A stretch of DNA of 64,000 nt, from the IMG/VR virus record IMGVR_UViG_3300039412_000320; one strand, given 5' to 3'. Within the stretch, counting starts at the first letter, position 1; each line of letters starts with the position of its first letter. The translations under genes and the position numbers were made by a program. Source of the DNA: a virus. A model generated the notes under the pieces. That model saw only the letters and a list, made by a program, of their open reading frames with translations, made no database searches and had not been told where the DNA came from. Below are positions 1 to 64,000 of the stretch, piece by piece.

Positions 1-826
1 TACCATTCACCAGAGGAAGGCTGCTTCCAAGCACAGTGCTGGTAGTCGTATCCGTTACCGTCACCGTCCCCGTGGGGATGGAAGTGGGGCTTCCTATGGC
101 ATTGATGGAGATAAGCAACGGGGTAGAAGCAACCGAAGGGTTGGGGTTGGAGGATATGATAACTGACGGCAAAGCGACGGGTCCTGCTACGATGGCATTC
201 CACGCCGGGGTGGAAACCCATGTCGCTGTTCCAGTGACCGTGTTGGGTGGAGGACTGCCAGCGGCGGAGAGGAATGCGGCATAGGCGTAGTTAGCGGGAC
301 TGCCGGTGTGGGTGGAATCCCCAAATTGATGTTGCAGCGTGTAGCCAGCGGGGAGGAACCCGCTTCCCGTTACTTGCTGGTCCCACACGAATGCCACTAA
401 AGCCAAACTGGGACTGAGGACGGGGAAACTCGCCGTCATCGTACCGGTGGTGCTGGGAGTGGGGTTGGCTTGTCCACTGTGATAAGTCAAAGTGGGCTGC
501 CCGGTAATCTCTACCAGAATTCCATCTTGTACAGCGGTGTAAACTTCACTGTCACCACCGATGTAAAAGTTATAAGTCTTGCCATCTCCAGCTTGAGCAA
601 CCCTTGTGAAAGCCGCCCCGCCATAGGTAGACTCATCGAATCCATTGAAATAGTTCCAATTGCCGGGACCGAGGACGTTAAGAATACCATTGCCGCTGCC
701 CACTGTGAAGAACAGCATGGTGTTACCGGGGGTAGGGGTATTGGGGAAACTGGTATTCCAACTCGCTATGGGTCCATCATTGCGAGAGTAACCCACCTGC
801 ACGATTTGTGGCGCTTGTAAGGGCAT
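1..826 (-). CDS. 5'-partial at window edge? No: 3'-partial gene (start ATG at 826, continues past coordinate 1); Gly/Thr/Ser/Pro-rich protein, tail-fibre-like structural protein
   Basis: Manual translation of minus strand from ATG 826..824 (MPLQAPQIVQVGYSRNDGPIASWNTSFPNTPTPGN...) is open for every codon checked; start overlaps stop of upstream gene as TAATG; composition typical of fibre/structural proteins. Not in ORF track because no stop inside window. Confidence 0.45.
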   Translation of the reverse strand, partial: MPLQAPQIVQVGYSRNDGPIASWNTSFPNTPTPGNTMLFFTVGSGNGILNVLGPGNWNYFNGFDESTYGGAAFTRVAQAGDGKTYNFYIGGDSEVYTAVQDGILVEITGQPTLTYHSGQANPTPSTTGTMTASFPVLSPSLALVAFVWDQQVTGSGFLPAGYTLQHQFGDSTHTGSPANYAYAAFLSAAGSPPPNTVTGTATWVSTPAWNAIVAGPVALPSVIISSNPNPSVASTPLLISINAIGSPTSIPTGTVTVTDTTTSTVLGSSLPLVNG

Positions 827-1113
827 TAGAGAGCCTCCCCATATTGGAACGGTGGGCTAGGCATGTGGTGGATGACCTGTATCACCCCTTGCAGGTTGAA
901 TGGCCGGTTGGCGAACAGCAGGTACCGATTGTTTACGGCGTCGTAAGAGGCATTTTGAATCACCAGCGGTATGCCATCCACGTAAACCTCCACATCCACC
1001 GTGGGGTCAAACTCTACCGGTGGGCTGGTAGGCTTAATAAGCGGACCGATGTAGTTGCCCAACAGGAGTTGGATGCGGTTCGGATAGGGCGCATTGGTAA
1101 CGGCGGTCAGCAT
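826..1113 (-). CDS. hypothetical protein (95 aa)
   Basis: ORF in track; start overlaps stop of 1113..2324 gene (coupled). Confidence 0.5.
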   Translation of the reverse strand: MLTAVTNAPYPNRIQLLLGNYIGPLIKPTSPPVEFDPTVDVEVYVDGIPLVIQNASYDAVNNRYLLFANRPFNLQGVIQVIHHMPSPPFQYGEAL

Positions 1114-2324
1114 TATTCCCCACTCTTAAGGAACTTCAAAAACTCCTCGTATCCTTCTTCGGAAGCATACTTCTCAATCATGCTCATCTCCAAGCTTGTG
1201 CGCTTGCGGAGTAGTTTCTTCCACCACTCACCGGGTATCTTCTCCTGCAATCGCTCTAACCACCGTCTCGGTAGGTTGGGCTTCTTCCTTTGCTGGAGCT
1301 TCTTCTCCTCTTGCTTGATAAGGTCGTTAAGGTCCGGCTGTTTCTTGGGAGCGGGGGCTGGCGGCGGTGTAACATTTGTGGCCTTTTCATCCCGTTTGAC
1401 TACCTGCTGCTTGGGTGGTTGCGGAGGCTTGGGGGCCGGTCCCTTCGGCTTTGGCTCCATGGGCTTGGGAGCCGTGGGTTTGTTCAACGGCGGCAAGGCG
1501 GGCGGTTGCTCCCCCTTACCCCTCTCCAACTTCTCTGTCTCTTCCTCCAGAAGGTCGTCAATCATCTCCTTCTGCTTGTCGGGGTCTGTGGTCTTCACAA
1601 TCTGGTCAATTTCTTTGCGCTTGCGCATCTCTTCCTGACGCTCTTCCAGCCGAATGCCCTTCTCAGTTGGGATTTCCTCCTCCAACCGCTTCTTGTTAAG
1701 CTCCACCTGCCGCTTGCGCACAATGTTCTGGATGTTGTGCTGAATAGCGGGCAGGATGCGCTCGAAGACCGTCTTGACATGCTTGCAGATAACGAAGTTG
1801 CCCCGGAGGTCTAACCGTTCTGTGGGGGCTTGTAGAAGAGGCCGGGGCTGCCCATGCAGACCGTCCCGCTGGTGGAGATTCCATTGTGCGCCCCAATACA
1901 GGAATGCCGGGCAGGAGCAGGAGACCCGGACATCAATCTGCCTTGCATCCTGTGTTTTTTCCACCTGACTTAAATCGAACTGGACTTGCACGTCGTGTCC
2001 CTTGGGGTCGGAATAATTCTCGTGGCAGGTGACCTTGTAGGCAAGGTAAAGCTCCTTGGGTTTGGAACTGATGGGCTTGACCTCGCACCCGGCCCGGCGC
2101 TTGACGGAAAAAGCATTGGTCTGCCGGATGAGTTCCGGGAGGGAGATAGCTACCTTGGTGAAAGGTGGAGAAGTGAGGGATATGGGGATGCTAATCCATG
2201 TGCCTTGTTTGACTTGCCATGGGTTATATCCTCCCAGAATCATCCTGCTGAGCATCTGCTGGAAGTCTGGGGTCCAGTCTGGTGCGAGATTTTGCACTTG
2301 CGCTAAAGCCATAGACTCCCTCAT
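1113..2324 (-). CDS. SWIM zinc-finger-containing protein with Pro/Lys-rich low-complexity C-terminus
   Basis: CxCx(n)CxH pattern (VSCSCPAFLYWGAQWNLHQRDG...FVICKHV) characteristic of SWIM domain; long ORF. Confidence 0.6.
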   Translation of the reverse strand: MRESMALAQVQNLAPDWTPDFQQMLSRMILGGYNPWQVKQGTWISIPISLTSPPFTKVAISLPELIRQTNAFSVKRRAGCEVKPISSKPKELYLAYKVTCHENYSDPKGHDVQVQFDLSQVEKTQDARQIDVRVSCSCPAFLYWGAQWNLHQRDGLHGQPRPLLQAPTERLDLRGNFVICKHVKTVFERILPAIQHNIQNIVRKRQVELNKKRLEEEIPTEKGIRLEERQEEMRKRKEIDQIVKTTDPDKQKEMIDDLLEEETEKLERGKGEQPPALPPLNKPTAPKPMEPKPKGPAPKPPQPPKQQVVKRDEKATNVTPPPAPAPKKQPDLNDLIKQEEKKLQQRKKPNLPRRWLERLQEKIPGEWWKKLLRKRTSLEMSMIEKYASEEGYEEFLKFLKSGE

Positions 2325-2341
2325 CTATGAACTGAAAAGCC

Positions 2342-2971
2342 TTATGAATTTCTCTTACGTTTTCCCCGCATTAAGGAACGAGAGATTTCGGTGTGTTTCT
2401 TACCAAAAAACGGGTTACTTTTACCGGACATTTTTTGACGAATTTTTTCCTTTGTTGTTTCACTACAGGGAATCCCCCTCCTCCCTTTACTAATTTTTCG
2501 GCATGTCTCTAAGGTTGGTTTTCTTCCAAGACTAGCTTGACGTAGCTTTTCTATGGTTTCCAGCGTAAATTTCCGACTACTATTCCACTCTCTCAATGCC
2601 TGTTTTCGTTCTTTGGTCCACGCTTTTGACATTTTTAATCTGGTCTCAAGGGTGTGACTGCCGGTGTGTCCCTCCCCTCCGCTACAAAGATTATATCCTA
2701 TATCCGGGTAGTGAGACCCGAGAGCTTTTATAAGAAATCGTTCCCAATAACAAAGTTCTTCATTGGTTTGTAAATCAGAAATTACGGGGTGAATGCTCCA
2801 TACAGAAGAGGGACATTTCCACATAGCTGAAAAAAGGTGGGACCCTCCTCGATAATTTCCTTTGATAGCATCGCTAATTTTTCTTCTTAAATAAGAGTTT
2901 AAGTTAGAACCGATGGTTTTGCCAACGTAGATTTTAAGAGTTTCTTGATTAACTATGATGTAAACAAACAT
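2342..2971 (-). CDS. GIY-YIG homing endonuclease with NUMOD3-like repeats
   Basis: N-terminal IYVGKT...GYN motifs; C-terminal repeated ETRxKxSxAxxG modules (NUMOD3-like). Confidence 0.85.
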   Translation of the reverse strand: MFVYIIVNQETLKIYVGKTIGSNLNSYLRRKISDAIKGNYRGGSHLFSAMWKCPSSVWSIHPVISDLQTNEELCYWERFLIKALGSHYPDIGYNLCSGGEGHTGSHTLETRLKMSKAWTKERKQALREWNSSRKFTLETIEKLRQASLGRKPTLETCRKISKGRRGIPCSETTKEKIRQKMSGKSNPFFGKKHTEISRSLMRGKRKRNS

Positions 2972-3019
2972 TTGAAAAATCCCCTATAAAGCCTTTAGGT
3001 AGTTCAAAAGTTACGGGGA

Positions 3020-3436
3020 TTAAGAGGGGGAAAGCTGGCTTTCCGTAGCTTCCTGCGGAGGGGCTTCATCAACGGGTGTTGACTCCACTCGTTTACGGCG
3101 CTTGAACGCTTTCTCGGTGGGAGGTTCCTCTTGAGGCAACGGGAGATGAGGAAGATTCTCCATAACATCCTTAGCGACCTTCTCCGCTGCGGCGGAAGAG
3201 ATAAGCGCCATGCCTTCCACTTTACCGGCAGGTATCTTGACTTCCAAGAGGAACTTGCTTTTCAGAAAAGCCTCAATGACCAACGGAGCGACCTTGATGA
3301 CCTTCTCAAATTTGCCGTTCCGAAAAACCGTGAGAGAGTTTCCATGCTTGGGGTCATAGGATAGCTGGTCCCCCGGTCGCACATAGAACTTGTAACCCTC
3401 AAAGTTTATCGTACTATTTGCCACAAAACTCTTCAT
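3020..3436 (-). CDS. hypothetical protein (138 aa)
   Basis: ORF in track, same strand as neighbours. Confidence 0.5.
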   Translation of the reverse strand: MKSFVANSTINFEGYKFYVRPGDQLSYDPKHGNSLTVFRNGKFEKVIKVAPLVIEAFLKSKFLLEVKIPAGKVEGMALISSAAAEKVAKDVMENLPHLPLPQEEPPTEKAFKRRKRVESTPVDEAPPQEATESQLSPS

Positions 3437-3458
3437 TTTTCACACCCCCGTTAATGGG

Positions 3459-3893
3459 TCAGATAGCGTACTCCTGCTTGATTTCCTTAATTTCCTTCCG
3501 ATTCCCGGCAATGAACTTAATCAACCCCTCGGCATACTTGGTCTGCCGTTCGTCCCCGGAAAGGGCCTCATAATCAGCCTTGGTCTGAGTGATTTGTCGT
3601 TGCAGGTCCGCAACCCGTTTCTTTGCTTTCGCCAATGCTGTTTCTTCATCAACGCTGGGAACACGTAGATACGGGTCGTAATCGTTCACCCCCTCGAAGC
3701 CATCAGGCAGAATGACGCAGGTTTCCAAGTCGGTGTCAAACTGTAGCCTAAGATATTCACCGTCAATAAGGTAACGGCCTACAAGTTCATCAACCTTGTC
3801 GTAAGGAAGCTTGCTTTGACGGGCAAAGGAATGAAGGTTAGACTCCAAATCCTCATCGTCCGGGCAGTAAAGTGAAACCGTGAATCGGGGCAT
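3459..3893 (-). CDS. hypothetical protein (start adjusted to internal Met MPRFTVSLY to avoid overlap with upstream gene)
   Basis: ORF 3459..4052; N-terminal 53 aa of track ORF are Ser/Thr/Arg-rich and overlap the upstream gene. Confidence 0.45.
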   Translation of the reverse strand: MPRFTVSLYCPDDEDLESNLHSFARQSKLPYDKVDELVGRYLIDGEYLRLQFDTDLETCVILPDGFEGVNDYDPYLRVPSVDEETALAKAKKRVADLQRQITQTKADYEALSGDERQTKYAEGLIKFIAGNRKEIKEIKQEYAI

Positions 3894-4002
3894 AGACTCC
3901 TCCGTAGGATAATACTGAGTTTCGGAGGAAAGGTGGGCTAAAAAGAGAACGGCGGGGGTCCCGAAAGACCCCCGCCGTGGAGTTGTACAATCAGAGGGGC
4001 GA

Positions 4003-5004
4003 TTAGTTCTCGCCGATGTTCTGACCGGTGATGAAGGACTCGTACCGACCATTGACGGTAAGCCGTTGAACTCCCGAAGGATTGAAGACTAAAAATCCGA
4101 GATTCTCAAAAATCGAAAACCCGATTTGCCTCAAATCCGGGCGGTCTGCCGACATAACGGTGAGCGGGATACGCTCCGGGATGACGCCCAAGAACTCGGC
4201 ATCAGCGAGAATGTATACGCAGCCGTAGCCGACTTTACGGGACTGGAGGAGTGTAGCCCCCCACAGGTAGCCCATGACGCCGGTCTTGAGTAGCTTACGC
4301 TGCGTCTCACGGTCGATATTTTGCTGCGTCCACTTCAACAGGTCCGTGTAGTCACGGGGGTTGAAGAAACAGAACGCAACCGACAGGTCATGCCGCTGCA
4401 CCTGTCCGAATCCATCAGCCATGGAGTTGATGTCAATGGGAGCGCTGATGGCGATGTCCCCATTGTAGACTGGGTCAAACAGGCCCGAGCCTGCCTTGGC
4501 AACGTTGTCGGCAGCCACTTGCGTGTTGGCTGCGGCGGCAACTGCGTCGAACAATCCGAAAACGTATCCGTCTTCGGCTGCGCCGACTTCCGCCTTGGCG
4601 AGGTTCAGAGAACGAGCGACCAAGTCGAACCGACGTTCCTTAATCTGGGTGATGGGAATCATCGGGTTGCTGACGATTTCAAAGGTCGGAACGGTGACCC
4701 GCTTGGGCTTGGTGACCCGAACGATGTCTCCGCCTTCCTCACCAACGACGAAGGCTTCAACAAATGACCCACCCGGTGTGCTGGACACCGTCTGTGCCAT
4801 GATGTCAAATTCCTTGTCATAGATGGGGAGTGCGCCGTCCGGTAGCGTTTCGACCATAAGAGCCTTGCGAGCAATGCTCATATAGTCACGACGCCGACGA
4901 AGGGACGGTCCGAGGCTAGCGGCAAGCTTTTGGCGTCCGCCAGCGGTCTTGAGAAGCTGACCCAACATAGCAGTCTGCTGTTGGGTACGGGAAAGATTTG
5001 CCAT
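4003..5004 (-). CDS. putative major capsid protein (HK97-fold-like), tentative
   Basis: 333 aa, size and composition typical of phage major capsid proteins; sits among structural-looking genes; no search done. Confidence 0.4.
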   Translation of the reverse strand: MANLSRTQQQTAMLGQLLKTAGGRQKLAASLGPSLRRRRDYMSIARKALMVETLPDGALPIYDKEFDIMAQTVSSTPGGSFVEAFVVGEEGGDIVRVTKPKRVTVPTFEIVSNPMIPITQIKERRFDLVARSLNLAKAEVGAAEDGYVFGLFDAVAAAANTQVAADNVAKAGSGLFDPVYNGDIAISAPIDINSMADGFGQVQRHDLSVAFCFFNPRDYTDLLKWTQQNIDRETQRKLLKTGVMGYLWGATLLQSRKVGYGCVYILADAEFLGVIPERIPLTVMSADRPDLRQIGFSIFENLGFLVFNPSGVQRLTVNGRYESFITGQNIGEN

Positions 5005-5033
5005 TTGAATTACCTCTTTTTCCTGTTCCTTGC

Positions 5034-5062
5034 CTAATCGGTGGGGTAGCCTAAGCTACCTT
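5034..5062 (-). terminator. short hairpin (gtagc-ttag-gctac) after Gly/Thr-rich gene
   Basis: 5-bp stem with tetraloop immediately downstream of stop at 5067; no U-tract. Confidence 0.2.
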
Positions 5063-5066
5063 CCAA

Positions 5067-5699
5067 TTAGAGCAGACTTGCTACGCCCAGCCACGGCTCC
5101 TGAGTGCTGGGGACGTGAGTGCAGATGCCGACCGGGATGTAGCCGTTCGTTCCGCCAGTGGTGCCAGAGTGTGCCTTATCGGTGTAAAGTCCAACGTTAC
5201 TCGTGGAATTTCCACCGCAGTACACATAAGCACCGGCGACAAACGCTACGCCAGCCTGCGTGTCATACGACTCTTGGTTGATGTTGCCCTGCCAGAGACC
5301 ACGAACCACTGGGGCCTTCTTGCTGCCCGCAGGTCCAATGGCACCGGAGAATTCACCGGGGCCGTTGATGAGGGCGGCGAACGGAACATTGCCCGCTGCT
5401 ACTGTGGTTGTGGCGTTGGAGGTATACTGCCTGTCACCGGGGTTGAACGGACCCGTTCCAATGATGCCCGCAGTTGCAGTCTCGGTGCTGCCGAGAGTGC
5501 TGTCTACGTTACAAGGAACGATGACCGTTTCCACGTTGGAGGCGTTCTGGGGGTTTCCTGCGATAGCCATGATACGACCTGACAGATACCCTGCGTTAAT
5601 CAGGGTGGTCTGGTCAGTTCCGGGGTCTCCGGTGAGGAGAACGTCGGGCGTAGCATTAACGCTATCGTTTTGACCGTAATAGACTAATTTAAGTCCCAT
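5067..5699 (-). CDS. Gly/Thr-rich putative virion structural protein
   Basis: 210 aa, GT-rich composition; follows hairpin after putative capsid gene. Confidence 0.5.
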   Translation of the reverse strand: MGLKLVYYGQNDSVNATPDVLLTGDPGTDQTTLINAGYLSGRIMAIAGNPQNASNVETVIVPCNVDSTLGSTETATAGIIGTGPFNPGDRQYTSNATTTVAAGNVPFAALINGPGEFSGAIGPAGSKKAPVVRGLWQGNINQESYDTQAGVAFVAGAYVYCGGNSTSNVGLYTDKAHSGTTGGTNGYIPVGICTHVPSTQEPWLGVASLL

Positions 5700-5741
5700 A
5701 AGTTCTTTCCTTTGTTGAACTTAGGAGATTTTTGTCTCCAT

Positions 5742-5769
5742 GTAGAAGGTTGGATTAACCTGTATACCC
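5742..5769 (-). promoter_or_regulatory. degenerate type-B-like motif (GGGTATA-N14-CCTTCTAC) in divergent intergenic region
   Basis: About 60 nt upstream of ATG 5699; spacing differs from the three strong copies. Confidence 0.25.
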
Positions 5770-5933
5770 AATCCTCTGTCTAGGAGTAGACTCGGGACTA
5801 TAGGAAAACAGGCTGCTTCATACATTTAAAGGAGTTGATAGCAAAGATATTATTTTACCGACATTTGTCGATAAAATAACAGCTTGGCCATAAAACACAA
5901 CTATCCACTCCTTCATAAAGAGGGGATGGTAAA

Positions 5934-6584
5934 ATGCAAATCTACTTGGTGACTAATCTTGTTAACAACAAGATGTACGTCGGACAAACAATTCAGAGCG
6001 TAGAAAGGCGATGGCGGAAACACCTTAGCAACGCTAGGATGGGGCAACAAGACCGTCTCTATCAGGCCATCCGCAAATATGGACCAGAGGCATTTATAGC
6101 AGAGGGCCTAACCCGATGTAATAGCCTGGAACAGATGAACAACCTGGAGAAGCTCTGGATTGCCTTGCTTGGGACTTACGATTACGAATCAGGATACAAT
6201 ATGACGCCTGGAGGAGACGGACGCCCCGTACTTTGCACAGAAGAAACAAGAAAAAAGATAAGTAAAACACGCAAGGGCCAACCTTGCCCGCAATCAACGA
6301 AAGAGGCGGTTGGTAAACGGCATAAGGGGAAACCCAAGCCCATATCTCAACGGCAGAAGATGGCTGCCCACTGGAACACTGAAACTGAACAGGGTAGAAA
6401 CCGACGTTCAAAACAAGCGGATGTTGCCCGCCAAGTTAACGCTATCGAAAATGTCAAACTTAAGGACTACACCTGTCCCACCTGTAAGAAAGAGTTTAAA
6501 CAGGTGACAAAGGGAGCATATGGCGGTCATCGCAAGGCGTGTCTGTTTTGGAATATTCCCTATGAGGGTACTGTTATCGAATAA
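5934..6584 (+). CDS. GIY-YIG homing endonuclease (free-standing, opposite strand to neighbours)
   Basis: MQIYLVTNLVNNKMYVGQT...RWRKH...GYNMTPGGDG motifs; NUMOD3-like C-terminal modules. Confidence 0.85.
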   Translation: MQIYLVTNLVNNKMYVGQTIQSVERRWRKHLSNARMGQQDRLYQAIRKYGPEAFIAEGLTRCNSLEQMNNLEKLWIALLGTYDYESGYNMTPGGDGRPVLCTEETRKKISKTRKGQPCPQSTKEAVGKRHKGKPKPISQRQKMAAHWNTETEQGRNRRSKQADVARQVNAIENVKLKDYTCPTCKKEFKQVTKGAYGGHRKACLFWNIPYEGTVIE

Positions 6585-6698
6585 GGCAGGACGCCCGAAA
6601 CTACTGTTAATGGCGGCTCCGGGCGCATGGTGGAAGGACTCATAAAAACTAACCCCCGGCGAGTGATAACTGCCGGGGGTGGGGTTGCACCTGCGAAA

Positions 6699-9059
6699 TT
6701 AGTCATTCGGGATACCGTCGTTGGGTCCGAACATCGCATCGCCAATGTTGATTGCCTTTGGCGTGGAGGCGTCGGAAGCCATCACCGGCTTAATTTTCTT
6801 AAGCGTCGGCTTGGCGGCGGGCTTGGCGGCTGCCTTGGGAGCGGCTGCCTTACCTTGGGACTGAGGAGTCTGTCCGGGGGCGGGTTCCTTCAAAGCGGGA
6901 ACGGCGTCCTGCGGAGTACGGACGGGACCAGTGCCAGTAGAGTTTTCCTTGAACTCCTGCGGCTCGGGGGCGGCGTCAGTGATGACTTCGGCCCACAGGT
7001 CGTCCTTGTGGTCTTCCTCGTTGTTACGGCTATCGGCGGAAGTTTCCTTCTGCTCGAAGTGCTTAGCGGCGGTTCCGTCGTAGGCCGGGATGACTTCCAT
7101 ACCCGCCACGGAGGCGGCGGTACGGACCTGACCAAGGAGGGTTGCCAACGGGTCGTCATCGGCACCTTGACGGCTGAACATGGAGGCTACGACATCCCCG
7201 AATTCCTGAATGCCGTTGTTGTCCAGAGCAGCTTCCATGGTAGAGGCGGCGGACGGCGAGAAGAAGTCAGCACCGGAGTTGTCACCTTCGTTGGCGAGGG
7301 CGGAGGTCTTCTCCTCCATGTTGTCCTCGTTAAAGATGTTCTCAAGGTTGAGTTCCTGTTCGGCACCTTCGCCTTCGAGGTTCTCTCCTTCACCTTCAAC
7401 GGACTGCCCCTCGCCTTCGAGAGTCTCACCCACTTGCTCAAGTTCCTCACCTTCGGTTTCAAGGACGCCCTCGGGCACGTCTTCTCCCTCGGTCTCTTCT
7501 TGAGCAACCGCTTCCTCAAGCTCGTGGATTTCGGTTACAAGTTCCTGTGCCTTTTCGCCGAGGTCCTTAATCTTCTCCTCGGTCACCATCTCACCAGCAC
7601 CGGCTGCATCACCCATCGGTCCCTCGGGCGGCAGTCCACCTTCGGCGGGTGGCATTTCACCTTCCACCGGAGGCATATCAGCGGGCGGCATCTCGCCTTC
7701 CACGGGTGCTGCATCCATGGGGGGCGCTGTATCTACTGGAGGTGCGGCGGGCGGAGCGGCGGGGGCTGCCGGGGCGGCTGCCTCGGGTCCGGGATACGCC
7801 TTCTTACTCTTAACGGCGGCTGCCTTGGCGGCGGTACACTTGGCGCACATCTTACCACCCTTGCAGTTCGGGCAAGTGGCTGTCTTGGCGGCTGCCTTGG
7901 GCGCTCCATCTCCACCTTCGGCCTTGGATGCACCTTCCGATAGATTCACCGTGTCTCCGGGGCGCTCACCAGCACCGGGACGCTCGGCTGCTTTACCGGC
8001 ATCGACTTCCTTCGGCTCCGAGGCGGTACCACCACCATGACCACGCCCGTCATTATAGGTCGGGGTCTGCGGTCCGGCATCCTGCCGGTCATCCGCTTTC
8101 TTGGCGGAGGCATTAACGGCCTCACCCTTGATTTCGGACTTCACGGCGCTCTTCTCTGCCGCCAAGTCACCGGGCTTATCAGCCTTCTCGGTGTCGTTCA
8201 TTTCGTCCCTGTGGACTTCCTTGAGCGTACCGAGGTCAGCAAGCCGGGTATAGTGGGCGTTGACGGCGGTCTGCTTGAGAGCAGCCTTCAAAGCGCTCGT
8301 CTTGTTGGCGAGCAGGCTTTGAGCAAACGCTTTCTGGGCTTCCACCGGAGCAGTGGGCAGCATCGTCTTGGCGATAGTCCAAGCAGCAGCCACACGAGTC
8401 TTGGCTTCCCGCTTGATAGCGTCCTTATCCGCCTTGACAGCGGCGATGGATTCCTTCATTGAAACCTTAGTGTCTTTTGCCATAATCTTTCCCCTCTCGG
8501 AGTTAGGGCTGTTGCTGCCCTTCTTATCAGGTATTTGATAGTTCTGTTTTTTGCTCGCCATCATGGGTTGGGCGGGAGCGGGCGGTGGTTCCGGGGGTAC
8601 CCCAGTGGTTCCCTCGGGGGTTTGCGGTGGTTCGGCGGGTATCTCAGCGGGTGGTTCTGCCATGGGTGCCTCAGCGGGTGATACTGGTGCTTCGGCGAGA
8701 GGGGGTTCTGCGGGTGGTTCTGCCTCGGGGGTTAGGCCGGGGCCGGGAGGAGTGGTATTTCCCAGCTTATCCCCGGTAGCGATATCTCCGAGGGTCTGGT
8801 CCAGTCCATCCAACTCACTCTTGAGTTCAGGAGACCAAGGACCTTGCTTGAAGCGTTCCCAAGCGTTCAGGAACTCTACTTTCTCCTTCATGCCTTGGAT
8901 ATCCTTCTCGATTTCCTTACGCTTTTCAGCGAGATAATCGAAAGTCTTCCCACCCTCACCCTCGGGAAGAGTCATATCCAAGTTCTTGATTTCATTGTCC
9001 AAAGCGCCAAGCTCTGCAACCTTGCGCCTATATACGGAGATGAGTGGATTTATTACCAT
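6699..9059 (-). CDS. large (786 aa) low-complexity Pro/Ala/Glu-rich protein with CxxC zinc ribbon; possible scaffold/internal virion protein
   Basis: PAEPP, EGE and APAAP repeats; TCPNCKGGKMCAKC zinc ribbon; acidic tracts. Confidence 0.6.
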   Translation of the reverse strand: MVINPLISVYRRKVAELGALDNEIKNLDMTLPEGEGGKTFDYLAEKRKEIEKDIQGMKEKVEFLNAWERFKQGPWSPELKSELDGLDQTLGDIATGDKLGNTTPPGPGLTPEAEPPAEPPLAEAPVSPAEAPMAEPPAEIPAEPPQTPEGTTGVPPEPPPAPAQPMMASKKQNYQIPDKKGSNSPNSERGKIMAKDTKVSMKESIAAVKADKDAIKREAKTRVAAAWTIAKTMLPTAPVEAQKAFAQSLLANKTSALKAALKQTAVNAHYTRLADLGTLKEVHRDEMNDTEKADKPGDLAAEKSAVKSEIKGEAVNASAKKADDRQDAGPQTPTYNDGRGHGGGTASEPKEVDAGKAAERPGAGERPGDTVNLSEGASKAEGGDGAPKAAAKTATCPNCKGGKMCAKCTAAKAAAVKSKKAYPGPEAAAPAAPAAPPAAPPVDTAPPMDAAPVEGEMPPADMPPVEGEMPPAEGGLPPEGPMGDAAGAGEMVTEEKIKDLGEKAQELVTEIHELEEAVAQEETEGEDVPEGVLETEGEELEQVGETLEGEGQSVEGEGENLEGEGAEQELNLENIFNEDNMEEKTSALANEGDNSGADFFSPSAASTMEAALDNNGIQEFGDVVASMFSRQGADDDPLATLLGQVRTAASVAGMEVIPAYDGTAAKHFEQKETSADSRNNEEDHKDDLWAEVITDAAPEPQEFKENSTGTGPVRTPQDAVPALKEPAPGQTPQSQGKAAAPKAAAKPAAKPTLKKIKPVMASDASTPKAINIGDAMFGPNDGIPND

Positions 9060-9961
9060 TAGCGTAGGTTCCTTCCGTCGTCCCGAGAGAGGAGAAGCTC
9101 TCCCACATTAAGACCTTCATAGTTGCCATTTTCTGAGGCTGCTTTAGCAAAAACTGCTTTCTCGGACCCACGAATATGGTTGGTATACTTGGTAGCGGGG
9201 CCAAGCCACTCGTTGGAGACTATCGACCGCTTGACAGCGCCGGGAAACGCTGGAGTTTGTACCCAAGAAGCCTCTACGAATTTCACACCTCCCCCCGGAA
9301 GGTATTTATGTCCGCAAAGTTCTGCTACACGGCGTGGAATGCCGTTATCATCCGGCATAAAACTGCCCTTATTGAACTGGAGGTGATGACAATAATTGCT
9401 GGAGTCGGTCACATGCTGACCACAGAAAGAGCAGATTACAAGGTCGGTAACACACCCCATGGATAGGTACTTGACTCTTTCAGACCTAATATCATTGGCA
9501 AGCTTTTCATGCTTAAGGTCAGTAGCCACGAGTATGTCTACAAAATATATATCATCCTGTGGGTCTTGAGTCAGATGTATCTTGCGGAGGACCGAATCAA
9601 TAATATGACCCTTGGCATACTTACTGTTTTGAAAATGTTCCACAAAGTTAAAGGCACCCACAAAGGTTTTGTAGGACAACTTCAGTGTTTCTGGACCCCA
9701 AGCATCGTCATTGTTATTTACAAAAGCCGCACTAGCAGTCCTAATCAACCAATCCTCCGGTTCTTTTTCTAAAGCAACTGATGCCATGATTGTACAGTGT
9801 GACAAAAGATAGCGGGTCTGACTTGCTGCGGTTTTGCAGAACGGATGACTTTGGTCTACATTGTAACCACGAAACGCACTACTCCCATGCATCTTCTCCC
9901 AATCGCTAAAGCTAAGAAGAGGTTCGGCAAGCTCCGCATTGGCAAACTTCTTAAATGACAT
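9059..9961 (-). CDS. hypothetical Cys/His-rich protein (300 aa)
   Basis: ORF in track; stop overlaps start of downstream gene (TAATG). Confidence 0.55.
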   Translation of the reverse strand: MSFKKFANAELAEPLLSFSDWEKMHGSSAFRGYNVDQSHPFCKTAASQTRYLLSHCTIMASVALEKEPEDWLIRTASAAFVNNNDDAWGPETLKLSYKTFVGAFNFVEHFQNSKYAKGHIIDSVLRKIHLTQDPQDDIYFVDILVATDLKHEKLANDIRSERVKYLSMGCVTDLVICSFCGQHVTDSSNYCHHLQFNKGSFMPDDNGIPRRVAELCGHKYLPGGGVKFVEASWVQTPAFPGAVKRSIVSNEWLGPATKYTNHIRGSEKAVFAKAASENGNYEGLNVGELLLSRDDGRNLR

Positions 9962-9967
9962 GTTCCC

Positions 9968-10777
9968 CTATACAGAGGTTTCAATAGCAATGACTTTTAA
10001 CTGAAACCTTCCCGCTCGTCGTAAATAAGAGATAAACTCATCATATGTCTTGTCTTTTTTCATGTAGTTACAGTCCTTGCAAGCTGGGAGGACATTACCT
10101 GGAATATACCCCAGTGAATTATCTTTACGGTCTACACCGTTGCAGATGTAACCGCCATTATAGCGCTTGGAGCCCCTTCTTTCTGATGGTGGACTCCCGC
10201 AATAGTGACATGGTTGTTGAGTAATCTCGAAAAACTCGTCATTACTCAGTCCCCATTCATAGCCTCGCCTCTTTGCTGCTGCCTGATAAGTAGCCAGCAA
10301 GTGGTTACGCATACAGAGACCCAGCTCCAGTTTGCGGCTGTCAGTTCGCCAGCACCCACAACTCTTAGTCCTTCCCATAACCAAAGCATTGGTCCGTACA
10401 ATAACCTCTTTTCCACAATCACAGACTGTTAGCCACCTTTTGACCGCTCGCTGACTTGGGTCAAAATCGTAAAAGCGAATAACGGTTAGGCGATTGAATT
10501 TATGCCCTAATAAATCTGACTCTAGCTGCCTGTTTTTCTTCTCCCGGAGTAACGCCATAGTTTCCCTGGCTCGTTCCCGAGACAAACATCCGCAGCTTTG
10601 GGCACCTTTCCCACGAAGGTTGGCACTAAGGTTGACCGTCTCATTCCCACAATCACACCTACAGACCCACCTTGCCTGCCCACCTTTATGGTTGGGAGCC
10701 CCCTCAACAACAATCAATCGTCCAAACCGCTGACCTATCAGATTTATTTTTCTCATACCTAATAAACCCATAGTCAT
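9968..10777 (-). CDS. HNH homing endonuclease with N-terminal repeated zinc-binding loops
   Basis: Two GxRFGRLxV...WxCxCDCG...SCGC modules then CHYCG...NGVDRKDNSLGY...CKDCNYMK HNH core; paralog of 57781..58485. Confidence 0.8.
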   Translation of the reverse strand: MTMGLLGMRKINLIGQRFGRLIVVEGAPNHKGGQARWVCRCDCGNETVNLSANLRGKGAQSCGCLSRERARETMALLREKKNRQLESDLLGHKFNRLTVIRFYDFDPSQRAVKRWLTVCDCGKEVIVRTNALVMGRTKSCGCWRTDSRKLELGLCMRNHLLATYQAAAKRRGYEWGLSNDEFFEITQQPCHYCGSPPSERRGSKRYNGGYICNGVDRKDNSLGYIPGNVLPACKDCNYMKKDKTYDEFISYLRRAGRFQLKVIAIETSV

Positions 10778-10799
10778 AAAACCTAATTAAACCCATTCA

Positions 10800-13490
10800 T
10801 TACTTACTAAAGAACACCCCGCAATTCATACATTCCACGAGGTTTACTCCCTCAGCCTCAGAATCTTCCACGGGTTTGGTTTTGTCACACTTACAGTGGG
10901 GGCAAACGAGATTACCTTCCTCTATCGGAACGGAAACCTTGGCCCCGGCCTGCTTGGATACCATTTTGTCCAGAAGGAAATTCTTTACTTCCGGTTCAAG
11001 GCTATCAAGGTCGCCGTCACGGTCCATCTGCATTACCATGCTGTGATAGGCATAGCGTTCCTTGGGGTTGGCTCGAAGTGCCTGCTCCAACTGCTGAATA
11101 GCTGCTTTACTTTCTCCCGTCTGAGCAAACACAATACCTAGAAGAAAGTTAGCCTTCCCGTTATAGGGATTATGTACAAGGGATTGAGTGAGGAAATTAC
11201 GGGCTACATCCCAGTTACCTTGTTTAGCGGCGTCTGCTCCATCGTCATAATATTTCTTTGCAAGATTCGGGTCCCAATCCTTCCCCGCCGCCATGTGCGG
11301 AGTAGCATCCCACGCTTCCCGGATTTGCTGGTCTCGTTCGGAAACATGAGCGGGACCTTCCCACGCCTTTTCAATCTGCGTCTTTCTTTCCAGTTCCGGC
11401 AGGGTGACATTCACTTTCTGCTTGATTTCCTTGGGGAGAGAATCCCATGTAAAGTGGCTCCAGTACTTGTCGATTCCTAGTTTGTCGGCTACATTACGAC
11501 GCTCGGTGTTCTGAGTACTTCTCCACCATCCCTCAGCATCGGCGGCAATCTTGGAACTCTTGATGCCAAGAGACTTCATGAAATCCTTATCTCCCTTAGT
11601 GGGCCTGAATGGTTTAGCACGAGTCACATCCTCATAACCTTCCGGGCCGAACGGAGTGTCCCAGTGAGAATAACCAAAGTGCCTGCGCATAAGCCCCTCG
11701 GCTCCATGAAGAGAGGGTTTGCTATACTTGTTGCCCATGGCAATATCCGTGCGATTCAGTTCATCACTCGTGACACCGCACAACTTGCATTTAAGGGTAA
11801 CATGTGGTACACCCGGACCTGCAAATGCAGGCCGACCGACAATTACGGGAGATTCTGTGGTCTCAGGAACCCCGGCTGCTTCCAGTAACTCAACGTCACC
11901 GGGTTCGATATAGTCAGCCAACTCCTGTAACTCAAGCAACTCACTTGTGCTTATGCGTTCGGCTCTAAGTTCACCTCTCAGATACTCCAAACGGTCCTTT
12001 ACTGAATCGTTGGCTTTTGTACCGCCAAGGGGTTTGCCATAGAGCGTACCCATGTCGGTAACTTCACCTTCTGGTTCATCCTCCTCACCCACACCTGCTC
12101 CCTTCTTAAGGGGTCTCGGCGGTTTGGTGCTCTCATCAACTAGAGTGGGGTCAAGATGCTTGCGAAGCTCGGTCCTCGGCGGCAACATATCGGTGCTGTC
12201 ATATATCTTCACCTCCGAGTCCAAGGCGGACATCTTATCCTGCACCTTCTCCGCCACATCCTCCATCTCCGCTCTATTAACCTGTGGGTTATCCTTGGCG
12301 AGGTCGTTAACTACTTGCTTAACCTGCTGCTGTTCGGTTCCCGTGGGCTTTGCCTGTTGCTGGTCCGGCGCTGACGATGGGAGTGCCTTACTGTTTGTCT
12401 GTGGGTTTGTCTGAGCGGGCTTCGGTGGTGTAGGAGCCGTCCACCGGGGCTGATTGGGGTCATTCTGCACGGGAGCGCCGGGTGCTCCTCCAATAGGAGT
12501 ACCTGTGCCAAAGGATTTCTCCGTGGCGGTCTTGAAGCCGTCCTCTTCACCTTCTTTGAAAAACGTCGCTGTCTCCGGGTCGGGCGGCTGGAGAAGGGGA
12601 TTATGGGGCTGAACGGTATCTACCAATCCCTTGAGAGACCCCCAAATCTTCATCTCCTTCATGAACTGCTCATCCTCGGGGGTATATTCACCGGGGACGA
12701 TGGGTTCTTTCTCGATAGGGTCGCCACAATTGGCACACGTCTCCGCCCCGGATTCCAAAGAAAGCAGGGGTTGTGGGATGACCCCTGAGTCGGTCACATA
12801 ATCCGGGTCATCAACTGGTCCCGGAGGGCCGACCTGCCCCTTGTCCAACATCTCATCAATCATCTCCATCCCACAGCGAGGACAGTAGACTTCCGACCGG
12901 AAGAGATATCCGTCCGGCTCTTCCCACTCTTTCTTGAGAGAGGCCCGGAATTCTTCTCGGTCCTGTATCCGTTTACCGGAGGGGTGGAACTCCTCGGCGG
13001 CTACCTGAGTAATGGGGTCCTGTTTTGCTTTCAGGAGTTCGTTATCTGAATCACTAACAATCTTGACAGGCACGGCGCTCACACTTCCGGTCTTCGCCGT
13101 AAACTTCTTGCACCGGCAGCGGGGACTCTTGCAACCAAACCTGCCCCGGTTCCAATGTTCGTGGAACTGATGACCACACCGGCACATGGAAGAATCGGAG
13201 GCTGTCCGTAGCTTGGGCTTGGTCCGTGGCTCCCAAAAGTCAACCACTCCATCGGATAGTCCATCTACCGCATCCGCTGACCCGTGCTTATTCTGCTCAA
13301 TCTCCGTACCCTTCTCCCCAAACGGCTTGTTGTAGGGGATATCAGTAGTCGGCTCGGCGTGATGCTGCTGGGTCGCATAATCCGGGCTATCAAAAAGCTC
13401 CTCTTTGTCGAATCCCCCCACCCCGCCTCCGGGGACAGGAAGCATTTCGGCTTTTATGAGCAAGGGGCTGTGCGGTTTGGTTATAAACAT
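10800..13490 (-). CDS. large protein with C-terminal TPR-like repeat and several zinc ribbons (start uncertain)
   Basis: 920-aa ORF; CPRCGMEM, CRCGHQFHEH...CRCKK, CPHCKCDK...CMNCG ribbons; NWDVARNFLTQSLVHNPYNGKANFLLGIVFAQTGESKAAIQQLEQALRANP resembles TPR; N-terminal 24-40 aa of track ORF look spurious. Confidence 0.6.
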   Translation of the reverse strand: MFITKPHSPLLIKAEMLPVPGGGVGGFDKEELFDSPDYATQQHHAEPTTDIPYNKPFGEKGTEIEQNKHGSADAVDGLSDGVVDFWEPRTKPKLRTASDSSMCRCGHQFHEHWNRGRFGCKSPRCRCKKFTAKTGSVSAVPVKIVSDSDNELLKAKQDPITQVAAEEFHPSGKRIQDREEFRASLKKEWEEPDGYLFRSEVYCPRCGMEMIDEMLDKGQVGPPGPVDDPDYVTDSGVIPQPLLSLESGAETCANCGDPIEKEPIVPGEYTPEDEQFMKEMKIWGSLKGLVDTVQPHNPLLQPPDPETATFFKEGEEDGFKTATEKSFGTGTPIGGAPGAPVQNDPNQPRWTAPTPPKPAQTNPQTNSKALPSSAPDQQQAKPTGTEQQQVKQVVNDLAKDNPQVNRAEMEDVAEKVQDKMSALDSEVKIYDSTDMLPPRTELRKHLDPTLVDESTKPPRPLKKGAGVGEEDEPEGEVTDMGTLYGKPLGGTKANDSVKDRLEYLRGELRAERISTSELLELQELADYIEPGDVELLEAAGVPETTESPVIVGRPAFAGPGVPHVTLKCKLCGVTSDELNRTDIAMGNKYSKPSLHGAEGLMRRHFGYSHWDTPFGPEGYEDVTRAKPFRPTKGDKDFMKSLGIKSSKIAADAEGWWRSTQNTERRNVADKLGIDKYWSHFTWDSLPKEIKQKVNVTLPELERKTQIEKAWEGPAHVSERDQQIREAWDATPHMAAGKDWDPNLAKKYYDDGADAAKQGNWDVARNFLTQSLVHNPYNGKANFLLGIVFAQTGESKAAIQQLEQALRANPKERYAYHSMVMQMDRDGDLDSLEPEVKNFLLDKMVSKQAGAKVSVPIEEGNLVCPHCKCDKTKPVEDSEAEGVNLVECMNCGVFFSK

Positions 13491-13555
13491 ATGGAGATAC
13501 TTCTCCTCATTAAAGCACCGTATAGCTTTGATTTTCAGTATCAAGCAATATGGGG

Positions 13556-13936
13556 ATGACAAAGAAGAGAGCCATCAGGCTCTTGCAGCGAGCCTTATCC
13601 GACGATTTGTTGAAAAAAGAGTGGCTGGAGAAACGCCAGCCGGGTGATGACCCCACTTTCGGCCATTGTTACACGGCAACAGAAGCCCTTTATTATCTAT
13701 GGGGTAAATCAAGAGGATACAGGCCGGGGGTACTACGAGGTTCCCGAGGAACTCACTGGTTTCTCTTTAATGATAAGGGAGATATAGCAGACCCCACCGT
13801 TAACCAGTGGAGGGAGAGAGTCCCCTACGAACGGGGAAGAGGATGCGGCTTCCTCACAAAAGGACCTTCTCGAAGATGTAGCAGATTGTTGGAGAGAGTG
13901 GGGGGAACAGGCCCTTGCCAATCCCATAAACAGTAA
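13556..13936 (+). CDS. hypothetical protein (coding strand ambiguous here)
   Basis: MTKKRAIRLLQRALSDDLLKKEW...HWFLFNDKGDIADPTVNQW looks protein-like; GGGG 3 nt upstream of ATG; conflicts with minus-strand ORF 13733..13993. Confidence 0.35.
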   Translation: MTKKRAIRLLQRALSDDLLKKEWLEKRQPGDDPTFGHCYTATEALYYLWGKSRGYRPGVLRGSRGTHWFLFNDKGDIADPTVNQWRERVPYERGRGCGFLTKGPSRRCSRLLERVGGTGPCQSHKQ

Positions 13937-13992
13937 AGTGCCTATGGGAATAGCAGCGAGTACTCCAATGATTAGACCGACCGATGTAGCCA

Positions 13993-14148
13993 TTACGCCT
14001 TCTTAGCCGAACCCTCATTGCATTCCTTGCAGGTGTACAACGTCATTCGGGTAATTGTGGGAAGAGTGATGAATTGTGCCCCAGCGGGAATGGTCTTTTC
14101 GCACTTGGAACATTTTCTGTCGGTCATTGCTGTCTGGTAATAGGGCAT
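13993..14148 (-). CDS. small zinc-ribbon protein (51 aa, CxxC-N21-CxxC), not in ORF track
   Basis: Manual translation MPYYQTAMTDRKCSKCEKTIPAGAQFITLPTITRMTLYTCKECNEGSAKKA*; GGAG 8 nt upstream; abuts stop of 14151..14417. Confidence 0.4.
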   Translation of the reverse strand: MPYYQTAMTDRKCSKCEKTIPAGAQFITLPTITRMTLYTCKECNEGSAKKA

Positions 14149-14150
14149 AC

Positions 14151-14417
14151 TCACTCCACAACAGTTGACTTGGTAAGAACGAGACCAAGGGAAGCAACCT
14201 TGTCAAGGCATTCCTGTTTACCCTCAGCACTGCTTACCGCACCCGGCTCACCATCTGTTCGAGTAGAACAGAACAACGATTGCATGGTCTTACTCAGTCC
14301 CGATTTCTCAAAGAGGATAAAAACCCGCTTGGTCGTGGAGTTGTACACGAGCCGCCAGCATTTATACTCCGGGGAAACGTTAACCCAAACCTGTTCTCGG
14401 GTTACGGGGCTGGACAT
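14151..14417 (-). CDS. hypothetical protein (88 aa)
   Basis: ORF in track; directly followed by small zinc-ribbon ORF. Confidence 0.4.
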   Translation of the reverse strand: MSSPVTREQVWVNVSPEYKCWRLVYNSTTKRVFILFEKSGLSKTMQSLFCSTRTDGEPGAVSSAEGKQECLDKVASLGLVLTKSTVVE

Positions 14418-14454
14418 TAACCACGCCTCCTACTCACAAAGAATTGATTGCTGT

Positions 14455-15348
14455 TTAAGGTACTGATAAATGAGAATTTATTTCAATGTGTTTCTTACGG
14501 GGGTGGCTCTGGGCCTTTGCCTGTTTCTTCCCGACCTTCGGGTCACACATAGGACTACGCCCACCATAACGTTCCAAGTTAGTGGTATCTCGTTTTGATA
14601 GTAAAGTTGAACTAAGCATAGGGTTGCTTACACCATATCTAGCAAGAAGAGTATATTTTGTCTTTCGCTTAATTTCCGCATCACTAAAAGTCCGTAGATT
14701 CTTCCAATGACTTGGACATTCACAGAAAGTATTAGAACAGCACGGCCTCTCATATTTCCCTAACAAAAACTTGGCATTGGTACCACAGCCGTAAGAACAC
14801 AGCTTAGAGGAGTCATCTATAGGCTTGGATATCATCTTTTTCTTACACTGACAATAGGCGGGACATGCCCCGTGATGGCTGGAACAGCAGGGGTTTTCTT
14901 TATTTCCAATCAAGAAAGCGGCGGCCAACCCGCATCCATACCGACATAGAAGGTGAGAATCGGGAAGGATGGAAATGAAATGGTTCTTTGAACCCCTTGG
15001 TCGCCCTGTATTGCCTTTCTCCTTAGCGATACGACCGGCCTTTCTAGGGTCGGACAACCCTTGTTCGTTGATGTATTTGAAACCACCCTTGCCGCCTTCA
15101 TGCAGATTGTAGCAAAGCGGGTCCTGCCGGGCATTCCGTAATAATTCTACCTCCTTCGTATATGCCTCTGCGGAAACCTTAAATGTAAATAGGATGTCTT
15201 TCTTGAAGTTATGCTTACCATACTTCCTGACGGCACGCTTAATGGCAATCCCCGAGCCAAGATAATTGTCATTTGGATTATTAGTTTCGTGAACGCCGTA
15301 GTAGTAACGGCGATTGAGAAGATTGATAACCTTATAGACGTTGAACAA
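14455..15348 (-). CDS. GIY-YIG homing endonuclease
   Basis: MFNVYKVINLLNRRYYYGVH...YLGSG...CYNLHEGGKGG motifs; Cys-rich C-terminal DNA-binding region. Confidence 0.8.
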   Translation of the reverse strand: MFNVYKVINLLNRRYYYGVHETNNPNDNYLGSGIAIKRAVRKYGKHNFKKDILFTFKVSAEAYTKEVELLRNARQDPLCYNLHEGGKGGFKYINEQGLSDPRKAGRIAKEKGNTGRPRGSKNHFISILPDSHLLCRYGCGLAAAFLIGNKENPCCSSHHGACPAYCQCKKKMISKPIDDSSKLCSYGCGTNAKFLLGKYERPCCSNTFCECPSHWKNLRTFSDAEIKRKTKYTLLARYGVSNPMLSSTLLSKRDTTNLERYGGRSPMCDPKVGKKQAKAQSHPRKKHIEINSHLSVP

Positions 15349-15446
15349 AGAGACCTCCGAGTATTAGACTGCTTTTGTCTAATACTCGGAAAGTCACAAT
15401 ACCGAAACTTGCATTAAAGAATGAACAAAGCCGGAGTCTAAAAACT

Positions 15447-16154
15447 CTAACTTATTGAATATAAAAGACTTTGACCCGTGGCGTCTCCCGGCCCTAACCC
15501 ACTATCCAAAAATTCCCCATAAACCGTGCCGCTGACATCGAAGATGTCCGTGACACTGACCGTGACGTTTTCATTGACTGCCGCTGTTTCGATAACGTAG
15601 CCTGTCGTGTAGTTGGAAATCCAGCAGCCCTCGTACACCGTGGCAACGGCGAAGAGGCCCGGATTGCCTAAGTTGTTAAACCCGCCCTCGTTGGGGATGT
15701 CGGCGTTGGTAAGGTCTGGCTGTGCCCCGCCCGAATTGGGGGTAGGGGTTCCGGGAGTCGTGGACGCCAACTGGCTGAACACGATTTCCGTCTTGATGTC
15801 AAACGGCCAACGATGCTGACGGATGGACCTCACACCGCCGCTAACGCCAGCCTTGTAGCCCAAGACCTGCATGATGTTGGCAAGATAGAGACAGGTCCGT
15901 TGGATGGTGATACTCAACGGCTCGGTGACGCCGGGCACGAGTTCGGCAACTTGGTCGCCGTACCCCAAACCACGGATGGTCTCCACCGTGCGGGTTTCAG
16001 AAATGTTGAACTGGGAGGTGACGCCCAACTTGACAAACTTGCCCACGCCCACCACGTCGGTGAAAATCTTGAAGCGAGACGAAATCACCGATTCCGTCTG
16101 AGGGCTTGCTCCCTGCTGATAGATGTAACCACCTTGCGCCATATCTTCCTCCAT
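15447..16154 (-). CDS. hypothetical virion protein (235 aa)
   Basis: ORF in track; Thr/Gly/Val-rich. Confidence 0.5.
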   Translation of the reverse strand: MEEDMAQGGYIYQQGASPQTESVISSRFKIFTDVVGVGKFVKLGVTSQFNISETRTVETIRGLGYGDQVAELVPGVTEPLSITIQRTCLYLANIMQVLGYKAGVSGGVRSIRQHRWPFDIKTEIVFSQLASTTPGTPTPNSGGAQPDLTNADIPNEGGFNNLGNPGLFAVATVYEGCWISNYTTGYVIETAAVNENVTVSVTDIFDVSGTVYGEFLDSGLGPGDATGQSLLYSIS

Positions 16155-16205
16155 TGCCGCCGAGCGGCGTTCTATTCAAAAACCCGAAAGTTTCTTTCCT
16201 TACAA

Positions 16206-18272
16206 TTACCAGTCCTTCTTGGAAGGTTTTTTCGGTCCTTCACCCTTCCGTTGTTTCTTTGCGCACTGGTGGCAAAGCTCAGATTCGGAACCACTTAGTT
16301 CTTTGCCACAAGACTCACAACGTTCTTCTTCCTCGGCAGCGAGAATCAGGTCACCGAGAATCGAGGACTTCTTGCTTTTTTCTTTCACCTTGACGGCCTC
16401 CTCTTCGGCCTTCTCCTGCATCTCCTGCTTGCCAAGAACCTTGGCTGCCTGACCGAGCAGGTCATAGGCAAGGAAGATGGCTTCCACGGCTTCCCGGACC
16501 ATCCGGCTGTCGTTGACCTGAGTGATTTCCTTGGCATCAAGGTACATGCTCTGGAGTTTATCGGCGAGAGACTTCACCTTCTTGAGAGCGGTGCTGGCAT
16601 CCCGCTTTTTCTCGGTAGCCGACTTGCTGTTCAAGGGGTTGTCATTAAGCTTGATGGGTTCGGTGGTCTCGGGACGGTCCAGCTTCGCCGGGGCCTCATC
16701 CTCCAACTTGTGGGCTTCCTCTACTTCGGGTGTAGCCCCACCGCTTTCCGTAACGTCACCGGTTTCCTCATCATGGATAAACCATCCGCCCGCATCGCCT
16801 GCGGCGGTGATGGTGTTGACAATCTCTGCCTGTGCTGCCTGTATCTTCGTCCAGTCAGCGGTAGAGAGCTTGCCTTCCCGGTATGCCTGATAAGCAACTT
16901 CGTGTGGAGACACACTGCTCTCCTTCTGCTTATTGTGGATAGCCCACATCGTGGCATATGCCTTGTCCTTCTCACCGGGGTATTCTTTCTTGATGTCGTG
17001 CGCCGTTTCTTCGCTGATGCCGGGCGGAGTCACTGCGACCTTGATGCTTCCCGACTTGGAGCCTACAGACTGGTGACAGACGGCCCATGGATTGTATGGC
17101 TTCTTCTCACTGCCGCCTTCTTCCTTGTTCTGCTCCTTTACGTGATGCACGCAACGCTCGAACTTTGCGTCCTCGGCTGACTGCTTGTCAACGGAGGCGG
17201 TGTTGAGTCCACCGAAGCAGAAGTGCTGCATGTCGGTCGGTTCTTCATTCATGGGTTCCATACAGTTGCACGTCTCCCCTTCTCTTAACTTGCCGCCGCA
17301 CTCGGGACACTCGGACTCCCGGACCCAATCTCCAACTTCGGGGTCCCAGACTTTCCTTTCGTTAGGGCATCCCCGCTCATGGCAATAGGTGCCATTGATG
17401 GTAGCGGAATAACATTGCGGGCACTTGCCCGGCCCGGTTCCCATTGGCTCTTCTTCCATTTCTTCTCCCGGTACTTCTGCTCCCACTGGGGTGTCATCGT
17501 AAAGGCCCAAAGCAGTCTTCACCGATGCCGACCGAGCGGCTCCCTGCTCTACTTCCACGGGACGGGTCTTAAGTTCTCCACTAAGGGATTGCACAAAGTC
17601 CCACGCCGCCTTGTCGTTGGGGTCAAGACCCTTGGAGATAGCGGTGACGATGTTGGAAAGTGACTCGCTGCTCATTTGCTTGATATCAGCGGAGATGTTA
17701 CCGTTTCCCGGCTTGGTTACTAGAGGGGCCGGGGGCGGTGGTGCCGGGGCGGCAGCGGGTGCGCCTGCGGCGGCAGGAGCGGCTGGTGCTGCGGCGGGGG
17801 CCAGTGCTCCGGGCTGGGCAACCTTCTTAGCTGCCACACGAGGAACCTCCGCCTTCACAGGTTCCTTGGCTTCTGCCTTTTCGTTACGGTCGGTGACCCA
17901 ATTCTCACCGGCACTACCAGCGCCCCGCTTCTTGGCGGCGGTCTGGGAGGCTACGGGCGGCATCTCGGTCTGTTCGATACCGTGAGTTTGAAACTGGGGT
18001 AGGTTACTCATCTGGCTTACCCACCGAACATACTTTTCCGCCTGCTGAGCAAATTGAGGATAAGCTTGGTCATCAAGCTGATTTTGCATGGCGGCGTTGC
18101 TTGCCACGTTCTTCAACCACTTGGCTACCTGCTGCATCTGCTGGAGACGAGCATCTCCAGTAGATTCCATGATAGCGATGAGGCCCTCCGCCTCTTGAGC
18201 GGCCTGTTGGATGGTCTGCGGAGTAGCCAGAATCCTTGCCTGCTTGCGATGTGATACGAGATGCGATTTCAT
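16206..18272 (-). CDS. large (688 aa) Ala/Pro-rich low-complexity protein with zinc ribbons
   Basis: AAPAAPAAAGAPAAAPAPPPPAP tract; CPQCYS...CHERGCPNE...CPECGGK and CESCGKE...CHQCAKK ribbons. Confidence 0.6.
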   Translation of the reverse strand: MKSHLVSHRKQARILATPQTIQQAAQEAEGLIAIMESTGDARLQQMQQVAKWLKNVASNAAMQNQLDDQAYPQFAQQAEKYVRWVSQMSNLPQFQTHGIEQTEMPPVASQTAAKKRGAGSAGENWVTDRNEKAEAKEPVKAEVPRVAAKKVAQPGALAPAAAPAAPAAAGAPAAAPAPPPPAPLVTKPGNGNISADIKQMSSESLSNIVTAISKGLDPNDKAAWDFVQSLSGELKTRPVEVEQGAARSASVKTALGLYDDTPVGAEVPGEEMEEEPMGTGPGKCPQCYSATINGTYCHERGCPNERKVWDPEVGDWVRESECPECGGKLREGETCNCMEPMNEEPTDMQHFCFGGLNTASVDKQSAEDAKFERCVHHVKEQNKEEGGSEKKPYNPWAVCHQSVGSKSGSIKVAVTPPGISEETAHDIKKEYPGEKDKAYATMWAIHNKQKESSVSPHEVAYQAYREGKLSTADWTKIQAAQAEIVNTITAAGDAGGWFIHDEETGDVTESGGATPEVEEAHKLEDEAPAKLDRPETTEPIKLNDNPLNSKSATEKKRDASTALKKVKSLADKLQSMYLDAKEITQVNDSRMVREAVEAIFLAYDLLGQAAKVLGKQEMQEKAEEEAVKVKEKSKKSSILGDLILAAEEEERCESCGKELSGSESELCHQCAKKQRKGEGPKKPSKKDW

Positions 18273-18279
18273 GTGTCTC

Positions 18280-18747
18280 CTAAATGTCCACCGAAGGCAG
18301 TGAGGGAACTAAGCTCTGATTCCTCAGTGCCGTTAGGGCGACCGTGATTTCCGCTTGCATAGCCGTCCACCAAGCCTCCAAGGCCGCTGACGGATAAGGA
18401 GTAATGCAATCTAATTCACCCTGTATCGGTGCATGACGATTGGGATTATTGACGGGCGGACTGCTGGGCAAAGCGGACATAAACTTTACCGTCTTGGAAG
18501 ACATCTGGGTGGTTATCCCCACGTAATACTGACTGCATGGAAAGACAAAGCTGAAAACTGCCGGGGGGCTAGAACCTGGAACGGGAACATTGGCGAAAGT
18601 TCCATTCCCCACGAGGGAAATCTGAGGGTCGCCATATGCCGCAATGAGGGCCTTATCACTGGCATCCGTTGGGTCGCCGACAAACGTAGCCTGTAAACGG
18701 ATACTGAGGATGCCGTTTGCTTGAGTAATAACAGGGGTTACTTGCAT
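18280..18747 (-). CDS. hypothetical protein (155 aa)
   Basis: ORF in track. Confidence 0.5.
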   Translation of the reverse strand: MQVTPVITQANGILSIRLQATFVGDPTDASDKALIAAYGDPQISLVGNGTFANVPVPGSSPPAVFSFVFPCSQYYVGITTQMSSKTVKFMSALPSSPPVNNPNRHAPIQGELDCITPYPSAALEAWWTAMQAEITVALTALRNQSLVPSLPSVDI

Positions 18748-18748
18748 T

Positions 18749-19201
18749 TTACGCCACCGCCTTCATAACAAGAGGTTTGTGGGAATTCAGGTAAGTTATC
18801 AAGCATTCAAGGCGAGAAACGGAATCTTTAACTGACCCAAGAGCGACATTACATGAATGACACAAGACCCCTCTGATTTCCTCGGTTTGATGATTGTGGT
18901 CCAACGACCACCCGTTTTTGTTTCCTGAGTTTGTAGAGCCACAACATGCGCATTTTAAACCTTGAGCCTCAAGAATCTTCTGTTTGTCCTCTATTGTTAT
19001 TCCGTATTTGTGACGAAAATTCCTTATGGTGTTCTTTCTCCTGATTTCAGGTCCTTTTTCTGAATGGTACCGATGAAGACCTCTTTTGTTTTGGCATAAT
19101 TTGCAATAACGGTCAAACCCATCCGAAGAGCGAGCAAGGCGATGGAAATTCGCCTCGTTCACTTCTTTCTCAGTCCGGCACATTTTGCAAAACTTCATCA
19201 T
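18749..19201 (-). CDS. HNH / endonuclease VII-like nuclease
   Basis: CKMC...CKLCQ zinc ribbon then CACCG...LDHNHQTEEIRGVLCHSCNVALG (DHxH...N...CxxCN HNH core). Confidence 0.75.
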   Translation of the reverse strand: MMKFCKMCRTEKEVNEANFHRLARSSDGFDRYCKLCQNKRGLHRYHSEKGPEIRRKNTIRNFRHKYGITIEDKQKILEAQGLKCACCGSTNSGNKNGWSLDHNHQTEEIRGVLCHSCNVALGSVKDSVSRLECLITYLNSHKPLVMKAVA

Positions 19202-19213
19202 TTCTCGGTCCTA

Positions 19214-22200
19214 TCAGAGAGTAGTTGTGACAGTAAACGTCACAGAAATATATAACAAACTAAACATAGGTTTAAACGTCACAGTCACGTCCACCGTAGT
19301 GGGGTCGGTCGGGTCCGGCACCACGGATAGGCTCTTGTATCCACTGATGATTTGGTTATTCACCAAGGAGACCAACCGGGAGTTGCAGACCACCTGAATA
19401 TCCGTGGTCAGTCCGGTGACCAACTTCCTGCCGATGAACTGTGCAAGGTCTGCACGGAACTGCTGAGCCACGTAGTCGGTGACTGTGGTGCAGGTCGGTT
19501 CGGAAGTGATGGGGTTGCTCGGGTCGGTGCTCTTGTAGTGACGCACGTTGAGTGCCCCGTTGTTGTTGGTCAAAACTACCAGACCATTCGATGCCATGAG
19601 GTTCATGGTCGTGTCGTCGTACTGCACGAGCAGGCGGCTGAACCCAACCAAGTTCTGATTGGTGAGGGTGGTCGCCACATCGTTGGCGGGGTTGGCATTG
19701 AGTCCGGCAAGAGCGGCTGCCATGAAGCTGCCGTCCACGGCGTACTCAAGCTGCTGCCCGGTCTGGCTGTTGGTGATGAGAACTCCCGCCGCTGGCATAC
19801 CGATGGCAATCATGCGGGCGTTCTTCAAGGCAACGGCGTTGGCACTTGCTTGGTTGGCGGAGGTGGTAGTGCTGTAGCCGACGAAGCCGATGGCCTCGCC
19901 CTTGTTACGAACGGTTGCCTGCGTGATGAGTTGACGGCTCAAGAACTGGTGAACCGTGGTGCTCACGCTGAGAGGAACGATGACATTCGCCTTCTGGTTG
20001 GTTCCGGGCAGGGCGGTTGTCAAGGTCTGGATGGCGCTGATAAAGTCAGCGTCCGAGGCCACATTGAGACCGGCTTGCTTCGGGACCTGAATGACGCCGA
20101 ACTGCTGTGCGCCGTTCTGAGTCATCAACTGAATACCGAGCGACACCCGGTTGATGGTGCTCGGCTGACCGTAGGCGGCGTAAGCGTCGGACGGGTTGGT
20201 ATAAAGGGTGATTGCCATGTCCGCTGCCGTCTTTTCGGTCTGGAAGCTGACGTAGTAGTACTCACCGATGCTCGGCTGATTGGCGGACGGAGCAAAGGTG
20301 TTGATGATGGCGGTATCCCCGGCGTTGGCACCAAAAGTGGTAATGACTTCGGTGTGGAGACCGGCGATGGCTACCAAGTTGTTCGGCTCCGCCGTGCTGA
20401 AAGGAACGTAAACGGTTCCCGTTACACGGGGGGTTTCGCTGCTGACATCGAATACCAGTGTGTCGCCCGGCTGGAAGTTGTACTGGGGCGTCGGGAGACT
20501 GGTGTATCCGTAGTCAAGGGCATCTTGTGGGTTGACGATGGTGAACTTGAGACCGGTGATTTCGTCAACATACGTCTGGTCAAGGTAGCCCACATTGGTG
20601 CCTACTCCACCGGAACCCGAACCCTTGGGGTTGCTGGAGGTAACGAGGTACCGGAGAGCATAAGGCTCCGGGGAACTGGGGTCCACACCGCCAGCGAGGT
20701 TCAGGGGAGCAGCAGTCTGGATGGTCCCTGCCGTCTTAAGGTTGGCAAGTACCGTTCCAAAGGTGGTGCTGATACCGGAACCGGCGAGGTCGATGACTTG
20801 GCTGGTGGTCGTCACACCGTTGAAGGTGATGGCGTTTCCAACCACGCTGACACCGTAGCTGCCCGTGGTATTGAAAGCGACTGTGATGGCATCTCCACCG
20901 GAACCGGGGGTCGTAGAGAAGAAGAGAATTCCCTGTGCCAAGAGGTATGCCTGTGCGCCCGGATTAGCATCCTTGGTGTATTCATCATTTTGGAACGTCA
21001 AGGTGACAGTCTCATCCACTTCACCCGGAGAATCATAGAGGTCCGGGAAAGCGAAAGGCCACACAATATCTGTCTGATTGAAAGCACCGGATTCGGTGAC
21101 GACACTGTGGACGGCATCAAACGATACCACCGGCAGAATACGTCCTACCTCATCCTTCATCTTATAAGTGCCCTGTCCGGGGATGCCGGGGTTGACCACA
21201 GTGAGTGTGTAGGAGTGGTCATGCAGCGTGTTGCGGTAGTAACTGGCATACACGTTGTTTCCAGCGCCGGGAGCGTTGTAGAGAGTAAAGCTCCCCGTGC
21301 TTCCGGTCAGTTGAATGACCCGCTCGGAAGTGCCGGGATAGTAGTTACCCAGAGCTTCCACGGGGTTGGTGCCGACGAAGACCATGATTTTGACTGGGTT
21401 GTCAGTTACCCTGCCGAGACCGCTGCCATCCACGGGGCTATCGGGCAGTGTGAACGTGAGGTTCTTGCCGTTGGCAACTCCCGTGCAAGTGCGGAGGAAC
21501 ACCTTCTCATCCACGAGGGTGGTGAGAATCTGAGTCGGACCGAAGGGAGTAAAGCCCGTGGTGGAACTTCCCACCAAGGTCTGACTGCCTGCGCCCCAGT
21601 TGATGACCGCATTTCCGACTGAATCCAGACCAAGATTGTAGTCCGTATCTTGGACGAAATCGGCCCGGTTAGGTCCCAAACCAACTTCGATGATGGAGGT
21701 GACATTCTGCGCCGGAATGATGTCATAGGTGTTCTGGTAAGTGTTGGTGTAATAGGTGATGGTGACGGTGGACGGGAAGGCCACGGGATTCTTAACCGTG
21801 ACGAGACCTTCCGCACCGTTAACGGCGGAGACCGTTACGGGGGTGCCGTTCACTGTGACTGTAACCTTGCTGGGGTCAGTAGTGACCACCCCACCGCCGC
21901 TACCGTCTACGATGGGAACATGCTCAACCTTGAAAACAGTGTTGGTGTTGGGTCCTGCACCACCCGAGAGGAAAGTCGGGGAGATGGTTGCAGCCGGGAT
22001 GGGAGGAGATTGGATGGCGGGCTGAGTCGCCGTGAGGTAACCAGCGTCCAAGGTGGGAATTCCCGCCTGCACGAGGTTATAAATGTCCTCAAGGGTACGC
22101 TTGCCGCCGCCGACCTCGGCGATGTCGATACTGATATGGTCCGTACCGGCTCCGCTGACCGCCTGTGTGTCCAGCACGCCGATACCCGGAGGCGAAGACA

Positions 22201-22837
22201 GGGTGTCATCGAAGATGGTGAGACTGACAAGGTTGCCTGTAACGCCGGGGAGCTTGGTGCTGATGACCATGGAGTCGCCGCCCGGAGGACTGGCGATGTT
22301 GTTGTAAATCGTCAGTGTGGCAAAGGAGGGAACTTGGTCCGAGTCATCCTCATTGGTAATGAGGGTATCGGTCCGGGCGAAATAGTAACTGATTTCCACG
22401 TTCTGACCCGGAGTGATGAGTTCTTGAGTGGTGAACTCGCCTGTCTGACCCACGAGGGAGATAACCGTGCCGGGCACGCCGTCGATGGTTATCTGAACCT
22501 GACTGGGGTCATTGGTGACCGTTCCCGCTCCAGTTCCTCCACCTGCCAGACCAACTGCCGCCGCTGTGACCACCGGGAAATAGGTGGTATGGAGGGTATT
22601 GGTGATTGCCGTGACTTGGTTGGAGATATTCTCGTTCACCACCTGCGGGCTAGCGACAGAGGACGAACCACGGAAAAGCTCCACGTTGTCCTGTTCAAAG
22701 AACTCCTGTCCTTCACCGATGATGACCGGGATACGGTTGTTCGTAAAGAGGGGCTGACCCGCTCCAGAAATGATAACCGAGGTGTAAACTCCGGGGGGTG
22801 CATAGCTTCCAAAGAGTGCCATAGTAAGTCTCCTCAA
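19214..22837 (-). CDS. very large (1207 aa) repeat-containing virion structural protein (tail fibre / adhesin-like)
   Basis: Recurrent modules DPSQVQITIDGVPGTVISL / DPSKVTVTVNGTPVTVSAV / DNPVKIMVFVGTNPVEAL; Thr/Gly/Val-rich; no enzymatic motifs seen. Confidence 0.65.
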   Translation of the reverse strand: MRRLTMALFGSYAPPGVYTSVIISGAGQPLFTNNRIPVIIGEGQEFFEQDNVELFRGSSSVASPQVVNENISNQVTAITNTLHTTYFPVVTAAAVGLAGGGTGAGTVTNDPSQVQITIDGVPGTVISLVGQTGEFTTQELITPGQNVEISYYFARTDTLITNEDDSDQVPSFATLTIYNNIASPPGGDSMVISTKLPGVTGNLVSLTIFDDTLSSPPGIGVLDTQAVSGAGTDHISIDIAEVGGGKRTLEDIYNLVQAGIPTLDAGYLTATQPAIQSPPIPAATISPTFLSGGAGPNTNTVFKVEHVPIVDGSGGGVVTTDPSKVTVTVNGTPVTVSAVNGAEGLVTVKNPVAFPSTVTITYYTNTYQNTYDIIPAQNVTSIIEVGLGPNRADFVQDTDYNLGLDSVGNAVINWGAGSQTLVGSSTTGFTPFGPTQILTTLVDEKVFLRTCTGVANGKNLTFTLPDSPVDGSGLGRVTDNPVKIMVFVGTNPVEALGNYYPGTSERVIQLTGSTGSFTLYNAPGAGNNVYASYYRNTLHDHSYTLTVVNPGIPGQGTYKMKDEVGRILPVVSFDAVHSVVTESGAFNQTDIVWPFAFPDLYDSPGEVDETVTLTFQNDEYTKDANPGAQAYLLAQGILFFSTTPGSGGDAITVAFNTTGSYGVSVVGNAITFNGVTTTSQVIDLAGSGISTTFGTVLANLKTAGTIQTAAPLNLAGGVDPSSPEPYALRYLVTSSNPKGSGSGGVGTNVGYLDQTYVDEITGLKFTIVNPQDALDYGYTSLPTPQYNFQPGDTLVFDVSSETPRVTGTVYVPFSTAEPNNLVAIAGLHTEVITTFGANAGDTAIINTFAPSANQPSIGEYYYVSFQTEKTAADMAITLYTNPSDAYAAYGQPSTINRVSLGIQLMTQNGAQQFGVIQVPKQAGLNVASDADFISAIQTLTTALPGTNQKANVIVPLSVSTTVHQFLSRQLITQATVRNKGEAIGFVGYSTTTSANQASANAVALKNARMIAIGMPAAGVLITNSQTGQQLEYAVDGSFMAAALAGLNANPANDVATTLTNQNLVGFSRLLVQYDDTTMNLMASNGLVVLTNNNGALNVRHYKSTDPSNPITSEPTCTTVTDYVAQQFRADLAQFIGRKLVTGLTTDIQVVCNSRLVSLVNNQIISGYKSLSVVPDPTDPTTVDVTVTFKPMFSLLYISVTFTVTTTL

Positions 22838-22934
22838 TTTTCAGCTATTAGGCCGCTGAACGGGCATTTATTTCTTGCTCCTCAACTATGGGGATGAAAG
22901 TCTAATTCTTGCTTCGATTGCAAGAGATAAACCC

Positions 22935-23342
22935 TCATTCCCCCAGAACCTTGGGCTGCGCCGAGGGTGGAATTACCACCTCCCGGAGCTTGGTGCCCGG
23001 CAGGGTACGGTAGCTCTCACTGCTTGTGGCGATGAGGGCCTTTTCCCCCGACTCCTTGCGAACTTTGTCCCTAACTGCTTGGCGCTCATGGATTTTCTCC
23101 CAGCGCTTTTCGGCATCTGCTCCCACCACCACATCAAAAGTGGGATTTGACATATTGTCTGTCTTGAGGCCCGGCGCACCCTTAAGCTGGTAGACGCATT
23201 TTCCTTTACAGTTGGGTCGGATGCAGGGGCGGTCTTCAAAAGTGGCCTTGTTCATGGGCATGAGTTCTTCAACAAGGACTCCGCAGGTATCACAGCGGAA
23301 GGCGTATATAGCCATAGTTAGATTTCCTCTTTTTCTTTCCAC
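22935..23342 (-). CDS. FmdB-family-like zinc-ribbon protein
   Basis: N-terminus MAIYAFRCDTCGVLVEEL...RPCIRPNCKGK matches MPxYEYxCxxCGxxFE pattern. Confidence 0.5.
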   Translation of the reverse strand: MERKRGNLTMAIYAFRCDTCGVLVEELMPMNKATFEDRPCIRPNCKGKCVYQLKGAPGLKTDNMSNPTFDVVVGADAEKRWEKIHERQAVRDKVRKESGEKALIATSSESYRTLPGTKLREVVIPPSAQPKVLGE

Positions 23343-23785
23343 TCTGCCACGTATCTAATAAAAGCTTCCAAAGGTCCGGGATTGTTTTCTAAACGACCCA
23401 ATATGACATTGCAAGAAGTGCAAAGAAGCCCTCGATTGTTTTTAGTCTTGTGATTATGGTCCACACACAACCTTCGTTTGGCACGACATGCTGTGGGGGG
23501 TCTTTTACAGATTGCACACACACCACCTTGCTTTTCAAATTGAGCAGCGTATTCCTCTTGAGTCATTTTGTACCGATATTTAATAAGCCAACAACCCGGA
23601 AGATTCTCAGTTCTTTTCTTAAACAACTCATTTCTTCTTGTTGGACTTGTGGTAGCCATGATTCGAGAGTTCCTACATCTTCTACATACGTGTCTACGAC
23701 CAACCGTATCTCCATTACGGAATAGTTGAAATTCCTCCTCAGACTTAGGGGTATTACATTTTCGGCACTGTATGAGTTCCGCCAT
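23318..23785 (-). CDS. HNH / endonuclease VII-like nuclease
   Basis: CRKCN...CRRCR ribbon; CAICKRP...CVDHNHKTKNNRGLLCTSCNVILG core; paralog-like to 18749..19201. Confidence 0.75.
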   Translation of the reverse strand: MAELIQCRKCNTPKSEEEFQLFRNGDTVGRRHVCRRCRNSRIMATTSPTRRNELFKKRTENLPGCWLIKYRYKMTQEEYAAQFEKQGGVCAICKRPPTACRAKRRLCVDHNHKTKNNRGLLCTSCNVILGRLENNPGPLEAFIRYVAEWKEKEEI

Positions 23786-23827
23786 GGTGTATCAATATAG
23801 ATTGCCATAGTCTATTTTCTAGTTCGA

Positions 23828-24784
23828 TTGACTTTCCGTTTCTTTAGGCAGGAGAGCCAGATGGAGACACTTAATCAAGGGAAAACACTGGGACCGGGGG
23901 ACCTTAGTATCCTTGTCCGGGATTCCAAAGGACGGATGGTTGACCCCGTGTCAATCTCCTATTCAATATTTCAGATAACGGAAAAGATCCCCGAAGTGGG
24001 GCAGCGGGCATATGAGTATGATGCCGAGCAACCAAACCACATGGGGCGGCTGCCCGAAGATAGCCTCATTCTTTCCACTGAACCCCGGATGTGCCCTCGC
24101 CGGGCCTCCGTGGGGGCTTACTGGGTCAACATGACCATACCCACCCTGTGGCGGGGAATCTTCCGGCTGGTCTGGTATCTTATCCAATATGAAGGAGAGC
24201 CGGAAACACGGGTCTATGAGGATTTCGTCGTTCAGCCCATCGACCCGGCTGATTCCGCCTTCGAGGCTCCCTCTGTCATTATTACACCGCATCCCCTGAC
24301 CAAGAATAAGTACACACCGGCCATTATGGCAGTCCGGGAACTCATCAGCGATACCAACCCAGACCGCAACTACCACTTCCGTCCACCGACGCCGGGGAAG
24401 GTGGTTGCCGGGTACACCACTCGTGTAGGGTATATCTGGCTTGACTCCACTATACTAAGGATGCTTGACATTAACATTAGCAAGTTGAACACGTGGAACC
24501 CTAAGAACTTGACGAATTACAGCCTTGAGAACCTTCCAAAGGATTGGGGAAATTGTGCAGCAGTGGGTGCGGCGGCATCCTGTTTGTCCGCTGAGGGCGC
24601 ACGTTGGGCGGCTGATGAGTTCAGCTACAGCTTGAATGGGGTAAGCTTGGACATCAACAAGTCCAGTCTTTACCTAAGTTTATCCCAAAGCTATGGTCAG
24701 GAGTTCCAAGAATGGGCACCCCTGATTACCGCTATCCGGCCTTACAGTGCAGGATTAAGACAACAGCGTTGGCTCCTCGGATAG
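23828..24784 (+). CDS. hypothetical protein (318 aa), first gene of plus-strand block
   Basis: ORF in track; divergent from minus-strand block at about 23800. Confidence 0.5.
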   Translation: MTFRFFRQESQMETLNQGKTLGPGDLSILVRDSKGRMVDPVSISYSIFQITEKIPEVGQRAYEYDAEQPNHMGRLPEDSLILSTEPRMCPRRASVGAYWVNMTIPTLWRGIFRLVWYLIQYEGEPETRVYEDFVVQPIDPADSAFEAPSVIITPHPLTKNKYTPAIMAVRELISDTNPDRNYHFRPPTPGKVVAGYTTRVGYIWLDSTILRMLDINISKLNTWNPKNLTNYSLENLPKDWGNCAAVGAAASCLSAEGARWAADEFSYSLNGVSLDINKSSLYLSLSQSYGQEFQEWAPLITAIRPYSAGLRQQRWLLG

Positions 24785-24826
24785 AAAAACAACTTTCTCG
24801 GTATTTATATGAGGGGGTTGTGTATG

Positions 24827-25531
24827 TTCATCTATCTGATTGTCAACCACGAGACTGGGAAGTACTATGTCGGTCAGCATAAGGGGAACAACCTAAAAAA
24901 ATACCTACAGCAGAAGTTTCATCACGCTCAAAAGGGAATCTCCAGTCGTTCCCGTCTTTATAACTCCATGCGTAAGCATCCCCTTCCCTCTTCTTGGTCC
25001 ATACACGCCCTCCGGGCCGACATCCAAACAAAATCCGAATTAGACGAGACGGAGCGGGACTTCATCAAATTTCTTAGGGCAACTGACCCTGAATATGGCT
25101 ACAACATATGCCGGAGAGGGGAGGGGTTCACGGGGCCGCACGGACCTGCGGCGAGAGCCAAGGTGACCGAAGCTCTGAAACAAAGATGGGCGCAACCGAA
25201 CTTCCGGGAACACTGGAGTGAGATTATGAAAGGGCATCCTACATCACAAGAGACTATCGACAAGATTAAGGCTGCCCGTGTCTTGCAGGACGAAGCACCA
25301 CGGGCCGAAGGCTGTAGGAAGTATGCGGCAGAGCACCCCAAAGAAATGTCAGCACGCCTGTCCCACGAGGCCCACATACTGGGGGGCAGGGCTGGAACAC
25401 GGGAAGCCAAGCAAAGGGCCGCCAAAATCAGCATTGAAAGAAACAGCCGTAGGAAAGCCCAACATGTTCGCTGGCATGTCAACCGAGGGTTGATTAACCC
25501 AGAATGTTTACTTTGTAAACCATCTTTGTAG
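24827..25531 (+). CDS. GIY-YIG homing endonuclease (MFIYLIVNH paralog family, copy 1)
   Basis: MFIYLIVNHETGKYYVGQHKGNNLKKYLQQK...GYNICRRGEGFTGP; start moved to Met shared with paralogs at 27676 and 60615. Confidence 0.85.
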   Translation, partial: FIYLIVNHETGKYYVGQHKGNNLKKYLQQKFHHAQKGISSRSRLYNSMRKHPLPSSWSIHALRADIQTKSELDETERDFIKFLRATDPEYGYNICRRGEGFTGPHGPAARAKVTEALKQRWAQPNFREHWSEIMKGHPTSQETIDKIKAARVLQDEAPRAEGCRKYAAEHPKEMSARLSHEAHILGGRAGTREAKQRAAKISIERNSRRKAQHVRWHVNRGLINPECLLCKPSL

Positions 25532-25538
25532 GAGGAAT

Positions 25539-25721
25539 ATGCTCCATATCCTCGGAGATAACGGTGATAACCCTCAGATATCAATGACGGGGCGGCCGGA
25601 CGGGACTTGGCGCATCATTATCACGGGCGTGAAAGACGCTCTCATCCTACCCAGTGGGCAAGACTTCTGCCCTGATTCGGATGAGCCGGTAAAATGCCCT
25701 TATTGTAAGAAACCGAGGTAG
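25539..25721 (+). CDS. small hypothetical protein (60 aa)
   Basis: ORF in track; C-terminal CPYCKKPR. Confidence 0.3.
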   Translation: MLHILGDNGDNPQISMTGRPDGTWRIIITGVKDALILPSGQDFCPDSDEPVKCPYCKKPR

Positions 25722-25724
25722 GAC

Positions 25725-26327
25725 TTGAAGCGAATCATCTTTCTTCGTCATCCTCAGACGGCCTACAACATGGAGCCAATTCGGCTCCGGGGGGCGCTTG
25801 ACATCCCTCTGTCCCCGGCTGGATTCGCTCAGATACCACTGATAGTTGAAAAATTAAGGGGTCAATACTGCTGCATCAAACAGGTGTATTCCAGCCCATT
25901 GGAGCGGGCTTCCATATTGGCAACCACTGTAGCCCATGAGTATGGGTTAAAGGTAGATAAACTAGACGGCCTCAAAAGCCGAGACTACGGCATTATGAAT
26001 GGCAAACCTGTAGATGAAGTAAAGGATGTACTGGGAATCCTTGCTACGGGAGCGGGCCGGGATTTGTTCCCCAAGGGTGGGGAATCCATGAACACTTTCC
26101 TCGAAAAGTTGATAGAAGCCATTAAGCAAATCATTTATCAAGCTCCCGAGGATGGGGAGGTTCTAGTCTGCACTCACCTCCAGAACATCATGCTGGGGAC
26201 GAAGTGGTTATTCAATGGATTGCCGGAAATATCCGACTTCACATTCACTTACAGTGAGGCGAATGAAATACCACCGGGTGAGTGGATAGAGGTGAAAAGG
26301 GATTGGGTGGTGGTGAAGAATGATTAG
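25725..26327 (+). CDS. histidine phosphatase superfamily (phosphoglycerate-mutase-like) protein; TTG start in track
   Basis: FLRHPQTAYN near N-terminus matches the RHG phosphohistidine motif; about 200 aa as in SixA/PGAM-like enzymes. Confidence 0.6.
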   Translation: MKRIIFLRHPQTAYNMEPIRLRGALDIPLSPAGFAQIPLIVEKLRGQYCCIKQVYSSPLERASILATTVAHEYGLKVDKLDGLKSRDYGIMNGKPVDEVKDVLGILATGAGRDLFPKGGESMNTFLEKLIEAIKQIIYQAPEDGEVLVCTHLQNIMLGTKWLFNGLPEISDFTFTYSEANEIPPGEWIEVKRDWVVVKND

Positions 26328-27630
26328 CGAATTACTGGTCATCAATTCGAGTTATGTTGGCAGCCGGGACCTGTGGTGGGTGGACGACCCCGAGGCAACG
26401 AGGGGCTATAATATCTACCGGGCCTACGACCATCCAAGCAATTGGAAAAAGCTCAATAAGGGAACATGGCGGGGACACTTCTGGAGAGACCAAGCTTACC
26501 TTGAAAAGGTGGAGTTCATTGTACGCCCGCAGGACTGGGTAGAACAGGGAGAGTTGGGCCGCTGGGGTTTCAAGCTCCCAGAGATCCCCTATTCCAACAT
26601 TGTGGCGACTCGTCCCATGGTAGCCAACAACCCTGATGACATAAAGATTGTCCTCACCGACATGTTTAACAATAAGAGTGAGATACGTCCCACAGAGGTA
26701 CGGGCACTAGACCAGACCGTCTGGTTCCCTATGGACAACACTCTTGCCAAGGGTGGAGCGGTGTCGGATACAGCGGTGGTTTCCACGGATAACGTCGTCG
26801 TCGCCAACTATGCTGGCATTCAGGAAGTAAAGGCATTTTTCAAGAGGCTAGCCAACTACGTGGACATCTACACCTCGCTGGCACGGCAATTCTACACGGT
26901 AGTAGGGGTGGGTGATGGCGGAGAAATCCACAAGCCCGGAGCACCAGCCGCTCCCGTTGTGAATACCCAAGAAGTAGACCAGATTACTTGGGAATACAAA
27001 GAAATGGTAAACCGCAACCACTGGGTTTTTGAACAGGTGGGCGAACCCGCTTATATAATGTTTCGCCGGACCCGTGGAGAACCTTGCGGCTGCGTGCGCC
27101 CCGAGGCGGGAATGGGTACTCCCCGTCACGGATGCAAAGTTTGCTTTGAAACCGGGGTCGTCGGAGGTTACTACGGTCCCTATGACTTTCTCTACGTCCC
27201 CCCTGACACGGCGCTTGTCCGTGAACTGGACGAAGGCGGGGGTATCAAAGCGACCCGTGAATCGAAAAGTTACCTGACCAATACCCCCATTGTACAGGAT
27301 GGTGACCTCATCATTCGCCGGACTGGGGAACGTCTGGTCATTCACGGCGTCACTTACAAACAACCGAGAGGCATACTCCTCCAACAGGACTTCGGCGTTC
27401 AATTACTGACCGAGGGTGACACCCGTTATCTCATTCCCATCAACACCGGCCTGCCGACACTTTACAACCCCATCTATCGGGATAACCCGGACCAAGGCAT
27501 CGACCCGCTCCACCTTAAGGGTGATGGAGAACCTATCGTGAATATCCGGGAGCAACCGGATAAGCCTTTCGAGAACACTATTGAACCCCCGGTAGGGAGG
27601 ACCGTCACGTTTGGGAGGATACAAAATTAG
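26320..27630 (+). CDS. hypothetical protein (436 aa)
   Basis: ORF in track; no motif recognised. Confidence 0.55.
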   Translation: MISELLVINSSYVGSRDLWWVDDPEATRGYNIYRAYDHPSNWKKLNKGTWRGHFWRDQAYLEKVEFIVRPQDWVEQGELGRWGFKLPEIPYSNIVATRPMVANNPDDIKIVLTDMFNNKSEIRPTEVRALDQTVWFPMDNTLAKGGAVSDTAVVSTDNVVVANYAGIQEVKAFFKRLANYVDIYTSLARQFYTVVGVGDGGEIHKPGAPAAPVVNTQEVDQITWEYKEMVNRNHWVFEQVGEPAYIMFRRTRGEPCGCVRPEAGMGTPRHGCKVCFETGVVGGYYGPYDFLYVPPDTALVRELDEGGGIKATRESKSYLTNTPIVQDGDLIIRRTGERLVIHGVTYKQPRGILLQQDFGVQLLTEGDTRYLIPINTGLPTLYNPIYRDNPDQGIDPLHLKGDGEPIVNIREQPDKPFENTIEPPVGRTVTFGRIQN

Positions 27631-27675
27631 AAAGTAAAAAACGAACTTTCCAAAGCACTTATAGGAGGAAGGTTC

Positions 27676-28554
27676 ATGTTCATTTATCTTATTGTCAATC
27701 ACGAAACCGGGAAGTACTACGTTGGACAGCACAAAGGGGATAACCTTAAAGCCTACTTGCAGCGTAAATTTTCCGCCGCAAAACACAATGAGGGTAAGGG
27801 GGGTTCTTATTTATTCGCCTCTATGCGTAAACATCCCCTTTCCTCCTCTTGGTCCATTCATGCCCTTCGTTCGGATATCCAAACAAAAGAAGAGCTTAAC
27901 GAAACCGAGAGGGATTTTATCAAATTTCTGCGGTCACAAGACCCCGAGTATGGGTACAACATTTGTAAGGGTGGGGAAGGACATACAGGACCGTTATCTC
28001 AAGAAACTCGTCAAAAAATATCTACTCACCACAAACAAATGTGGACTAACCCTGAAATAAAACAACATTTCTTAACACAAATGATAGTGGGGCATAGGAA
28101 TAGTTCATCGTGGCATACCCCGGAAGGTCTTGAAAAAATTAAACAGGCAATTGCTGGATTAAAACGCACGCCTGAGACATGTAATAAAATACGGATTAAA
28201 CGTCTGCTACAGCCAGACCCCCGGCGTGGGAAACATCATTCAGAGAAAACGAAAAAACGTATTAGCGAGGTCAAAAAAGGTACCCCAAGTTCCTTCCGTG
28301 GAAAACACCATAGTGATGAGTCAAAAGAGAAAAACCGAAAAGCCCATTTAATAAATCTGCAAGGACAAGATTTTGGAAACGTAATTCCCATGTCTTTAGT
28401 AGCGTCTAATCCCCAATCCAAGTGGGCGGTTAAATGCATTGTTTGCGGGTCCGAGGGAATAGTGAGGGGGGATAGAATCAGAAGTGGTGATTCCGCTTTC
28501 ATGAGAGCACACTCTGGGATACATGAAGTCTCGAATAGGGGGATACAAAACTAA
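27676..28554 (+). CDS. GIY-YIG homing endonuclease (MFIYLIVNH paralog family, copy 2)
   Basis: MFIYLIVNHETGKYYVGQHKGDNLKAYLQRK...GYNICKGGEGHTGP; NUMOD3-like C-terminal modules; stop overlaps next start (TAATG). Confidence 0.85.
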   Translation: MFIYLIVNHETGKYYVGQHKGDNLKAYLQRKFSAAKHNEGKGGSYLFASMRKHPLSSSWSIHALRSDIQTKEELNETERDFIKFLRSQDPEYGYNICKGGEGHTGPLSQETRQKISTHHKQMWTNPEIKQHFLTQMIVGHRNSSSWHTPEGLEKIKQAIAGLKRTPETCNKIRIKRLLQPDPRRGKHHSEKTKKRISEVKKGTPSSFRGKHHSDESKEKNRKAHLINLQGQDFGNVIPMSLVASNPQSKWAVKCIVCGSEGIVRGDRIRSGDSAFMRAHSGIHEVSNRGIQN

Positions 28555-30281
28555 TGTACCTCTACCATTGCACCTCCACTGACCGAGTAGTAAGCATCCA
28601 GCATAAAGGGCTACAGCCTTCAATGGACCCACATTGGGGAGGAGACTTGGGAGATACTTCTCTGGGTAAAGTGTTCTTTGCTGATAACCCCCAGCACGCC
28701 TACTATTACGGTGAGATTGTCTTTCGTGACACCTTACAGTTAGAGGGAGCAGCGGGCGCTCCCATCCTGTTAAGAGTAAGAAACCTCCAAGGTATGGTAC
28801 AGGACAAGCAAGATACCCACTCATTCTATGCCGAGAGGGTAATTCCCCCGCAAACCATTGAGATAATGTGGCATGGGTGGAAACCTATAAAGAGCGCCGG
28901 GGGATATTGGGATGAGATGGAGTACCGCCTCAATGACGATGAGAACGTTTATGAAGACTGGGAAGGTACCCCATTCGACAGTATAGAGGAAGTCTTGGCG
29001 GATGCCAAGGCGTCCATTCTAGCACCGGCTAAATCTGGAACTCTTAAAAGAGGGGACCGTATGCCAGATAAGACCAAACCCACTGTATGTTTTGTCCGCC
29101 ACGGGCACACCCCCTATAACTCCTCTACCGGGGATTCCATGGATAGCCGCATCCGGGGATTCACCAATGTGCCCTTAGATGAGATTGGAAAACAACAGGC
29201 AGGGAAAACGGCCAAAAAATTTAAGGGTATGGATATAAAGGAGATATACTCCTCCGACCTTGACCGTGCCGCTTATACAGCAAATGAAATAAAGAAGGTC
29301 ACGGGGGCTAAACTCTACCTCATCCCCAACTTACGACCGTGGGACCTCGGAGATTGGGCTGGAGATACGGTCCGAGAACATATTGAGGAACTCGAACTCC
29401 TCCAGAAAAATATCGACCAAGCCGCTCCCGGAGGCAAGCCCTTCCGGGAGTTCTATGACCGGGCGGTCAGCATTGTCAAGTGGCTACAGGAGAGAGCCAT
29501 AAAGCTTAACGGGAGGATAGTTGCTGTCACTCACTCCCGGTTTTTGAACTCCCTGCCCTGCATCATTTCCGAGGGTGACCCTACTACCGTACCTCTGGCT
29601 GGGGGAGCCGCCACTGGGCAAGTCATTGAAATTGAAAAGGTTGACGGAAATTGGGCTATGCGAACCCTTGATGACGAGATTCAAGAAGTGGAAGAACAGA
29701 AGGCAAAATCCAAAGAAGGCGACTATACAAGCCATAAGAGAGGAACGCCCATGGGAATTTCTACGAAAGCAAGCGATTTGGCGGCATTGGTATCAAAAAC
29801 CGCCCAAGTATTGTGCGAGGGGGACCACCCCAACGCCGATTCCGACCTACAAGCCATGGTGGGCGACCCCACGGATGTCCGTACTTCCACCTTTGCCCAG
29901 TTCCACCCCAATCCGGGGACCATGCAGCTTCCCAATCCTCTCAGCCCTATCGAGGGAGACGAGATTTTCTTCGCCTATATGCTGCCGGGGGCCGTATTCC
30001 AAGCTCATGATGGCAGCGAGTGGAACATCCTGTTTTATGACGGGGCCGACTCCATTCAGATTGAGAACCGCTGGTACCCAAGGATTTCATGGTTTGTGTC
30101 CATCGGAGATATCCGGCGCAGCATTCACCAGTGGATTGAACCCATCACTCAGACCGTTCCGCCTCCGCCGCCCGGCGTCGATTACAGCGCCCTGCCGGTC
30201 AAGGTCATGGACAAGGAAGACAACATCGGAAGTGCTGATGCACTGACCGATGACAAGGTCAGCGGCGGAAGTAGCTGGTAA
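28554..30281 (+). CDS. multidomain protein: N-terminal region resembling the NAD+-binding lobe of KptA/Tpt1 (tentative), central histidine phosphatase domain, unknown C-terminal domain
   Basis: TVCFVRHGHTPYN (RHG motif) at about aa 180-192; N-terminus MYLYHCTSTDRVVSIQHKGL resembles KptA FLYHGTASRFLDEIKKQGL. Confidence 0.55.
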   Translation: MYLYHCTSTDRVVSIQHKGLQPSMDPHWGGDLGDTSLGKVFFADNPQHAYYYGEIVFRDTLQLEGAAGAPILLRVRNLQGMVQDKQDTHSFYAERVIPPQTIEIMWHGWKPIKSAGGYWDEMEYRLNDDENVYEDWEGTPFDSIEEVLADAKASILAPAKSGTLKRGDRMPDKTKPTVCFVRHGHTPYNSSTGDSMDSRIRGFTNVPLDEIGKQQAGKTAKKFKGMDIKEIYSSDLDRAAYTANEIKKVTGAKLYLIPNLRPWDLGDWAGDTVREHIEELELLQKNIDQAAPGGKPFREFYDRAVSIVKWLQERAIKLNGRIVAVTHSRFLNSLPCIISEGDPTTVPLAGGAATGQVIEIEKVDGNWAMRTLDDEIQEVEEQKAKSKEGDYTSHKRGTPMGISTKASDLAALVSKTAQVLCEGDHPNADSDLQAMVGDPTDVRTSTFAQFHPNPGTMQLPNPLSPIEGDEIFFAYMLPGAVFQAHDGSEWNILFYDGADSIQIENRWYPRISWFVSIGDIRRSIHQWIEPITQTVPPPPPGVDYSALPVKVMDKEDNIGSADALTDDKVSGGSSW

Positions 30282-30318
30282 ATTTTGGCGGAGAGTCAGT
30301 GAAACAGTAGGAGGAAAC

Positions 30319-30543
30319 ATGGTAATCACCTCAGCAGTAGTCGGTTTGGCAATCAGCCACGTCGTAGCCATCGTCGTTGGATGGTGGGCAAAGGCCAAGG
30401 CCGTAGCCACGGCAGAAGCCGCCAAGGTTAAGCCGGAAGCCGAGAAGGTTCTCGCCGCAGTCAAGGCAGAACTTGCCAAGGCAGAAGCCGTTGCCGAGAC
30501 GGATGCGAAAAAGGTTATCGCCGCCATCAAAGCAAAGCTGTAA
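30319..30543 (+). CDS. small membrane protein, holin-like (TM helix plus Ala/Lys-rich amphipathic tail)
   Basis: MVITSAVVGLAISHVVAIVVGWWAKAKAVATAEAAKVKPEAEKV...; AGGAGG 6 nt upstream of ATG 30319. Confidence 0.4.
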   Translation: MVITSAVVGLAISHVVAIVVGWWAKAKAVATAEAAKVKPEAEKVLAAVKAELAKAEAVAETDAKKVIAAIKAKL

Positions 30544-30566
30544 CCAACCGGGGGTTCCCGCCTATC

Positions 30567-30590
30567 ATGCCTGTTCAGTGGCTTGGTAAC
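30567..30590 (+). terminator. 7-bp hairpin (gttcagt-ggcttggta-actgaac) after holin-like gene; possible weak terminator or regulatory hairpin
   Basis: Perfect inverted repeat seen in sequence; no clear U-tract. Confidence 0.25.
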
Positions 30591-30625
30591 TGAAACGCCT
30601 ATCGAGTTCTTTGTAGGGAGCATTT

Positions 30626-32299
30626 ATGCTTGACTTGACGGGCGGGAATCTCGTCGCTTATCTCCGCAGAGTTATCGAAGACGCCGTAAACCGGTCCCCC
30701 CGGTTCCGGTACACCCTTGGAGAAGTCTCTTCTCAGTACAACAACCTCATTCAATGGAAGGACGCTCAAATCAGCATCAAGAACGTCACCTCCACCGGCA
30801 ACCGCCTCTCTCCTGACTACTTCATGTGCAAGAACTACGGGCGGGCAATTCTTGCCAAAATCCAGAGCAAAGAGGGGGGATTCATTGAGTGGGTGCAAGA
30901 GGTGGATTCCACCCGGCAGACGCCCGCAGCCGGGGTATACTATTTCAATGTGGATGAGGTCAATGAGCAGACACGGGACGTAGACCTAACCATCCAGAAA
31001 TACACATGGCAAGAGGGTAAGGTTGTCAACGCCCAAGGCTCCATCGTCTACTTCGCCCCCCAAATTGACGGCACTACGGTCTCAGGGTATGTCTCAGGCA
31101 GGGGAAGCCCCCCAACGCCTCTGGAAACGGCTGTAAACGACGGCACGTGGCAAACTACGCTCGTTTCTCCTCCTGTGCCGGTAGATTTGCTCCTCGCCCC
31201 GCATTTTGGCTATTTGCTGACCGATACCCCAGCCGGGTTGGTCCTCTTCGCCGGGTCCCCACCCGTCCAGCTTACTCCCCTGTTGGATTACTGGTATCAA
31301 CAGACCGTCCAGCAAGTGGTATGCCAAAGTACCGTGGGAGGACAAGAAGTCGTTGGCATTCCGCTGGGCCTTGTGGACGTTCCGGGAGGCGGAAGCCCGC
31401 CGCAGATGGTTCAGACCCTCCTCTCCTTCACGCTTACGGACCAGAACGGCTACGAACTTATCAAAGGGAAGGATTACACCTACTTTGCCAGCAATGATTG
31501 GCTGGAACTCTCTCCGTACACGCCGCCCGGAATGACCATTACGGCAAACATGGTCGTTAAGGTTGACCCCACGGGCGTACCGGGGACCAACCCGGAGAAT
31601 ATCCTACAGACGCAAGTGACGGAGGGAAACAGTCTAGCACCGGGGCAGGTATTCGTACAGACCTCTCTCGGAAACTACACGTCACTCGTACCCAATACGG
31701 ATGGGACTTGTACCTTGCCCACTCTTCTCTTGCCGGGGGAATGGTGCCGCTGGGAAGTTCGAGTAGATACAGGAAGAACAAAGGCCCGAGCCAAAAAGTA
31801 CAACCTCAATGAGAATGTCCTCCCCGGCCTGCGGATAGCTATCGGTGACAACGTTCTCAAGGATGACCAAGTGGCTATCATCGTGCAGCCCTACACCGCC
31901 GAGACCTATGAGGTATACGGGAGCAAGGAGAACCTGACCTTCACCGTGGACTGCCGGGCAAATGACCTCCAGACCGCCTCCGACCTCAGCGAGTTGCTCC
32001 GCCGAGAGCTTCTCATCATGCGCCGGACGAATATGGAGGCAGACGGCATCACCTTGTTTGAAGCCAGCCGGTCGTATGTGGGATTGCAGCGTGACCTCAG
32101 CGGCACCGCTCCACAGTTTGTCTACAGTCTGACTGTTTCCGCTATGGCAGATTGGAAAGTGTTTGTACCACTGGTCACCCGGCTGGTCACCTTGGAAATA
32201 ACCAGCACCGCCACGGTGTCATCCTACGGTCCGGGTATATCGCTTACGCCCCGAGTCAAAGTGTTTGGCAACACCAAGTTCTTAGAATCTTACACGTAA
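30626..32299 (+). CDS. hypothetical protein (557 aa), possibly virion/baseplate
   Basis: ORF in track; last gene of plus block, convergent with minus genes at about 32300-32470. Confidence 0.55.
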   Translation: MLDLTGGNLVAYLRRVIEDAVNRSPRFRYTLGEVSSQYNNLIQWKDAQISIKNVTSTGNRLSPDYFMCKNYGRAILAKIQSKEGGFIEWVQEVDSTRQTPAAGVYYFNVDEVNEQTRDVDLTIQKYTWQEGKVVNAQGSIVYFAPQIDGTTVSGYVSGRGSPPTPLETAVNDGTWQTTLVSPPVPVDLLLAPHFGYLLTDTPAGLVLFAGSPPVQLTPLLDYWYQQTVQQVVCQSTVGGQEVVGIPLGLVDVPGGGSPPQMVQTLLSFTLTDQNGYELIKGKDYTYFASNDWLELSPYTPPGMTITANMVVKVDPTGVPGTNPENILQTQVTEGNSLAPGQVFVQTSLGNYTSLVPNTDGTCTLPTLLLPGEWCRWEVRVDTGRTKARAKKYNLNENVLPGLRIAIGDNVLKDDQVAIIVQPYTAETYEVYGSKENLTFTVDCRANDLQTASDLSELLRRELLIMRRTNMEADGITLFEASRSYVGLQRDLSGTAPQFVYSLTVSAMADWKVFVPLVTRLVTLEITSTATVSSYGPGISLTPRVKVFGNTKFLESYT

Positions 32300-32469
32300 C
32301 CGGTCAATCTTCAATTCCATCCGCCCGTTCGCCGGTATTGACAATGACCTGTACCAGCCTCATTTCTTCGACCACTCCCACCGCAAGTTACTGCCGTCGT
32401 ATTTCTCAAAAGCGAGGCAGGGACTCCCGAGGGGAGCATGGGCTGACCCGGCGATTTCGGGGTAGTGTT

Positions 32470-32667
32470 TCATGCGTATATACCGCAGTACTCTGCGTCA
32501 GGATGCTCTTTGCAATATGGGCATGGGTCCACATGTATGCGGCTCAAGACCCGTGCGTAATACTCAATGTAAGGCTCCTCGTATCTTCCCGTCATGGGGC
32601 GACCGCACTTTGCACAATACATGTCAACTTCTAAAGAGATGGTCCCCGCACTGCTCGTAATAGTCAT
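32470..32667 (-). CDS. small Cys-rich zinc-binding protein
   Basis: MYCAKCGRPMTG...PCPYCKEHPDAEYCG; start moved to internal Met to avoid overlap with AAA gene. Confidence 0.4.
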   Translation of the reverse strand: MTITSSAGTISLEVDMYCAKCGRPMTGRYEEPYIEYYARVLSRIHVDPCPYCKEHPDAEYCGIYA

Positions 32668-32674
32668 ACTACCC

Positions 32675-33691
32675 TCACTTGTTAAAGCCCGGATGCGAGA
32701 CGCCTTCACTGGACTTCGGCTTAATCTTCATTCCCTTTAGCCGTTCGATGGTTTCGTCAAATGGCCGGTCAAGGCATTGCGTAGCGACCACGAACTCCCG
32801 CAGGTGGGCAATGCTGAGGTCGTTGGTTTCCTTCGCCCAACCGGCTATTTGCTCTTTCGTGAATTTCTCTCCGATGGCACGGGTCAGATACATGCGTCGG
32901 GCCGACTCGTCCGGCATAGGGACCTTTATCACTTCGTCAAAGCGGCTCGGGCGGTTGACGATACGAGGCCCGAGGTTCTCAGGGTAGTTCGTCGTGGCGA
33001 TATGCACCACGTTGTTTACCTGATGCTCACCGTCCAGAAAGCTGAGCAAATCGTGTTCGCCCCGGTGCTCAATCACTTCCTCAATATCTTCCATGATGAC
33101 GATAAGCGGGCGGTCCGGCTCTATCCGGCGAAGGACCCGCAGAGCGTTGATTGCCATGCCCGGATGCTGGCAGATGATGACAATACCGCCCCGCTTGATG
33201 AGCTTTTCAATAAGCAGAGCGACCGTCGCCGTCTTACCCGACCCGGCGTTGCCCCACAGGAGGATACCCCGCTTGAACAGGATGCCCATAGCGGAGAACT
33301 TCTCCTTGGAGTCCCAAAAGGTTTCGATGGAGTTGATGACCTGTTGAGTGACCGTCTCCCCAAGGTCATAAAGGGTGTCAGTCATTGGCTTGGACTTGAG
33401 GAAGTATATCCTCCCGTCGCTGTCCTGAGAGAGGTTGTAGACCCCCGGAGGAAGCGTATCAGTGGTCTTGGAGGAGGCGGAAAAGCTACCGTTAGGATGC
33501 ACCTGCCACTGGCAGACGTTCATGGTGATGACATCATCGGATTCGTCGCTCCCCGTGGGACCTTGGGCGCTAGTCTTATTTCCACGGGGAACACCTTGGT
33601 CTGAATCCCTTGCTGCCTTATCGTTCATCCTACCTTGCAGTTCCGCCCAATCGTCGGATGCTGACATATTTTCTCCCTCACATTTCGGCAT
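32675..33691 (-). CDS. AAA+ ATPase
   Basis: Walker A GNAGSGKTAT, Walker B IVIMEDIEE, sensor-2-like NRPSRFD; start overlaps NadV stop (TAATG). Confidence 0.75.
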   Translation of the reverse strand: MPKCEGENMSASDDWAELQGRMNDKAARDSDQGVPRGNKTSAQGPTGSDESDDVITMNVCQWQVHPNGSFSASSKTTDTLPPGVYNLSQDSDGRIYFLKSKPMTDTLYDLGETVTQQVINSIETFWDSKEKFSAMGILFKRGILLWGNAGSGKTATVALLIEKLIKRGGIVIICQHPGMAINALRVLRRIEPDRPLIVIMEDIEEVIEHRGEHDLLSFLDGEHQVNNVVHIATTNYPENLGPRIVNRPSRFDEVIKVPMPDESARRMYLTRAIGEKFTKEQIAGWAKETNDLSIAHLREFVVATQCLDRPFDETIERLKGMKIKPKSSEGVSHPGFNK

Positions 33692-35121
33692 TAGTCATCT
33701 TCCCGGTTGTAGCGGTCATAACCGCTGGAGATTTCCCGGACTTCGTCAAGGGTCTGGTGCCGCTTAATTACCCCATCTTCAAATACTGTCTCCAGCTTAT
33801 CTTCGTGGCCTGTGGCGAGCTTCATATCGTATTCCTGCTCCACAGTCTCGAATTCCCCATCCGACAGTTCCAAGAGGGAGAACCTGCCGCCGATGGATGC
33901 CTTGGACGGGTCGGTCTTAACCGTCTTGTGAACATCCTCCCACCGACCGTCCCGGCAGATAGCGGAGCATTTGATGGCGAACCGCATGGTATCACGGTTC
34001 TGCTGTTGAAGCAAAGCACCGCCCATGCCGTAGCCCCAGTTGTCCATGGACCACCCGGCCCGTGTCAGGTGACTGTTGATGCGGCAGATGTTCTGGTAGT
34101 TGACTCCGTCGCCTTGGATGACCCGGACCTGCTTGGGCAGGACCTTCCAACCCTTAGCGTTTGTCTCGAAGCCAAACTTCTCGGCAATGGCGTTGAACAT
34201 GTCTTCAATGACGACACAGGGGTCACCGCTATCCGGGCGCAGGACCACCACGCCGTCACGCCGCAGAATTGTTTCCCGCAACTTGCCGCCGAAGATGTTA
34301 GCAACGGCGTTGTGGGTGTCGTAGCTGTCTACCACGAGCGCCACGAGGCCAGCCGGGACCTTCTCCAGCATGTTGGCATAAGCCTCAGCCTCGGCATCCT
34401 CACCCCACGAAGTAACGGTGGAGTGCTCCATCGCCGGGATGGAGAAACCGGCGCAGGGGCAATCGTAGAACTGCTCCAGAAGCGAAAGAGCCGCCATGGT
34501 GTCGGTGCCCATGAAATTGACAAGGTGGGCAGCCCCGCCGATAGCAGCGGTCTCCTGAGAGCTAACGCCCCTGTATCCGAAGTCGTGCAACTTGAAACCG
34601 AGTCCAGCCGGGTCACCGGTACGCACAAGGTCCCTGCCGATGGTCTGCTTGATTTCAAATGACAGGGTCCCAACCGTGATGGGATACCACACTTGCAGGA
34701 GTTGGGTTTCCGCCCAGTTGGTCAGCCACGGGAATTCCTTGTCGGTGTTTTCGATGGTCATCAACACGTTCTTGATGGGAACCACGGTACCCTCTTTAAC
34801 CGCACGAATGCGCAGGGGCAACTTGCCGCCATGCTTTTCCAGCAACCGCATCCAGCCGTTGAAGTTGAATACTTCATCGTTGCCGAAATGCCGGTGACAA
34901 ATGCGGGCAGCTTCGTGGACATCTTTCTTGGTGAACACCTTGCCCTCGAAGTATGCGGCGAGGATGTATTGCAGCCCGGAGAACAATGTGTGCTGCCAGA
35001 AACCACCCCGGCTCATGAGGTAGCTGTACACATATTCCGCATCCGAAGGATACTGAAACCAGTGCGACAGCTTGTAGCTGTCTGTCCTTAAAATGGGGTT
35101 AAGCTTGAGTGCTTTGGGCAT
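33691..35121 (-). CDS. nadV: nicotinamide phosphoribosyltransferase (NAMPT/NadV family)
   Basis: MPKALKLNPILRTDSYKLSHWFQYP matches NAMPT N-terminus (NILLATDSYKVTHYKQYP); about 475 aa; start set to that Met. Confidence 0.85.
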   Translation of the reverse strand: MPKALKLNPILRTDSYKLSHWFQYPSDAEYVYSYLMSRGGFWQHTLFSGLQYILAAYFEGKVFTKKDVHEAARICHRHFGNDEVFNFNGWMRLLEKHGGKLPLRIRAVKEGTVVPIKNVLMTIENTDKEFPWLTNWAETQLLQVWYPITVGTLSFEIKQTIGRDLVRTGDPAGLGFKLHDFGYRGVSSQETAAIGGAAHLVNFMGTDTMAALSLLEQFYDCPCAGFSIPAMEHSTVTSWGEDAEAEAYANMLEKVPAGLVALVVDSYDTHNAVANIFGGKLRETILRRDGVVVLRPDSGDPCVVIEDMFNAIAEKFGFETNAKGWKVLPKQVRVIQGDGVNYQNICRINSHLTRAGWSMDNWGYGMGGALLQQQNRDTMRFAIKCSAICRDGRWEDVHKTVKTDPSKASIGGRFSLLELSDGEFETVEQEYDMKLATGHEDKLETVFEDGVIKRHQTLDEVREISSGYDRYNREDD

Positions 35122-36040
35122 GTGTGTTCTCCTTTTTGGTAAGATGTTGTTGCAGCATCTCGAAGAGAGGACGATGCTCCTTCTCAAAATCCTCCACAGT
35201 CAATTTGCTTATGTCAAACCACTGCGCTTGGGAAAGGTCATCGCTGCCCTTCCCGCCCATAGTCATACTGTACGCCATGAAGAAGACGGTCTTGAAGCCC
35301 TCAGATGGCTCCGAGCGCCAGCGCCAGCTATCGACCTTGCGGGAGCCGACATATTCAAGGTCTTGGATGTCCAGACCCGTCTCCTCGAACGCTTCCTTCT
35401 TGGCATCAGCCTCGAAGGTTGGCGTGCTGAATATTGCGTGCCCGCCCGGAAAACGCCAGAACGTGTCATCTGGCTTCTTGCCGAGGAGAAGCATCAAACC
35501 CTTCTCCGCCTTGTGCAGGATAGCAATGTCCACCACGGTGACAAGCCGGGGCCACAGTTGGTTCATGGCGTAGATGACACCCGCCCGGAAAAATGGCGAC
35601 TCCATGACATTGTTGGTCAGCTTGGCACGGATATCCGTGCTGGTAAGGGACGCCGGGACCTCTATCTCCAGTTCCTTGACCTTGTGCTTCCCGTGATAGA
35701 AGGGAGCGAATGAGTCCCTACTACCGTATAATACCACTTCGTGGGGAACTTCTCCCACGGCTTCGGAGATGCGCTCATCCAAACTGTCTGACCACTGTTC
35801 GTCGGTCTTGCAGTCCCGCAGGGGCAATACGGTGAACTCGGGGAACTTCGCCTGAATCATTTTCTTCCGAGTCTCGAAGTCTAACGGGTCGTGCCGGGTC
35901 GGACCGACCTTATTGCAGCCAAGGAATACGATAACCCGCTGGTGACGCCCACGCACAATACGAAAAATTTCAAGGTGCCCGTCATGGAGTTCGTGAACTT
36001 GGAACCGGCCAACTAAAACACCAAATGATGGTTTGGTCAT
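35099..36040 (-). CDS. natV: bifunctional NMN adenylyltransferase / Nudix hydrolase (NadM/NatV-like)
   Basis: GRFQVHELHDGH matches (H/T)xGH nucleotidyltransferase motif; C-terminal Nudix box GLMLLLGKKPDDTFWRFPGGHA...EADAKKEAFEETGLDI. Confidence 0.8.
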   Translation of the reverse strand: MTKPSFGVLVGRFQVHELHDGHLEIFRIVRGRHQRVIVFLGCNKVGPTRHDPLDFETRKKMIQAKFPEFTVLPLRDCKTDEQWSDSLDERISEAVGEVPHEVVLYGSRDSFAPFYHGKHKVKELEIEVPASLTSTDIRAKLTNNVMESPFFRAGVIYAMNQLWPRLVTVVDIAILHKAEKGLMLLLGKKPDDTFWRFPGGHAIFSTPTFEADAKKEAFEETGLDIQDLEYVGSRKVDSWRWRSEPSEGFKTVFFMAYSMTMGGKGSDDLSQAQWFDISKLTVEDFEKEHRPLFEMLQQHLTKKENTHAQSTQA

Positions 36041-36954
36041 GATACCCTCCTGTATCGTTCCCCCAACTCATATCGTTCAATTAATTCAATGCACTGTCCC
36101 TGTTCCGTCCACTCTCTAGAAAACTTACTGATTAAACTGAACAACTCTTTAACAGACAAATCGGATGTTACTCTTTTCCTACAATTTTCGGAGTGTGTGA
36201 CATACCGGCAATTTGCTGGATGCCTTACTATCTCCGGGAAAACCCCAAGAGCATATGCCTGTTTTCGAGACAGCCTATGGTCTCGTACCAACCCAGTCTT
36301 ATTCTTAACTGGATGAAATATACCCAACTCAGAAACTCGTCTCTTTGTCTCTATTGGCTGAAATTGTAGCAAGTTAGCCCCATTAACCCAATTCGATAAT
36401 TTCCGGTATAGAGCAAAATCAGACAAGTTTTCTAGCGGCGTCCAATTGCCGTGTTCCTCATTTACTTTTCTTACACGTTTACGATATTCATCAGTAAACT
36501 TCTCCCTTGATTTAGTACCAATCTTTCTCTTGGATTTTTCTGAGCAAGGGTGTGATATTCCTTTATGGCCCTCACTTAGCCGTTGTAACCATACGTTGCC
36601 AAAAACCCTTCCTCGGTTTGCTGTTCCCGCCCCCCATCGTTCTCTTGGGTTTAGCATACGTAGCGAAACCTGTTTAGAAATAAGTTTCTTTGTATGTTTA
36701 GACACTTTGTTTCCATAGTTGGGGTTACCGGTCCCTGAAAAGTCCCTACTCCTTTTTAGGTCCGAGCATTTCCTGCTACAGACTATACGAGGCATTTCAT
36801 GCCCTGATATCAAAAATCTCGTGGAACATTCACTACACACCTGTAAGAACTGGTGCCGTTTCTTTTTCCCTTGAAACCCCTCATTTCGTTTTAAGCATGT
36901 TCCTCGAATCTCATTATTTCCCACCCCTGTCTTGCAATGAAAGCACATTAACAC
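36037..36954 (-). CDS. homing-endonuclease-like protein with NUMOD3 repeats and HNH-like C-terminus
   Basis: GNPNYGNKVSKHTKKLISK and GHKGISHPCSEKSKRKIGTKS modules; C-terminal DHRLSRKQ...HPANCRYVTHSENCRK. Confidence 0.6.
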   Translation of the reverse strand: MLMCFHCKTGVGNNEIRGTCLKRNEGFQGKKKRHQFLQVCSECSTRFLISGHEMPRIVCSRKCSDLKRSRDFSGTGNPNYGNKVSKHTKKLISKQVSLRMLNPRERWGAGTANRGRVFGNVWLQRLSEGHKGISHPCSEKSKRKIGTKSREKFTDEYRKRVRKVNEEHGNWTPLENLSDFALYRKLSNWVNGANLLQFQPIETKRRVSELGIFHPVKNKTGLVRDHRLSRKQAYALGVFPEIVRHPANCRYVTHSENCRKRVTSDLSVKELFSLISKFSREWTEQGQCIELIERYELGERYRRVS

Positions 36955-37016
36955 GATTTTATCCTCCTATTAAAGGAGTTGAAAGTCATGTTTATTGTGC
37001 TAGTCATGAGACGGAT

Positions 37017-37355
37017 TTATACTGCAATTCCCTTTTTGGCTTTCATTACGATATCATCATATGCGGTGAATGGGCACAGAGAAGCGTTTAAGCTAAAACT
37101 GGACTTGTCAAATTCTACCGTAAGGATGCGTATTCTGTTTTCCATGCGGAAGACCCGAACATGTTGCCATGGCTCGTCCTGCACCTCCAAAAACTCGCAG
37201 TAAAAGTACGCCTGCATCTCGTGCGTCCAGTTATCGAGCAATACTCTTATCTCGGTCTGGAGCATACTGGTGACCGCTCTACCCATCAAGGGTCTGAATC
37301 GCTCCATCAAGTTCTGCTGGAGGTCAGCGTCCGAAAGTGAGTCATAGTCGCTCAT
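37017..37355 (-). CDS. hypothetical protein (112 aa)
   Basis: ORF in track. Confidence 0.45.
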   Translation of the reverse strand: MSDYDSLSDADLQQNLMERFRPLMGRAVTSMLQTEIRVLLDNWTHEMQAYFYCEFLEVQDEPWQHVRVFRMENRIRILTVEFDKSSFSLNASLCPFTAYDDIVMKAKKGIAV

Positions 37356-37461
37356 AGATTATAGAAATCTTCCTTCAACTGACGCACAAACTCAGCGACC
37401 GGCGGGGCGGGTGATTCCACGGGGATTCCACTGCTCCCAACACAGCCCAGCCTCAATCAGG

Positions 37462-37923
37462 TCATACGTGTGGATAATCTTGGCACCGGGGATGGGCTGA
37501 CCATCCGGCCCACCGGGGAGGCATGTTAAGCCCTTGACGGTCAACAGTGTCGATGCTGATTTGCTTACCCGTGGAGAAATAAAGGTCCCAATCTACGTCA
37601 TAGCTGTGTTCGTAGCAGGTTGAGCAATGTTCCTCGGAATGACCATCCTTGTCGGTGGTGGTATAACAGTTGCACTTGTAGGAGTGACGGCAGGAAACTT
37701 CCTCCCGCTGTTTTTGAGTGATGGACCCGCTCCAAATCTCTGTGTCGCTCGTGACGTCGTAGAACTCCAGTGCCAGCCCGGCACCGGTGATAATAGCGCA
37801 GGCAACAAGGGTGCAGATAGCCTCACCGAGACCATGACTCTCCACAAGGATTCCTTGCTTGTGAAGAAGGTAAGCAATGAGACAAAAGATGATGGGTAAA
37901 AGCATTAACGGGAAAAAATACAT
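37462..37923 (-). CDS. membrane protein with Cys/His-rich C-terminal domain
   Basis: Two hydrophobic helices (MYFFPLMLLPIIFCLIAYLL; TLVACAIITGAGLAL) then CRHSYKCNCY...HCSTCYEH. Confidence 0.5.
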   Translation of the reverse strand: MYFFPLMLLPIIFCLIAYLLHKQGILVESHGLGEAICTLVACAIITGAGLALEFYDVTSDTEIWSGSITQKQREEVSCRHSYKCNCYTTTDKDGHSEEHCSTCYEHSYDVDWDLYFSTGKQISIDTVDRQGLNMPPRWAGWSAHPRCQDYPHV

Positions 37924-37932
37924 GCGGCCTCC

Positions 37933-38142
37933 CTATGACCGTTTCTTGCGGAGTTCCCGAGCACGTTCCCGCTTGCTGCGCTCTTCGTAGTCTTTCTGGT
38001 TATCGGCTCCCAACTGCATGGAGGACAGGATGATGTCGCAAATTGCGCTACGAAACTCTCCCTTGCCGATGGCGATGCACGCATGTCCTGTCCAAAATTC
38101 GACCAACTCATTGGTGGTCATGTCTTTAAGTTCCTTCATCAT
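37933..38142 (-). CDS. small hypothetical protein (start at internal MMKELKD)
   Basis: C-terminal part of ORF 37933..38355 looks protein-like; N-terminal part is Arg/Ser-rich. Confidence 0.35.
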   Translation of the reverse strand: MMKELKDMTTNELVEFWTGHACIAIGKGEFRSAICDIILSSMQLGADNQKDYEERSKRERARELRKKRS

Positions 38143-38179
38143 TTCCTCCCGCAGAGTACCACTCCTCGAATCCGTCCAC

Positions 38180-38962
38180 TTATTGTGGGATGAAGGACTC
38201 GGGTGGGTCAGGCTTCTTAATGACCTTCCCCGTGTCTCTTGCCCAATCCTGAAGGTCTTGAATCGTAAACCACCCGGAATTGTACTTGCTCTGTTCAAAC
38301 GGGTTGAGCCAGACAACAAGCTCTCCACTCTTATTATACCTCGGTGAGAGAGCAAAAAATCCCTTTTTCTTTTTCCGTAGCAAACTTTCTATACGGGTCC
38401 GCTTGAACTCCCGGCGAACCCTGTTGTCCAGACGGTCTGTATTCACCCACGCCTTCTTCACCGCCTTGGGCATCTGACTGATAATAATGAAAGCGAGACT
38501 GGAGCCCTGAGCCCACCCGGAGGAGAGTCGGGCAATGGCGATGTCCTTGCGCAAGAAGGCTTCGTAGACCTGCTTGAGCCGCACAATCTCCATCTTGTCA
38601 TCGGAGGTAATACAGAAGGACTCCTCATCCCACGCAGCGTACATGCCTTTGCGGTTGGTCAGCCCAAGAGTTTTCCAGTAGCGTATTTCCACCGGCTCAC
38701 GCTCTTCAAGCCAAAGGGATACAGAATCGGGAAGAAGAATCCCTTGACGATGCCTGCATTTGACCCACATGAGGCCCTCTGCGACCTTGATAATCTTGCG
38801 GCGGTTCATGCCGAGAAACCGGGTGTCTGATGTGACCCCGAAACGGTCCAGCAACTTGGCAATACCCCACTCGTGCTCGGCGCAGAAATCATAGCCGAGA
38901 ATGGCACCCCACACCCGCCCATGTTCCGTGGGAATGCTAACATCGAAGTATCCGGTTCTCAT
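38180..38962 (-). CDS. hypothetical protein (start at MRTGYFDVS)
   Basis: ORF 38180..39103 trimmed to Met that removes overlap with 38964..39251. Confidence 0.5.
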   Translation of the reverse strand: MRTGYFDVSIPTEHGRVWGAILGYDFCAEHEWGIAKLLDRFGVTSDTRFLGMNRRKIIKVAEGLMWVKCRHRQGILLPDSVSLWLEEREPVEIRYWKTLGLTNRKGMYAAWDEESFCITSDDKMEIVRLKQVYEAFLRKDIAIARLSSGWAQGSSLAFIIISQMPKAVKKAWVNTDRLDNRVRREFKRTRIESLLRKKKKGFFALSPRYNKSGELVVWLNPFEQSKYNSGWFTIQDLQDWARDTGKVIKKPDPPESFIPQ

Positions 38963-38963
38963 A

Positions 38964-39251
38964 TCAACTCCTTGCTTGGGTGAAATGACCCTTTCCTCGG
39001 TTGGGGCGTTTCTGCTGGAGCACCGGGTGCTCAGTGATAAATGCCCAATGCGGGTTGGCTTCCAAAAGTTCGTGATAAAAATCCTGCATTTCCATGAAGT
39101 CACCCTTGGTGTTTCCCGGATGAACCCCCGGACGCATCCGGTCCGAAGCCTGCTTGTAAAGTCCCTTTAACCGCTTCCGGCTAATCGGAAGGATTACACG
39201 GAAGTACTTCCACGCTCGGGCTTCCGCCCGGCGCTGGTCAAGTTCTTTCAT
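38964..39251 (-). CDS. hypothetical protein (95 aa)
   Basis: ORF in track. Confidence 0.4.
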   Translation of the reverse strand: MKELDQRRAEARAWKYFRVILPISRKRLKGLYKQASDRMRPGVHPGNTKGDFMEMQDFYHELLEANPHWAFITEHPVLQQKRPNRGKGHFTQARS

Positions 39252-39310
39252 ATTAAACTCCTTGCCTCAATGCCGTAGCAGAGGCTAATCTTCCATTGAA
39301 ATTTGGTGTC

Positions 39311-39478
39311 TTACCAACCAGCCGTCAGGTTCCTTCCCAAACGACGGGCATCTGCGAGCAAGTAAGGAAGCATTTCTAAACGCACACGCTCATACCTTGC
39401 CTTGCGCTCTTCTTCGGTTTCTTGGGGAGCTATCCCCATTTTACTCAGAAACTCAAGGTCTTGCGTGGTCATTTCCAT
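39311..39478 (-). CDS. small hypothetical protein (55 aa), not in ORF track
   Basis: Manual translation MEMTTQDLEFLSKMGIAPQETEEERKARYERVRLEMLPYLLADARRLGRNLTAGW*; GGAGGGAAGT directly upstream; preceded by type-A repeat. Confidence 0.35.
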   Translation of the reverse strand: MEMTTQDLEFLSKMGIAPQETEEERKARYERVRLEMLPYLLADARRLGRNLTAGW

Positions 39479-39483
39479 ACTTC

Positions 39484-39506
39484 CCTCCACCTACAGTATA
39501 CCACGG
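39484..39506 (-). promoter_or_regulatory. type-A promoter/RBS cassette, copy 1 (minus-sense CCGTGGTATACTGTAGGTGGAGG)
   Basis: -10-like TATACT followed about 7 nt later by GGAGG SD and ATG of small ORF 39311..39478. Confidence 0.5.
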
Positions 39507-39516
39507 GAAAGGGAAT

Positions 39517-39993
39517 TTATGCAGATAAAAGTGCAAGAGCGGCGTAGTACATGAGAATTAAATGCATGGTGTTGTCCGCCGCCGCATAAACCAACCCGGT
39601 GAATGCCGCCCGGAGAGCATGGTAGTTAGAGACCTGCTCGAACTTGACGGGGATGCCCTCCTTACCATGCTCCAAAAACTCTTCAAGAGACCGCCCTCGT
39701 ATCAATTTAAGCCACTTGTCCGCCAATCCATAGCGGTCAATATAGAAGTGACTGACAAAAACCCAAAGCGGCCATAAAACAAAACGAATAAAGGGGTCCA
39801 ACCCAATGAACAGGGGAAACGTCGTCGCCGTAACTGCCAAGGTATAGAGAAGGCAGTGAACAGCACATTTGAAGTGACTGGAGCTCTTGTTCATCGCCAT
39901 CCACTTATTCTGGAGAAGATAATCCCCAATCAAATGCCCGAGAAATATCGGGGCAAACGGGTCGGAAGAACTCATAAACCCCCTATTCGTCAA
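39517..39993 (-). CDS. DUF3307-like integral membrane protein
   Basis: HLIGDYLLQ motif near N-terminus and multiple hydrophobic helices. Confidence 0.5.
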   Translation of the reverse strand: MTNRGFMSSSDPFAPIFLGHLIGDYLLQNKWMAMNKSSSHFKCAVHCLLYTLAVTATTFPLFIGLDPFIRFVLWPLWVFVSHFYIDRYGLADKWLKLIRGRSLEEFLEHGKEGIPVKFEQVSNYHALRAAFTGLVYAAADNTMHLILMYYAALALLSA

Positions 39994-40321
39994 GTCGTGA
40001 GATTTCGCTGGTGGTGCGCAACAGCGCCCGGAGACCCTTAGCGTGCTTGCAGGGGGTCTTGACGCCGGTCAAAACCAATCCGAATTTGAAGGCACAGTCC
40101 GTGCAGGTGCAGATGATGTTTGCCGAACCGTTCCCCCAGCCCGCCTTCCGGGTCTTGACTGCTTGCAGCATGTACCCGGCCTCGGGGTCGGTCAACGATG
40201 GGGTAACGAACGTTCTGACCGCCACGCCATCGGGAAGCTGAGCGGTGATGCGCTGCGGGGTACCAATTTCCAGATAATCACCCGGCATTAGACCGGGGTA
40301 TTGCTTGATGATGGATGCCAT
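39983..40321 (-). CDS. small SWIM-like zinc-finger protein
   Basis: ICTCTDCAFKFGLVLTGVKTPCKHAKG fits CxCx(n)CxH. Confidence 0.45.
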   Translation of the reverse strand: MASIIKQYPGLMPGDYLEIGTPQRITAQLPDGVAVRTFVTPSLTDPEAGYMLQAVKTRKAGWGNGSANIICTCTDCAFKFGLVLTGVKTPCKHAKGLRALLRTTSEISRLDE

Positions 40322-40369
40322 ACATCCTCCTATAACACACAGTAATAAATACTGAACTTTTAAGGGTTT

Positions 40370-41068
40370 TTAATGCTTGCCACAGACACAGGGTAAACCA
40401 CGGTTTATGTGCTGATGCTTGCAACGTGCCTTAAGATTCCCAGTATTGGCAACCGCTATTTTATCTCGCTGGGCTTTCGGCATCACATATCCTGTATGCG
40501 CTAAGGACATATTTCTCCTTATTTCGTCAGTATACACTCTTTCCCTTGCCATCTTAGCTATCCGCTGGCGCTCAGACTCGGGCATACCTTGCTCTATCTT
40601 TATCTTGGATAGGAGCCGTTTCTGTGCTTCAGACATTGGGCCTTTCTTCTTGCCCCGCTGAATATCCCCAATGAGCTTTCTGGTCTCCTTAGAATGATGC
40701 CAACCACCTGATGCTATCCGGCTAGTAATGGTTTTCCTACGCCGGTCCTCAGTCCACTTAGTACCCAAACAACTTCCCGCCTTCGGAAGAGTGTTATAGC
40801 CGTTTTTGTAACTACCATAAAAATCTAGCCAATGCTGCTCTCGGGCTATGAGGGTCTCCCGGACAGGCTCGCATTGTTCAATAACTACAAATTCCCACGC
40901 CTGTTTTCCGTACTTTCTCCACGCTCGGAGAAATTTCTGACCACTGTGGATTCCCCTGCTAAGCTCCTTAAGGTGGGTTGCTTTTCGTCTTTCAATGTGG
41001 ACAGAGCTTCCGATGTACCACTTTTCTGTTATCGTATTTCTCCACCCGTAGACGCCGCTAGTCTTCAT
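40370..41068 (-). CDS. GIY-YIG homing endonuclease (paralog of 43974..44606)
   Basis: GVYGWRNTITEKWYIGSS...R...GYNTLPKAG; C-terminus CKHQHINRGLPCVCGKH shared with paralog. Confidence 0.85.
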   Translation of the reverse strand: MKTSGVYGWRNTITEKWYIGSSVHIERRKATHLKELSRGIHSGQKFLRAWRKYGKQAWEFVVIEQCEPVRETLIAREQHWLDFYGSYKNGYNTLPKAGSCLGTKWTEDRRRKTITSRIASGGWHHSKETRKLIGDIQRGKKKGPMSEAQKRLLSKIKIEQGMPESERQRIAKMARERVYTDEIRRNMSLAHTGYVMPKAQRDKIAVANTGNLKARCKHQHINRGLPCVCGKH

Positions 41069-41107
41069 TCTTCTTCTACCTCTGTATTAGGAGTAGAAAG
41101 TTGATAT

Positions 41108-43909
41108 TTACAAAACTCCGATTTCAGAAAGGAACCTAGAGGGTCGAACGGAGATTGTATTGGGTCCACGGAATTCCAATGCATGAACACAAATGTTCAA
41201 AACATCCTTTGCCCTCGTACAGGCCACGTATAGAAGCCTCCGCTCCTCCTCCCACTCGGTTGGAGTAGTACAAAAACGGTGGGGAATGCTGCCCTCAGTG
41301 ACATTGGTGACATAGACCCGACGCCACTCTAACCCCTTGGCGCTGTGGATGGTACTGATGGTTACGGCCCCCTCTTCATCATCTTCATCGGTGGGGCGCT
41401 CCATGGCAAGCTGAAACACAAGGTCTTCGGCAGATAAACCGGTATCATTGACCAGACCTTCCACCAAAGAAACAAACCGGTCAATGTTCTCACACTTCGT
41501 CCGTGCCTTGCTGGCCTCCCGTGCATACTTCTGATTGATGTAATCCTTGTACCGAAAGAGGTTAATGATTTCCTCTAAAGCGGCCATTGGAGAAGAAAGG
41601 CGGCTCTTCACTTCCCCCATTGCCCGAGAGAACAAGTCAAGTTTATCATTGGTACCGCACGCCGCCAGCAGGTCGCCGCCGTGGTCGGCCTCCGCCCGGA
41701 CTCGTATCTTTTCGATGGCTACATCCCCGACTCCCCGCTTGGGAGTGCTGATTGCCCGACTAAAAGCGGGGTAATCTTTGGGGTTGACCGCCAGACGGAA
41801 ATAAGAAAGCAGGTCTTTGATTTCCTCGGTTTGAAGTAATCCCCTGCCGCCCCGGACGATATAAGGGATACGCAGGCGAACGAGCGCACCTTCTAGGTCC
41901 CGGACCTGGATGGCGCTACGCACGAGGATGGCATTATCCTTGTAGTCAATGTGCTTTCCCTTAACGCCATTGTCGTGTTGTATCTCCCGAGCGATGATGT
42001 TGGCGATTTCTCCCGGCGTGCTAGAACGAATGAGCCGGGCGGTGCCGGTCTCTACTTCCTTGTCCCCCTCCATTCCCCGGAACACTTGCATCTTGAGGGG
42101 AATGACCTCGGTCATCGTGGCATTGATGCGGTTGGATAACCGGATGATGGCGGGAAGGCTCCGGTGGTTGCGAGAGATACGATACAGGTCCGGTACATGC
42201 CCACGCCAGCCCTCACTAAACTCCTTGAGCAACCGTGGCTCTGCCCCCTGAAAGGCGTAGATAGAATTCCCAACCGGTACTTCATCAGCTACATATCTAT
42301 GGTCTATCTCTACGTCAAGGGAGTACACTAACCCGGAGTAATTCTCGGAGATGACTGAAGTTATCGGAGAACTACCCCTGTCTTCCAGATGAGGCAATTC
42401 CATAACTTCAGGAATAAGGTTGGCTGCGACTATCTTGAAATATGGACTCCGTCCCCAATTCTGCCTGTTCTTTTCAGGCTTACTCCATATGGGGTATTCA
42501 AATAGAAGACCTTGGTCCTCCAGACACCTATACCCGCCACTGGGGTCAGACGCAGCAAATATCCGCTTCACCTGTTCGATGCTTTTTTCGGATAGTCCGT
42601 AATTTTCAAATTCGGTATGAGGTATGCCGTACCTAAGAGAAAATATCTGTTCTTGGGTCTCTGCTTCAATGTGGTCATCTGTAATTTTTAGCAACCACAT
42701 CTTGTCGCATTTCTGAACCGCCGCCCTTCGGGCGAACAAGCTGACATTGCCAGACCCTTTGAGCGTAACCCTACCGACCCTAAATCCCCAGTCCTGTCGC
42801 CACATAAGATAGACTGCAAAAACTCTTCTCGTGGTCAAGGATGGAGAAAATCTAGCCCAGAACCAGTGATTGGGGGTAACTCTGGTTGTATTTCCCTTAT
42901 AGGATACAGAAAGCATCCTTCCATTATACATACGGCTAGAAGTCTTTATCTTTCTTCCATCTAAAACCACAAACTGCTTCTTCTGCCCCCTTCTACAAAC
43001 CCAAAACGGGCTCCAAGACACGACTCTGTTGCCATCACGAAGCTCGCTTATATCCTTTAACGTGACTTTTGCACCTGAAAGTTTGTATGCTCGCTTCTCA
43101 AGCACTCTTACCTTTGTTCCCGCAGGCTGACATTGGGCCAAATCTCCGACCATATACAGGTTTTGATTAGAGTCGGGTAGCAAGTTATTGACAAAAACAT
43201 GCTGGGTCGGGCTGAGGTCTTGACTTTCATCGACCAAAACATGCCAAAACCGAGATTGGAGCTTCAGTTTCCATGCTGACTGCTCTGCTGCTCGTTTATT
43301 TACCAGTAACACCATGTCGTCAAAATCCACCATCCGGCACTTTTTCTTCTCTTCCTCGAAGCTGTACCAAATCTTGGTCTCCCAGTCTTCCAGAGCGTGA
43401 TATCCGGCGTGGTGTTCAAGGGCCTCCTCATGCACTTCATCGGTGTAGTCGGCGGAGAATCCTATCCCCCGTGCCCGATGGTAGCCGAGCTTCTCAAGGA
43501 ACCGATAGGGATTGTGTTCCTCCCCCGGTTCGGGCTTGCTCCGTTCGATGAGCTTCTTTACCATTTGAGATTGGTCATAGTCGTCCATCGGTGTGACCCT
43601 TCCCTCGAATCCGAAACCCTCGGGGTCTTTACGGATGGCATTCAAGGCAAGGCTGTGGATGGTACTGATGTGCGGTCTCTCGGTGGTAAGGTTATCGTCA
43701 GAGCCACAAACACGTCTCTCCAGTTCGGATGCCGCCTTCGAGGTAAAGGTTATGGCCGCAATCCGAAAAGGAGGCACCCCTTGAGTCATCAACCATCGCA
43801 CTCTCTCTGTCAAGGTAGCGGTCTTACCAGAACCGGCACCAGCTATCAAACAAGCGGGACGCCCTATTGGATGAGCCACGGCTCTGATTTGCTCGTCAGT
43901 AAGTTGCAC
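41108..43909 (-). CDS. UvrD/PcrA-family SF1 DNA helicase interrupted by an intein in helicase motif III
   Basis: Walker A AGAGSGKTAT; DESQD; motif III split as GDLAQ|C...intein...N|SIYAFQGA; extein about 644 aa. Confidence 0.85.
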   Translation of the reverse strand: MQLTDEQIRAVAHPIGRPACLIAGAGSGKTATLTERVRWLMTQGVPPFRIAAITFTSKAASELERRVCGSDDNLTTERPHISTIHSLALNAIRKDPEGFGFEGRVTPMDDYDQSQMVKKLIERSKPEPGEEHNPYRFLEKLGYHRARGIGFSADYTDEVHEEALEHHAGYHALEDWETKIWYSFEEEKKKCRMVDFDDMVLLVNKRAAEQSAWKLKLQSRFWHVLVDESQDLSPTQHVFVNNLLPDSNQNLYMVGDLAQCQPAGTKVRVLEKRAYKLSGAKVTLKDISELRDGNRVVSWSPFWVCRRGQKKQFVVLDGRKIKTSSRMYNGRMLSVSYKGNTTRVTPNHWFWARFSPSLTTRRVFAVYLMWRQDWGFRVGRVTLKGSGNVSLFARRAAVQKCDKMWLLKITDDHIEAETQEQIFSLRYGIPHTEFENYGLSEKSIEQVKRIFAASDPSGGYRCLEDQGLLFEYPIWSKPEKNRQNWGRSPYFKIVAANLIPEVMELPHLEDRGSSPITSVISENYSGLVYSLDVEIDHRYVADEVPVGNSIYAFQGAEPRLLKEFSEGWRGHVPDLYRISRNHRSLPAIIRLSNRINATMTEVIPLKMQVFRGMEGDKEVETGTARLIRSSTPGEIANIIAREIQHDNGVKGKHIDYKDNAILVRSAIQVRDLEGALVRLRIPYIVRGGRGLLQTEEIKDLLSYFRLAVNPKDYPAFSRAISTPKRGVGDVAIEKIRVRAEADHGGDLLAACGTNDKLDLFSRAMGEVKSRLSSPMAALEEIINLFRYKDYINQKYAREASKARTKCENIDRFVSLVEGLVNDTGLSAEDLVFQLAMERPTDEDDEEGAVTISTIHSAKGLEWRRVYVTNVTEGSIPHRFCTTPTEWEEERRLLYVACTRAKDVLNICVHALEFRGPNTISVRPSRFLSEIGVL
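42266..43132 (-). mobile_element. intein (289 aa) inside UvrD-like helicase
   Basis: Begins with Cys after GDLAQ; block B TPNHWFWA (TxxH); C-terminal VYSLDVEIDHRYVADEVPVGN followed by Ser matches VYDLxVExxHNFVANGxxVHN|S; no clear LAGLIDADG or HNH motif. Confidence 0.7.
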
Positions 43910-43973
43910 GGAACCTCACTTTGTTCGTAAACGTGACCTAAATGACTACCGAAATTATACTTAGGAGGAGCCT

Positions 43974-44606
43974 ATGAGTAAAATGTGCGGCGTCTATTCA
44001 ATCACTAATACTGAAAATGGAAAAAAGTACATCGGGTCAAGCGTCAACATCTACCATCGGTGGAGACTGCACCGCTGGAGGCTTGATAGGGGGGAACACC
44101 ATTCCCCTCACCTTCAAAGTAGTTGGAAAAAACGAGGACCGAAAGCATTCAAGTTTGAGGTCCTGCTTGAATGCGACCGAGATTCACTTATAAAATACGA
44201 ACAGGAATTCATAGACCGTTTTAATACCACCCAAAACGGGTACAACATCTGTCCTGTAGCGGGCAATTGTCTTGGGTTATCCCCATCTCCTGAGACCCGT
44301 GCCAAATTAGCAAAAGCTTGGAAAGGAAGGAAACATACCAAGGCCAGCAGGCGGTTGATGTCCTTGGCTACAAGAGGTGTGCCCAAATCTTATGCTCACA
44401 AGGCGGCGTTACGGGGACCCCGTGGTAAGCTGGAAAATATCCGTTTATCTAAACTGGGGGATAAGAATCCCAATTTTGGCAAGCCCCGTTCAGAGGAGAC
44501 AAAACGAAAGATAGCTGAGGCACAAAGAGGTATTCCACGGAAGGGAAATTGTCTTCGATGGAACATCAACCGTGGGAAGTCCTGCACCTGTGGAAAGCAT
44601 CTTTAG
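43974..44606 (+). CDS. GIY-YIG homing endonuclease (paralog of 40370..41068, inverted orientation)
   Basis: CGVYSITNTENGKKYIGSS...HRW...GYNICPVAG; C-terminus CLRWNINRGKSCTCGKHL. Confidence 0.85.
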   Translation: MSKMCGVYSITNTENGKKYIGSSVNIYHRWRLHRWRLDRGEHHSPHLQSSWKKRGPKAFKFEVLLECDRDSLIKYEQEFIDRFNTTQNGYNICPVAGNCLGLSPSPETRAKLAKAWKGRKHTKASRRLMSLATRGVPKSYAHKAALRGPRGKLENIRLSKLGDKNPNFGKPRSEETKRKIAEAQRGIPRKGNCLRWNINRGKSCTCGKHL

Positions 44607-45055
44607 CTAGACATATTACGTTCACCAAAAAATATACCCTTGGGGTTACCGGTTTCTAATCTTGTCATTTCCTCTACGATTTTACTACTTACACTTTCAG
44701 ATAATTGATTTGTAGATAAAGCATCCCGAAGAGCAAACCACGCTTGTCCTACCGGGGTTTTATCCCACAACCATTGACGATACGCTTCTACAGTTTTATG
44801 CCCTTTTCTACAGTTACAGGTTTTACAACAGGCTACCAAATTAGATAGTTGGTTTCCTCCTTCGGGGTTTTGATGGTCTCTAGTATAGTTATGACTCAAA
44901 CTATTTGGGTCACAGATTAAGACTACGCCACAATACCAGCAACGTTCTTTACTCAATTGTAACGTTTCCAAGGACGAGGGGAACCTCATATTAAATCTTC
45001 TTGGAATATCCCTCTGTTTCCGATACTCATCGCAATAAGCGTCGTAGTTGGACAT
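44603..45055 (-). CDS. HNH endonuclease
   Basis: CWYCG...HNYTRDHQNPEGGNQLSNLVACCKTCNCRKG. Confidence 0.75.
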   Translation of the reverse strand: MSNYDAYCDEYRKQRDIPRRFNMRFPSSLETLQLSKERCWYCGVVLICDPNSLSHNYTRDHQNPEGGNQLSNLVACCKTCNCRKGHKTVEAYRQWLWDKTPVGQAWFALRDALSTNQLSESVSSKIVEEMTRLETGNPKGIFFGERNMSS

Positions 45056-45066
45056 GTGTCCTCCTG

Positions 45067-45276
45067 CTACTTCACGTTACCCCTTGGTCCACGCCACTCA
45101 ACATCCGTGTAGGTGGTTGCCTTGACCCTTTCAACCGCCCGGTCAAGGTTCCTTTGTTCTCGTTCCCTATCCTGTACACGCTTGCGCCAACGAAGTAAGT
45201 GTTTGATGACGACGATAATGAAACAACCCCCTGTGGTGTAAAGACACAGGGTCGTGATAGAGTTCAGGTCAATCAT
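45067..45276 (-). CDS. small membrane protein (start at internal MIDLNSITT)
   Basis: Hydrophobic segment TLCLYTTGGCFIIVVIKHLL then charged tail; upstream part of track ORF looks spurious. Confidence 0.3.
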   Translation of the reverse strand: MIDLNSITTLCLYTTGGCFIIVVIKHLLRWRKRVQDREREQRNLDRAVERVKATTYTDVEWRGPRGNVK

Positions 45277-45356
45277 GCATCTCCTAATGCCACTTGGAAT
45301 GCCAACGACGTTTGATGGGCGGCTTTTGTCCAAGGTGCTTGCAACGTTCCACACTT

Positions 45357-45989
45357 TCAAGAAACAGTTGCCACAGTTCCTTTTTCCGGCGCTTCGACAG
45401 GAGGTACTTTGCCATTCCCATTCTCCCAAGAGTTATAATACCCACGCATGGGGTGAGGTTGATTGAAAGTGTTGAACATCCACTTGTATGTTTTGTCTTG
45501 CAAGCTCTTATGCCACTTGCGGGGACTCTCTGTGGACTCGTCGGTGTTCTCCGCCTCGTGCATGTATTCTTTCAAGGTCCCCGAGAGCCGGGCGAGGGGG
45601 AGGAATATCCACCATGGAGTAATGACGAATGCCATCTTGTCGGCGAGAGCTAAAGCCGATACCGGGTGCTCCGTCTGCCGAGCATAATACCTAGAATGGA
45701 ATAGACAGAACTCATACCATATTGGAGGATAGGTGGTCCAGAAATCGACACCCCCTTTCTTATCAAAGAGCCAGTGAGCCATCTGCGCCCCCAACTCCGG
45801 GTGGGTCCTACCCTCCTCCCCATCCATATTAGGCTTACCCCAATAGCCTAAATCATGGATAAAGAAGCACACCCAAAGTTTGAAGCTCTTGGGAAAGCCA
45901 AACAACTTCCACCATGCCCTCGCCAAAAACAAAGGGTGAAGTAGAAAGTGATGGTCCCCGAATAGCAGGCTTTTTGTGCCATTTCTCAT
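45357..45989 (-). CDS. HD-domain-like phosphohydrolase (tentative)
   Basis: FFIHDLGYWGK resembles the HD motif H..HD.GK, with an upstream His. Confidence 0.4.
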   Translation of the reverse strand: MRNGTKSLLFGDHHFLLHPLFLARAWWKLFGFPKSFKLWVCFFIHDLGYWGKPNMDGEEGRTHPELGAQMAHWLFDKKGGVDFWTTYPPIWYEFCLFHSRYYARQTEHPVSALALADKMAFVITPWWIFLPLARLSGTLKEYMHEAENTDESTESPRKWHKSLQDKTYKWMFNTFNQPHPMRGYYNSWENGNGKVPPVEAPEKGTVATVS

Positions 45990-45997
45990 AAGCTCTT

Positions 45998-46306
45998 CTA
46001 CGCCGGAATGACGTACCCATCATTGATTTCCCGTGCTCGGGATAAATCAAGAGGGGCGGTCGGGTTGGGATTCTCCGGGTCGTAATGCCGGGGAGCGAAT
46101 CCTCCGTTGCGGTCAAAGGACTGTAAAGCCGCAACAAGCAAAGTGGCCGCTTTGAGGACACCCTTACGTTGCTCTTCCGGTGTGGCTTTCATAGCCGCTG
46201 CCTCGCCAAGATAGATATTGGCGTAGGCAATCCAGTCATTCAGGGTGTTCTTATCGTCAAAGGCAGTGCCCCACGTATTTTCCTGATACACCCGTTCCTT
46301 AATCAT
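45998..46306 (-). CDS. hypothetical protein (102 aa)
   Basis: ORF in track; a 23-codon upstream ORF with strong SD ends in ATGA overlap with its start. Confidence 0.45.
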   Translation of the reverse strand: MIKERVYQENTWGTAFDDKNTLNDWIAYANIYLGEAAAMKATPEEQRKGVLKAATLLVAALQSFDRNGGFAPRHYDPENPNPTAPLDLSRAREINDGYVIPA

Positions 46307-46396
46307 GTCGGTGAGAATTCCGGCGAGGGCGGCGGTCTTCCCGTGCTGGCATCAATATGAACTGTCAACTCCATAGACTCCTCCTGCTGGATAATA

Positions 46397-46699
46397 CTAC
46401 TTTGCAGGGGAATCGAAGGCATCCGGGGCGAGAAATATCCGTTTGCCTATGGCGGTGAAGTAGGAATCAGGGTGGAGCTTTCGGTCCCGAAAGGTCTGCC
46501 AAGCGTAGCCGGTGTGACCGTTGATGGTCATTCCACCATAGTAGGCGGTGGTCCACTGGATACCAGCATCGGGGAATTTCATCATGACGTAGTAGATGCC
46601 GCTGTTACGAGCCGGTTCCTTGGTAGCACCGCTACTCTCGAAGAACACTTCGGCCTCGGTGTCCTTGCACCACTGCCAATACCGTTTGAACGGGTTCAT
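46397..46699 (-). CDS. hypothetical protein (100 aa)
   Basis: ORF in track. Confidence 0.45.
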   Translation of the reverse strand: MNPFKRYWQWCKDTEAEVFFESSGATKEPARNSGIYYVMMKFPDAGIQWTTAYYGGMTINGHTGYAWQTFRDRKLHPDSYFTAIGKRIFLAPDAFDSPAK

Positions 46700-47022
46700 G
46701 ATTTTCCCTCTTTCCTGAACGTGAAGGTTGGCTCATAAGTCTCATTGTAGCCGGGTTTGTCGTACTCCACTTGCCAGCCCACCGCCCGGTAAATTTCCTC
46801 TACATCCAGCCAGTGGTTATCGTAGATGTTCCTGTCATAGATGCAGGCCCCAGCTTCCTCTGCTTTCTTGAGAATGGGGGTGACAACACTCCGCTGACCA
46901 ACCACGGAATAAGTTCCGTTCCAGTTTTTGGCGATGAGTTCATTAAACGCCGCAATGACATAATCAGGGGTGATTTCCTGTTTCTTTCCAACAACTTCAT
47001 GTGGTTTAATGGGCGATAGCAT
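46696..47022 (-). CDS. hypothetical protein (108 aa)
   Basis: ORF in track; 4-nt overlap with next gene. Confidence 0.45.
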   Translation of the reverse strand: MLSPIKPHEVVGKKQEITPDYVIAAFNELIAKNWNGTYSVVGQRSVVTPILKKAEEAGACIYDRNIYDNHWLDVEEIYRAVGWQVEYDKPGYNETYEPTFTFRKEGKS

Positions 47023-47368
47023 TATTCCTCCAGTATCCTCGGAAATCCCATAATCCTCGGCGCTGCACTTCCCACATGGCCTTGCGGGTAGCTTCTGCTT
47101 CGGAGCGCCCCCTTCTCAAAACACGAACGCCGCTATACCCCCCGGAATTACGGAGGTCAGGGTGGGGCATGATGGTGATTTCCGCATCCCAACGCCACGC
47201 CCAGTTTTCCCATGGACCCCAATGCCGTATTTCGAGTGCAAGGGTCCGCTCACCATCCCGAAGGTGGACCGTATGGACAGGAGTCCACGCAAATTTCTGT
47301 GCTACCTTCGTCTTAGTTCCCATGCTTTCACCATTGGCACGGTGACAGAGCCGCCGCAGGTCGGACAC
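47006..47368 (-). CDS. hypothetical protein (120 aa)
   Basis: ORF in track. Confidence 0.4.
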   Translation of the reverse strand: MSDLRRLCHRANGESMGTKTKVAQKFAWTPVHTVHLRDGERTLALEIRHWGPWENWAWRWDAEITIMPHPDLRNSGGYSGVRVLRRGRSEAEATRKAMWEVQRRGLWDFRGYWRNNAIAH

Positions 47369-47517
47369 CCTATAGTTGCGTAATCCGGCTCCCGCTGACC
47401 ATCACCCTCATGAATCTTAACGTCGGAAGGTAGGTAGCTCAAGAGCGACCGGCATTCCGTACATTCGACTTCCTTTGGTTCCGATTTAGGCGGAGCCTTA
47501 AGCACCCTGATTGCCAT
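47302..47517 (-). CDS. small zinc-ribbon protein (71 aa)
   Basis: CTECRS...CPTCGG pair of CxxC. Confidence 0.4.
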   Translation of the reverse strand: MAIRVLKAPPKSEPKEVECTECRSLLSYLPSDVKIHEGDGQREPDYATIGCPTCGGSVTVPMVKAWELRRR

Positions 47518-48391
47518 CTCTTTGCTCCTTTATTGCGGCCTCGTACTGCTTGCGGAGAGCGGTGTCGGCCTTCTGCCGGGCCTCCTCCGCCAGAGCTTCC
47601 TCATAAAGCGCCTTCGCCTTGGCGATGTGCTCTTCGGACTGCGGCACCCCGGCTGCGTTGACGCTGAGGAACAGCCACAGGATGTCCGCCTTGCCGACCT
47701 TGGTGGAATCCAGCATCACGTACTGCACATTGGTATCCTCGAACGCATGAACGTCAGCATTGGAAAGCTGGTAGAAGGTCTTGCCCTTGTAAGGGAAACG
47801 CCCCTCGATATACTCCCGGATGGAGACGATACGCTGCTTGCCGTCCACGATTTCCAGTCGGTACTCCGGGTAGGGATATTCCACAAAGACAAACTTGCCG
47901 ATGTCGGTCCGATTGAAGATGGAGTCAATGAGCCGCTGCTTATCTTCGAGGGTCCACACGTATCCCCGCTGGTACTCCGGGTTGTCGATGTATCCCCGGC
48001 GATAGCCGGTCAGTATCATGCCATCCATGCCGGTGGTGACGTATTGGGCGTGGATGCGGGGGCGAGCAAAGTTGGTGTTCTCTTGCAGGCACTTGGGGGT
48101 AATCTGGTTCCACCAGACAATACGGGGTTTCCGACCGCAGTCAACCTCGTTCCCATAGACATGTTGAACGTCGTGGTAGGAGATGTGGTAACTCATCCCG
48201 TTATCAAAGATTTCCTCTATCCGGGCGTCCTTTAGACCACCGAGAATGACTTCCTCTCCCACCTTGTAGAGATAGGTGGGGTTCGGCGGCACAACCCAAT
48301 CCTCACCTTGGGAATGCCAGTTGCGCTTTTCCCACGCCAGCCACTCGGCGTAAGTCTCGGGTTGCTTCTCTTTAGGTTGCCGTTTCGCCAT
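47498..48391 (-). CDS. DUF262 (ParB-like / GmrSD N-terminal) domain protein
   Basis: DNPEYQRGYVWTLEDKQRLIDSIFNRTDIGKFVF matches the QR..VW...LIDSI core; start set to MAKRQPKEK with GAGGGGG upstream. Confidence 0.65.
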   Translation of the reverse strand: MAKRQPKEKQPETYAEWLAWEKRNWHSQGEDWVVPPNPTYLYKVGEEVILGGLKDARIEEIFDNGMSYHISYHDVQHVYGNEVDCGRKPRIVWWNQITPKCLQENTNFARPRIHAQYVTTGMDGMILTGYRRGYIDNPEYQRGYVWTLEDKQRLIDSIFNRTDIGKFVFVEYPYPEYRLEIVDGKQRIVSIREYIEGRFPYKGKTFYQLSNADVHAFEDTNVQYVMLDSTKVGKADILWLFLSVNAAGVPQSEEHIAKAKALYEEALAEEARQKADTALRKQYEAAIKEQRDGNQGA

Positions 48392-48902
48392 TCTTAACCC
48401 CCTCATTAAAAGAAACCAGCCTGTATTGTCCATAGCTGGTTCTCTCTAACCAACCCTTCTCTCGCAGAGCCGAAATCACATGGTCGGCAGCCTTTTCCGT
48501 TCCTTCGAGAAACTTGATGATTTCAGAACGGCTCGTCCTTTTTCGTCCCTGCTGCTCCAGTGTCAAAACCACTTTAGCTTCCTGACGTGATAACGTTCGA
48601 GGAGTATGGCAAAGTTTAATCGGTTTGTTCGCTATCAGAGTTTCTCCCATATTTTTCAAATCATCTGGCGACAACCGATACCACTCATGATGCTCATGCT
48701 TCTCTGCGAACAACTCGTGTAACCGTGTCTCTTCCCTTGGGGCATTTTCAACATAGGTACAAGCTGCCAACCTTAAAATCACGGGGGAACCAACCTGTAA
48801 GTGTTTCAAACGATTCTCAGATGGGTGATTCCGTGAAAACCCAATCTTAAAAAGACCTAACTCATCATTTCCAATGACATACACAAAACCTTTAAGCCGC
48901 AT
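48372..48902 (-). CDS. T5orf172 (GIY-YIG-related) domain protein with C-terminal winged-helix-like region
   Basis: GFVYVIGNDELGLFKIGFS...RLKHLQ pattern; start set to MRLKGF with GGAGGT upstream (track start is TTG). Confidence 0.6.
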   Translation of the reverse strand: MRLKGFVYVIGNDELGLFKIGFSRNHPSENRLKHLQVGSPVILRLAACTYVENAPREETRLHELFAEKHEHHEWYRLSPDDLKNMGETLIANKPIKLCHTPRTLSRQEAKVVLTLEQQGRKRTSRSEIIKFLEGTEKAADHVISALREKGWLERTSYGQYRLVSFNEGVKNGETAT

Positions 48903-48994
48903 ATGACCTCCATTAAATATCAATGGAAGTCTAAATCTTTCAATAGCTTAATCCCAAAATCCCCCCGATACAAAGGGTTTCGTGTAGAGGAATC

Positions 48995-49186
48995 TCACCC
49001 GGACTTGTAGACCAGATGGATACTGACCTCAATGGTCGCTCCCCGGTACTGGACAAAGAGAGAAGTAGGGTCGGGGTTCCGGCGCTGCAACTCGGCGCAA
49101 TCATCCGTATACTGCACCATCCCAATGTTGCTGTGATGGAGGATGTCTCCCACCTTAAGCTCTTCAACTTTAACGGGTTGTCTCAT
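48995..49186 (-). CDS. small hypothetical protein (63 aa)
   Basis: ORF in track; ATGA overlap with upstream small gene. Confidence 0.4.
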   Translation of the reverse strand: MRQPVKVEELKVGDILHHSNIGMVQYTDDCAELQRRNPDPTSLFVQYRGATIEVSIHLVYKSG

Positions 49187-49374
49187 TTTGCCCTCGAAAC
49201 AAAAGTTAGCCGGTCAGCGGCAATCCACAGGACTTCGTCCGTGGTCAGGTCCCCATACCAGAAAATCCTTAAACCGTCGCCGTCCGCATTCCAGCCCTTG
49301 ACCAAACCAATAGTGCCATCAGGACGGGAAACTTTGTCACCCCTGCTGAGCAACTTCATTAGTTCAATGGTCAT
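49183..49374 (-). CDS. small hypothetical protein (63 aa)
   Basis: ORF in track; immediately downstream of type-A promoter/RBS repeat. Confidence 0.45.
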   Translation of the reverse strand: MTIELMKLLSRGDKVSRPDGTIGLVKGWNADGDGLRIFWYGDLTTDEVLWIAADRLTFVSRAK

Positions 49375-49380
49375 AGTTCT

Positions 49381-49403
49381 CTCCCACTCTCAGTATACCA
49401 CGG
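49381..49403 (-). promoter_or_regulatory. type-A promoter/RBS cassette, copy 2 (CCGTGGTATACTGAGAGTGGGAG)
   Basis: Same architecture directly upstream of ATG 49374. Confidence 0.5.
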
Positions 49404-49426
49404 GAAAAGGAATTTTGAGGGATTTT

Positions 49427-49522
49427 TTACTTCTTGAGGCGGCGGAGGATTCCCCACACGGCGAGGGCGATGAAACCTCCGGGGATGATGCAGGCGGCAC
49501 ATACGATGAGGGCTTTTTTCAT
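49427..49522 (-). CDS. small hydrophobic peptide (31 aa), not in ORF track
   Basis: Manual translation MKKALIVCAACIIPGGFIALAVWGILRRLKK*; single TM helix; about 125 nt downstream of type-B motif. Confidence 0.35.
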   Translation of the reverse strand: MKKALIVCAACIIPGGFIALAVWGILRRLKK

Positions 49523-49650
49523 AAACGTAGAAGAGGGTCGGAGTCGGGGGTTTCAGTCGTTGACCGGCTGCGCCCCCGATGCTCCGCCCTCTTCACTTCG
49601 CCGGAAACCGCCGAACCTGCTTTGGTGAAGCCCTTTCGGGCCTCTGCATG

Positions 49651-49674
49651 TTAGAAGGAAGGGTCAGCATACCC
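49651..49674 (-). promoter_or_regulatory. type-B conserved upstream motif (minus-sense GGGTATG-N6-CTTCCTTCTAA), copy 1
   Basis: Immediately after stop of 839-aa gene and about 125 nt upstream of small membrane ORF 49427..49522. Confidence 0.45.
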
Positions 49675-49681
49675 GGCTAAT

Positions 49682-52201
49682 TCAAAAAGCATAACCACAA
49701 TCAGGACTGGAACAGTACTCACCTTCTTGGCAATACCGTAAAGGTGAACCACACCTTGGGCACTTATCGCTTGTACTCGGCGGCGGCAACGGGATAATTT
49801 CCGGTGCATCCAGTGCCGCCAAGAGTTCCTGTGCAGCCGCCCATTTGCTGAGCGGTGAAGGCCCATTACAGGCAACATAGGTGGTTGTCAGGGTCTCACC
49901 CCGCAGGAGCCACTCGTTTAATTCCACTGTCTTCCGAGCCGCCTCCTGCTCTTCTTCGAGCCACTTCTCAGCCAATTTGCGAAGCTGTTCCTTGGTAATC
50001 ACAAGTCTCCACTCCCGGCCAGACGCCCTTTGAACCTTTGCCTTTTTCGGGGCGTCTGCCATGAACTCGGAAGCCAGCTTTTCGGTCTCGTACTGGGTTC
50101 CGACCTTGGTGCTGAACACCGTGTCGGCGTCCTTCGGCTTGTCTACAAGCTCGCCCCGAGCCTTGGCGTGCAAGTAGAGCAGGTCGTACACGGTTGCCTT
50201 GTTGACCTTCGAGAGCGCCTTGCCGATGAGCGCAATCGTGTCTTCATTGTTACGGACATTGATGCTGGCATAGCGGTTGACCGTAATTGCCATGTCGCAC
50301 CAGATGACCTTCCGCTCCTCAAGGTCAAGGATGAGCGGGATACCTGCCTTCGCTTCCATAGTCAGGTCGGCCTTGTCTTCCACGGTGCGAGGGTCATACA
50401 CTTCCCCGGACTGAGCTTCCTCCCGGAGCATCCAACCGGCGCAGCACTCGGGAACAGTGGAGAAAAACTGTCCCGTGAAGCTGTTGACGTTCATGACGAT
50501 GTACCGGTAGCCGTTCGCCATCGCCCGCTTGATGTCAACGTCAATAAACTCGCTGGCACCATTCGGAGCCGAAGTGATGTCTCCCGAGTGACGGGCAAAG
50601 TTCTCCCAGAGGTTGTAGTAAGTGATAGCCCCGAGATTGCGCCAGTCAGACGAGTAACCCACGGCGGACAAGTCAATGTCCACCCGGTTGTTCCAACCAT
50701 CCTTGTCGGCGTTCATGTCGTGCCAGTGGATGAAGAACCGCACGGTATTCTTGTCGTTGAAGCCGAACGGAATGTGGCTTCCCCGGACAAGGGTCCGCAT
50801 GGTCTTCGAGGCGGCTCGCTGGCTGAACGGCAACAGGTAGTTCTTTAGGTCCGGGTCCAGATACACCTTGCCCAACGACGGAAGCTCACTGAACCGCTTG
50901 CGGAGAACACGACGGATGCCACGAGACACCCAACCGGACAGATACTCCGTGCGTCCGTCACCGGCCTTGCCAAATCCCGGCAGAGCGTCGATAGTCATGG
51001 CCTTTGCCACGTTTCCCTTGGGGAATACAGTACGCCGTCCCCCTTCGTCACGGTGGTCAAAGTGTGCCATCAACTGCAACAGCACGGGAGTGCCCGCCTT
51101 CGGAGCCACAGCCAAGAACTCCAAGAGAGCGTTCTTCTTGGATTCAAGGGTGCGGGCGGTGCGCATGAGATGGTCCAGACGCCGGGCAAACTCTCCCGGA
51201 CGGTCCCGGAGCAGGTCCGCTGCCTCTACGACATGACCGGCACGTACAGCCTCTTCCACCTTCGACCGGAAGGTCTGCTTGGTGTTGTTGTTGCGGACGG
51301 CCTGAATTGCCTGAAATGCCTTCTTGTACTTGTCCCAGTAGTCGCCGGGGTGGAGACGCTCGGAGAGCTTAATCCACCGGCCTTCCCACCGCATGATGTC
51401 TTCCTCAAGGTTGCCGCAGTTGTTCAACAGGGCGAGCAGCTTACGCCGCTCAGCACGCTTGAACTTGCGGAACTTGGTCGGCTCGGCGAGGGACACATCA
51501 CCCCCGGATACCACTACGGCGAGACGCAGTACGTCAGTGGCAGTCTTGAACCACGGCGACAGGTCCACGTCGGTGTCGAAGTACAGGGAGGCCAAGAAAG
51601 CAAGATTCTCCTTGTTCGGGATTTCCACGGGCGGGGCGCAGGCAAGCGCCAGGACCGGCACGAGGACCTTAAGGTCGGCCTTGTCGGTTTCGGACAGAGA
51701 GGTGTTGGCGGTAGCCAACTGCCGGGCGAGGGTGAACAAATCCTCGTCGCCGCCGAGATTGAGCACACGTAGCTGCACACGCTCGTTGAGCGGGTCCCGC
51801 TTGTCCTTGTGATAGCGGGGAAGCCAGATATAGTCCTTCTCCCCGATCACATCAGCGACCCAAACAGTGAAGTAATGGAAGATAGCGTTCAGATATAGCT
51901 CCGCCGCATCCATGTCGATGACCTGCTGAGGGAAGTTCGGATACATCGGGTTGTAGCGGTACACTCCCCGAAGCTTCTTGACGATTTCGAGGACGCCGTG
52001 GAACACTTCAAGGGCGTTACGCTCCGTGGTGTTGGAGAGCGCCGTGATGACCTTGGGGGCGAAGGTGTAACCGATGTCCTGTAAGTTGCGGTTCATCGTG
52101 GCGACGAACGCACGCCCGGCCCGGTTCTTCGTGCTGGCGGGCGGACAAATGACCAGATGCCGGTGACGGATTAGGATATCGTTCTTCTGTACGGTGTTCA
52201 T
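49682..52201 (-). CDS. large hypothetical protein (839 aa) with C-terminal zinc ribbon
   Basis: Long ORF; C-terminal CPRCGSPLRYCQEGEYCSSPDCG; no enzyme motif recognised. Confidence 0.7.
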   Translation of the reverse strand: MNTVQKNDILIRHRHLVICPPASTKNRAGRAFVATMNRNLQDIGYTFAPKVITALSNTTERNALEVFHGVLEIVKKLRGVYRYNPMYPNFPQQVIDMDAAELYLNAIFHYFTVWVADVIGEKDYIWLPRYHKDKRDPLNERVQLRVLNLGGDEDLFTLARQLATANTSLSETDKADLKVLVPVLALACAPPVEIPNKENLAFLASLYFDTDVDLSPWFKTATDVLRLAVVVSGGDVSLAEPTKFRKFKRAERRKLLALLNNCGNLEEDIMRWEGRWIKLSERLHPGDYWDKYKKAFQAIQAVRNNNTKQTFRSKVEEAVRAGHVVEAADLLRDRPGEFARRLDHLMRTARTLESKKNALLEFLAVAPKAGTPVLLQLMAHFDHRDEGGRRTVFPKGNVAKAMTIDALPGFGKAGDGRTEYLSGWVSRGIRRVLRKRFSELPSLGKVYLDPDLKNYLLPFSQRAASKTMRTLVRGSHIPFGFNDKNTVRFFIHWHDMNADKDGWNNRVDIDLSAVGYSSDWRNLGAITYYNLWENFARHSGDITSAPNGASEFIDVDIKRAMANGYRYIVMNVNSFTGQFFSTVPECCAGWMLREEAQSGEVYDPRTVEDKADLTMEAKAGIPLILDLEERKVIWCDMAITVNRYASINVRNNEDTIALIGKALSKVNKATVYDLLYLHAKARGELVDKPKDADTVFSTKVGTQYETEKLASEFMADAPKKAKVQRASGREWRLVITKEQLRKLAEKWLEEEQEAARKTVELNEWLLRGETLTTTYVACNGPSPLSKWAAAQELLAALDAPEIIPLPPPSTSDKCPRCGSPLRYCQEGEYCSSPDCGYAF

Positions 52202-52210
52202 GACTACCTC

Positions 52211-52609
52211 CTACCACAGGAAATAACTGCTCTCTGGTCGTGGACTCGCTGTAAATGGCGAAGCACTCCACAACAAACCTTCTTGGCGCTTAAGGGTCTT
52301 TATCCGCCCCATTCCCACTTCTTTTTCAAGCTGCCACTGAACTTTTCGATAACTGGAGCGAAGCCGCTCAACTTCTCCAAGGCCGGGAGCCTCCAACGCC
52401 GCCCATTGACCCAAACCACTTAATGTGTTCGTTTCCCGGATGCGGCGAATGTACATGCGCTTCGCCCTAATGTAACTTTTCAGGCGACTCAAAAACTCTG
52501 ACTCCAAAGGCAGAAGACTCGCCAAGAGGGAATTAACTAGCTTTTCCATTCCCTCTGGCGAGTCCGCCCTGAGTGCGACCTCTTGCTGAATTGAATCAAG
52601 CAAACTCAT
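52211..52609 (-). CDS. hypothetical protein (start at MSLLDSIQQ)
   Basis: ORF 52211..52678 trimmed; upstream part is Arg-rich and overlaps neighbour (track start is GTG). Confidence 0.4.
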   Translation of the reverse strand: MSLLDSIQQEVALRADSPEGMEKLVNSLLASLLPLESEFLSRLKSYIRAKRMYIRRIRETNTLSGLGQWAALEAPGLGEVERLRSSYRKVQWQLEKEVGMGRIKTLKRQEGLLWSASPFTASPRPESSYFLW

Positions 52610-52964
52610 AGAGTTTCTTGAAGTCGCTCTCCGTGAACGCCTTCTCCAAAGCCTTCTGGAGGGACTCGATTTCCTCACGGAGTTTGTTCATGGTGTCCAC
52701 CTGCTGCTTCGTGAACACGGGGTCTGTGGTGGGCGCACCCGCTGAGTTATACGTCACGGTGCCCTGTTTTTCCGCCTTCTTGAGTTCCTTGTACTTGTCT
52801 TCGACCTTGCCGAGGACACTCAGGACGGCGACCTTGCGCTTTTCGATTTCTTCGTCCACCAGCTTATTCACGACAAGGTTGCGAACCTGCGTGCCGGAAC
52901 CGGCAAGCCTTTCCACAACATCCTTGCGCAGAATGACGCTGGGTGCTGGATTACCTTCTGACAT
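52596..52964 (-). CDS. hypothetical protein (start at MSEGNPAPS)
   Basis: Track ORF begins at TTG 52976; ATG 52964 preceded by GGGGAGG; type-B motif about 80 nt upstream. Confidence 0.5.
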   Translation of the reverse strand: MSEGNPAPSVILRKDVVERLAGSGTQVRNLVVNKLVDEEIEKRKVAVLSVLGKVEDKYKELKKAEKQGTVTYNSAGAPTTDPVFTKQQVDTMNKLREEIESLQKALEKAFTESDFKKLYEFA

Positions 52965-53044
52965 GTGCCTCCCCAATCGTGCTTTAGTTTTTCTTGCAGG
53001 AACGGAGCCGGAAATCAGAAGAGCTAGTTTTTCACCATTGAAAG

Positions 53045-53068
53045 TTAGAAGGAAGCGCTCCCATACCC
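53045..53068 (-). promoter_or_regulatory. type-B conserved upstream motif, copy 2
   Basis: About 80 nt upstream of ATG 52964. Confidence 0.45.
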
Positions 53069-53104
53069 GGCTACCACTTGTATGATACTGAAAATTCCGA
53101 AAAC

Positions 53105-53410
53105 TTAGAGGTGCTTGCGCCTGTCTTTTTTCACTTCCACATTGCGCTTGCGCCTGTCTTTCTTAACCTCAACGTGGGGGGTCGTAATCACAATTGAGTG
53201 CTGCCCACGTATCGGGTCAAACCAGAAAACATCCTTGATGAGGTGCCCTTCGAGACCGGACTTGAACTTGCACACGGCGTCCTTCTTGTCCTTAGCCTCA
53301 ATGATGGTGTAGATGTCGAAGAGCCGCTTGCTGTCCTTAAAGCGTATCCCCCGGAGTTGAGCCAGATACAATCCCCGCTTTTTCAACCCGTGGGTCTTGC
53401 TGACCTTCAT
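53105..53410 (-). CDS. hypothetical protein with duplicated C-terminal VEVKKDRRK unit
   Basis: Start set to MKVSKTHGLKK (GAGGTG upstream); 3' end contains 33-nt-period tandem duplication; type-C copy of motif about 60 nt upstream. Confidence 0.45.
   Translation of the reverse strand: MKVSKTHGLKKRGLYLAQLRGIRFKDSKRLFDIYTIIEAKDKKDAVCKFKSGLEGHLIKDVFWFDPIRGQHSIVITTPHVEVKKDRRKRNVEVKKDRRKHL
53113..53173 (-). repeat. tandem direct repeat (2 units of about 28 nt, period 33 nt) inside 3' end of gene 53105..53410
   Basis: gcttgcgcctgtcttttttcacttccac / gcttgcgcctgtctttcttaacctcaac on plus strand; encodes VEVKKDRRKR/VEVKKDRRKH. Confidence 0.6.
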
Positions 53411-53470
53411 AAGCACCTCAAAACATCCCGAGGAAAGCGAAGGAGCTAGGGTTTGATTAGGCGTCAAATT

Positions 53471-53494
53471 TTAGAAGGAAGCGCCTTCATACCC
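53471..53494 (-). promoter_or_regulatory. type-B conserved upstream motif, copy 3
   Basis: About 60 nt upstream of ATG 53410. Confidence 0.45.
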
Positions 53495-53522
53495 TCGGCG
53501 ATGCAAAGAATAATACTGAGCT

Positions 53523-53960
53523 TTAGTGCTTTTCATCGGGATATAGCCGAAGTTTCTTACCGGCCAATACCTCGATTCGTTCCCGATACAAAATCTTGCC
53601 GTAGTCATCTTCAATCTGAATGGTGTGCGACCCGGCCTTGAGCCAAAACTTCCGCAAGGTGCCGGTCATTCCGGCGAATCCCCCGTCCACGATAACCCGG
53701 TTACCCACCTTGGTGGTTTTTATCTCCACCCTGCCAGCGGCGGCAACCACGATGTAGTTGTTCCCCCACGGGGGAACGCAGTTGATGCCGAAGCACTGCG
53801 CCGGGTAAGCCACAGGTCCATAGTAGAAGACGTAGTGCGGGTGACCCCACCAAGCCGAAGCCGGGACACTGACCGCAAGTACCAGTACTAACGCTGCAAT
53901 AAACTTTGAGAGCTTGTTCATGTGAACCTCCACACCATTAGATACGGGAGACCAAACCAC
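53523..53960 (-). CDS. secreted protein with PEGA-like domain
   Basis: N-terminal signal-peptide-like MNKLSKFIAALVLVLAVSVPASA; C-terminal RVIVDGGFAGMTGTLRKFWLKAGSHTIQIEDDYGKILYRERIEV fits PEGA pattern. Confidence 0.45.
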   Translation of the reverse strand: MVWSPVSNGVEVHMNKLSKFIAALVLVLAVSVPASAWWGHPHYVFYYGPVAYPAQCFGINCVPPWGNNYIVVAAAGRVEIKTTKVGNRVIVDGGFAGMTGTLRKFWLKAGSHTIQIEDDYGKILYRERIEVLAGKKLRLYPDEKH

Positions 53961-54717
53961 TGTTATCGTCGTTTCGTCGTTTCATTCTTTTCATCATTCT
54001 GCGGACCGCCGTCTCGGTGACTCCAAGCTCTATCGCCACGGCGATGTTGTTGGAAGCCTCTACTCGGCGTTTGAGTTCTTCATAGGATGGCCAAAAAGCC
54101 TTGCAATTCAACCCAACCCGGTCGTGCCCGGCACAGCTTTTGCATTTTTTAGACGGCTTGCTAACCCTCTTCCCGCAAGCAGAACAATACCGATAGATGT
54201 TCACCCCCCTATTATTCCTTCCCGTGAAAGTAGAACTCTGACTGTCGCAGTTAGGGCAAAGTAGACGCAAGTTGCCTATTCGGTTGTCGTTGTTCACACC
54301 ATTGATATGGTCAAGACGGAGCACTAATGGTCTGCCGTTCCACTCAGGGAGAAGTCCGCACTCAAAGCACTTGTTCTCAAGCAGACCGTCGTGGAGCAAC
54401 CGGCGTTTAAGTTGGCACCTGCTGTAAGGTGAATTTTCTACTAGAACGGTATCTAATGGTACAGCTTTGCGGTGCCCGCCTGAACCTTTCCTATTTCCTA
54501 GACCTCTGGGAATATGGGAAATGTCTAGACCATCTTCTTTGACCCTCCGAAGCACGGTATGGAAGTTCCCGCCGATATTCCTAAGACCGCAACGACTTAC
54601 CATCTCCCTAATGGTTCTAGATGTGCGGACAATCTCCGTAAATTCCTCAGATGGAATAAACCAGATTCGACTACGTTTTTTTCTCTTTAGACTCATACTA
54701 AAGAGATACGAAGTCAA
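53938..54717 (-). CDS. HNH homing endonuclease
   Basis: CFECG...LRLDHINGVNNDNRIGNLRLLCPNCDSQ; paralog-like to 55789..56631. Confidence 0.75.
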   Translation of the reverse strand: MTSYLFSMSLKRKKRSRIWFIPSEEFTEIVRTSRTIREMVSRCGLRNIGGNFHTVLRRVKEDGLDISHIPRGLGNRKGSGGHRKAVPLDTVLVENSPYSRCQLKRRLLHDGLLENKCFECGLLPEWNGRPLVLRLDHINGVNNDNRIGNLRLLCPNCDSQSSTFTGRNNRGVNIYRYCSACGKRVSKPSKKCKSCAGHDRVGLNCKAFWPSYEELKRRVEASNNIAVAIELGVTETAVRRMMKRMKRRNDDNSGLVSRI

Positions 54718-54748
54718 GGTACGAAAAATTATAAATTATTGAAAACTT

Positions 54749-54826
54749 TGGTTCCAGAGGGAGGACTCGAACCTCCAGTCTCAACGGGTTCAAAGCCCGG
54801 CGTGTTACCAATTACACTACTCTGGA
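54749..54826 (-). tRNA. tRNA gene; apparent anticodon UUG (Gln?), assignment tentative
   Basis: Hand-folded cloverleaf: acceptor TCCAGAG/CTCTGGA, D-arm GTGT-AATTGGTA-ACAC, anticodon loop CTTTGAA, T-arm GGAGG-TTCGAGT-CCTCC, CCA encoded; one mismatch at top of anticodon stem; 7-nt variable loop. Confidence 0.6.
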
Positions 54827-54833
54827 ATAAAGC

Positions 54834-54921
54834 TGGATGGGAAGGAGGGACTCGAACCCTCACAAGCATTTACTGTCTCCTGATTCAAAGTCAGGCGTGT
54901 TACCAATTACACCACTTCCCA
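54834..54921 (-). tRNA. tRNA-like gene with 17-nt variable arm; identical D-arm and anticodon loop to preceding tRNA (apparent UUG)
   Basis: Acceptor TGGGAAG/CTTCCCA, D-arm GTGT-AATTGGTA-ACAC, anticodon stem CCTGA/TCAGG loop CTTTGAA, variable AGACAGTAAATGCTTGT, T-arm GAGGG-TTCGAGT-CCCTC, CCA encoded. Confidence 0.55.
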
Positions 54922-54960
54922 ATCTATGTCAAACGCATCAAAAATGGTGCATTTGGAAAC

Positions 54961-55046
54961 TGGAGCCGGGTGCGGGATTTTAACCCACGTGGGATTTCTC
55001 CGCCTGCTTACAGGACAGGTGCCATCGTACACTAGGCTAACCCGGC
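54961..55046 (-). tRNA. tRNA-like gene, type II (14-nt variable arm, 3-bp D-stem); anticodon unresolved by hand
   Basis: Acceptor GCCGGGT/ACCCGGC, T-arm GTGGG-TTAAAAT-CCCGC, CCA encoded; anticodon stem CCTGT/GCAGG gives loop CCTGTAA with C at position 33, which is atypical. Confidence 0.45.
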
Positions 55047-55498
55047 TAACGACCGATACCACCACTTCTACATGCTCTACAAAATCTCTGGACTCCCGAG
55101 GGTTGCCACTTATTAAGATTGAACAATCCCTTACCCAGAAACTTTTTATGTCCATAGCACCATGCTTCTCCTTCTGGTGCTGTGTTTACATGATTAATTC
55201 TAGCTCTTTCTAGTTGTTCTCTTAACTTGGGAATATTCCTTCGTGCCGCCCTAATGTTGCATGACTTGTGAGAAAAGGCAATGTTACCTAAATCCCAAAA
55301 CAGGTCAGGCGACATATCCAGCCAAGGTTTCTTGTGTTCAATAGAGAACTGAGCGGCGTTCTCAATCTTTTTGCCACATTGAAAGCAGCTATCCAAATTA
55401 AGTTGCTTCGCCATATGGAAAAGTAGTTGCTTCAACAACCTTCCACTTGCTGTTCCAAAAGGCATCCCCAACTGATTTCTTACCTTATAGTGGTCCAT
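55046..55498 (-). CDS. HNH endonuclease
   Basis: CFQCGKKIENAAQFSIEHKKPW...GNIAFSHKSCN; stop abuts 5' end of tRNA at 55046. Confidence 0.7.
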   Translation of the reverse strand: MDHYKVRNQLGMPFGTASGRLLKQLLFHMAKQLNLDSCFQCGKKIENAAQFSIEHKKPWLDMSPDLFWDLGNIAFSHKSCNIRAARRNIPKLREQLERARINHVNTAPEGEAWCYGHKKFLGKGLFNLNKWQPSGVQRFCRACRSGGIGR

Positions 55499-55581
55499 AC
55501 TCCACCCCCAATAAAGGTGGAGATAGTTGAGAATTTGGGAATTACAGTTGTCTCCATTCTAAAAAAATACTCAATAAAACT

Positions 55582-55657
55582 TGGAGCCCAAGGTCAGAAT
55601 CGAACTGACGACCCCTCCCTTACCAAGGGAATGCTCTACCACTGAGCTACGAGGGCT
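55582..55657 (-). tRNA. tRNA gene, apparent anticodon GGU (Thr)
   Basis: D-arm GCTC-AGTGGTA-GAGC, anticodon arm TTCCC-TTGGTAA-GGGAG, T-arm GTCAG-TTCGATT-CTGAC; acceptor stem shows two mismatches in my hand fold. Confidence 0.55.
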
Positions 55658-55662
55658 AAAAA

Positions 55663-55738
55663 TGGAGCCGATGAGCGGCCCTGACCCGCTGACCTCTCGC
55701 TTACGAGGCGAGTGCTCTGCCACCTGAGCTACATCGGC
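55663..55738 (-). tRNA. tRNA gene, apparent anticodon CGU (Thr)
   Basis: Perfect acceptor GCCGATG/CATCGGC, D-arm GCTC-AGGTGGCA-GAGC, anticodon arm CTCGC-CTCGTAA-GCGAG; T-loop GTCAGGG non-canonical; CCA encoded. Confidence 0.6.
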
Positions 55739-55788
55739 ATAGGGACGCCCCGAGGGCGACCCCAACTCCTCCCACTATGGTGGGTGAG

Positions 55789-56631
55789 CTAAAAACTTGG
55801 TCCAGTCGGGAAGAGTCGAACTTCCGTTGTGCGATTATCAGTCGCAAGTTCTACCGTTGAACTAAGACTGGTCTTCAAATTTCCGTGTCTTACAAGCGCA
55901 CGGAACTTCCCGGAACAAGACTGGTTGCAAAACTTCAACTTTCCTTCTTCGTGAGGACGGTCTTTTAGCTCTTGATGGCAGAATCCGCACTCTGCTAGTT
56001 TACACGCCTCGGCTGTCATTCCACCATGTCGCTCCAAAAGTGCCTTACAGCGACGATAGTTTAAGGCATTGCGATTCTTCCCAAGAGACTCCAAGGCTGC
56101 GCCAATGCTACGAGTCTCAAGTAGAGCTACTAAAAGCCGCTCATCAGTTATTTCGTAATCGCCTTTCCTATGACCCCTTCCCCTTCCTTTACCACAGTAT
56201 GTCGGCGTCTGGCTGTGGCAATTAGGGCATAGACCTCGAAGGTTCTCACGCTGATTATTTTGCGTATCCCCGTCAGCATGGTCAACCTGCAACGTCAGAG
56301 GAGTTCCCATCCACTCCTTAATTCCACAACGAGAGCAAGCCTTGTCTTGCTCAACGATAACCCGTTTCTTCTTGCTCTCAACGGTCAAGGAATCAAAATC
56401 CGCTTCCAACAACTGTCTAAGCTTGGTTTGGCTTGAGCGCCGACCCGCTCTTTCCCTGGCCTCCTGACTTACCTTATGACCATAAAGCTTAAGGGATATT
56501 TTTTTGTTCTTCTCCTTCCGATTCTGTGTTGAAACAAAATTTCTAGCACAAAACTCGGAACAGAACCGCCCTGACCCATACGACCCATCATGCTCTTTCT
56601 TGCACTTCTCGTTCTCACATTGAACCACCAT
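55789..56631 (-). CDS. HNH homing endonuclease (ORF reads through tRNA 55808..55881 before reaching a stop)
   Basis: CSRCG...LQVDHADGDTQNNQRENLRGLCPNCHSQ; last 30 codons are encoded by the tRNA sequence. Confidence 0.7.
   Translation of the reverse strand: MVVQCENEKCKKEHDGSYGSGRFCSEFCARNFVSTQNRKEKNKKISLKLYGHKVSQEARERAGRRSSQTKLRQLLEADFDSLTVESKKKRVIVEQDKACSRCGIKEWMGTPLTLQVDHADGDTQNNQRENLRGLCPNCHSQTPTYCGKGRGRGHRKGDYEITDERLLVALLETRSIGAALESLGKNRNALNYRRCKALLERHGGMTAEACKLAECGFCHQELKDRPHEEGKLKFCNQSCSGKFRALVRHGNLKTSLSSTVELATDNRTTEVRLFPTGPSF
55808..55881 (-). tRNA. tRNA gene, apparent anticodon GAU (Ile)
   Basis: D-arm GTTC-AACGGTA-GAAC, anticodon arm TGCGA-CTGATAA-TCGCA, T-arm GGAAG-TTCGACT-CTTCC, CCA encoded; overlaps 3' end of HNH ORF 55789..56631. 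Confidence 0.6.
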
Positions 56632-56672
56632 TATAGTATGCTCCTATAATAGTGGTTCAAAAGTCCAATCTT

Positions 56673-56747
56673 TGGTGCGCCCGGAAGGACTCAAACCTTC
56701 GTGACTCCCCTATCGAGGGAGCATATTCGTCGCTATATGACAGGCGC
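56673..56747 (-). tRNA. tRNA-like gene, atypical (D-loop lacks GG; anticodon loop TCGATAG with C33); apparent anticodon GAU
   Basis: Acceptor GCGCCTG/CGGGCGC, T-arm GAAGG-TTTGAGT-CCTTC, CCA encoded; may be degenerate. Confidence 0.4.
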
Positions 56748-56753
56748 ACAATC

Positions 56754-57113
56754 TTAACCTAATATCCTCTTAATCTCTTCCTCAACTCTCTCCCGGAACA
56801 ACGCAAAGTGCTGCACAAATCCAAGCGGTGGATCACAAGATCCGGGGAAGATATCCACTCCCTCGGGGACCCTGTCGTAGTCCCGCTCATGCGGAACCTT
56901 TCCCATATCCCGGACGATGTGAACAATAGCCGCTTTGGCTCCCTCCGGGCCGAACAACTTCTGCGCCTCTCTCACTCCATGCAGGTTATGGCGCATCCTG
57001 CGGTGCCGGGGGCCGAACTTCCAGAACAATCCATCGACCCACAGGTTGACATCCTCATGCTTATTGCCGAGGATGATTTGACAGTCCATGCAATGCTGCT
57101 GGAACTTCGCCAT
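56754..57113 (-). CDS. conserved-looking hypothetical protein (start at MAKFQQHC)
   Basis: Track ORF begins at GTG 57131 inside terminator T-tract; ATG 57113 preceded by GGGGG; Cys/His motif HCMDCQ. Confidence 0.5.
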   Translation of the reverse strand: MAKFQQHCMDCQIILGNKHEDVNLWVDGLFWKFGPRHRRMRHNLHGVREAQKLFGPEGAKAAIVHIVRDMGKVPHERDYDRVPEGVDIFPGSCDPPLGFVQHFALFRERVEEEIKRILG

Positions 57114-57121
57114 AGAACCCC

Positions 57122-57157
57122 CATAAAACACGAAAGCCGCCAGAAAGAATGGCGGCT
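57122..57157 (-). terminator. intrinsic (Rho-independent) terminator on minus strand
   Basis: Minus-sense AGCCGCCA-ttctttc-TGGCGGCT followed by TTCGTGTTTTAT; 8-bp GC-rich stem plus U-tract, immediately upstream of next gene start. Confidence 0.6.
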
Positions 57158-57164
57158 GCTGAGT

Positions 57165-57470
57165 CTCGGCTTGGTCTTTGTTATGCCAAGCAGGCTCCGC
57201 CGCCTGAACTAATCGTAGTTTGCGTTTGTGTGTGCGGCATGGTGATAGTCAACATTGCGCTTCTCTTTGAATGTCCGGGGCGGTCGCCTAGCGTCCACCC
57301 CGGATGGGTATATCTGCTGTAATTCGCCGGGACCTTGTCCGAGTCCGCTTCGGGGTCTAACCTAACGGGAGGCCCTTTTAAGACCAGCCATTTTTCTGGG
57401 ACAAGAAGGTTCCCGGTTAGGAGTAGAGCCGTAGCTCCCTCCTTCTATATAATACCACCGGTAGTCGGTT
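57165..57470 (-). ncRNA. candidate non-coding RNA / long structured leader (speculative)
   Basis: About 350-nt region without credible start-codon-containing ORF on coding strand; minus-sense extended -10-like TGGTATTAT near 57430; ends at intrinsic terminator 57122..57157. Confidence 0.3.
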
Positions 57471-57478
57471 TTTTGCAG

Positions 57479-57739
57479 TTATTTCTTTCCAAGAGGCACA
57501 AAACCCGACATAGCTTTCTCGAAAAGACCCTTACTGACTTCCGCCACAGCGGCTACGGGGTCAGCCAGTTTCGGGTAAAAAATGCCCTTAGCATGATTGC
57601 ACCCCATGATGAAACCCCGCACCAAAATGCTGTTAACCACCATATAATCCATGGAGGTAGGGTTGCAAAAGTACTCGTCAGTGAGTTTCTCCGACTCCTC
57701 TTTCAATTCTTTCGTGAGGTCATCCATAGTATCCTCCAC
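57479..57739 (-). CDS. hypothetical protein (86 aa)
   Basis: ORF in track; type-A promoter/RBS repeat directly upstream. Confidence 0.5.
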   Translation of the reverse strand: MEDTMDDLTKELKEESEKLTDEYFCNPTSMDYMVVNSILVRGFIMGCNHAKGIFYPKLADPVAAVAEVSKGLFEKAMSGFVPLGKK

Positions 57740-57755
57740 CTACAGTATACCACGT
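57733..57755 (-). promoter_or_regulatory. type-A promoter/RBS cassette, copy 3 (CGTGGTATACTGTAGGTGGAGG)
   Basis: Directly upstream of ATG 57739. Confidence 0.5.
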
Positions 57756-57780
57756 TACGGACGATTTGGAAGGTAAAATT

Positions 57781-58485
57781 CTAAACTTTAATTTCTTCTC
57801 GCATCTGACGGATAAGTTTTCCAATTCGCAGCCACTCCTCGTAGGTGAAGTGGTCGAGCTTAGCTTTATTACAACGGGTACAACTTACTACCAAGTTATT
57901 TTTGGAATATCCAAGCGATGAATCCTTACGGTCAAGGTTTGTCGGTCCTTTCTTACCGACATTCCACTTCGTCCAAGAAACCATGTCCCCACAATAATGG
58001 CAGTTGGATACAACGGTATAAGAAATAAAATCAGCATATGAAAGGTCAAAAGGTACACTGCGTTTAGCTGCACTCTGACGCACCCTGTTATAAAGAGACT
58101 CGAATGGTTGTTTACGGCTTGAAAACCCACGGAAGCATCCACAACTTCTAACTCCATGTATCATCAGCAAGCTTGTTGACTTAACAACCTTGACTTTACC
58201 ACAACCACAACGGCATTCCCATTTGGGGGGCTGACGACTGACCATCCTAAGTGCTATAAGTTTCCCGAAAACCCGCCCGGTTAGGTCTTTAGGGAGTACC
58301 TTCATTCCTAAATTACATCCACAACTCCTTGTTCGCTTGCCACGAAGGCTACCTGTTTGTATTATTTTTGTGGTTCCGCAATCACAGAGGCATAACCATC
58401 TTGTTTTTCCATATAAATTCTCAGCTTTAGATTTAACAACCAACTTTCCAAACCTTACTCCTACCAAATCAACTGGTCTTCCCAT
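57781..58485 (-). CDS. HNH homing endonuclease with N-terminal repeated zinc-binding loops (paralog of 9968..10777)
   Basis: GVRFGKLVVK...WLCLCDCG...SCGC, second module ...WECRCGCG...SCGC, then CHYCGDMV...NLDRKDSSLGY...CTRCNKAK. Confidence 0.8.
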   Translation of the reverse strand: MGRPVDLVGVRFGKLVVKSKAENLYGKTRWLCLCDCGTTKIIQTGSLRGKRTRSCGCNLGMKVLPKDLTGRVFGKLIALRMVSRQPPKWECRCGCGKVKVVKSTSLLMIHGVRSCGCFRGFSSRKQPFESLYNRVRQSAAKRSVPFDLSYADFISYTVVSNCHYCGDMVSWTKWNVGKKGPTNLDRKDSSLGYSKNNLVVSCTRCNKAKLDHFTYEEWLRIGKLIRQMREEIKV

Positions 58486-58517
58486 AGTGTAAAACCCCCA
58501 TAAGAAGATGTGCGTAG

Positions 58518-59096
58518 TTATCTTTTTGTATATTCTTTACAATCTTGGCATTTGGAGCACTCAGCATGATACTGGAATCCATTTTCATCTATAGCTCTGC
58601 GATGTTCACTCGAATCACAGCCACAAATGCATTTGTAGCTGTCATCCACCTCGCCAATGATACGTTTAGCCGGTTCGTCATAAGGAAGAACATCCACTCC
58701 CTGACAGATGAACTTGCCCATGGGAGTGCTGAATACATCGCCCTCCCGGAGGTTGTCGTTGGTTTGGAACTCAGCGTAAAGCTCTCGATAAAGCTGTTCA
58801 GCCAGTTCCAGCCCCTTGACTTCGTTGTGAACGTTCAGCCACGTGTTGGGGGTAGGAACAACAGGAGCATCCTTAATTCCCTCGGAAAGCTCCTCGCCGG
58901 GTAGACCCATGACATACCAGAAGCCTTCCTTATCCTTCTTCACGGGGTATTCTCTCGGGGCGGACCCAGCAGCGGCTTCTTTCAGTTCGGGGATTGACAT
59001 GTATTCCGGGTGGCGAACCAAAGCGGCGGATTTCAAGAAAGACGACTTAAAGTTAAAGGTGGGCATATTCTCCTCACTAAGGAGTTGGGTATCCAT
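58518..59096 (-). CDS. hypothetical protein with Cys/His-rich C-terminus (start uncertain)
   Basis: ORF 58518..59162; C-terminal CICGCDSSEH...HAECSKCQDC. Confidence 0.45.
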   Translation of the reverse strand: MDTQLLSEENMPTFNFKSSFLKSAALVRHPEYMSIPELKEAAAGSAPREYPVKKDKEGFWYVMGLPGEELSEGIKDAPVVPTPNTWLNVHNEVKGLELAEQLYRELYAEFQTNDNLREGDVFSTPMGKFICQGVDVLPYDEPAKRIIGEVDDSYKCICGCDSSEHRRAIDENGFQYHAECSKCQDCKEYTKR

Positions 59097-59526
59097 TGTA
59101 GTAGAGGTCTTTAGCATCCCACTCCCACAAACAAAGCGCTCCCTTGGCTTCCACCGGCTCAATCATTTGGGGATGAGCTAGCCGGAAGCAATACCTGCCC
59201 TTGGACCAGTCTCCAAGGCTGTACTGCACGTAATCCAGCGCCGGGGCGACCTCCGCTACCGGTTGGCAAGTCTCCACGTCCACAGTGCCAATGATACAGC
59301 CGAGGCGGAGCATATCCGGGTCCACGTCGTGCATGGCAAAGCGAGTCAGAAATGGGTCTATGAAACACCCATCGGAGTCAAGAAAATCCTTGAAGTGGTG
59401 CGCCGAGGCGTGAATGCCAACAGTCTGCCCCACAATCTTGCGGTTGGGTCGGCTACGGGTTTCCCATTTCTTCTCCCCGAGGACCACCAGACTTGCCCAT
59501 GGTTCCCGGAGCGTCCAGACTTTCAT
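59077..59526 (-). CDS. ASCH-domain protein
   Basis: MKVWTLREPWASLVVLGEKKWETRSRP...GIHAS matches ASCH N-terminal pattern. Confidence 0.6.
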   Translation of the reverse strand: MKVWTLREPWASLVVLGEKKWETRSRPNRKIVGQTVGIHASAHHFKDFLDSDGCFIDPFLTRFAMHDVDPDMLRLGCIIGTVDVETCQPVAEVAPALDYVQYSLGDWSKGRYCFRLAHPQMIEPVEAKGALCLWEWDAKDLYYNGYPTP

Positions 59527-60136
59527 GCCATCCTATCTTTCCGGCAGGGAAAGCCGCCTCATCCTGTCCGGGGGTCTCGTCGTAGGGCATCCCCCGCAGT
59601 TCATCCTCAATCTCAGATTCAACCGGAGCGACGGGGATATCCGGGAATACCACGTCGGGCGTCGGGTCCTTATACCCGTACATATCGCTCGCTGACCGCA
59701 TACTGTGACCGTTGGGGTAACGCACGTGGTAGGGCGGTATCCGACTCTCCACAGGCGGGGTTTTCACCGGCTTTTTCAAATCTCGTGCCTGCCGGTCAAG
59801 GGACAGGAGAAGGTTGTTTACGGACTTGCTATCCGTGGCCTTAACGTCCCCCCGGTTCACGATGAGCACCGGCTTTTTGAACACGAATGCCATGCCAATA
59901 TCAAACACGCTTCCTTGGCTATCGGCATCGTACCAGATGTGGACTTCGTCGCTGTGCTCCATGGCAAAGCGATTGTCCTCACAAATCTTAAGGGTATCTT
60001 GGGTCTGCAATGTGTCACGGGCAGGCCAGTGTACAGTGTTGCCCTCCGCCTTCTCTTGGAAAGCAACATACTTCGCTATCATTTCGGTCTGCTCGGGACT
60101 CGCATAACGCACAGGACAAATCAGGAAGATTCGCAT
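59453..60136 (-). CDS. Rossmann-like protein resembling nucleoside 2-deoxyribosyltransferase / DUF4406 family (tentative)
   Basis: MRIFLICPVRYASPEQTEMIAKYVAFQEKAEGNTVHWP start resembles M-I-Y-h-G-P openings of that family; start set to internal Met. Confidence 0.35.
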   Translation of the reverse strand: MRIFLICPVRYASPEQTEMIAKYVAFQEKAEGNTVHWPARDTLQTQDTLKICEDNRFAMEHSDEVHIWYDADSQGSVFDIGMAFVFKKPVLIVNRGDVKATDSKSVNNLLLSLDRQARDLKKPVKTPPVESRIPPYHVRYPNGHSMRSASDMYGYKDPTPDVVFPDIPVAPVESEIEDELRGMPYDETPGQDEAAFPAGKIGWHESLDAPGTMGKSGGPRGEEMGNP

Positions 60137-60336
60137 GGTTTCTCCTTCTCCAAAGTTCTTTCCACATACAAGCACCAACCGCAAAACAGGAGGGCTAAAC
60201 CACAAAAATCCCACCACGCCGGACCCATTTCGGTGATGCTGTTAAACCAAATAGTCACGTCGATATACCAGAAGCTAAGCACCGTTGCCGTCATCACCAC
60301 GGTCCGCTCGAAACGAAATAGCGGGGAATCCTTCAT
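60121..60336 (-). CDS. small membrane protein (start at internal MKDSPLFRF)
   Basis: C-terminal part of ORF 60121..60525 has two hydrophobic helices; N-terminal part looks spurious. Confidence 0.3.
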   Translation of the reverse strand: MKDSPLFRFERTVVMTATVLSFWYIDVTIWFNSITEMGPAWWDFCGLALLFCGWCLYVERTLEKEKPCESS

Positions 60337-60601
60337 GCATCTCCTTTTGCTCCTTAGTCCAGTGCTCACAGAACTCGGCAAGGTCCCAAAGGCAACTGGC
60401 GGCAAAAGTGGTGCCTGTCTCGGGATTAAAATTGTACTGCCGCCATGAGGCATAGTACTCCACAGTGCCGAGATAGTTCTCATGCTGCTGAGAAGAGAAA
60501 ACTCCAAAGATTCCCGTCTTCCCACTGGGACTAGGTCCGAGATAAGAGAATTTCAGGTGTTTACCGGTAGCGGTCCAATCGGTTGCAAATTTGAGTGCCA
60601 T
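60275..60601 (-). CDS. hypothetical protein (108 aa)
   Basis: ORF in track; overlaps candidate 60121..60336 in another frame. Confidence 0.35.
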   Translation of the reverse strand: MALKFATDWTATGKHLKFSYLGPSPSGKTGIFGVFSSQQHENYLGTVEYYASWRQYNFNPETGTTFAASCLWDLAEFCEHWTKEQKEMHEGFPAISFRADRGDDGNGA

Positions 60602-60614
60602 ATTCTTCTCCTAA

Positions 60615-61391
60615 TTATATTACCAATTTTTGTCCTCTTTTACTCATTTTGATTAGATAATTTGGGTCAGACCACAACTCCTTTGAAAGCTTACTCATGC
60701 TAGCACGATATTCCGGGTCAGTCCATCGCTTTTTAGCCGCCTCCGACCTTCTAATTTGTTCTTCCGGTTTAGATAGAGCCTCACTGATTTTTTTACCCCT
60801 CTTTGCAAGTCGTTCGGAATCAGACCAGATTTCTTTCCCAATTTTACTTTTTTTAGTTACGACTTCTACTCTAATCTGTGATTTTTTTTGAATTTCAGAT
60901 AGTTTATCCTTAAACTCAGGGTTAGACCACCTTCTCTTAGCAATTTCCGCTTGTTTAGAGCGTTCTTCATCAGCCCATCCCCTTTTCATGGCTTCTGATT
61001 GTCTGATACGAAATTCAGAATCTTCCCACATTTTCTTACTATGGATAGATATTTTTTGACGAGTTTCTTTGGAACATGGCCCCGTGAATCCTTCTCCTCC
61101 TCGGCAAATGTTATAACCATATTCAGGGTCTTGGGCTTTTAGAAACTTGATGAAATCTCGTTCGGTCTCGTCAAGTTCTCCTCGGGTTTGAATGTCAGAA
61201 CGAAGGGCATGAATAGACCATAGGGTAGCTTGTGGGTACTTCCGCATGGCATTAAAAAGGTGGGATTTTCCGTTTTTTTGATGCCTTGCACCAGACAGTT
61301 TCGTTTGAAGATACTTTTTAAGGTTATTTCCCTTATGCTGACCGACATAATATTTGCCGGTCTTATGGTTAACGATGAGATATATGAACAT
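60615..61391 (-). CDS. GIY-YIG homing endonuclease (MFIYLIVNH paralog family, copy 3)
   Basis: MFIYLIVNHKTGKYYVGQHKGNNLKKYLQTK...GYNICRGGEGFTGP; C-terminal repeated W(S/T)DPEY modules. Confidence 0.85.
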   Translation of the reverse strand: MFIYLIVNHKTGKYYVGQHKGNNLKKYLQTKLSGARHQKNGKSHLFNAMRKYPQATLWSIHALRSDIQTRGELDETERDFIKFLKAQDPEYGYNICRGGEGFTGPCSKETRQKISIHSKKMWEDSEFRIRQSEAMKRGWADEERSKQAEIAKRRWSNPEFKDKLSEIQKKSQIRVEVVTKKSKIGKEIWSDSERLAKRGKKISEALSKPEEQIRRSEAAKKRWTDPEYRASMSKLSKELWSDPNYLIKMSKRGQKLVI

Positions 61392-61437
61392 GAACTTTTT
61401 CCTTATAGATACTTTAAAAAGTTCATTTTTCCAGTCG

Positions 61438-61935
61438 TCAACTGATTTTAATCCGATAATCCGGTGTCTGGTTCTCCACCGGACAGAAATCTTGGAAGAT
61501 GGGGATGTGCAGGCGGAAGTTCCCCTTGAAGGTCAACCACCAACCCTTGAGGGGGTCATAGCCGCTGGCAAGCAGAATCATAGGACCGGCAGACTCGGGC
61601 GGCTCGGCCTCGGGGACGGCGATAACGTAGGTGCGGGCGAGATAGTAAGAGGGATTGTAGGGAACATTGACGAACTGTCCCCACCCCCGGCGCTTGCCTA
61701 CGAACTGATTGAGGAATAGGTTAAACTGGGCGATGACCGAAAGGGAGCCGATGTCCACGGTTCCCACCCCCCATGGGGAGCCGGTCGCCATGAGAATCTG
61801 TTGTCCCCAAAAAGTGGTGGTCTGAACATTCATCTGGACACGTTGCGTAGAGAGAACGACACGATAGCCGGTGTCAACTACGCCATCCGACAACTCCTGC
61901 CATTCTCCCAACTGCACCGCTAAGATGTTCCCCAT
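61438..61935 (-). CDS. hypothetical protein (165 aa)
   Basis: ORF in track. Confidence 0.5.
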   Translation of the reverse strand: MGNILAVQLGEWQELSDGVVDTGYRVVLSTQRVQMNVQTTTFWGQQILMATGSPWGVGTVDIGSLSVIAQFNLFLNQFVGKRRGWGQFVNVPYNPSYYLARTYVIAVPEAEPPESAGPMILLASGYDPLKGWWLTFKGNFRLHIPIFQDFCPVENQTPDYRIKIS

Positions 61936-61942
61936 GAATCTC

Positions 61943-62356
61943 CTACCAACTTGACCAAATCGTGTCCGGGGTCTCCATCAGCTTCTCCAACTCGGCACGG
62001 TTCCGGTGCTCGTCGCACAGCATCCAAATGTGGCAATCCACTTCTACAAACCTGCTGGTCCAAGCCTTGCACACATCGCACTTTCTCTGTGTCCCGCTAT
62101 CCTCGCCCTCACGGTACTTGTGGTCAAGCAGGTATTGCTTGTAGCACTCGCCTGCTTCCTCCTTCGTAGCGTGCCCATCGGTGTGATACTTCTCTTTGAA
62201 CTTCCCATACCGGAGGTTATAGCGCTCCACCTCTCCGTCGCTGAACACTGACCCTTTCTTGAATTCCTCATACGGACGACAATAACCCCACGGGTGACCA
62301 TTACAGGTGAAGTCCCATCTGCCGTCTGTTCGCTGTCGTGCCGTATAGTAGTTCAT
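61943..62356 (-). CDS. hypothetical Cys/His-rich protein (137 aa)
   Basis: ORF in track; ATGA overlap with upstream gene. Confidence 0.5.
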   Translation of the reverse strand: MNYYTARQRTDGRWDFTCNGHPWGYCRPYEEFKKGSVFSDGEVERYNLRYGKFKEKYHTDGHATKEEAGECYKQYLLDHKYREGEDSGTQRKCDVCKAWTSRFVEVDCHIWMLCDEHRNRAELEKLMETPDTIWSSW

Positions 62357-63249
62357 GCTGGCTCCTGTATAAGGAACCGAAAGGGGATAAACTCAATGGG
62401 GTTATTTTCCCGTTTCCTGATATTGTTGCCCATCACGGCAACCGTAAACTCCCAACCAGCATCTTGGCAAGCCCGACCTTTACGGATAATGAGGTCCAAG
62501 TCACGCTCAAACCACTTCCTTGCCTTGACCTCCACAATTGAATTGTGGGTAGGGAGAACCAAATCTGGGTGGTAGCGGCGTCTCCTTCCAGCCTTGTCCG
62601 TGTACCAGAACGATGGCTTGTTACGCCACTGGAAGTCCTGTTCTTTGTAGCCATCATTAAGCATATGGGTAACCACATATGGCTCATAGCCTTGGAGGAA
62701 CACGATTGCCCCGGAGGGAAGGACGAAGACCTTGTGCTTGAAGCAGGAATCCACATTGCGCTGGAAAACATCGGGGTCTTGGATAGGCCAGTCAGTACCA
62801 TATTTAGCTTGACTTGTCATATTTCTCTTCTTCAAGTCCCCACCAAATGTCCCATTTTCCATTCGTGTGGCATTGGCCTTTTCTAACACGCCGGGAATTT
62901 GGCTAATGTGGGTCACCCCGTGACGGGTCTGTAGGGTTTTTTTATACTTATTTTGAACCTTGACAGACCGCATTACCTGTTCAGCTTTGTAGCGTTTCAA
63001 GTTGGTCTTACGACGTTTGGCATCGACAGCGGGGTTCTTGGTGGGCACTGGGACACCATAGTGCTCCATCATAGTGGCAGTATATTTCGCTCGTCCCTTT
63101 TCAATCATAGCAGGACACCCCTGCCATAGACGGGAGCATGTCCAACGTGGTTTATAGGATTTATCAGAGTAAAACTTAGCTGGCTGGCCACAACCCCAAG
63201 CACACTTTTCGGTTTTTGAAGAAATCTCTAGTTCAATCATAACTTTCAC
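62353..63249 (-). CDS. PD-(D/E)XK-family nuclease with N-terminal CxxC and repeated DNA-binding-like modules; possible homing endonuclease
   Basis: YHPDLVLPTHNSIVEVKARK gives PD...EVK signature; N-terminal CAWGCG...WTCSRLWQGCP; three (K/H)(Y/H)GV...P modules. Confidence 0.45.
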   Translation of the reverse strand: MKVMIELEISSKTEKCAWGCGQPAKFYSDKSYKPRWTCSRLWQGCPAMIEKGRAKYTATMMEHYGVPVPTKNPAVDAKRRKTNLKRYKAEQVMRSVKVQNKYKKTLQTRHGVTHISQIPGVLEKANATRMENGTFGGDLKKRNMTSQAKYGTDWPIQDPDVFQRNVDSCFKHKVFVLPSGAIVFLQGYEPYVVTHMLNDGYKEQDFQWRNKPSFWYTDKAGRRRRYHPDLVLPTHNSIVEVKARKWFERDLDLIIRKGRACQDAGWEFTVAVMGNNIRKRENNPIEFIPFRFLIQEPA

Positions 63250-63334
63250 CTCGTATACTAAATACTGTGAAAGTCATCATCTTGTAGTTTACTAAAGGAC
63301 TTACCAAAAACTAAGATAAGTCCTTTAGAATCAA

Positions 63335-64000
63335 CTAAAAGGAAAAAATCCAACTGAAGATTATATCTATTCCGGGAGGTAACAAAAGTGGAGGAAGTGT
63401 CTTATAGTTCAGAAGTATGACCGTCTGCTGCGATGCTTGAACTGTGGCATAGGAGGACGGATTGCCATTGAAGTACGGAGCGGTCAACATGGTGTAGCTG
63501 CCCATGTTGGCGATACCGCCGCCGATGAGGCCCATTTCCCGGATGCCTTGGTTGATGTTGTTGGTCGTGCTGTTTACCGTGGTCTGAAACTCCACGTTGG
63601 TGGTCAGCACCGCCTGCGGGTTCCAGTTACCGCTGCTGTCCTGAGTAACGAAGTTCACCCGGCTCAACTGCACACGGGCGAGCGGCTGGATGAGTTCCAC
63701 CTGAGTGGCCGTTTCCACGGGTTGGGTAGTTGGTGCCCACGTGGGACTGCCAGCGCCCAATGCCAACCCCCAGACGCCCCATGCCGGTTCCGTAGCAGCG
63801 ATGCTGACCGGCTGAGTCTGCGGCGGGGAGAGGTTCAGGGGAGAAGCACACGCCATGAACTGGGCAAAGAGCCAACTGGAGATGGACGTGATGATATTGT
63901 GCTCGGAGTAAAGGACCTCTCCGGTGTCCGGGCGGTAGACAGTGATGTTCCCCTTCTTTATCGGAGGAGGAACTTTCTCCCCCCACTTTCCCCGTGCAGC
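63335..64000 (-). CDS. structural-looking protein, probably 5'-partial (start upstream of window end)
   Basis: Track ORF 63335..63856 starts at an ATG without SD; same frame stays open with no stop up to 64000. Confidence 0.4.
   Translation of the reverse strand, partial: AARGKWGEKVPPPIKKGNITVYRPDTGEVLYSEHNIITSISSWLFAQFMACASPLNLSPPQTQPVSIAATEPAWGVWGLALGAGSPTWAPTTQPVETATQVELIQPLARVQLSRVNFVTQDSSGNWNPQAVLTTNVEFQTTVNSTTNNINQGIREMGLIGGGIANMGSYTMLTAPYFNGNPSSYATVQASQQTVILLNYKTLPPLLLPPGIDIIFSWIFSF

Follow-up and report, generated by a model that had tools for sequence, protein, structure and literature searches.

A 64-kb phage region densely populated by homing endonuclease genes

The window analysed here, a 64-kb stretch of an uncultured soil phage genome of ~338 kb, carries 19 free-standing homing endonuclease gene (HEG) ORFs, at a density of one per 3.4 kb, and one intein. 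The type of mobile element is well known; this new example of it is extreme, with unusual density and recent activity, given that a sister phage of ~93% identity lacks most of the HEGs. With a probability that we put at about 85%, HEGs of at least five nuclease classes colonised core structural, replication, NAD-salvage and tRNA regions of this genome by homing, along with an intein in a helicase gene. The source is a jumbo myovirus-like phage distantly related to Acidobacteriota phage Tunturi_5, the major head proteins of the two being 69% identical.

A sequence-only reading of the window had listed 19 nuclease ORFs, all of which are present, and had judged their density to be several-fold above that of phage T4. 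This estimate holds: the HEG ORFs occupy 20.6% of the window (22% counting the intein), compared with published figures of 11% of coding sequence for the 15 HEGs of T4 and 7% for the 23 HEGs of CB7. A search of the window for additional HEG-like ORFs found none. The 10 kb past the window end contain only one more GIY-YIG gene, so HEG density across the genome, of which the window covers 64 kb of 338 kb, is probably lower. Mean GC content is 44.7% in the HEG ORFs versus 53.1% in other genes (Mann-Whitney p=2e-9), showing that the base composition of the HEG ORFs is foreign. Profile searches upheld the proposed nuclease assignments for 18 of the 19 ORFs (eight GIY-YIG, six HNH, two Endonuclease VII, one T5orf172 and one DUF7487).

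The sister genome used for comparison is represented by IMG/VR contigs from two samples; 73.8% of the window can be aligned to it, with identity averaging 92.6%. It lacks fourteen HEG ORFs as well as the intein, and 0-70 bp is often all that occupies the corresponding site.

GIY-YIG-type nucleases

All eight ORFs proposed to encode GIY-YIG nucleases (2342, 5934, 14455, 24827, 27676, 40370, 43974 and 60615) have Pfam or PHROG matches and share invariant residues, comprising the GIY and YIG motif residues (Y4; Y15, G17), Glu77 and Tyr93-Asn94. The Pfam GIY-YIG gathering score is passed by 2342, 5934, 40370 and 43974. ORFs 24827 and 60615 score under this cut-off and 27676 gives no match to the Pfam GIY-YIG profile; identity among these three and with 2342 is 41-71%, and all three match PHROG 314/7168 “homing endonuclease” at 1e-16 to 1e-23.

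The HEG at 2342-2971 (minus strand; Pfam GIY-YIG 23.0 bits, cut-off 22.6; NUMOD3 3e-13) lies in an exact 695-bp insertion (2324-3018), at a point where the sister genome has 0 bp, and comparison with the sister revealed no target-site duplication. At 5934-6584 (plus strand, antisense to its neighbours; Pfam GIY-YIG 4e-09), the sister genome has a homologue with only 69% protein identity; among 63 related loci this site holds a GIY-YIG gene in 24 and is empty in 14. The ORF at 14455-15348 (minus strand; PHROG 314 1e-28, with weak SegE_GIY-YIG and TIGR01453 matches) is absent from the sister genome (62 bp at the site). Its Cys-rich C-terminal module (residues 170-279) is 32% identical to the N-terminus of ORF 62353, indicating a common module.

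Two members of the MFIYLIVNH family lie on the plus strand. One, at 24827-25531 (PHROG 314 1.5e-16; Pfam GIY-YIG 19.3 bits, below cut-off), is 58-64% identical to 27676 and 60615 and sits within a 1,535-bp insertion (24783-26318) that also holds a His_Phos_1 ORF, against 64 bp in the sister genome. The other, at 27676-28554 (NUMOD3 6.5e-08; PHROG 314 7e-23), is a 924-bp insertion flanked by a 13-nt direct repeat, GGATACAAAAYTA. This repeat duplicates the 3' end of the upstream gene, final codons and stop included, and thereby preserves the TAATG overlap of stop and start with the following gene. A further member at 60615-61391 (minus strand; PHROG 314 9e-17, PHROG 7168 2e-12, Pfam GIY-YIG weak) is absent at its site in the sister genome (177 bp there), which has a related copy at another locus, 77% identical over 115 aa.

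Downstream of the UvrD gene, a GIY-YIG and NUMOD3 HEG at 40370-41068 (minus strand; Pfam GIY-YIG 5e-10) is replaced in the sister genome by a different GIY-YIG gene of 278 aa, 29% identical. A second HEG of this architecture at 43974-44606 (plus strand, convergent with 44603; Pfam GIY-YIG 1.4e-10) shows a match to the catalytic domain of I-TevI (1MK0; E=8e-12). The proposed T5orf172 gene at 48372-48923 (minus strand) is confirmed as a GIY-YIG-related T5orf172/MUG113 HEG with a C-terminal winged-helix-like region (Pfam MUG113 7e-11, T5orf172 1e-08); an Endonuclease VII-type ORF of 110 aa occupies its site in the sister genome.

HNH, Endonuclease VII and other nucleases

About nine HNH- or Endonuclease VII-like ORFs had been proposed, and eight stand by profile, six as HNH and two as Endonuclease VII; the ninth, 36037, is assigned to no nuclease family, HNH and Endonuclease VII included, by profile searches. 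This putative HEG of an uncharacterised family (36037-36954, minus strand) has a zinc ribbon, NUMOD3-like repeats, an invariant C-terminal DH...N...N motif and a weak fold match. All other ORFs of this group, including those in the tRNA array described below, are likewise on the minus strand. The HNH-type HEG at 9968-10777, just upstream of the prohead protease gene, matches PHROG 374 “HNH endonuclease” at 4e-37, and its paralogue at 57781-58485, 33% identical, does so at 3e-31; neither matches a Pfam family at E<=0.01. Both are absent from the sister genome, where 283 bp and 127 bp, respectively, are found.

The two Endonuclease VII-type HEGs, at 18749-19201 directly downstream of the tail sheath gene (Pfam Endonuclease_7 1e-21) and at 23318-23785 (3e-20), are also absent from the sister genome, with 56 bp and 70 bp at the respective sites. 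An HNH_5 or IscB-like HNH HEG at 44603-45055 scores 30.9 bits for Pfam HNH_5 (cut-off 27.5), and has a sub-threshold NCBIfam IscB match (E=6e-7, 28.9 bits against a cut-off of 175). ORF 62353 (62353-63249), read from sequence as PD-(D/E)XK-like, matches DUF7487, which is a PD-(D/E)XK-fold nuclease domain.

Recent turnover of HEGs between genomes

The sequence-only reading had called for comparison with related phages, and this comparison shows recent gain, loss and replacement of HEGs between genomes, on the strength of presence/absence polymorphism, a 100%-identical tract and mostly empty outgroup sites. Among distant loci, the genes flanking four HEGs are adjacent in 26 of 28 (18749), 20 of 22 (23318), 22 of 25 (27676) and, at less than 300 bp apart, 20 of 36 (9968) cases, with spacers of 34-131 bp at these mostly empty sites. 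No HEG is annotated or detectable in the 41-kb syntenic block of the cultured phage Tunturi_5. Other sites are hot spots that have been occupied repeatedly, by HEG families that differ across the clade. Between 53 and 64 kb the sister genome is the sole comparison, and gain and loss are inseparable there. The sister genome's own extra DNA elsewhere shows no match to the window HEG families and on inspection does not look HEG-like.

A 1,394-bp tract (43665-45058) is 100% identical to the sister genome and comprises the first 245 bp of UvrD together with HEGs 43974 and 44603, each identical in full. The window contains no longer perfect run (the second longest is 302 bp), and the flanks of the tract are ~90% (left) and 79% (right) identical, revealing a single, very recent transfer whose co-conversion tract is one-sided. 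The tract is known from metagenome assemblies, and a strain-chimeric sister contig at this point is unlikely because two independent assemblies agree. More broadly, similarity to the sister genome declines towards HEG junctions: identity is 94.2% at a distance of 800-1600 bp and 86.6% in the nearest 50 bp, versus 92.8% at HEG-free gene boundaries; relaxed constraint near insertion-prone spacers could account for part of this gradient.

The UvrD-like helicase gene also carries the one intein that had been proposed, confirmed as a precise 289-aa in-frame insert in motif III (42266-43132, minus strand; VGDLAQ/CQPAGTKV...EVPVGN/SIYAFQGA). It has Cys1, the terminal Asn and Ser+1, and shares conserved blocks A, B, F and G with a second intein that the related locus L170 carries at this position; relatives L171 and L173 lack an intein here. 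It is predicted to splice. Gly rather than His precedes the terminal Asn, a profile search returned no intein or endonuclease match, and no endonuclease domain is recognisable within it, so the intein may be immobile or even non-splicing.

Proposed intron-less homing and alternative explanations

Each HEG is a compact cassette in an intergenic spacer adjoining a conserved gene, and most share the orientation of their neighbours and are packed closely against them. An Rfam search of the window found no group I or II introns and, in the sister genome, the HEG neighbours are intact genes in their own right; the HEGs are therefore not intron-encoded. Intron-less homing is the classical mechanism of the T4 seg and mob genes, and we infer the same mechanism for the window HEGs. 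On co-infection with a related HEG-less phage, the predicted nuclease would cut the HEG-less allele within or close to the neighbouring conserved gene, the HEG-bearing genome would serve as template for recombinational repair, and the recipient would gain a copy of the HEG together with flanking DNA of variable length. In the genome comparisons above, the nuclease ORFs behave as mobile homing endonuclease genes.

The sequence-only reading had ascribed the paralogue groups to active intragenomic duplication and spread. Spread between genomes is borne out by the sister comparison, and the groups do exist: the MFIYLIVNH trio (24827, 27676 and 60615) shares 58-71% aa identity, the pairs 40370/43974, 9968/57781 and 18749/23318 ~33% each, and 53938/55789 49% over 51 aa. 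With 2342 included, the MFIYLIVNH catalytic domains are 41-71% identical and the C-terminal regions differ, the pattern expected if a nuclease module was re-used with new DNA-binding modules. Recent duplication and transposition inside this one genome nonetheless seems doubtful, as nucleotide identity between any two paralogues reaches at most 72-81% even over the best 86-222 nt, and most pairs are only ~33% identical in protein. The groups are genuine, but their sequences mark them as old. Independent acquisition from a shared pool could account for the copies equally well, since many related loci hold HEGs of the same families and a sister-genome MFIYLIVNH member at another locus is closer to 24827 (80% over 123 aa) than are its in-window paralogues. 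HEGs decay and are lost, and wholesale loss in the sister lineage, rather than gain in that of the window, might be argued from the sites at 53-64 kb that have no outgroup and from sites 2342, 5934 and 24827, which are occupied in many relatives. We consider this improbable given the mostly empty outgroup sites, the HEG-free Tunturi_5 block and the GC deviation of ~8 points in the HEG ORFs, and no HEG remnants are found in the 0-70 bp at the sister's empty sites.

Homing remains our preferred reading over two further explanations, one biological and one technical. In some phages, Endonuclease VII and HNH proteins serve housekeeping functions, and many of the nucleases might be domesticated phage genes acting as junction resolvases or packaging HNH proteins, in anti-defence or inter-phage competition, or in tRNA-region maintenance. 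Beneficial HEG-related genes have been published: in ICP1, HEG-derived genes protect against satellites (PMC10448857), and SegB of T-even phages is described as aiding immune evasion (PMC13096335). The HEG-rich genotype is moreover clonal and widely sampled, indicating that the load is at least tolerated. Yet fourteen ORFs are dispensable in the sister phage, the HEGs are scattered singly among core genes rather than in an island, different families replace one another at the same site, and their composition is foreign, making general domestication unlikely; selfish homing and incidental benefit are nevertheless compatible. That the density reflects chimeric assembly or over-called domains is extremely improbable, even though the sequence is metagenomic and several Pfam scores fall under gathering thresholds. 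Contigs from JGI, ENA and Logan, drawn from at least 10 other metagenome assemblies and including one of 338,351 bp from ENA, match the window at 99.98-100% identity over the overlapped parts (~36 of 64 kb), and the weak Pfam matches are backed by strong PHROG matches, paralogy, conserved catalytic residues and fold evidence. The window sequence is real, and we reject an assembly artefact.

HNH genes within the tRNA array

Three HNH HEGs lie in or at the end of a tRNA array (54749-56747, minus strand; Gln, Gln, Thr-UGU, Thr-GGU, Thr-CGU, Ile, Ile) in which ARAGORN identifies seven tRNAs and Rfam confirms six. The HEG at the end of the array (53938-54717; PHROG 10822 “HNH endonuclease” 1e-37, Pfam HNH_3 and HNH weak) is missing from the tRNA block of the sister genome. 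Between tRNA-Thr genes, the HEG at 55046-55498 (Pfam HNH 23.6 bits, cut-off 21.4) ends in a stop codon that abuts tRNA-Thr(UGU). The third, at 55789-56631 between the two tRNA-Ile genes (PHROG 10822 9e-26; Pfam HNH_3 23.8 bits, cut-off 24.8), runs ~75 nt at its 3' end into tRNA-Ile 55798-55871. The corresponding block of the sister genome packs eight tRNAs into ~1 kb with no intervening ORFs.

Nuclease families of the window's HEGs

The sequence-only reading had proposed 19 homing endonuclease genes (HEGs) in the window, which we refer to by the start position of each open reading frame (ORF), and all 19 ORFs lie where it had placed them. Pfam, PHROG, NCBIfam, PDB or fold evidence supports a nuclease assignment for 18 of them, leaving ORF 36037 as the remaining one. 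Their proposed identity as HEGs and their high density are thus borne out: the ORFs together comprise 13,200 bp, or 20.6% of the window, and 22% when an intein is included. No further HEGs emerged when about 40 other ORFs of the window were scanned against PHROG, nor from an iterated HMM census covering every ORF of at least 70 codons.

Eight ORFs encode GIY-YIG proteins. Four of these (2342, 5934, 40370 and 43974) pass the Pfam cut-off, mostly with NUMOD3 repeats, and 43974 matches the solved structure of the I-TevI catalytic domain (E=8e-12). ORFs 24827, 27676 and 60615, the MFIYLIVNH family, share 41-71% identity with 2342 and with one another; 24827 and 60615 fall below the Pfam GIY-YIG cut-off and 27676 has no match to that profile, and all three match families annotated in PHROG as “homing endonuclease” (1e-16 to 1e-23). 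ORF 14455 matches the same PHROG grouping at 1e-28. The GIY tyrosine, the Tyr-Gly of the YIG motif, the catalytic glutamate and a Tyr-Asn pair are invariant in all eight proteins, and the catalytic arginine column is unconserved or unalignable in 24827, 60615 and 14455.

The Endonuclease VII and HNH group comprises nine ORFs, of which 36037 is a putative member. ORFs 18749 and 23318 encode clear Endonuclease VII domains (approximately 1e-20 to 1e-21), and their N-terminal regions are cysteine-rich and zinc-ribbon-like. Pfam cut-offs are passed by 44603 (HNH_5) and 55046 (HNH); 55789 and 53938 are strong matches to PHROG 10822 (“HNH endonuclease”), and 9968 and 57781 are strong matches to PHROG 374, with no Pfam match for either. 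ORF 48372 belongs to the T5orf172/MUG113 family. In the family of ORF 36037, a zinc ribbon is combined with NUMOD3-like repeats and a DH...N...N motif. Searches of PDB sequences with ORF 36037, the intein and ORF 62353 returned chance-level matches only.

Homing endonucleases with a PD-(D/E)XK fold include I-Ssp6803I and the EDxHD, or Vsr-like, I-Bth0305I. ORF 62353 encodes a DUF7487 protein, whose family has no assigned function in Pfam, in which both a restriction-endonuclease-like fold and the acidic/Lys catalytic signature of PD-(D/E)XK enzymes are present; its nearest fold match is TnsA and not any known HEG. It differs from I-Ssp6803I and I-Bth0305I in being free-standing rather than intron-encoded, and in having a cysteine-rich N-terminal module that it shares with 14455. 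We consider the DUF7487 protein a candidate free-standing homing endonuclease of the PD-(D/E)XK fold.

The shared module spans residues 170-279 of the GIY-YIG protein (ORF 14455-15348) and residues 2-105 of the DUF7487 protein (ORF 62353-63249), with 32% identity over 112 amino acids; the DUF7487 profile matches it as well, over its first ~50 positions. Two unrelated nuclease domains in a single genome are thus joined to this presumed DNA-binding module.

HEGs are intergenic cassettes, most of them missing from a sister genome

We compared the window with its sister genome in IMG/VR, which is represented by independent assemblies from two samples (contigs 3300041809_000571 and 3300014160_000001). 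Its alignment covers 73.8% of the window, with identity averaging 92.6%. Nearly every break in this alignment is an HEG. The sister genome lacks 14 of the ORFs (2342, 9968, 14455, 18749, 23318, 24827, 27676, 36037, 53938, 55046, 55789, 57781, 60615 and 62353) as well as the intein, and its empty sites usually measure just 0-70 bp. Two other sites are occupied by different elements: a GIY-YIG gene only 29% identical to 40370, and a 110-amino acid Endonuclease VII-type ORF in place of the T5orf172 gene 48372. The remaining three HEGs are common to both genomes, namely 5934, with a protein identity of only 69%, and the convergent pair 43974/44603. With 14 HEGs absent, two replaced and three shared, the sister genome contains about five HEGs against 19 in the window.

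Because global alignment split insertions spuriously where a spacer had been replaced, we defined filled and empty sites by the ends of BLAST blocks. Homology between window and sister ends where a neighboring gene has its start codon, its ribosome-binding site or its stop codon. At 2342, the junctions delimit an insertion of exactly 695 bp, and the target is not duplicated. The 27676 insertion is flanked by a 13-nt repeat consisting of the last four codons and the stop codon of the upstream gene, and the TAATG through which stop and downstream start originally overlapped is retained. Overall, the HEGs are intergenic cassettes that lie outside introns and inteins and adjoin conserved genes. 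The window's genes include those for the major head protein (4003-5004, minus strand), prohead protease (9059-9961), tail sheath protein (19214-22837) and a UvrD-like helicase (41108-43909), as well as two for NAD salvage, NAMPT (33691-35187) and a fused NUDIX/nucleotidyl-transferase (35099-36040). The two NAD salvage genes adjoin one another (33691-36040), and HEG 36037 is inserted immediately upstream of both.

We considered intron-encoded HEGs and ruled them out: no group I or group II introns were found in the window, where Rfam at its gathering threshold returns tRNAs only, and the genes flanking the HEGs are separate and intact in relatives, with no host gene split.

Several insertions contain DNA other than the HEGs themselves. 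Small ORFs at 37017-37355 and 61943-62356, encoding 112 and 137 amino acids with no family matches, share clean insertions with HEGs 36037 and 62353, and are absent together with them from the sister. ORF 28554-30281 contains an in-frame insertion of ~216 amino acids, a histidine phosphatase domain (His_Phos_1), in a linker at about 29040-29689. The sister orthologue precisely lacks this domain, reading ...APAKFGKQQAKSK... where the window reads ...APAKSG[His_Phos_1]QKAKSK.... A second, separate His_Phos_1 ORF (25725-26327; 28% identical) lies inside the same 1.5-kb insertion as HEG 24827, and His_Phos_1 may be cargo moved with HEGs.

The sister genome has insertions of its own near window positions 828/838, 6542/6583, 12537, ~32350 and ~37510, of 1,103, 1,293, 420, 981 and 6,863 bp, respectively. 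By inspection, this sister-only DNA encodes one protein resembling a tail fibre and another with collagen repeats, an in-frame 140-amino acid stretch of a 920-amino acid TPR protein, several small ORFs, and membrane and OmpA-like proteins that form a block. None of these segments matched the window's HEG families.

We also identified an exact 21-nt repeat, GTGGTATACTGTAGGTGGAGG, on the minus strand at 39484-39504 and 57733-57753, for which the chance expectation is 0. It looks like an extended -10 element with a Shine-Dalgarno motif just upstream of an ATG. The copy at 57733-57753 lies 14 nt from the junction of HEG 57781.

An intein in the UvrD-like helicase

The UvrD gene carries an in-frame insert of 289 amino acids in motif III, between VGDLAQ and SIYAFQGA. 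Its ends (VGDLAQ|C...VGN|S) provide Cys1, a C-terminal asparagine and Ser+1, and intein-less orthologues read VGDLAQSIYAFQGA at this site. Two relatives read through the site, and a third (locus L170) has a divergent intein there with conserved blocks A, B, F and G; these blocks are discernible in our insert by eye and by conservation with L170. The penultimate residue is glycine, not the canonical histidine. Searches for an intein or Hint profile gave no Pfam, NCBIfam or PDB sequence match to the insert, and no LAGLIDADG or HNH endonuclease domain was recognised in its ~140-amino acid middle region. The insert resembles the inteins that interrupt helicase and ATPase motifs in replication proteins of phages in its precise in-frame position, its location in a conserved catalytic motif and its polymorphism between relatives, but differs from them in its penultimate glycine and in the lack of a profile match or recognised endonuclease domain.

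HNH genes interrupt the tRNA cluster

Eight tRNA genes occupy ~1 kb of the sister genome without interruption, and the window has seven tRNA genes at 54749-56747. In the window, one HNH gene separates the two tRNA-Ile genes and overlaps the downstream one by ~75 nt at its 3′ end, a second separates two tRNA-Thr genes, and a third follows the tRNA-Gln pair. This arrangement recalls SegB in the T4 tRNA cluster. The tRNA sequences themselves diverge strongly between window and sister, and the four tRNA-Ile genes in the two genomes each differ strongly from the others. A tRNA-Gln (54834-54921; 88 nt) and tRNA-Thr-UGU (54961-55046; 86 nt) are unusually long for their types, and the upstream tRNA-Ile (56673-56747) is an ARAGORN call below the Rfam gathering score.

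A probable recent transfer and the case for homing

The longest perfect match between window and sister, 1,394 bp at 43665-45058, is 100% identical and spans the first 245 bp of UvrD, a spacer, and HEGs 43974 and 44603. No other perfect run in the window exceeds 302 bp. Bordering DNA shows ~90% identity on one side and 79% on the other. This tract looks like a very recent transfer with one-sided co-conversion, with the HEGs at the exchange boundary. Across the window, identity to the sister falls from 94.2% at 800-1600 bp from HEG junctions to 86.6% within 50 bp of them, compared to 92.8-93.8% at control, HEG-free gene boundaries. The identical tract and the drop in identity at junctions provide correlative evidence for co-conversion at exchange boundaries, and HEGs at the boundaries of exchanged segments have been described for ICP1 and T4-like phages (PMC10448857). 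HEG ORFs also differ in composition, with a GC content of 44.7% versus 53.1% for other genes (p=2e-9).

We conclude that classical intron-less homing of free-standing HEGs, together with one intein, is the best explanation for the family assignments, cassette anatomy, polymorphism, polarity at several sites, transfer and composition bias, and place its probability at roughly 85%. In this model, the encoded proteins would be active nucleases that cut specific targets, co-infection would be the route of transfer, and the intein would splice to leave a UvrD product of 645 amino acids.

An assembly artefact fits less well than homing. An ENA metagenome contig (ERZ27250039 k141_400892; 338,351 bp) contains the window at 100% identity, and overlapping parts of the window appear at 99.98-100% identity in contigs of at least 10 other assemblies from JGI, ENA and Logan, so that the arrangement is genuine, an artefact is rejected, and the jumbo phage that carries it is clonal and widely sampled. 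HEG loss in the sister lineage also fits less well. Past 53 kb the sister genome is the sole comparison, so gain and loss are inseparable there. Elsewhere, the flanking genes are adjacent in distant relatives at 26 of 28 loci for site 18749, 20 of 22 for 23318, 22 of 25 for 27676 and 20 of 36 for 9968, and a 41-kb syntenic structural block in the cultured phage Tunturi_5 contains no HEG. From these comparisons, the HEG-bearing state is the derived one at all four sites.

Sites 2342, 5934 and 24827, by contrast, are hot spots where the resident HEG family varies across the clade. Domesticated functions for the HEGs are a poorer fit than homing. The sequence-only reading had taken the paralogue groups to imply active intragenomic duplication. 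As a recent process, this found no support: the best nucleotide identity between paralogues is 72-81%, a repeat search revealed no pair above 81%, and the sister's MFIYLIVNH copy is closer to 24827 than is any copy within the window. The sequence-only reading was partly wrong on this point.

Relation to known HEG-rich phages

A megablast search of 25 kb against 50,697 GenBank phage records gave a sole match, 140 bp in the major head gene of Tunturiibacter phage Tunturi_5, whose head protein is 69% identical to that of the window. Tunturi_5 is a 309-kb jumbo myovirus of Acidobacteriota (PMC11924767).

The window resembles the T4 seg (GIY-YIG) and mob (HNH) systems in its GIY-YIG proteins with NUMOD3 and its HNH classes, in intergenic sites by conserved genes, in presence/absence polymorphism among close relatives, in co-conversion of flanks, and in HEGs within a tRNA cluster. 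Unlike those of T4, the HEGs here belong to an uncultured jumbo phage lineage from soil, related to a phage of Acidobacteriota; intron-encoded HEGs were not found in the window, and five nuclease classes occur side by side. As in Pectobacterium phage CB7 and Vibrio phage ICP1, many HEGs lie near essential genes and at the boundaries of exchanged segments, with content that varies between close relatives (PMC7344957; PMC10448857). CB7's HEGs are of the HNH or LAGLIDADG type and several are borne by introns or inteins, whereas those of the window are mostly free-standing GIY-YIG, HNH and Endonuclease VII genes. ICP1 carries T5orf172 and IPA-HNH HEGs, and T5orf172 is counted as an HEG class (PMC10448857). 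F-CphI, a homing endonuclease of cyanophage S-PM2, is described as a small free-standing protein with a C-terminal Endonuclease VII motif (PMC6083498); 18749, 23318 and the sister's 110-amino acid ORF resemble it in this arrangement, with a C-terminal Endonuclease VII domain and polymorphism between relatives.

Homing endonucleases shape the mosaicism of phage genomes and are a source of genome-engineering enzymes. The window presents a known kind of element in a new and extreme form, and reveals no new mechanism. It adds an extreme data point from the almost unstudied soil jumbo phages related to an Acidobacteriota phage, and two candidate nuclease families with a possible homing role; the HEG-poor sister supplies empty target alleles for ~15 elements, along with one apparently fresh transfer. 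Only tentatively, and with the balance somewhat against it, we suggest a recent burst of HEGs, with at least 13-15 gains since the split from the ~93%-identical sister, a local load of ~22% above the published figures found, and DUF7487 and 36037 as families unrecognised as homing endonucleases. Related contigs from soil and peat metagenomes in IMG/VR frequently carry similar HEGs, and HEG-rich and HEG-poor sisters could therefore be a natural system for the question of what sets HEG load in phage populations; the reason for differences in HEG density between phages is an acknowledged open question (PMC10448857).

HEG density within and beyond the window

With one HEG per 3.4 kb, the window carries 0.30 HEG per kb across 64 kb. 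In related loci (n=127, each at least 10 kb long), the window's HEG families occur at a median of 0.048 per kb and reach at most 0.42 per kb, over 14 kb. This marks the clade as HEG-prone, with the window's lineage at the top end. A literature search for a published record of HEG density found only T4 and CB7 as benchmarks. T4 has 15 HEGs in 169 kb, comprising 11% of its coding sequence (PMC10448857; PMC2988022), and CB7 has 23 in 142.8 kb, 7% of its genome, called one of the largest numbers reported (PMC7344957). Setting a 64-kb window against whole genomes, the density per kb is ~3.3 times that of T4, with ~2 times the sequence share, and ~2 times that of CB7, making the window roughly 2-3 times denser than either. 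In the 10 kb of source contig past the window's end, a single additional GIY-YIG gene is present. GIY-YIG genes just beyond the window occur in both genomes, at 5921-6589 of L187 (source contig past the window's end), and at 4809-5183 and 19277-20038 of sister contigs B and D, respectively; the HEG load therefore continues past the window at a lower density.

Follow-up and report, generated by a model that had tools for sequence, protein, structure and literature searches.

The locus analysed here raises the question of what a 575-residue open reading frame, g575, does in a soil jumbo phage where it is surrounded by myovirus morphogenesis genes. The window, by which we mean the whole 64,000-nucleotide stretch analysed (IMG/VR virus record IMGVR_UViG_3300039412_000320), had been predicted to hold tandem units of a GIY-YIG gene and a histidine-phosphatase gene, the second phosphatase being fused to an NAD-binding fragment and possibly acting against host defence. 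The genes concerned, with the neighbouring sheath gene, are the following.

19214..22837, minus strand: g1207, tail-sheath orthologue given for context (44% identity to Tunturi_5 gp326, 'tail sheath')
23828..24784, plus strand: g318, orthologue of Tunturi_5 gp319 (annotated 'head-tail connector protein'), which opens the plus-strand block
24809/24824-25531, plus strand: GIY1, GIY-YIG homing-endonuclease-like gene (PHROG 314 'homing endonuclease' at 9e-17)
25539..25721, plus strand: g60, small open reading frame with no function assigned, kept in the related locus L001
25725..26327, plus strand: HP200, stand-alone branch-1 histidine phosphatase of 200 aa with the motif 'RHPQTAYN'
26320..27630, plus strand: g436, orthologue of Tunturi_5 gp322 (annotated 'minor tail protein')
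27676..28554, plus strand: GIY2, 292 aa, GIY-YIG and NUMOD3 homing-endonuclease-like gene (PHROG 314 at 7e-23)
28554-30281, plus strand: g575, 575-aa open reading frame with the motif 'RHGHTPYN'
30626..32299, plus strand: g557, orthologue of Tunturi_5 gp324 (annotated 'tail terminator'), which closes the block

The gene order is identical across four independent metagenome assemblies, which excludes an assembly artefact. Within the block g318 shares 51% identity with L002:2350-3198 and 67-77% with its orthologues in L001, L003 and L006 (Pfam and PHROG searches with g318 gave no match), g436 shares 50% with L002:7580-8827 and 62-77% with its orthologues in L001, L003, L005 and L006, and g557 shares 40% with L002:9413-10996 and has a weak Pfam match to Phage_tail_terminator_6 (E = 0.009). 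The small g60 is 50% identical to L001:5279-5416 and gene calls in independent assemblies include it too. Some g436 orthologues contain an intein-like insert. The order of connector-like gene, g436-like gene, C-terminal module of g575 and terminator-like gene is constant in Tunturi_5, L003, L006 and L007, and in Tunturi_5, L006 and L007 the sheath gene follows on the same strand; the g1207 orthologues of L006 and L007 match Phage_sheath_1C. The structural labels of Tunturi_5 stem from structure-based annotation (Phold, PMC11924767), not from proteomics.

The predicted 575-residue protein with a Tpt1/KptA-like N-terminus and a histidine phosphatase is indeed present, and it is a fusion of three modules.

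28554..29048, plus strand: residues 1-165, complete minimal ADP-ribosyltransferase (ART) fold domain, with the NAD+ lobe of Tpt1/KptA as nearest solved relative
29079..29678, plus strand: residues 176-375, branch-1 histidine phosphatase (HP) domain with R182, H183, N189, R238, D264 and H327
29781..30281, plus strand: residues 410-575 and the stop codon, conserved C-terminal module (C-module)

The C-terminal third had been overlooked, and it is the conserved core of the protein and its apparent virion module. With 68-98% identity among homologues it is the best conserved part of g575, and it has 112 homologues, most of them stand-alone and 150-180 aa long, on contigs of up to 894 kb. Over 100 contigs of related jumbo phages have the orthologue as a separate gene of ~172 aa, located between the orthologues of the Tunturi_5 'minor tail protein' and 'tail terminator' genes; its Tunturi_5 counterpart gp323 is 49% identical to the C-module. 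In the structural model a small SH3/Tudor-like barrel is confident and the flanking conserved arms are of low confidence, as would be expected if the protein took on a fixed structure only as part of an assembly. Among the g575 homologues we find the architectures ART+HP+C, HP+C, ART+HP+ART-like+C and another domain with C. Four of the ten homologues have HP and C but no ART domain, and the N-terminus of P0010 is unrelated. In one sub-lineage the conserved C-module protein gained the phosphatase, and part of this sub-lineage gained the ART domain on top of it. The fusion to this structural-block protein is recurrent and stable over homologues at 46-93% identity.

The N-terminus of g575 reads YLYHCTSTDRVVSIQHKGL, and its domain is modelled by AlphaFold2 with a pLDDT of 94.2. 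Across the first 27 residues the profile of its family matches Tpt1 chains with E = 6e-4. The PTS_2-RNA model gave no match to g575 and reached E <= 1 in only 2 of 54 family members. As g575 begins at the first beta-strand of the ART fold there is no space for the RNA lobe of Tpt1, and without this lobe the protein is not a Tpt1. Of the proposed KptA/Tpt1-like NAD-binding fragment the fold and the kinship to Tpt1/KptA hold, but we reject the notion of a fragment: the domain is a complete ART domain of ~160 residues and belongs to a separate family. The Tpt1 tetrad is Arg-His-Arg-Arg, not Arg-His-Arg-His as had been assumed, and most of it is located in the RNA lobe, which g575 lacks. The family has a signature of its own (WGG, S-x-G-K-V-F-F, A-x-Y-Y, L-L-R and W109). 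The beta-1 histidine H5 is invariant (54/54 sequences) and the basic residues K39 and R74 are nearly so. At position 94, 20 of the 54 sequences have E and 4 have D, and the 93%-identical P0001 has T there; with no conserved third catalytic residue the domain may be a binder, not a transferase. Its 287 representatives are either stand-alone or lie within giant phage 'polyvalent' effector proteins, many of them in proteins of one to four thousand residues which combine ART-PolyVal, SprT, GNAT, InPase, RelA_SpoT and DUF4116.

Histidine-phosphatase domains had been proposed for both open reading frames, and the matches to His_Phos_1 (gathering score 21.7) bear this out: 1.5e-24 and 87.1 bits for HP200, which also matches PHROG 12933 at 1e-14, and 8.3e-32 and 110.9 bits for residues 178-373 of g575. 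The candidate catalytic residues of HP200, read from its sequence, are R8, H9, N15, R61, D86 and H151, and it has 'RHP' where the canonical motif is 'RHG'. Its 50 homologue clusters are nearly all ~200 aa long and none is fused to another domain. The best solved relative of the g575 domain is PhoE (1h2e, 1.5e-09). HP200, encoded separately in the same block, is a distant paralogue of this domain with 28% identity. Neither phosphatase reached a specific NCBIfam equivalog, the best being CobC with 66-68 bits, where the cutoff is 162.9.

Could the enzyme folds be catalytically dead and serve to decorate the neck or tail structurally, or to bind the host surface? Many C-module homologues of 220-307 aa have variable N-terminal extensions without a Pfam match, as expected of exchangeable decoration, and the 'RHP' of HP200 departs from the canonical motif. 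But the six catalytic residues listed above for the HP domain, the canonical set, are kept in every g575 homologue with this domain, and the invariant H5 speaks against dead domains too. The retention of active-site residues across homologues at 46-93% identity argues for selection on catalysis, and we consider inert domains very improbable.

A metabolic role would be served if both phosphatases were cytoplasmic auxiliary enzymes, for example PhoE-like, that scavenge phosphate or rewire metabolism in phosphorus-poor soil; the C-module would then not be a virion component, the ART-like domain would be a regulatory NAD- or ADP-ribose (ADPR)-binding domain, and both the fusion and the encoding among late genes would be incidental. 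The annotation of homologues at source as 'broad specificity phosphatase PhoE', the structural kinship to PhoE, the always stand-alone HP200 of ~200 aa and the varying third ART catalytic residue all fit. What does not fit is that the most conserved protein of the structural block carries the fusion recurrently and stably, and that the ART family has its other contexts in polyvalent effector proteins and not in metabolic operons. Moreover, in Tunturi_5 the same slot is occupied by gp321, which is encoded between the connector-like gene and the g436-like gene, combines SprT, 2H, ART-PolyVal (6e-48) and GNAT and is a true polyvalent protein hosted by this block. A purely metabolic role is quite unlikely on these grounds.

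The proximity of NAD+ salvage genes, which begin 3.4 kb downstream of g575, had been taken as a hint at NAD+-related function.

33691-35187, minus strand: NAMPT/NadV gene, context (NAPRTase 2.2e-49, NAMPT_N 2.4e-31)
35099-36040, minus strand: NMNAT-Nudix gene, NadM-like, context (NUDIX 4.9e-10 and CTP_transf_like; NCBIfam models of bifunctional NMNAT/Nudix match below cutoff)

The two genes are present as described. A NAMPT gene and a Nudix-domain gene are also nearby in L001, L003 and L005, and L006, whose locus lacks both the fusion and HP200, has NAMPT near the block. As the neighbourhood is kept even in a relative without the fusion, the distance of about 3 kb reflects inherited synteny and is no evidence of a functional link. 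This bears on the idea of a coupled pathway, in which the ART-like domain would use NAD+ to generate or capture a phosphorylated form of ADP-ribose, for instance ADPR-1''-phosphate, Appr>p or an immune signal, and the phosphatase would dephosphorylate it, together with NAD+ salvage as an anti-defence enzyme. In its favour, Tpt1, the nearest structural relative, releases ADP-ribose 1''-2'' cyclic phosphate (PMC9503650), some phages overcome RES-type NAD+ depletion with ADPR-1''-phosphate phosphatases (bioRxiv 10.64898/2026.01.28.702374), two relatives of the N-terminal domain (P0132 and P0150) are fused to InPase, another phosphoesterase, and the salvage pair is encoded close by. Against it, the ART domain is optional among homologues that keep HP and C, which makes an obligatory reaction chain from ART to phosphatase unlikely, and NAMPT accompanies the block in L006 without the fusion or HP200 at the locus. 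In g575 both the RNA lobe and the tetrad of Tpt1 are missing, and no specific equivalog fits the phosphatases. The known ADPR-1''-phosphate phosphatase, Adpp, has a Macro domain and belongs with NARP1, while the NAMPT/NMNAT route of this phage needs no ADPR. We regard such coupling as unlikely.

Nor do the two phosphatases belong to duplicated units with the GIY-YIG genes. Both GIY proteins begin MFIYLIVNHETGKYYVGQHKG, but the near-identity that had been reported is confined to the first ~24 residues; over 176 residues they are only 58% identical, with 74-78% DNA identity in two short blocks. With the phosphatases at 28% and endonuclease copies elsewhere in relatives (paralogues of GIY2 come after HP+C in L001 and, in L005, behind the terminator-like gene) a tandem duplication is not borne out. 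GIY2 matches NUMOD3 (6.5e-08, 32.8 bits, gathering score 20.4), and the Pfam GIY-YIG scores are just under the gathering score of 22.6 (19.9 bits for GIY1, 16.4 for the other GIY-YIG protein). GIY1 has 235 aa from the ATG at 24824, a start also chosen by other gene callers. Its orthologues hold the same position in L001, L003, L006 and L007 while the flanking proteins have diverged to ~57-67% identity, which marks it as a long-term resident. GIY2 sits exactly at the junction of g436 and g575; in L003 this junction is free of GIY2 and the two genes are 3 nt apart. A duplication of 26 nt flanks GIY2.

27604..27629, plus strand: first copy, at the 3' end of g436, with a GGAGG-like ribosome-binding stretch
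28528..28553, plus strand: second copy, at the 3' end of GIY2, directly before the ATG of g575

The copies (repeat family D4, 77% identity) were aligned with the endonuclease-free junction of L003 and show that GIY2 was inserted precisely between g436 and g575, duplicating 26 nt of the junction. Both GIY genes are selfish homing-endonuclease-like genes, hitch-hikers unrelated to the fusion.

We favour, at about an even chance, a reading of the ART and HP domains as effector cargo tethered to a protein of the virion module, which would be a variant of a strategy already known from phages. The C-module would be built into the virion or an assembly intermediate and would thereby carry both enzymes as pre-made cargo, a logic shared with ARTs fused to MuF or portal domains and with polyvalent proteins. 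At the onset of infection the ART domain might use host NAD+ to ADP-ribosylate a target, plausibly a phosphate-bearing or nucleic-acid one because of the Tpt1-like kinship, the missing conserved catalytic Glu and the near-invariant K39 and R74. Independently, the HP domain might strip a phosphomonoester from a host protein or a nucleotide-type molecule. The effector pedigree of the ART family, the C-module as core, the polyvalent gp321 in the same block, the modularity and the conserved catalytic residues support anchored cargo, and there is precedent in ARTs that are packaged as fusions to virion proteins, which is frequent, above all in myoviruses (PMC9503650). On the other side, the probable place of the C-module in the virion rests on the Phold structure-based labels, and the ART domain could be a binder. 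Neck and tail-completion proteins normally remain extracellular, leaving an anchored enzyme no obvious route to cytoplasmic substrates; access would need release or a protein lining the DNA channel. A word search of the Aravind-lab surveys PMC5512222 and PMC9503650 did not turn up a histidine phosphatase among the polyvalent or packaged domains.

Several known systems invite comparison. The GIY genes share an N-terminal GIY-YIG domain with a NUMOD3 motif, intergenic insertion, presence/absence polymorphism among relatives and a short junction duplication with the free-standing SegA-E/PHROG 314 endonucleases; they differ in their sub-gathering Pfam scores and in the long residence of GIY1.

Adpp (bioRxiv 10.64898/2026.01.28.702374) is a phage phosphatase in the NAD+/ADPR arms race and has the very function of the original prediction. 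It is, however, a Macro-domain ADPR-1''-phosphate phosphatase with a fold unrelated to histidine phosphatases, and it occurs in extended NARP1 operons, in contrast to the NAMPT and NMNAT/Nudix genes (NARP2-type route) of this phage; no sequence or context link to it was found.

With PhoE (1h2e) and the alpha-ribazole phosphatase CobC (TIGR03162) the phage HP domains share the RHG-type histidine, two Arg, Asn and the second His, but they score far under every NCBIfam equivalog cutoff. At the usual general-acid site 'R-E-x-x-x-G' the alignments, as we read them, show R-P-W-D-L-G and S-R-D-Y-G in the phage proteins, and an invariant Asp follows two residues further downstream.

Tpt1/KptA (PTS_2-RNA; PDB 9ld3, 7yw2, 6e3a) has the ART-fold NAD+ lobe in common with the g575 N-terminal domain, whose opening aligns residue for residue with the motif [FY]-L-Y-H-x-T ... 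I ... G-L-x-P. In both, a strictly conserved catalytic Glu is missing. Unlike Tpt1/KptA, g575 has a family signature of its own and no N-terminal RNA-binding lobe; as it starts at beta-1, the Arg-His-Arg-Arg tetrad, going by its general location, cannot be present. The ART clade containing KptA has been named H-H-h (PMC9503650).

The polyvalent proteins and virion-fused ARTs (Iyer et al. 2017, PMC5512222; Iyer et al. 2022, PMC9503650), of which T4 Alt is the classical packaged example, differ from g575 in that g575 has only three modules and probable, not established, packaging, and in that its anchor is a small protein of the connector/tail-terminator block and not MuF or portal. Like them, g575 unites several unrelated enzyme modules in one polypeptide, joins them to a putatively virion-associated module and is encoded among myovirus morphogenesis genes, and its N-terminal family occurs within polyvalent proteins beside ART-PolyVal, SprT, GNAT, InPase and RelA_SpoT.

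The gene of the 575-aa protein g575 belongs to a + strand gene block that spans 23828-32299 of the window, and the protein is composed of an N-terminal ART-fold domain (N-domain, residues 1-165), a histidine phosphatase (HP) domain (residues 176-375) and a C-terminal module (C-module, residues 410-575).

Genes of the + strand block, and the NAD+ salvage genes downstream of it
23828-24784, +, g318, 318 aa
24824-25531, +, GIY1, GIY-YIG homing-endonuclease-like gene, 235 aa
25539-25721, +, g60, 60 aa
25725-26327, +, HP200, stand-alone histidine phosphatase gene, 200 aa
26320-27630, +, g436, 436 aa
27676-28554, +, GIY2, GIY-YIG homing-endonuclease-like gene, 292 aa
28554-30281, +, g575, 575 aa
30250-30543, +, small ORF, 97 aa
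30626-32299, +, g557, 557 aa
33691-35187, -, NAMPT, downstream of the block
35099-36040, -, NMNAT/Nudix gene, downstream of the block

This gene order recurs in four independent metagenome assemblies, and we therefore conclude that the arrangement is real. Near-identical DNA was not found among 50,697 deposited phage records; the sole cultured phage that has the C-module in common, at the protein level, is Tunturi_5. Since the relatives of the window are found on contigs of 340-890 kb and the window contains a cluster of seven tRNA genes, it stems from an uncultured jumbo phage. The tRNA cluster (54749-56747, - strand) comprises Gln-ttg (two copies), Thr-tgt, Thr-ggt, Thr-cgt and Ile-gat (two copies), and two of these predictions are unusually long (86-88 nt). 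A scan of 23300-32800 gave 18 terminator-like sites (10.8 +/- 3.3 expected), which is somewhat above chance, with no convincing operon boundary among them, and only the chance-expected number of promoter-like sites. For the comparison across relatives seven loci were inspected, one of which (L002) is Tunturi_5.

According to the original prediction the block contains tandem units of a GIY-YIG gene and a phosphatase gene. We reject a recent tandem duplication of such units, since GIY1 and GIY2 are 58% identical across 176 residues with DNA identity (74-78%) in two short repeat blocks only, since HP200 shares only 28% identity with the phosphatase domain in g575, and since the endonuclease positions vary in the relatives. 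L001, a relative of 342 kb, carries its HP200 orthologue (56% identity) in inverted orientation beside an Endonuclease VII-type gene, and a GIY paralogue there comes after, not before, the gene in which a phosphatase is fused to the C-module. In L003 the g575 orthologue follows the g436 orthologue after a gap of 3 nt without an endonuclease between them, and in L005, a locus without HP200, the GIY paralogue is placed after the terminator-like gene. Because of the low identities and the differing positions in the relatives, the endonucleases and the phosphatases have independent histories and alternate here by chance.

The GIY-YIG genes are independent and mobile. Their Pfam GIY-YIG scores (19.9 bits for GIY1 and 16.4 bits for GIY2) lie under the gathering score of 22.6, both match PHROG 314 'homing endonuclease' (9e-17 and 7e-23, respectively), the motif residues (GIY..YxG, Arg, Glu and Asn) can be made out in the sequence, and GIY2 carries a NUMOD3 motif. 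Mobility is seen for GIY2, which is missing from the g436/g575 junction of L003 and whose paralogues in L001 and L005 sit elsewhere. At this junction the 3' end of g436 (27604-27629) and the 3' end of GIY2 (28528-28553) form an imperfect 26-nt duplication (77% identity), the duplicate keeping a purine-rich, ribosome-binding-like stretch ahead of the g575 start codon; this duplication is the footprint of the insertion of the endonuclease gene. GIY1 stays after the g318 orthologue in L001, L003, L006 and L007 and is an old resident at its position. The region is altogether unusually rich in homing-endonuclease-like genes: Endonuclease VII/HNH-type ORFs are located at 18749-19201 (- strand, 9.7e-22) and 23318-23785 (- strand, 2.6e-20), and a NUMOD3-containing ORF (36037-36954, - strand) adjoins the NMNAT/Nudix gene.

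Searched alone against Pfam, g575 gave a sub-threshold PARP match at its N-terminus (E = 0.057, residues 1-53 to profile positions 50-100). A profile built from six full-length g575 homologues retrieved 287 relatives of the N-domain at E <= 0.001 from 1.84 billion representative proteins, 28 of them at E <= 1e-30. About half of the relatives listed are stand-alone proteins of 150-200 aa, and the others sit within proteins of 1,000-4,000 residues together with ART-PolyVal, SprT-like, GNAT, InPase, RelA_SpoT and DUF4116 domains. The N-domain region or sister copies of it in these large proteins match PARP, PTS_2-RNA (Tpt1/KptA) and DUF7002, in some cases above the gathering score (e.g., P0134 with PARP at 34.1 bits at the position of the N-domain). 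Pfam contains no dedicated model for the family; among its 54 aligned members there are sub-threshold contacts to DUF7002 (13 members), PARP (11) and PTS_2-RNA (2).

With the family alignment as input, AlphaFold2 gave a model of the N-domain with a mean pLDDT of 94.2 and a pTM of 0.88, which has the split beta-sheet NAD+-binding core of the ART fold. The resemblance of the N-terminus to the NAD+ lobe of Tpt1/KptA that had been predicted was upheld in so far as Tpt1 is the nearest solved relative of this ART-fold domain: in a PDB search the 54-sequence profile picks up Tpt1 chains with E = 6e-4 over the first 27 residues (profile consensus eekylYHaTladnlpsIakkGLlPsee) and DarT at E = 0.7. Further solved relatives, after the nearest, are an Rhs toxin, the pertussis and heat-labile toxins, DarT, Scabin, PARPs, Arr and RES toxins.

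The N-domain is, however, not a Tpt1. Tpt1 is built from two lobes, of which the N-terminal one binds RNA and the second, with the ART fold, is the NAD+ lobe. In the model as well as in the alignments residues 2-8 of g575 form ART beta-strand 1, and because the protein begins at this strand the RNA-binding lobe is absent; the matches of the N-domain reach only the Tpt1 residues from about 90 on. The ORF 5' of g575 is a homing endonuclease, and in L003 it is the g436 orthologue. Three of the four Tpt1 tetrad residues are located in the RNA-binding N-lobe, and the catalytic Arg-His-Arg-Arg tetrad is not present in the N-domain, the K-R that follows G-L-x-P in Tpt1 (9ld3) being replaced by S-x-D-P-x-W-G-G in the N-domain family. 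PTS_2-RNA (gathering score 26 bits) does not match g575 even at E <= 10 and matches only two of the 54 family members at E <= 1. The multi-domain relative P0136 scores 30.9 bits with this model, in a region distinct from its N-domain copy.

Within the 54 family sequences the beta-1 His (H5) is invariant, position 41 is mostly aromatic (F in 39 sequences, Y in nine), and Y52 is found in 51; the N-domain hence has the beta-1 His and the beta-2 aromatic residue of the H-Y/H-... clades of ARTs. The family signature reads Y4, H5, T7, G19-L20, P22, W28-G-G and S36-x-G-K-V-F-F in its first half and A49-x-Y-Y52, P70-x-x-L-R74 (R in 51/54) and W109 in its second half. The H-Y-[EDQ] clade has a third catalytic residue, E, D or Q, on beta-5. 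At the respective position 94 there is a Glu in g575, E in 20/54 and D in 4/54 family members, and T in P0001, which is 93% identical to g575. This pattern would be compatible with an H-H-h-like clade or with a loss of transferase activity. We also considered that homologues lacking the N-domain encode it as a separate upstream gene. For L001 and L005 this could be dismissed, as tblastn and the family HMM applied to all six-frame ORFs found no copy within about 10 kb on either side; a 184-aa ORF upstream in L005 is unrelated to the N-domain.

Both phosphatases are recognized by Pfam PF00300 His_Phos_1 (gathering score 21.7), with 110.9 bits (8.3e-32) for residues 178-373 of g575 and 87.1 bits (1.5e-24) for HP200. 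As far as can be judged from the sequences, the catalytic cores, i.e., the nucleophilic His of the RHG motif, two Arg, an Asn and the second His, are intact. The core residues of g575 (R182, H183, N189, R238 and H327) are kept in every homologue with the domain, and their equivalents in HP200, read from the sequence and a pairwise alignment, are R8, H9, N15, R61 and H151; HP200 carries RHP where RHG is canonical. The general acid of branch-1 histidine phosphatases is usually the Glu following the conserved Arg of an 'RE' motif. In our reading of the alignment the corresponding position of PhoE is occupied by Pro or Ser-Arg in the two phage proteins, by Pro in the case of g575 (LRPWDLG versus LREIHLG in PhoE), and two residues downstream there is an invariant Asp (D264 in g575, D86 in HP200). 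The broad-specificity phosphatase PhoE is the best solved relative (1.5e-09). Among the NCBIfam models CobC alpha-ribazole phosphatase (TIGR03162) matches best; its scores of 66.0 and 67.7 bits are far under the cutoff of 162.9, and we therefore rejected this identity and transferred no specific function. HP200 homologues form 50 clusters, which apparently all derive from this phage clade; nearly all have a length of about 200 aa, and no fusion with a further domain occurs among them.

Only ten homologues of g575 were found in 5.8 billion clusters, with the following architectures:
ART+HP+C, 574-592 aa
HP+C, 398-421 aa
ART+HP+second ART-like insert+C, P0004
unrelated N-terminus+C, P0010

In P0004 (677 aa) the second ART-like insert (KFYHVTERTDAKDILKNGF...GYGVYLYDD) separates the phosphatase from the C-module. 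In P0006 (577 aa) the C-terminal part of the phosphatase precedes the N-terminal part, a permutation or a mis-assembly.

The part common to the homologues, and the most conserved one, is residues 410-575 (68-98% identity, compared with 52-93% for the HP and 46-93% for the ART domain). A search with the C-module alone gave 112 homologues, mostly stand-alone proteins of 150-180 aa on contigs of up to 894 kb, and a Pfam scan of the longer ones (249-332 aa) revealed no other fused enzymes. The C-terminal third of g575 is thus a conserved stand-alone gene of a connector / tail-terminator block, to which the HP and ART domains were added in a modular fashion. AlphaFold2 is confident solely for a small SH3/Tudor-like barrel within the C-module; the highly conserved flanks, with the stretches VGDPxDxRTSTFAQFKPNPGTMQLPNPLSPIEGDE and VPPPPPGVDY, are of low confidence, which we take as typical of a subunit that would be ordered only within an assembly. 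Fold searches with the C-module returned no named fold.

The order of this block in the relatives is a connector-like gene (~310 aa), a GIY-YIG gene, a g436-like gene, the C-module (159-176 aa) and a terminator-like gene (526-632 aa), followed by a Zn-ribbon gene, the sheath gene (~1,200 aa, with Phage_sheath_1C matches) and a small tube-sized ORF. L006 and L007 keep the full order. In Tunturi_5, the only cultured member, the GIY-YIG gene is replaced by the gene of the polyvalent gp321. The gene names in Tunturi_5 come from structure-based annotation rather than proteomics (PMC11924767).

Tunturi_5 counterparts of genes in the window (identity by tblastn)
g318: gp319, head-tail connector, 51%
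g436: gp322, minor tail protein, 50%
g575 C-module: gp323, hypothetical protein, 49%
g557: gp324, tail terminator, 40%
g1207: gp326, tail sheath, 44%

The gene of gp321 (L002:3482-7570; PP885688.1 261501-265589) is annotated as 'MutT/NUDIX hydrolase'. By Pfam the protein contains SprT-like, 2H/Acb1-like phosphoesterase, ART-PolyVal (6e-48), GNAT and DUF3990 domains and is a textbook polyvalent protein. Its gene separates the connector-like gene from the g436 orthologue and thereby takes the slot that GIY1, g60 and HP200 fill in the window. A - strand island with Ku and a ligase-like gene (L003:5474-8583) lies in this variable slot too, between the HP200 and g436 orthologues.

Several further observations were made at these loci. 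The g436 orthologues L001:7488-9938, L005:7002-9419 and L007:5433-7787 are 784-816 aa long owing to a middle insert of ~360 residues, which has a LAGLIDADG_3 match in L001 and, lying within a conserved structural gene, resembles an intein. The L001 orthologue (1,588 aa) of a UvrD-type helicase of the window (41108-43909, - strand) has a Hom_end (intein) match as well. In the window, L001 and L003 the Zn-ribbon and sheath genes (19214-23342 in the window) precede the connector-like gene and are encoded on the opposite strand; in Tunturi_5, L006 and L007 they come after the terminator-like gene on the same strand. The block has thus been inverted, and specifically so in the sub-lineage in which HP200 is found as well. 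A GmrSD_N-domain protein (47498-48433, - strand, 4.4e-18) resembles Tunturi_5 gp317, which is reported there as 'DefenseFinder protein'.

The gene order and the annotation of Tunturi_5 by structure prediction suggest that the C-module could anchor the ART and HP enzymes in the virus particle and that the anchored enzymes would act as independent early effectors. We regard the chances of this reading as about evenly balanced.

The original prediction had drawn on the closeness of the NAD+ salvage genes and suggested that the fusion could be a coupled enzyme that processes an ADPR-phosphate. NAMPT and a Nudix-domain gene (an orthologue of the NMNAT/Nudix gene by tblastn) are near the block in L001, L003 and L005. 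NAMPT is also near the block in L006, where the C-module stands alone and HP200 is missing from the locus. The closeness is therefore inherited genome organisation, is not specific to the g575 fusion and is lost as a functional cue. A phage phosphatase acting on ADPR-1''-phosphate, Adpp, has recently been described (bioRxiv 10.64898/2026.01.28.702374), but it is a Macro-domain enzyme of NARP1 operons, whereas the window phage has the NAMPT/NMNAT route. Our literature searches gave no relevant paper linking phage histidine phosphatases to NAD/ADPR or to anti-defence. A coupled enzyme seems rather unlikely to us, and less likely than anchored, independent effectors. Both the endonuclease-phosphatase 'units' and the closeness to NAD+ salvage are explained by selfish-element insertion and inherited synteny and are not functional evidence. 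The NAMPT gene is directly adjoined by an AAA+ ATPase gene (32675-33691, - strand; AAA 7.9e-12, PHROG 2376), an orthologue of which (63% identity) is near the NAD+ salvage genes in L005.

A more far-reaching version would have the two domains act one after the other, as an NAD+-dependent 'phosphate eraser' delivered with the virion. The Tpt1-like ART domain, performing Tpt1 chemistry minus the RNA lobe, would modify the phosphate of a nucleic-acid end or of a phosphorylated ADPR-type or nucleotide immune signal, leaving the phosphatase to resolve or recycle the ADP-ribosylated product. We consider this to be a long shot; if true, it would be a new class of pre-packaged anti-defence enzyme that is active before phage gene expression.

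Returning to the anchored, independent effectors, the natural series of C-module alone, HP+C, ART+HP+C and ART+HP+ART-like+C offers ready constructs for determining the contribution of each module. If the fusion is packaged, the connector / tail-terminator block would contribute, with one of its small conserved proteins, a new anchor that extends the principle of packaged and polyvalent effectors, in a large clade of soil jumbo phages that is almost uncultured. The histidine phosphatase would be a new type of cargo, and the N-domain would represent a Tpt1-like ART family in compact, well-folded form (165 residues, pLDDT 94). According to the Aravind-lab surveys (PMC9503650), ARTs are the commonest macromolecule-modifying domains of polyvalent proteins; they are enriched in myoviruses, where they are often joined to head or portal proteins, and their genes lie among those for morphogenesis. 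With ART and HP, g575 combines two unrelated effector domains, and its ART family recurs together with ART-PolyVal, SprT, GNAT, InPase and RelA_SpoT of the shared polyvalent repertoire. Compared with the known polyvalent and packaged effectors g575 shares the theme and differs by its new anchor and by the phosphatase as extra cargo; it is a variant of a known strategy.

Follow-up and report, generated by a model that had tools for sequence, protein, structure and literature searches.

The segment 32675-36040 of the window, as we call the whole 64,000-nt stretch of viral DNA analysed here, contains three tightly packed minus-strand genes, which encode a bifunctional NMNAT/Nudix protein, a NAMPT (NadV) and an AAA+ ATPase (Table 1). 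A preliminary description had placed three ORFs here, and all of them were present on the minus strand at the coordinates given in it. The peptides that it quoted were also found: the NAMPT ORF contains LNPILRTDSYKLSHWFQYP and the 313-aa ORF contains GRFQVHELHDGH.

Table 1. Coordinates of the three genes and of two neighbouring ORFs in the window.
Feature	Position	Strand	Remarks
NMNAT/Nudix (NadM-Nudix type)	35099..36040	-	313 aa; NMNAT aa ~1-160, Nudix aa ~165-300
NAMPT/NadV	33691..35121	-	476 aa
AAA+ ATPase, classic clade	32675..33667	-	330 aa; neighbour gene, probably co-transcribed, outside the conserved cassette
Free-standing NUMOD3/HNH-like homing-endonuclease-type gene	36037..36954	-	305 aa; NUMOD3 E 1e-3, phrog_23051 E 9e-16
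CxxC...CxxC zinc-ribbon ORF	32470..32667	-	65 aa; weak zinc-ribbon Pfam matches, E 0.005-0.05; context gene

The NMNAT/Nudix gene starts at ATG 36040, with GGAGGG upstream at 36050-36045, and its stop codon lies at 35101-35099. For NAMPT, the start called by the ORF lister (TTG 35187) was rejected in favour of ATG 35121, which is accompanied by an AAGGAG Shine-Dalgarno sequence at 35134-35129. With this start the NAMPT gene overlaps the NMNAT/Nudix gene by 23 nt, which bears out the earlier statement that the two are adjacent and overlapping, and they are almost certainly co-translated. The stop codon of the homing-endonuclease-type gene overlaps the NMNAT/Nudix start codon (ATGA). This gene sits in a window-specific insertion of ~1.3 kb (36052-37350) that is missing from a ~93% identical contig (L004), and the 150 nt of NMNAT adjoining the insertion are only 75% identical. 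Promoter and terminator scans returned counts at or below the shuffled expectation and are therefore uninformative on operon boundaries.

Several features speak for a phage origin: a tail sheath gene (phrog_2839, E 2e-24), seven tRNA genes, numerous homing endonucleases and ~93% identity to an IMG/VR viral contig; megablast of the window against GenBank phages gave no match. A Pfam scan of ~45 of the ~80 window ORFs for other NAD or ADPr genes yielded a sub-threshold Nuc_deoxyrib_tr match and a faint PARP-like match only. A 575-aa protein encoded nearby has such a faint PARP/ART-like N-terminus (E 0.04, below any threshold). The window also carries two His_Phos_1 copies, which are only 28% identical to each other. 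These nearby histidine phosphatases were considered as the phage ADPR-1''-phosphate phosphatase and rejected; the published enzyme is a NARP1-attached Macro-domain protein, and no link to the His_Phos_1 genes is therefore claimed. The PADLOC defence models did not match the NAD enzymes and gave only generic ATPase matches for the AAA+ protein (IetA, E 6e-10; TRIP13).

Sequence features of the two NAD enzymes

The NAMPT scores 562 bits against NCBIfam NF006629, above the curated cutoff of 405, and contains the Pfam domains NAMPT_N (E 2e-31, 108 bits) and NAPRTase (E 2e-49, 169 bits). It matches phrog_448 (E 7e-149) and the solved Xanthomonas NAMPT (PDB 7yqo, E 5e-132), and it shares 46% identity with human NAMPT. 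Active-site residues were compared in human numbering and included the nicotinamide-specificity residue D219, the autophosphorylated H247, and the PRPP- or phosphate-binding R196, R311, D313, D354, R392, K400, K415 and K423. The numbering of the human reference sequence agrees at all 17 literature positions. Sixteen of the 17 are identical in the phage protein, which keeps the equivalents of R196, D219, H247 (phage H233), R311, D313, D354 and R392; the sole change, S275 to A, is common to the solved Xanthomonas enzyme. The codon differences from L004 comprise 52 synonymous and 0 non-synonymous changes. Judged by these sequence features, the NAMPT is an orthodox, intact member of its family. 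Its identification, like that of the NMNAT/Nudix protein, is far beyond chance.

The NMNAT/Nudix protein combines an N-terminal HIGH-superfamily nucleotidyltransferase domain (CTP_transf_like, E 9e-4, residues 9-83) with a C-terminal Nudix domain (NUDIX, E 5e-10, residues 170-294). It matches the solved bacterial proteins 2qjo (E 4e-8) and 2qjt (E 6e-7), and its AF2 model (pLDDT 80) retrieves full-length NadM-Nudix structures (2r5w, 2qjo and 2qjt) as the top six Foldseek hits with E ~1e-16, followed by an ADPR-binding NrtR Nudix domain. The NMNAT domain keeps H19-D-G21-H22 (HxGH) of the ATP-binding motif GxFxPxHxGH and S/T-x-T135-x-x-R138 of the C-terminal motif ISxTxxR, and the Nudix domain keeps the metal-binding glutamates E216, E219 and E220. 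Across 121 family members, H19, G21, H22, R138 and the three glutamates are each conserved in 112-121, the glutamates in 115-121 and R138, the arginine of the SxTxxR motif, in all 121. A two-residue insertion precedes HxGH throughout the clade (GRFQV[H/N][E/D]LHxGH), where Val also replaces Pro; this insertion in the ATP-binding loop is modelled with low confidence (residues 13-16, pLDDT<50). The Nudix box reported in the preliminary description was only partly recovered: the core K215-E216-A-F-E219-E220-T-G222-L retains the EUxEE glutamates, but the box is non-canonical, since the G-to-E loop has one residue more than in Gx5Ex7REUxEExGU, the first Glu is replaced by Pro207 and the Arg by Lys (K in 28 and R in 45 of the 121 homologues).

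Against the NCBIfam NadM-Nudix models (PRK05379; cutoffs 354-449), the best score is 46.7 bits where the cutoff is 409, which sets the protein apart as a distinct clade; it is no equivalog of the bacterial enzymes in these curated models. On its sequence it falls in a divergent NadM-Nudix clade that is essentially confined to phages and matches 335 viral contigs and only 2 MAG contigs among 185,579 species genomes. The clade profile also recovers, over both domains, the annotated NMNAT/ADPR-pyrophosphatase of the cultured vibriophage VspSw_1 (E 5e-26).

These weak scores, together with the insertion beside HxGH, the non-canonical Nudix box and the rank of the NrtR Nudix domain as second-best structural match after NadM-Nudix, could also mark a degenerate or regulatory relic, an inactive protein or an NrtR-like ADPR sensor, in which case NMN but no NAD+ would be made. 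We regard this as highly improbable. HxGH, R138 and the EUxEE glutamates hardly vary among the 121 homologues, the protein has no DNA-binding domain, and the insertion is clade-wide and not a private lesion. Selection on the gene (71 synonymous versus 26 non-synonymous codon differences from a relative) and its strict coupling to NAMPT also argue against a relic.

Pairing of the genes and predicted NAD+ salvage

In all 80 related viral loci (36-92% identity), NAMPT lies downstream of NMNAT/Nudix on the same strand; the two genes overlap at 17 of these loci and are <300 nt apart at 37. A NadV-NatV NAD+ salvage pathway of phage KVP40 was reportedly described by Lee et al. in 2017. NARP2 was defined from the Nampt and Nmnat of this phage, which co-occur in 94%, and the KVP40 genes were shown experimentally to abolish Thoeris and DSR2 defence (Osterman et al., bioRxiv 10.1101/2024.02.11.579819). 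The combination by which NARP2 is recognised, a Nampt-clade enzyme and an Nmnat in one phage, is present here.

The locus very probably carries a working phage cassette for NAD+ salvage of the NARP2 (KVP40 NadV/NatV) type. The KVP40-type route from nicotinamide through NMN to NAD+, which the preliminary description had proposed, was upheld by every test run, with an intact NAMPT next to a bifunctional NMNAT/Nudix protein. Loss of catalytic residues had been named beforehand as the finding that would overturn it; none was seen, and the NAMPT equivalents listed above, the NMNAT HxGH and R138 and the Nudix glutamates are all kept. By homology, NAMPT would join nicotinamide and host-made PRPP into NMN by means of the conserved residues at the PRPP and nicotinamide sites and of the autophosphorylated H233. 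The N-terminal nucleotidyltransferase domain encoded by the upstream gene would then convert NMN and ATP to NAD+. The Nudix domain, whose specificity is putative, may split ADP-ribose into AMP and ribose-5-phosphate, and possibly act likewise on NAD(H), in the manner of the solved bacterial NadM-Nudix enzymes; this would clear ADPR and return ribose-5-phosphate toward PRPP through host Prs. The predicted net effect is that NAD+ is kept up during infection.

A more elaborate scheme starts from the remodelled ATP loop and the non-canonical Nudix box of this phage-only clade, which suggest that its specificity is possibly altered. The enzymes would then form a closed loop recycling ADPR and nicotinamide, with a Nudix domain specialised for the ADPR that defence NADases set free, ribose-5-phosphate feeding PRPP, and the AAA+ protein recruited in this lineage as an accessory counter-defence factor; we consider this scheme quite unlikely.

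The chemistry could in principle be NARP1-like, with the NAMPT homologue acting as a Namat on ADPR-pyrophosphate instead of PRPP. Nampt is homologous to Namat, and minor activity on ADPR-PP is seen for the KVP40 Nampt (bioRxiv 10.1101/2024.02.11.579819). However, no Adps/PRPS-like gene was found in the 64-kb window, where tblastn with E. coli Prs gave chance-level matches only and Pfam scans of the ORFs covered (~45 of ~80) gave nothing. Tight pairing with an NMNAT marks the Nampt clade (bioRxiv 10.1101/2024.02.11.579819), and the phage protein combines intact PRPP-site residues with its 46% identity to human NAMPT, so that a Namat-type activity is extremely unlikely.

The same enzymes may instead have been selected for a general metabolic boost of NAD+ during the replication of large phages, which would serve, for example, an NAD-dependent ligase, the redox steps of nucleotide synthesis or NAD-consuming ADP-ribosyltransferases, and not for counter-defence. 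NARP2 raises NAD+ also without any defence system (bioRxiv 10.1101/2024.02.11.579819), such pairs are usual in medium-sized and jumbo phages that carry many metabolic genes, and the 575-aa protein is a possible NAD+ consumer nearby. Among the window proteins scanned, however, there is no clear NAD-consuming enzyme, the ART-like match being sub-threshold. Metabolic support is also compatible with a counter-defence role, the one shown experimentally for the KVP40 genes (bioRxiv 10.1101/2024.02.11.579819). We hold a purely metabolic value to be possible but rather unlikely.

Like the KVP40 NadV-NatV/NARP2 system, the salvage pair described here is phage-borne, combines NAMPT with an NMNAT-Nudix fusion and is predicted to lead from nicotinamide and PRPP through NMN to NAD+; no Adps was found beside it in the 64-kb window. 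The NAMPT of a KVP40-like schizotequatrovirus is 44% identical to the one in the window, whereas the NMNAT/Nudix protein probably comes from a different, deeply diverged clade; tblastn with it at E<=1 retrieved other phage NadM-Nudix proteins and no KVP40-type NatV or schizotequatrovirus. The genes here adjoin and overlap, and NMNAT leads; in the KVP40-like phage phi-Grn1, no NatV homologue was found in the 5 kb around NAMPT, on both sides of the record ends. The same order and strand, NMNAT/Nudix followed by NAMPT, occurs in T5-like vibriophages (such as VspSw_1 and vB_VpS_PG07) and in huge phages (LR756502, Tunturi_5), where identity is 24-39%. The vibriophage NadM-Nudix lacks the insertion and shows the canonical spacing RLQ--GFHKGH.

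The bacterial NadM-Nudix proteins of Synechocystis (slr0787, 2qjo) and Francisella (FTT0672, 2qjt/2r5w), the top structural matches, share with the phage protein the two-domain fold, GRFQ...HxGH, SxTxxR and the Nudix EUxEE glutamates. The phage protein is only 17-18% identical to them, ~30 aa shorter and far below the equivalog cutoffs, and it differs in the two-residue insertion before HxGH, the additional residue in the Nudix loop and the Pro and Lys found where the box has Glu and Arg.

Pairs of the NARP2 type have been described before and are common among large phages. The window adds one more uncultured large phage with NAD+ salvage genes, an intact pair that is ordinary for big phages. 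It also documents the strict pairing of a deeply diverged, essentially phage-restricted NadM-Nudix clade with NAMPT. This helps in annotation and in tallying counter-defence capacity across viromes, and leaves the understanding of the pathway unchanged.

The neighbouring AAA+ ATPase gene

The AAA+ protein begins with a helix, followed by a disordered linker, a small beta domain and a single AAA module (Pfam AAA, E 8e-12), in which Walker A (GNAGSGKT), Walker B (IMEDIEE), sensor-1 (ATTN) and the SRH (NRPSRFD) are conserved. Its PDB matches are the D2 modules of Afg2/VAT/Cdc48 (E ~1e-22) and YjoB (E 5e-19), and the best Foldseek hits are 7w42 (YjoB) and 6u1y (Bcs1). In common with B. subtilis YjoB, Bcs1 and the Cdc48/Afg2 D2, it contains one AAA module in which Walker A/B, sensor-1 and the SRH arginines are present; unlike these, its N-terminal region is phage-specific, and it is without a conserved gene neighbourhood.

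Translational coupling of this gene to nadV through TAATG, and with it a functional link, had been suggested. The TAATG is present at the junction (33693-33689), but the likelier AAA+ start is ATG 33667, 24 nt downstream of it. The AAA+ homologues and an identical database protein (P0121) begin with MSASDD, encoded from this ATG, and GAGGGAG lies at 33679-33673; the alternative start at 33691 would add 8 codons. A start 23 nt past the NAMPT stop is therefore likelier than a stop/start overlap.

A role for the ATPase as a functional third partner, for example in remodelling NAD+-depleting defence complexes or the enzymes themselves, would fit several local observations. The gene shares the strand of the cassette, and its start is 23 nt (or -1 nt) away from the NAMPT stop codon. 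At most ~1 kb separates it from the cassette both in the window and in four relatives (L001, L004, L005 and L006), in two different arrangements, and a homologue occurs near NAMPT in two unrelated loci (L070 and L109). It is also under purifying selection (29 synonymous versus 5 non-synonymous codon differences). Across divergent phages, however, no co-localisation of the AAA+ gene and the cassette was conserved: NAMPT occurs within ~10 kb at only 5 of 83 AAA+ loci, four of them close relatives, and the AAA+ gene within 8 kb at only 3 of 80 NMNAT/Nudix loci. Loci of the same lineage (L085, L086/87, L089 and L090), with NMNAT 69-82% identical and the same p557/His-phosphatase synteny, have no AAA+ gene nearby, and in other lineage members it lies on the opposite side of the cassette. 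The adjacency is thus limited to part of one lineage and rearranged within it. In LR756500 the AAA+ and NMNAT/Nudix genes are ~60 kb apart.

Around the AAA+ gene, no neighbouring gene is shared by >10 of the 83 loci; those that recur are replication or nucleotide-metabolism genes, and the fold is generic (YjoB/Bcs1/Cdc48-like). On these 83 and 80 loci the AAA+ protein was rejected as a partner in the NAD+ pathway, and we judge a third-partner role very unlikely. The AAA+ gene is distinct from the cassette; it is widespread in phages, belongs to the protein-remodelling class and happens to be located here in this lineage. The negative result guards against over-reading adjacency in mosaic phage genomes. 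The zinc-ribbon ORF begins 7 nt downstream of the AAA+ stop, and its homologue follows the AAA+ gene in L004 too.

Gene layout and the phage setting

The source of the window is a large tailed phage, as it carries a tail sheath gene, seven tRNA genes and many homing endonucleases. No close relative was found in GenBank, but a ~93% identical contig, L004, is in IMG/VR. The preliminary description had placed a gene block at 32675–36040, and the block is real (see the table). In the ORF listing NAMPT begins with a TTG (35187), and an ATG at 35121 follows AAGGAG with a 7-nt spacer (N-terminus MPKALKLNPILRTDSYK). With the start at this ATG, NMNAT/Nudix and NAMPT therefore overlap by 23 nt. The proposed TAATG, formed by the NAMPT stop and an ATG, is present at 33693–33689; the AAA+ gene, however, more likely starts at a second in-frame ATG at 33667, 24 nt beyond the first and behind GAGGGAG and a 5-nt spacer, which is the start of the identical database protein P0121 and agrees with the homologue N-termini.

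Features of the window discussed in the text
Feature	Position	Strand	Remarks
Gene block	32675–36040	minus	filled by three ORFs (ORF listing)
NMNAT/Nudix, 313 aa	35099–36040	minus	ATG at 36040 preceded by GGAGGG
NAMPT, 476 aa	33691–35121	minus	
AAA+ ATPase, 330 aa	32675–33667	minus	
Zinc-ribbon ORF, 65 aa			7 nt downstream of the AAA+ gene
NUMOD3/HNH-like free-standing endonuclease	36037–36954	minus	stop in ATGA overlap with the 313-aa gene start
37-codon ORF, MKHYPEIAG...CLAFEKYDGSNLRWEWSKK, then stop	32347–32472	minus	RNA-ligase motif-I-like EKxDG
575-aa protein	28554–30281	plus	central His_Phos_1 domain (aa 178–373), E 8e-32
Second His_Phos_1 gene, 200 aa	25725–26327	plus	not in L004
GIY-YIG endonuclease	24809–25531	plus	not in L004
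Adjacent GmrSD_N (DUF262-type) and T5orf172/MUG113 genes	47498–48923	minus	E 4e-18 and E 7e-11
tRNA cluster (predictions, n=7)	54749–56747	minus	2 Gln-TTG, 3 Thr, 2 Ile-GAT
254-aa protein	59453–60217	minus	nucleoside 2-deoxyribosyltransferase-like, sub-threshold (E 2e-4, 21.9 bits vs cutoff 28.8)

A probable paired NAD+ salvage cassette

NMNAT/Nudix and NAMPT form a unit. In all of the best 80 viral loci listed for the NMNAT/Nudix clade (36–92% identity), NAMPT follows on the same strand, a count of local neighbourhood and not of genome-wide co-occurrence; the two genes overlap, as they do in the window, in 17 loci, are <300 nt apart in 37 and have inserted genes between them in 26. This pairing agrees with the published 94% co-occurrence of the Nampt and Nmnat of KVP40, the NARP2 pair, which was shown to abolish defence by Thoeris and DSR2 and to raise NAD+ (Osterman et al., bioRxiv 10.1101/2024.02.11.579819). 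No Prs/Adps-like gene was found in the 64-kb window, which is consistent with NARP2 rather than NARP1, the route marked by an Adps (PRPS-like) partner.

NAMPT reaches 562 bits with NF006629 (cutoff 405), contains both the NAMPT_N and NAPRTase domains, and matches phrog_448 (E 7e-149) and the solved Xanthomonas NAMPT 7yqo (E 5e-132). In the alignment with human NAMPT, 16 of the 17 active-site residues known from the literature agree, among them F193, R196, D219, H247, R311, D313, D354 and R392; the sole change, S275 to A, is common to the Xanthomonas enzyme. The numbering of the human sequence agreed at all 17 test positions. All 52 codon differences from L004 are synonymous (0 non-synonymous).

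Divergence is much greater in NMNAT/Nudix than in NAMPT. Pfam detects the NUDIX domain (E 5e-10) and places the cytidylyltransferase-like domain below threshold, and the protein scores only ~47 bits with the NCBIfam NadM-Nudix equivalogs, whose cutoffs are near 400. The PDB entries 2qjo (E 4e-8) and 2qjt (E 6e-7) match by sequence. The AlphaFold model (pLDDT 80; low at residues 13–16 and 127–156) has as its six best PDB matches three NadM-Nudix crystal entries (E ~1e-16, both domains), with the Nudix domain of NrtR, which binds ADPR, next in rank. A protein annotated as NMNAT/ADPR-pyrophosphatase in cultured vibriophage VspSw_1 is matched by the clade profile along both of its domains (E 5e-26). 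The family comprises >1,400 metagenomic proteins, often on 100–900 kb contigs, and the clade is essentially phage-restricted, with 335 matches in IMG/VR, whereas 185,579 species genomes yielded 2 MAG contigs. In GenBank, no more than 14 phage records reach E<=1e-5, and most of these are huge phages.

The NMNAT HxGH and three Nudix glutamates are kept. Among 121 aligned members, H19, G21 and H22 hardly vary, the arginine of the SxTxxR motif (R138) never does, and 115–121 have E216, E219 and E220. The odd motif GRFQVHELHDGH of the preliminary description is explained by a clade-wide 2-residue insertion (GRFQV[H/N][E/D]LH[D/E]GH), whereas the VspSw_1 protein has canonical spacing; the insertion is therefore specific to this clade. 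The claimed Nudix box keeps its core glutamates but is non-canonical as a whole: its loop is one residue longer, Pro207 replaces the first Glu, and Lys215, common to 28 of the 121, replaces Arg. The Nudix domain probably hydrolyses ADPR.

With NAMPT above cutoff, catalytic residues kept and all 80 listed loci paired, the salvage-pair reading stands, and the genes very probably encode a functional nicotinamide to NMN to NAD+ cassette of the NARP2 type. NMN would be made from nicotinamide with PRPP from the host, and NAD+ then from NMN; all catalytic steps are predicted from homology and conservation. The benefit to this phage may be counter-defence or general NAD+ supply, between which sequence alone does not discriminate. 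The cassette is of an already known kind, only mildly unusual in its clade-specific NMNAT insertion and non-canonical Nudix box.

The neighbouring AAA+ ATPase

The AAA+ protein is a complete classic-clade AAA with Walker A, Walker B, sensor-1, SRH arginines and a conserved N-terminal region; in sequence it comes closest to Afg2/VAT/Cdc48 D2, and its fold is most like YjoB and Bcs1. The gene is under purifying selection (29 synonymous versus 5 non-synonymous differences). A functional link to the NAD+ pair had been suggested, and the neighbourhood counts do not support it. NAMPT lies within ~10 kb in only 5 of the 83 AAA+ loci listed as best matches, and four of these five are close relatives of the window with the whole syntenic block in common. 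The position varies within the lineage: the gene follows NAMPT in the window, L004 and L005, precedes NMNAT with small genes between in L001 and L006, and is not found within 8 kb of NMNAT/Nudix in the same-lineage loci L085, L086/87, L089 and L090. In the huge phage LR756500, it lies ~60 kb from the cassette homologue. Clustering of the neighbours gave no partner in >10 of the 83 listed loci; the recurrent neighbours serve replication and nucleotide metabolism. Rather than a conserved module, the adjacency is thus a matter of local synteny within a mosaic genome.

In the distant relative L002 (7262–7792; JGI contig Ga0374055_0000025, 894 kb), the AAA+ homologue has as neighbours another AAA gene and a gene with a NADAR domain, an ADP-ribose-processing family; this is a single case, seen in none of the other listed loci.

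Insertions, losses and other genes

A window-specific insertion of ~1.3 kb (36052–37350), which contains the NUMOD3/HNH-like gene and a 112-aa ORF and is not in L004, lies directly against the NMNAT/Nudix start codon. In the adjoining 150 nt at the 5' end of NMNAT, identity to L004 is only 75%, versus ~95% elsewhere in the cassette, the pattern expected of homing-associated co-conversion. Free-standing homing-endonuclease genes (HNH, GIY-YIG/NUMOD3) are unusually dense (27676–28554, 40370–41068, 43974–44606, 44603–45055 and 55789–56631), and the last, HNH-like, sits within the tRNA cluster, where it overlaps a predicted tRNA-Ile (55798–55871). Two of the predicted tRNAs, a Gln of 88 nt and a Thr of 86 nt, are unusually long and could contain introns or be mis-called. 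The GmrSD_N and T5orf172/MUG113 genes may be nuclease or anti-restriction related.

The window also lacks ~980 bp that in L004 (11192–12354) encode a 206-aa RNA-ligase-like protein and most of the following 174-aa gene; the 37-codon stub is a remnant of the 206-aa gene. The 575-aa protein begins MYLYHCTS, and its N-terminal ~170 aa show no more than a faint PARP/ADP-ribosyltransferase-like match (E 0.04); the protein may be an NAD+-using enzyme. Its L004 orthologue is without the phosphatase segment (29040–29689), so close relatives differ in the domain architecture of this protein. The 200-aa histidine phosphatase is only 28% identical to that domain. The nucleoside 2-deoxyribosyltransferase superfamily, which the 254-aa protein faintly resembles, figures in the literature on NAD+/ADPr conflict.
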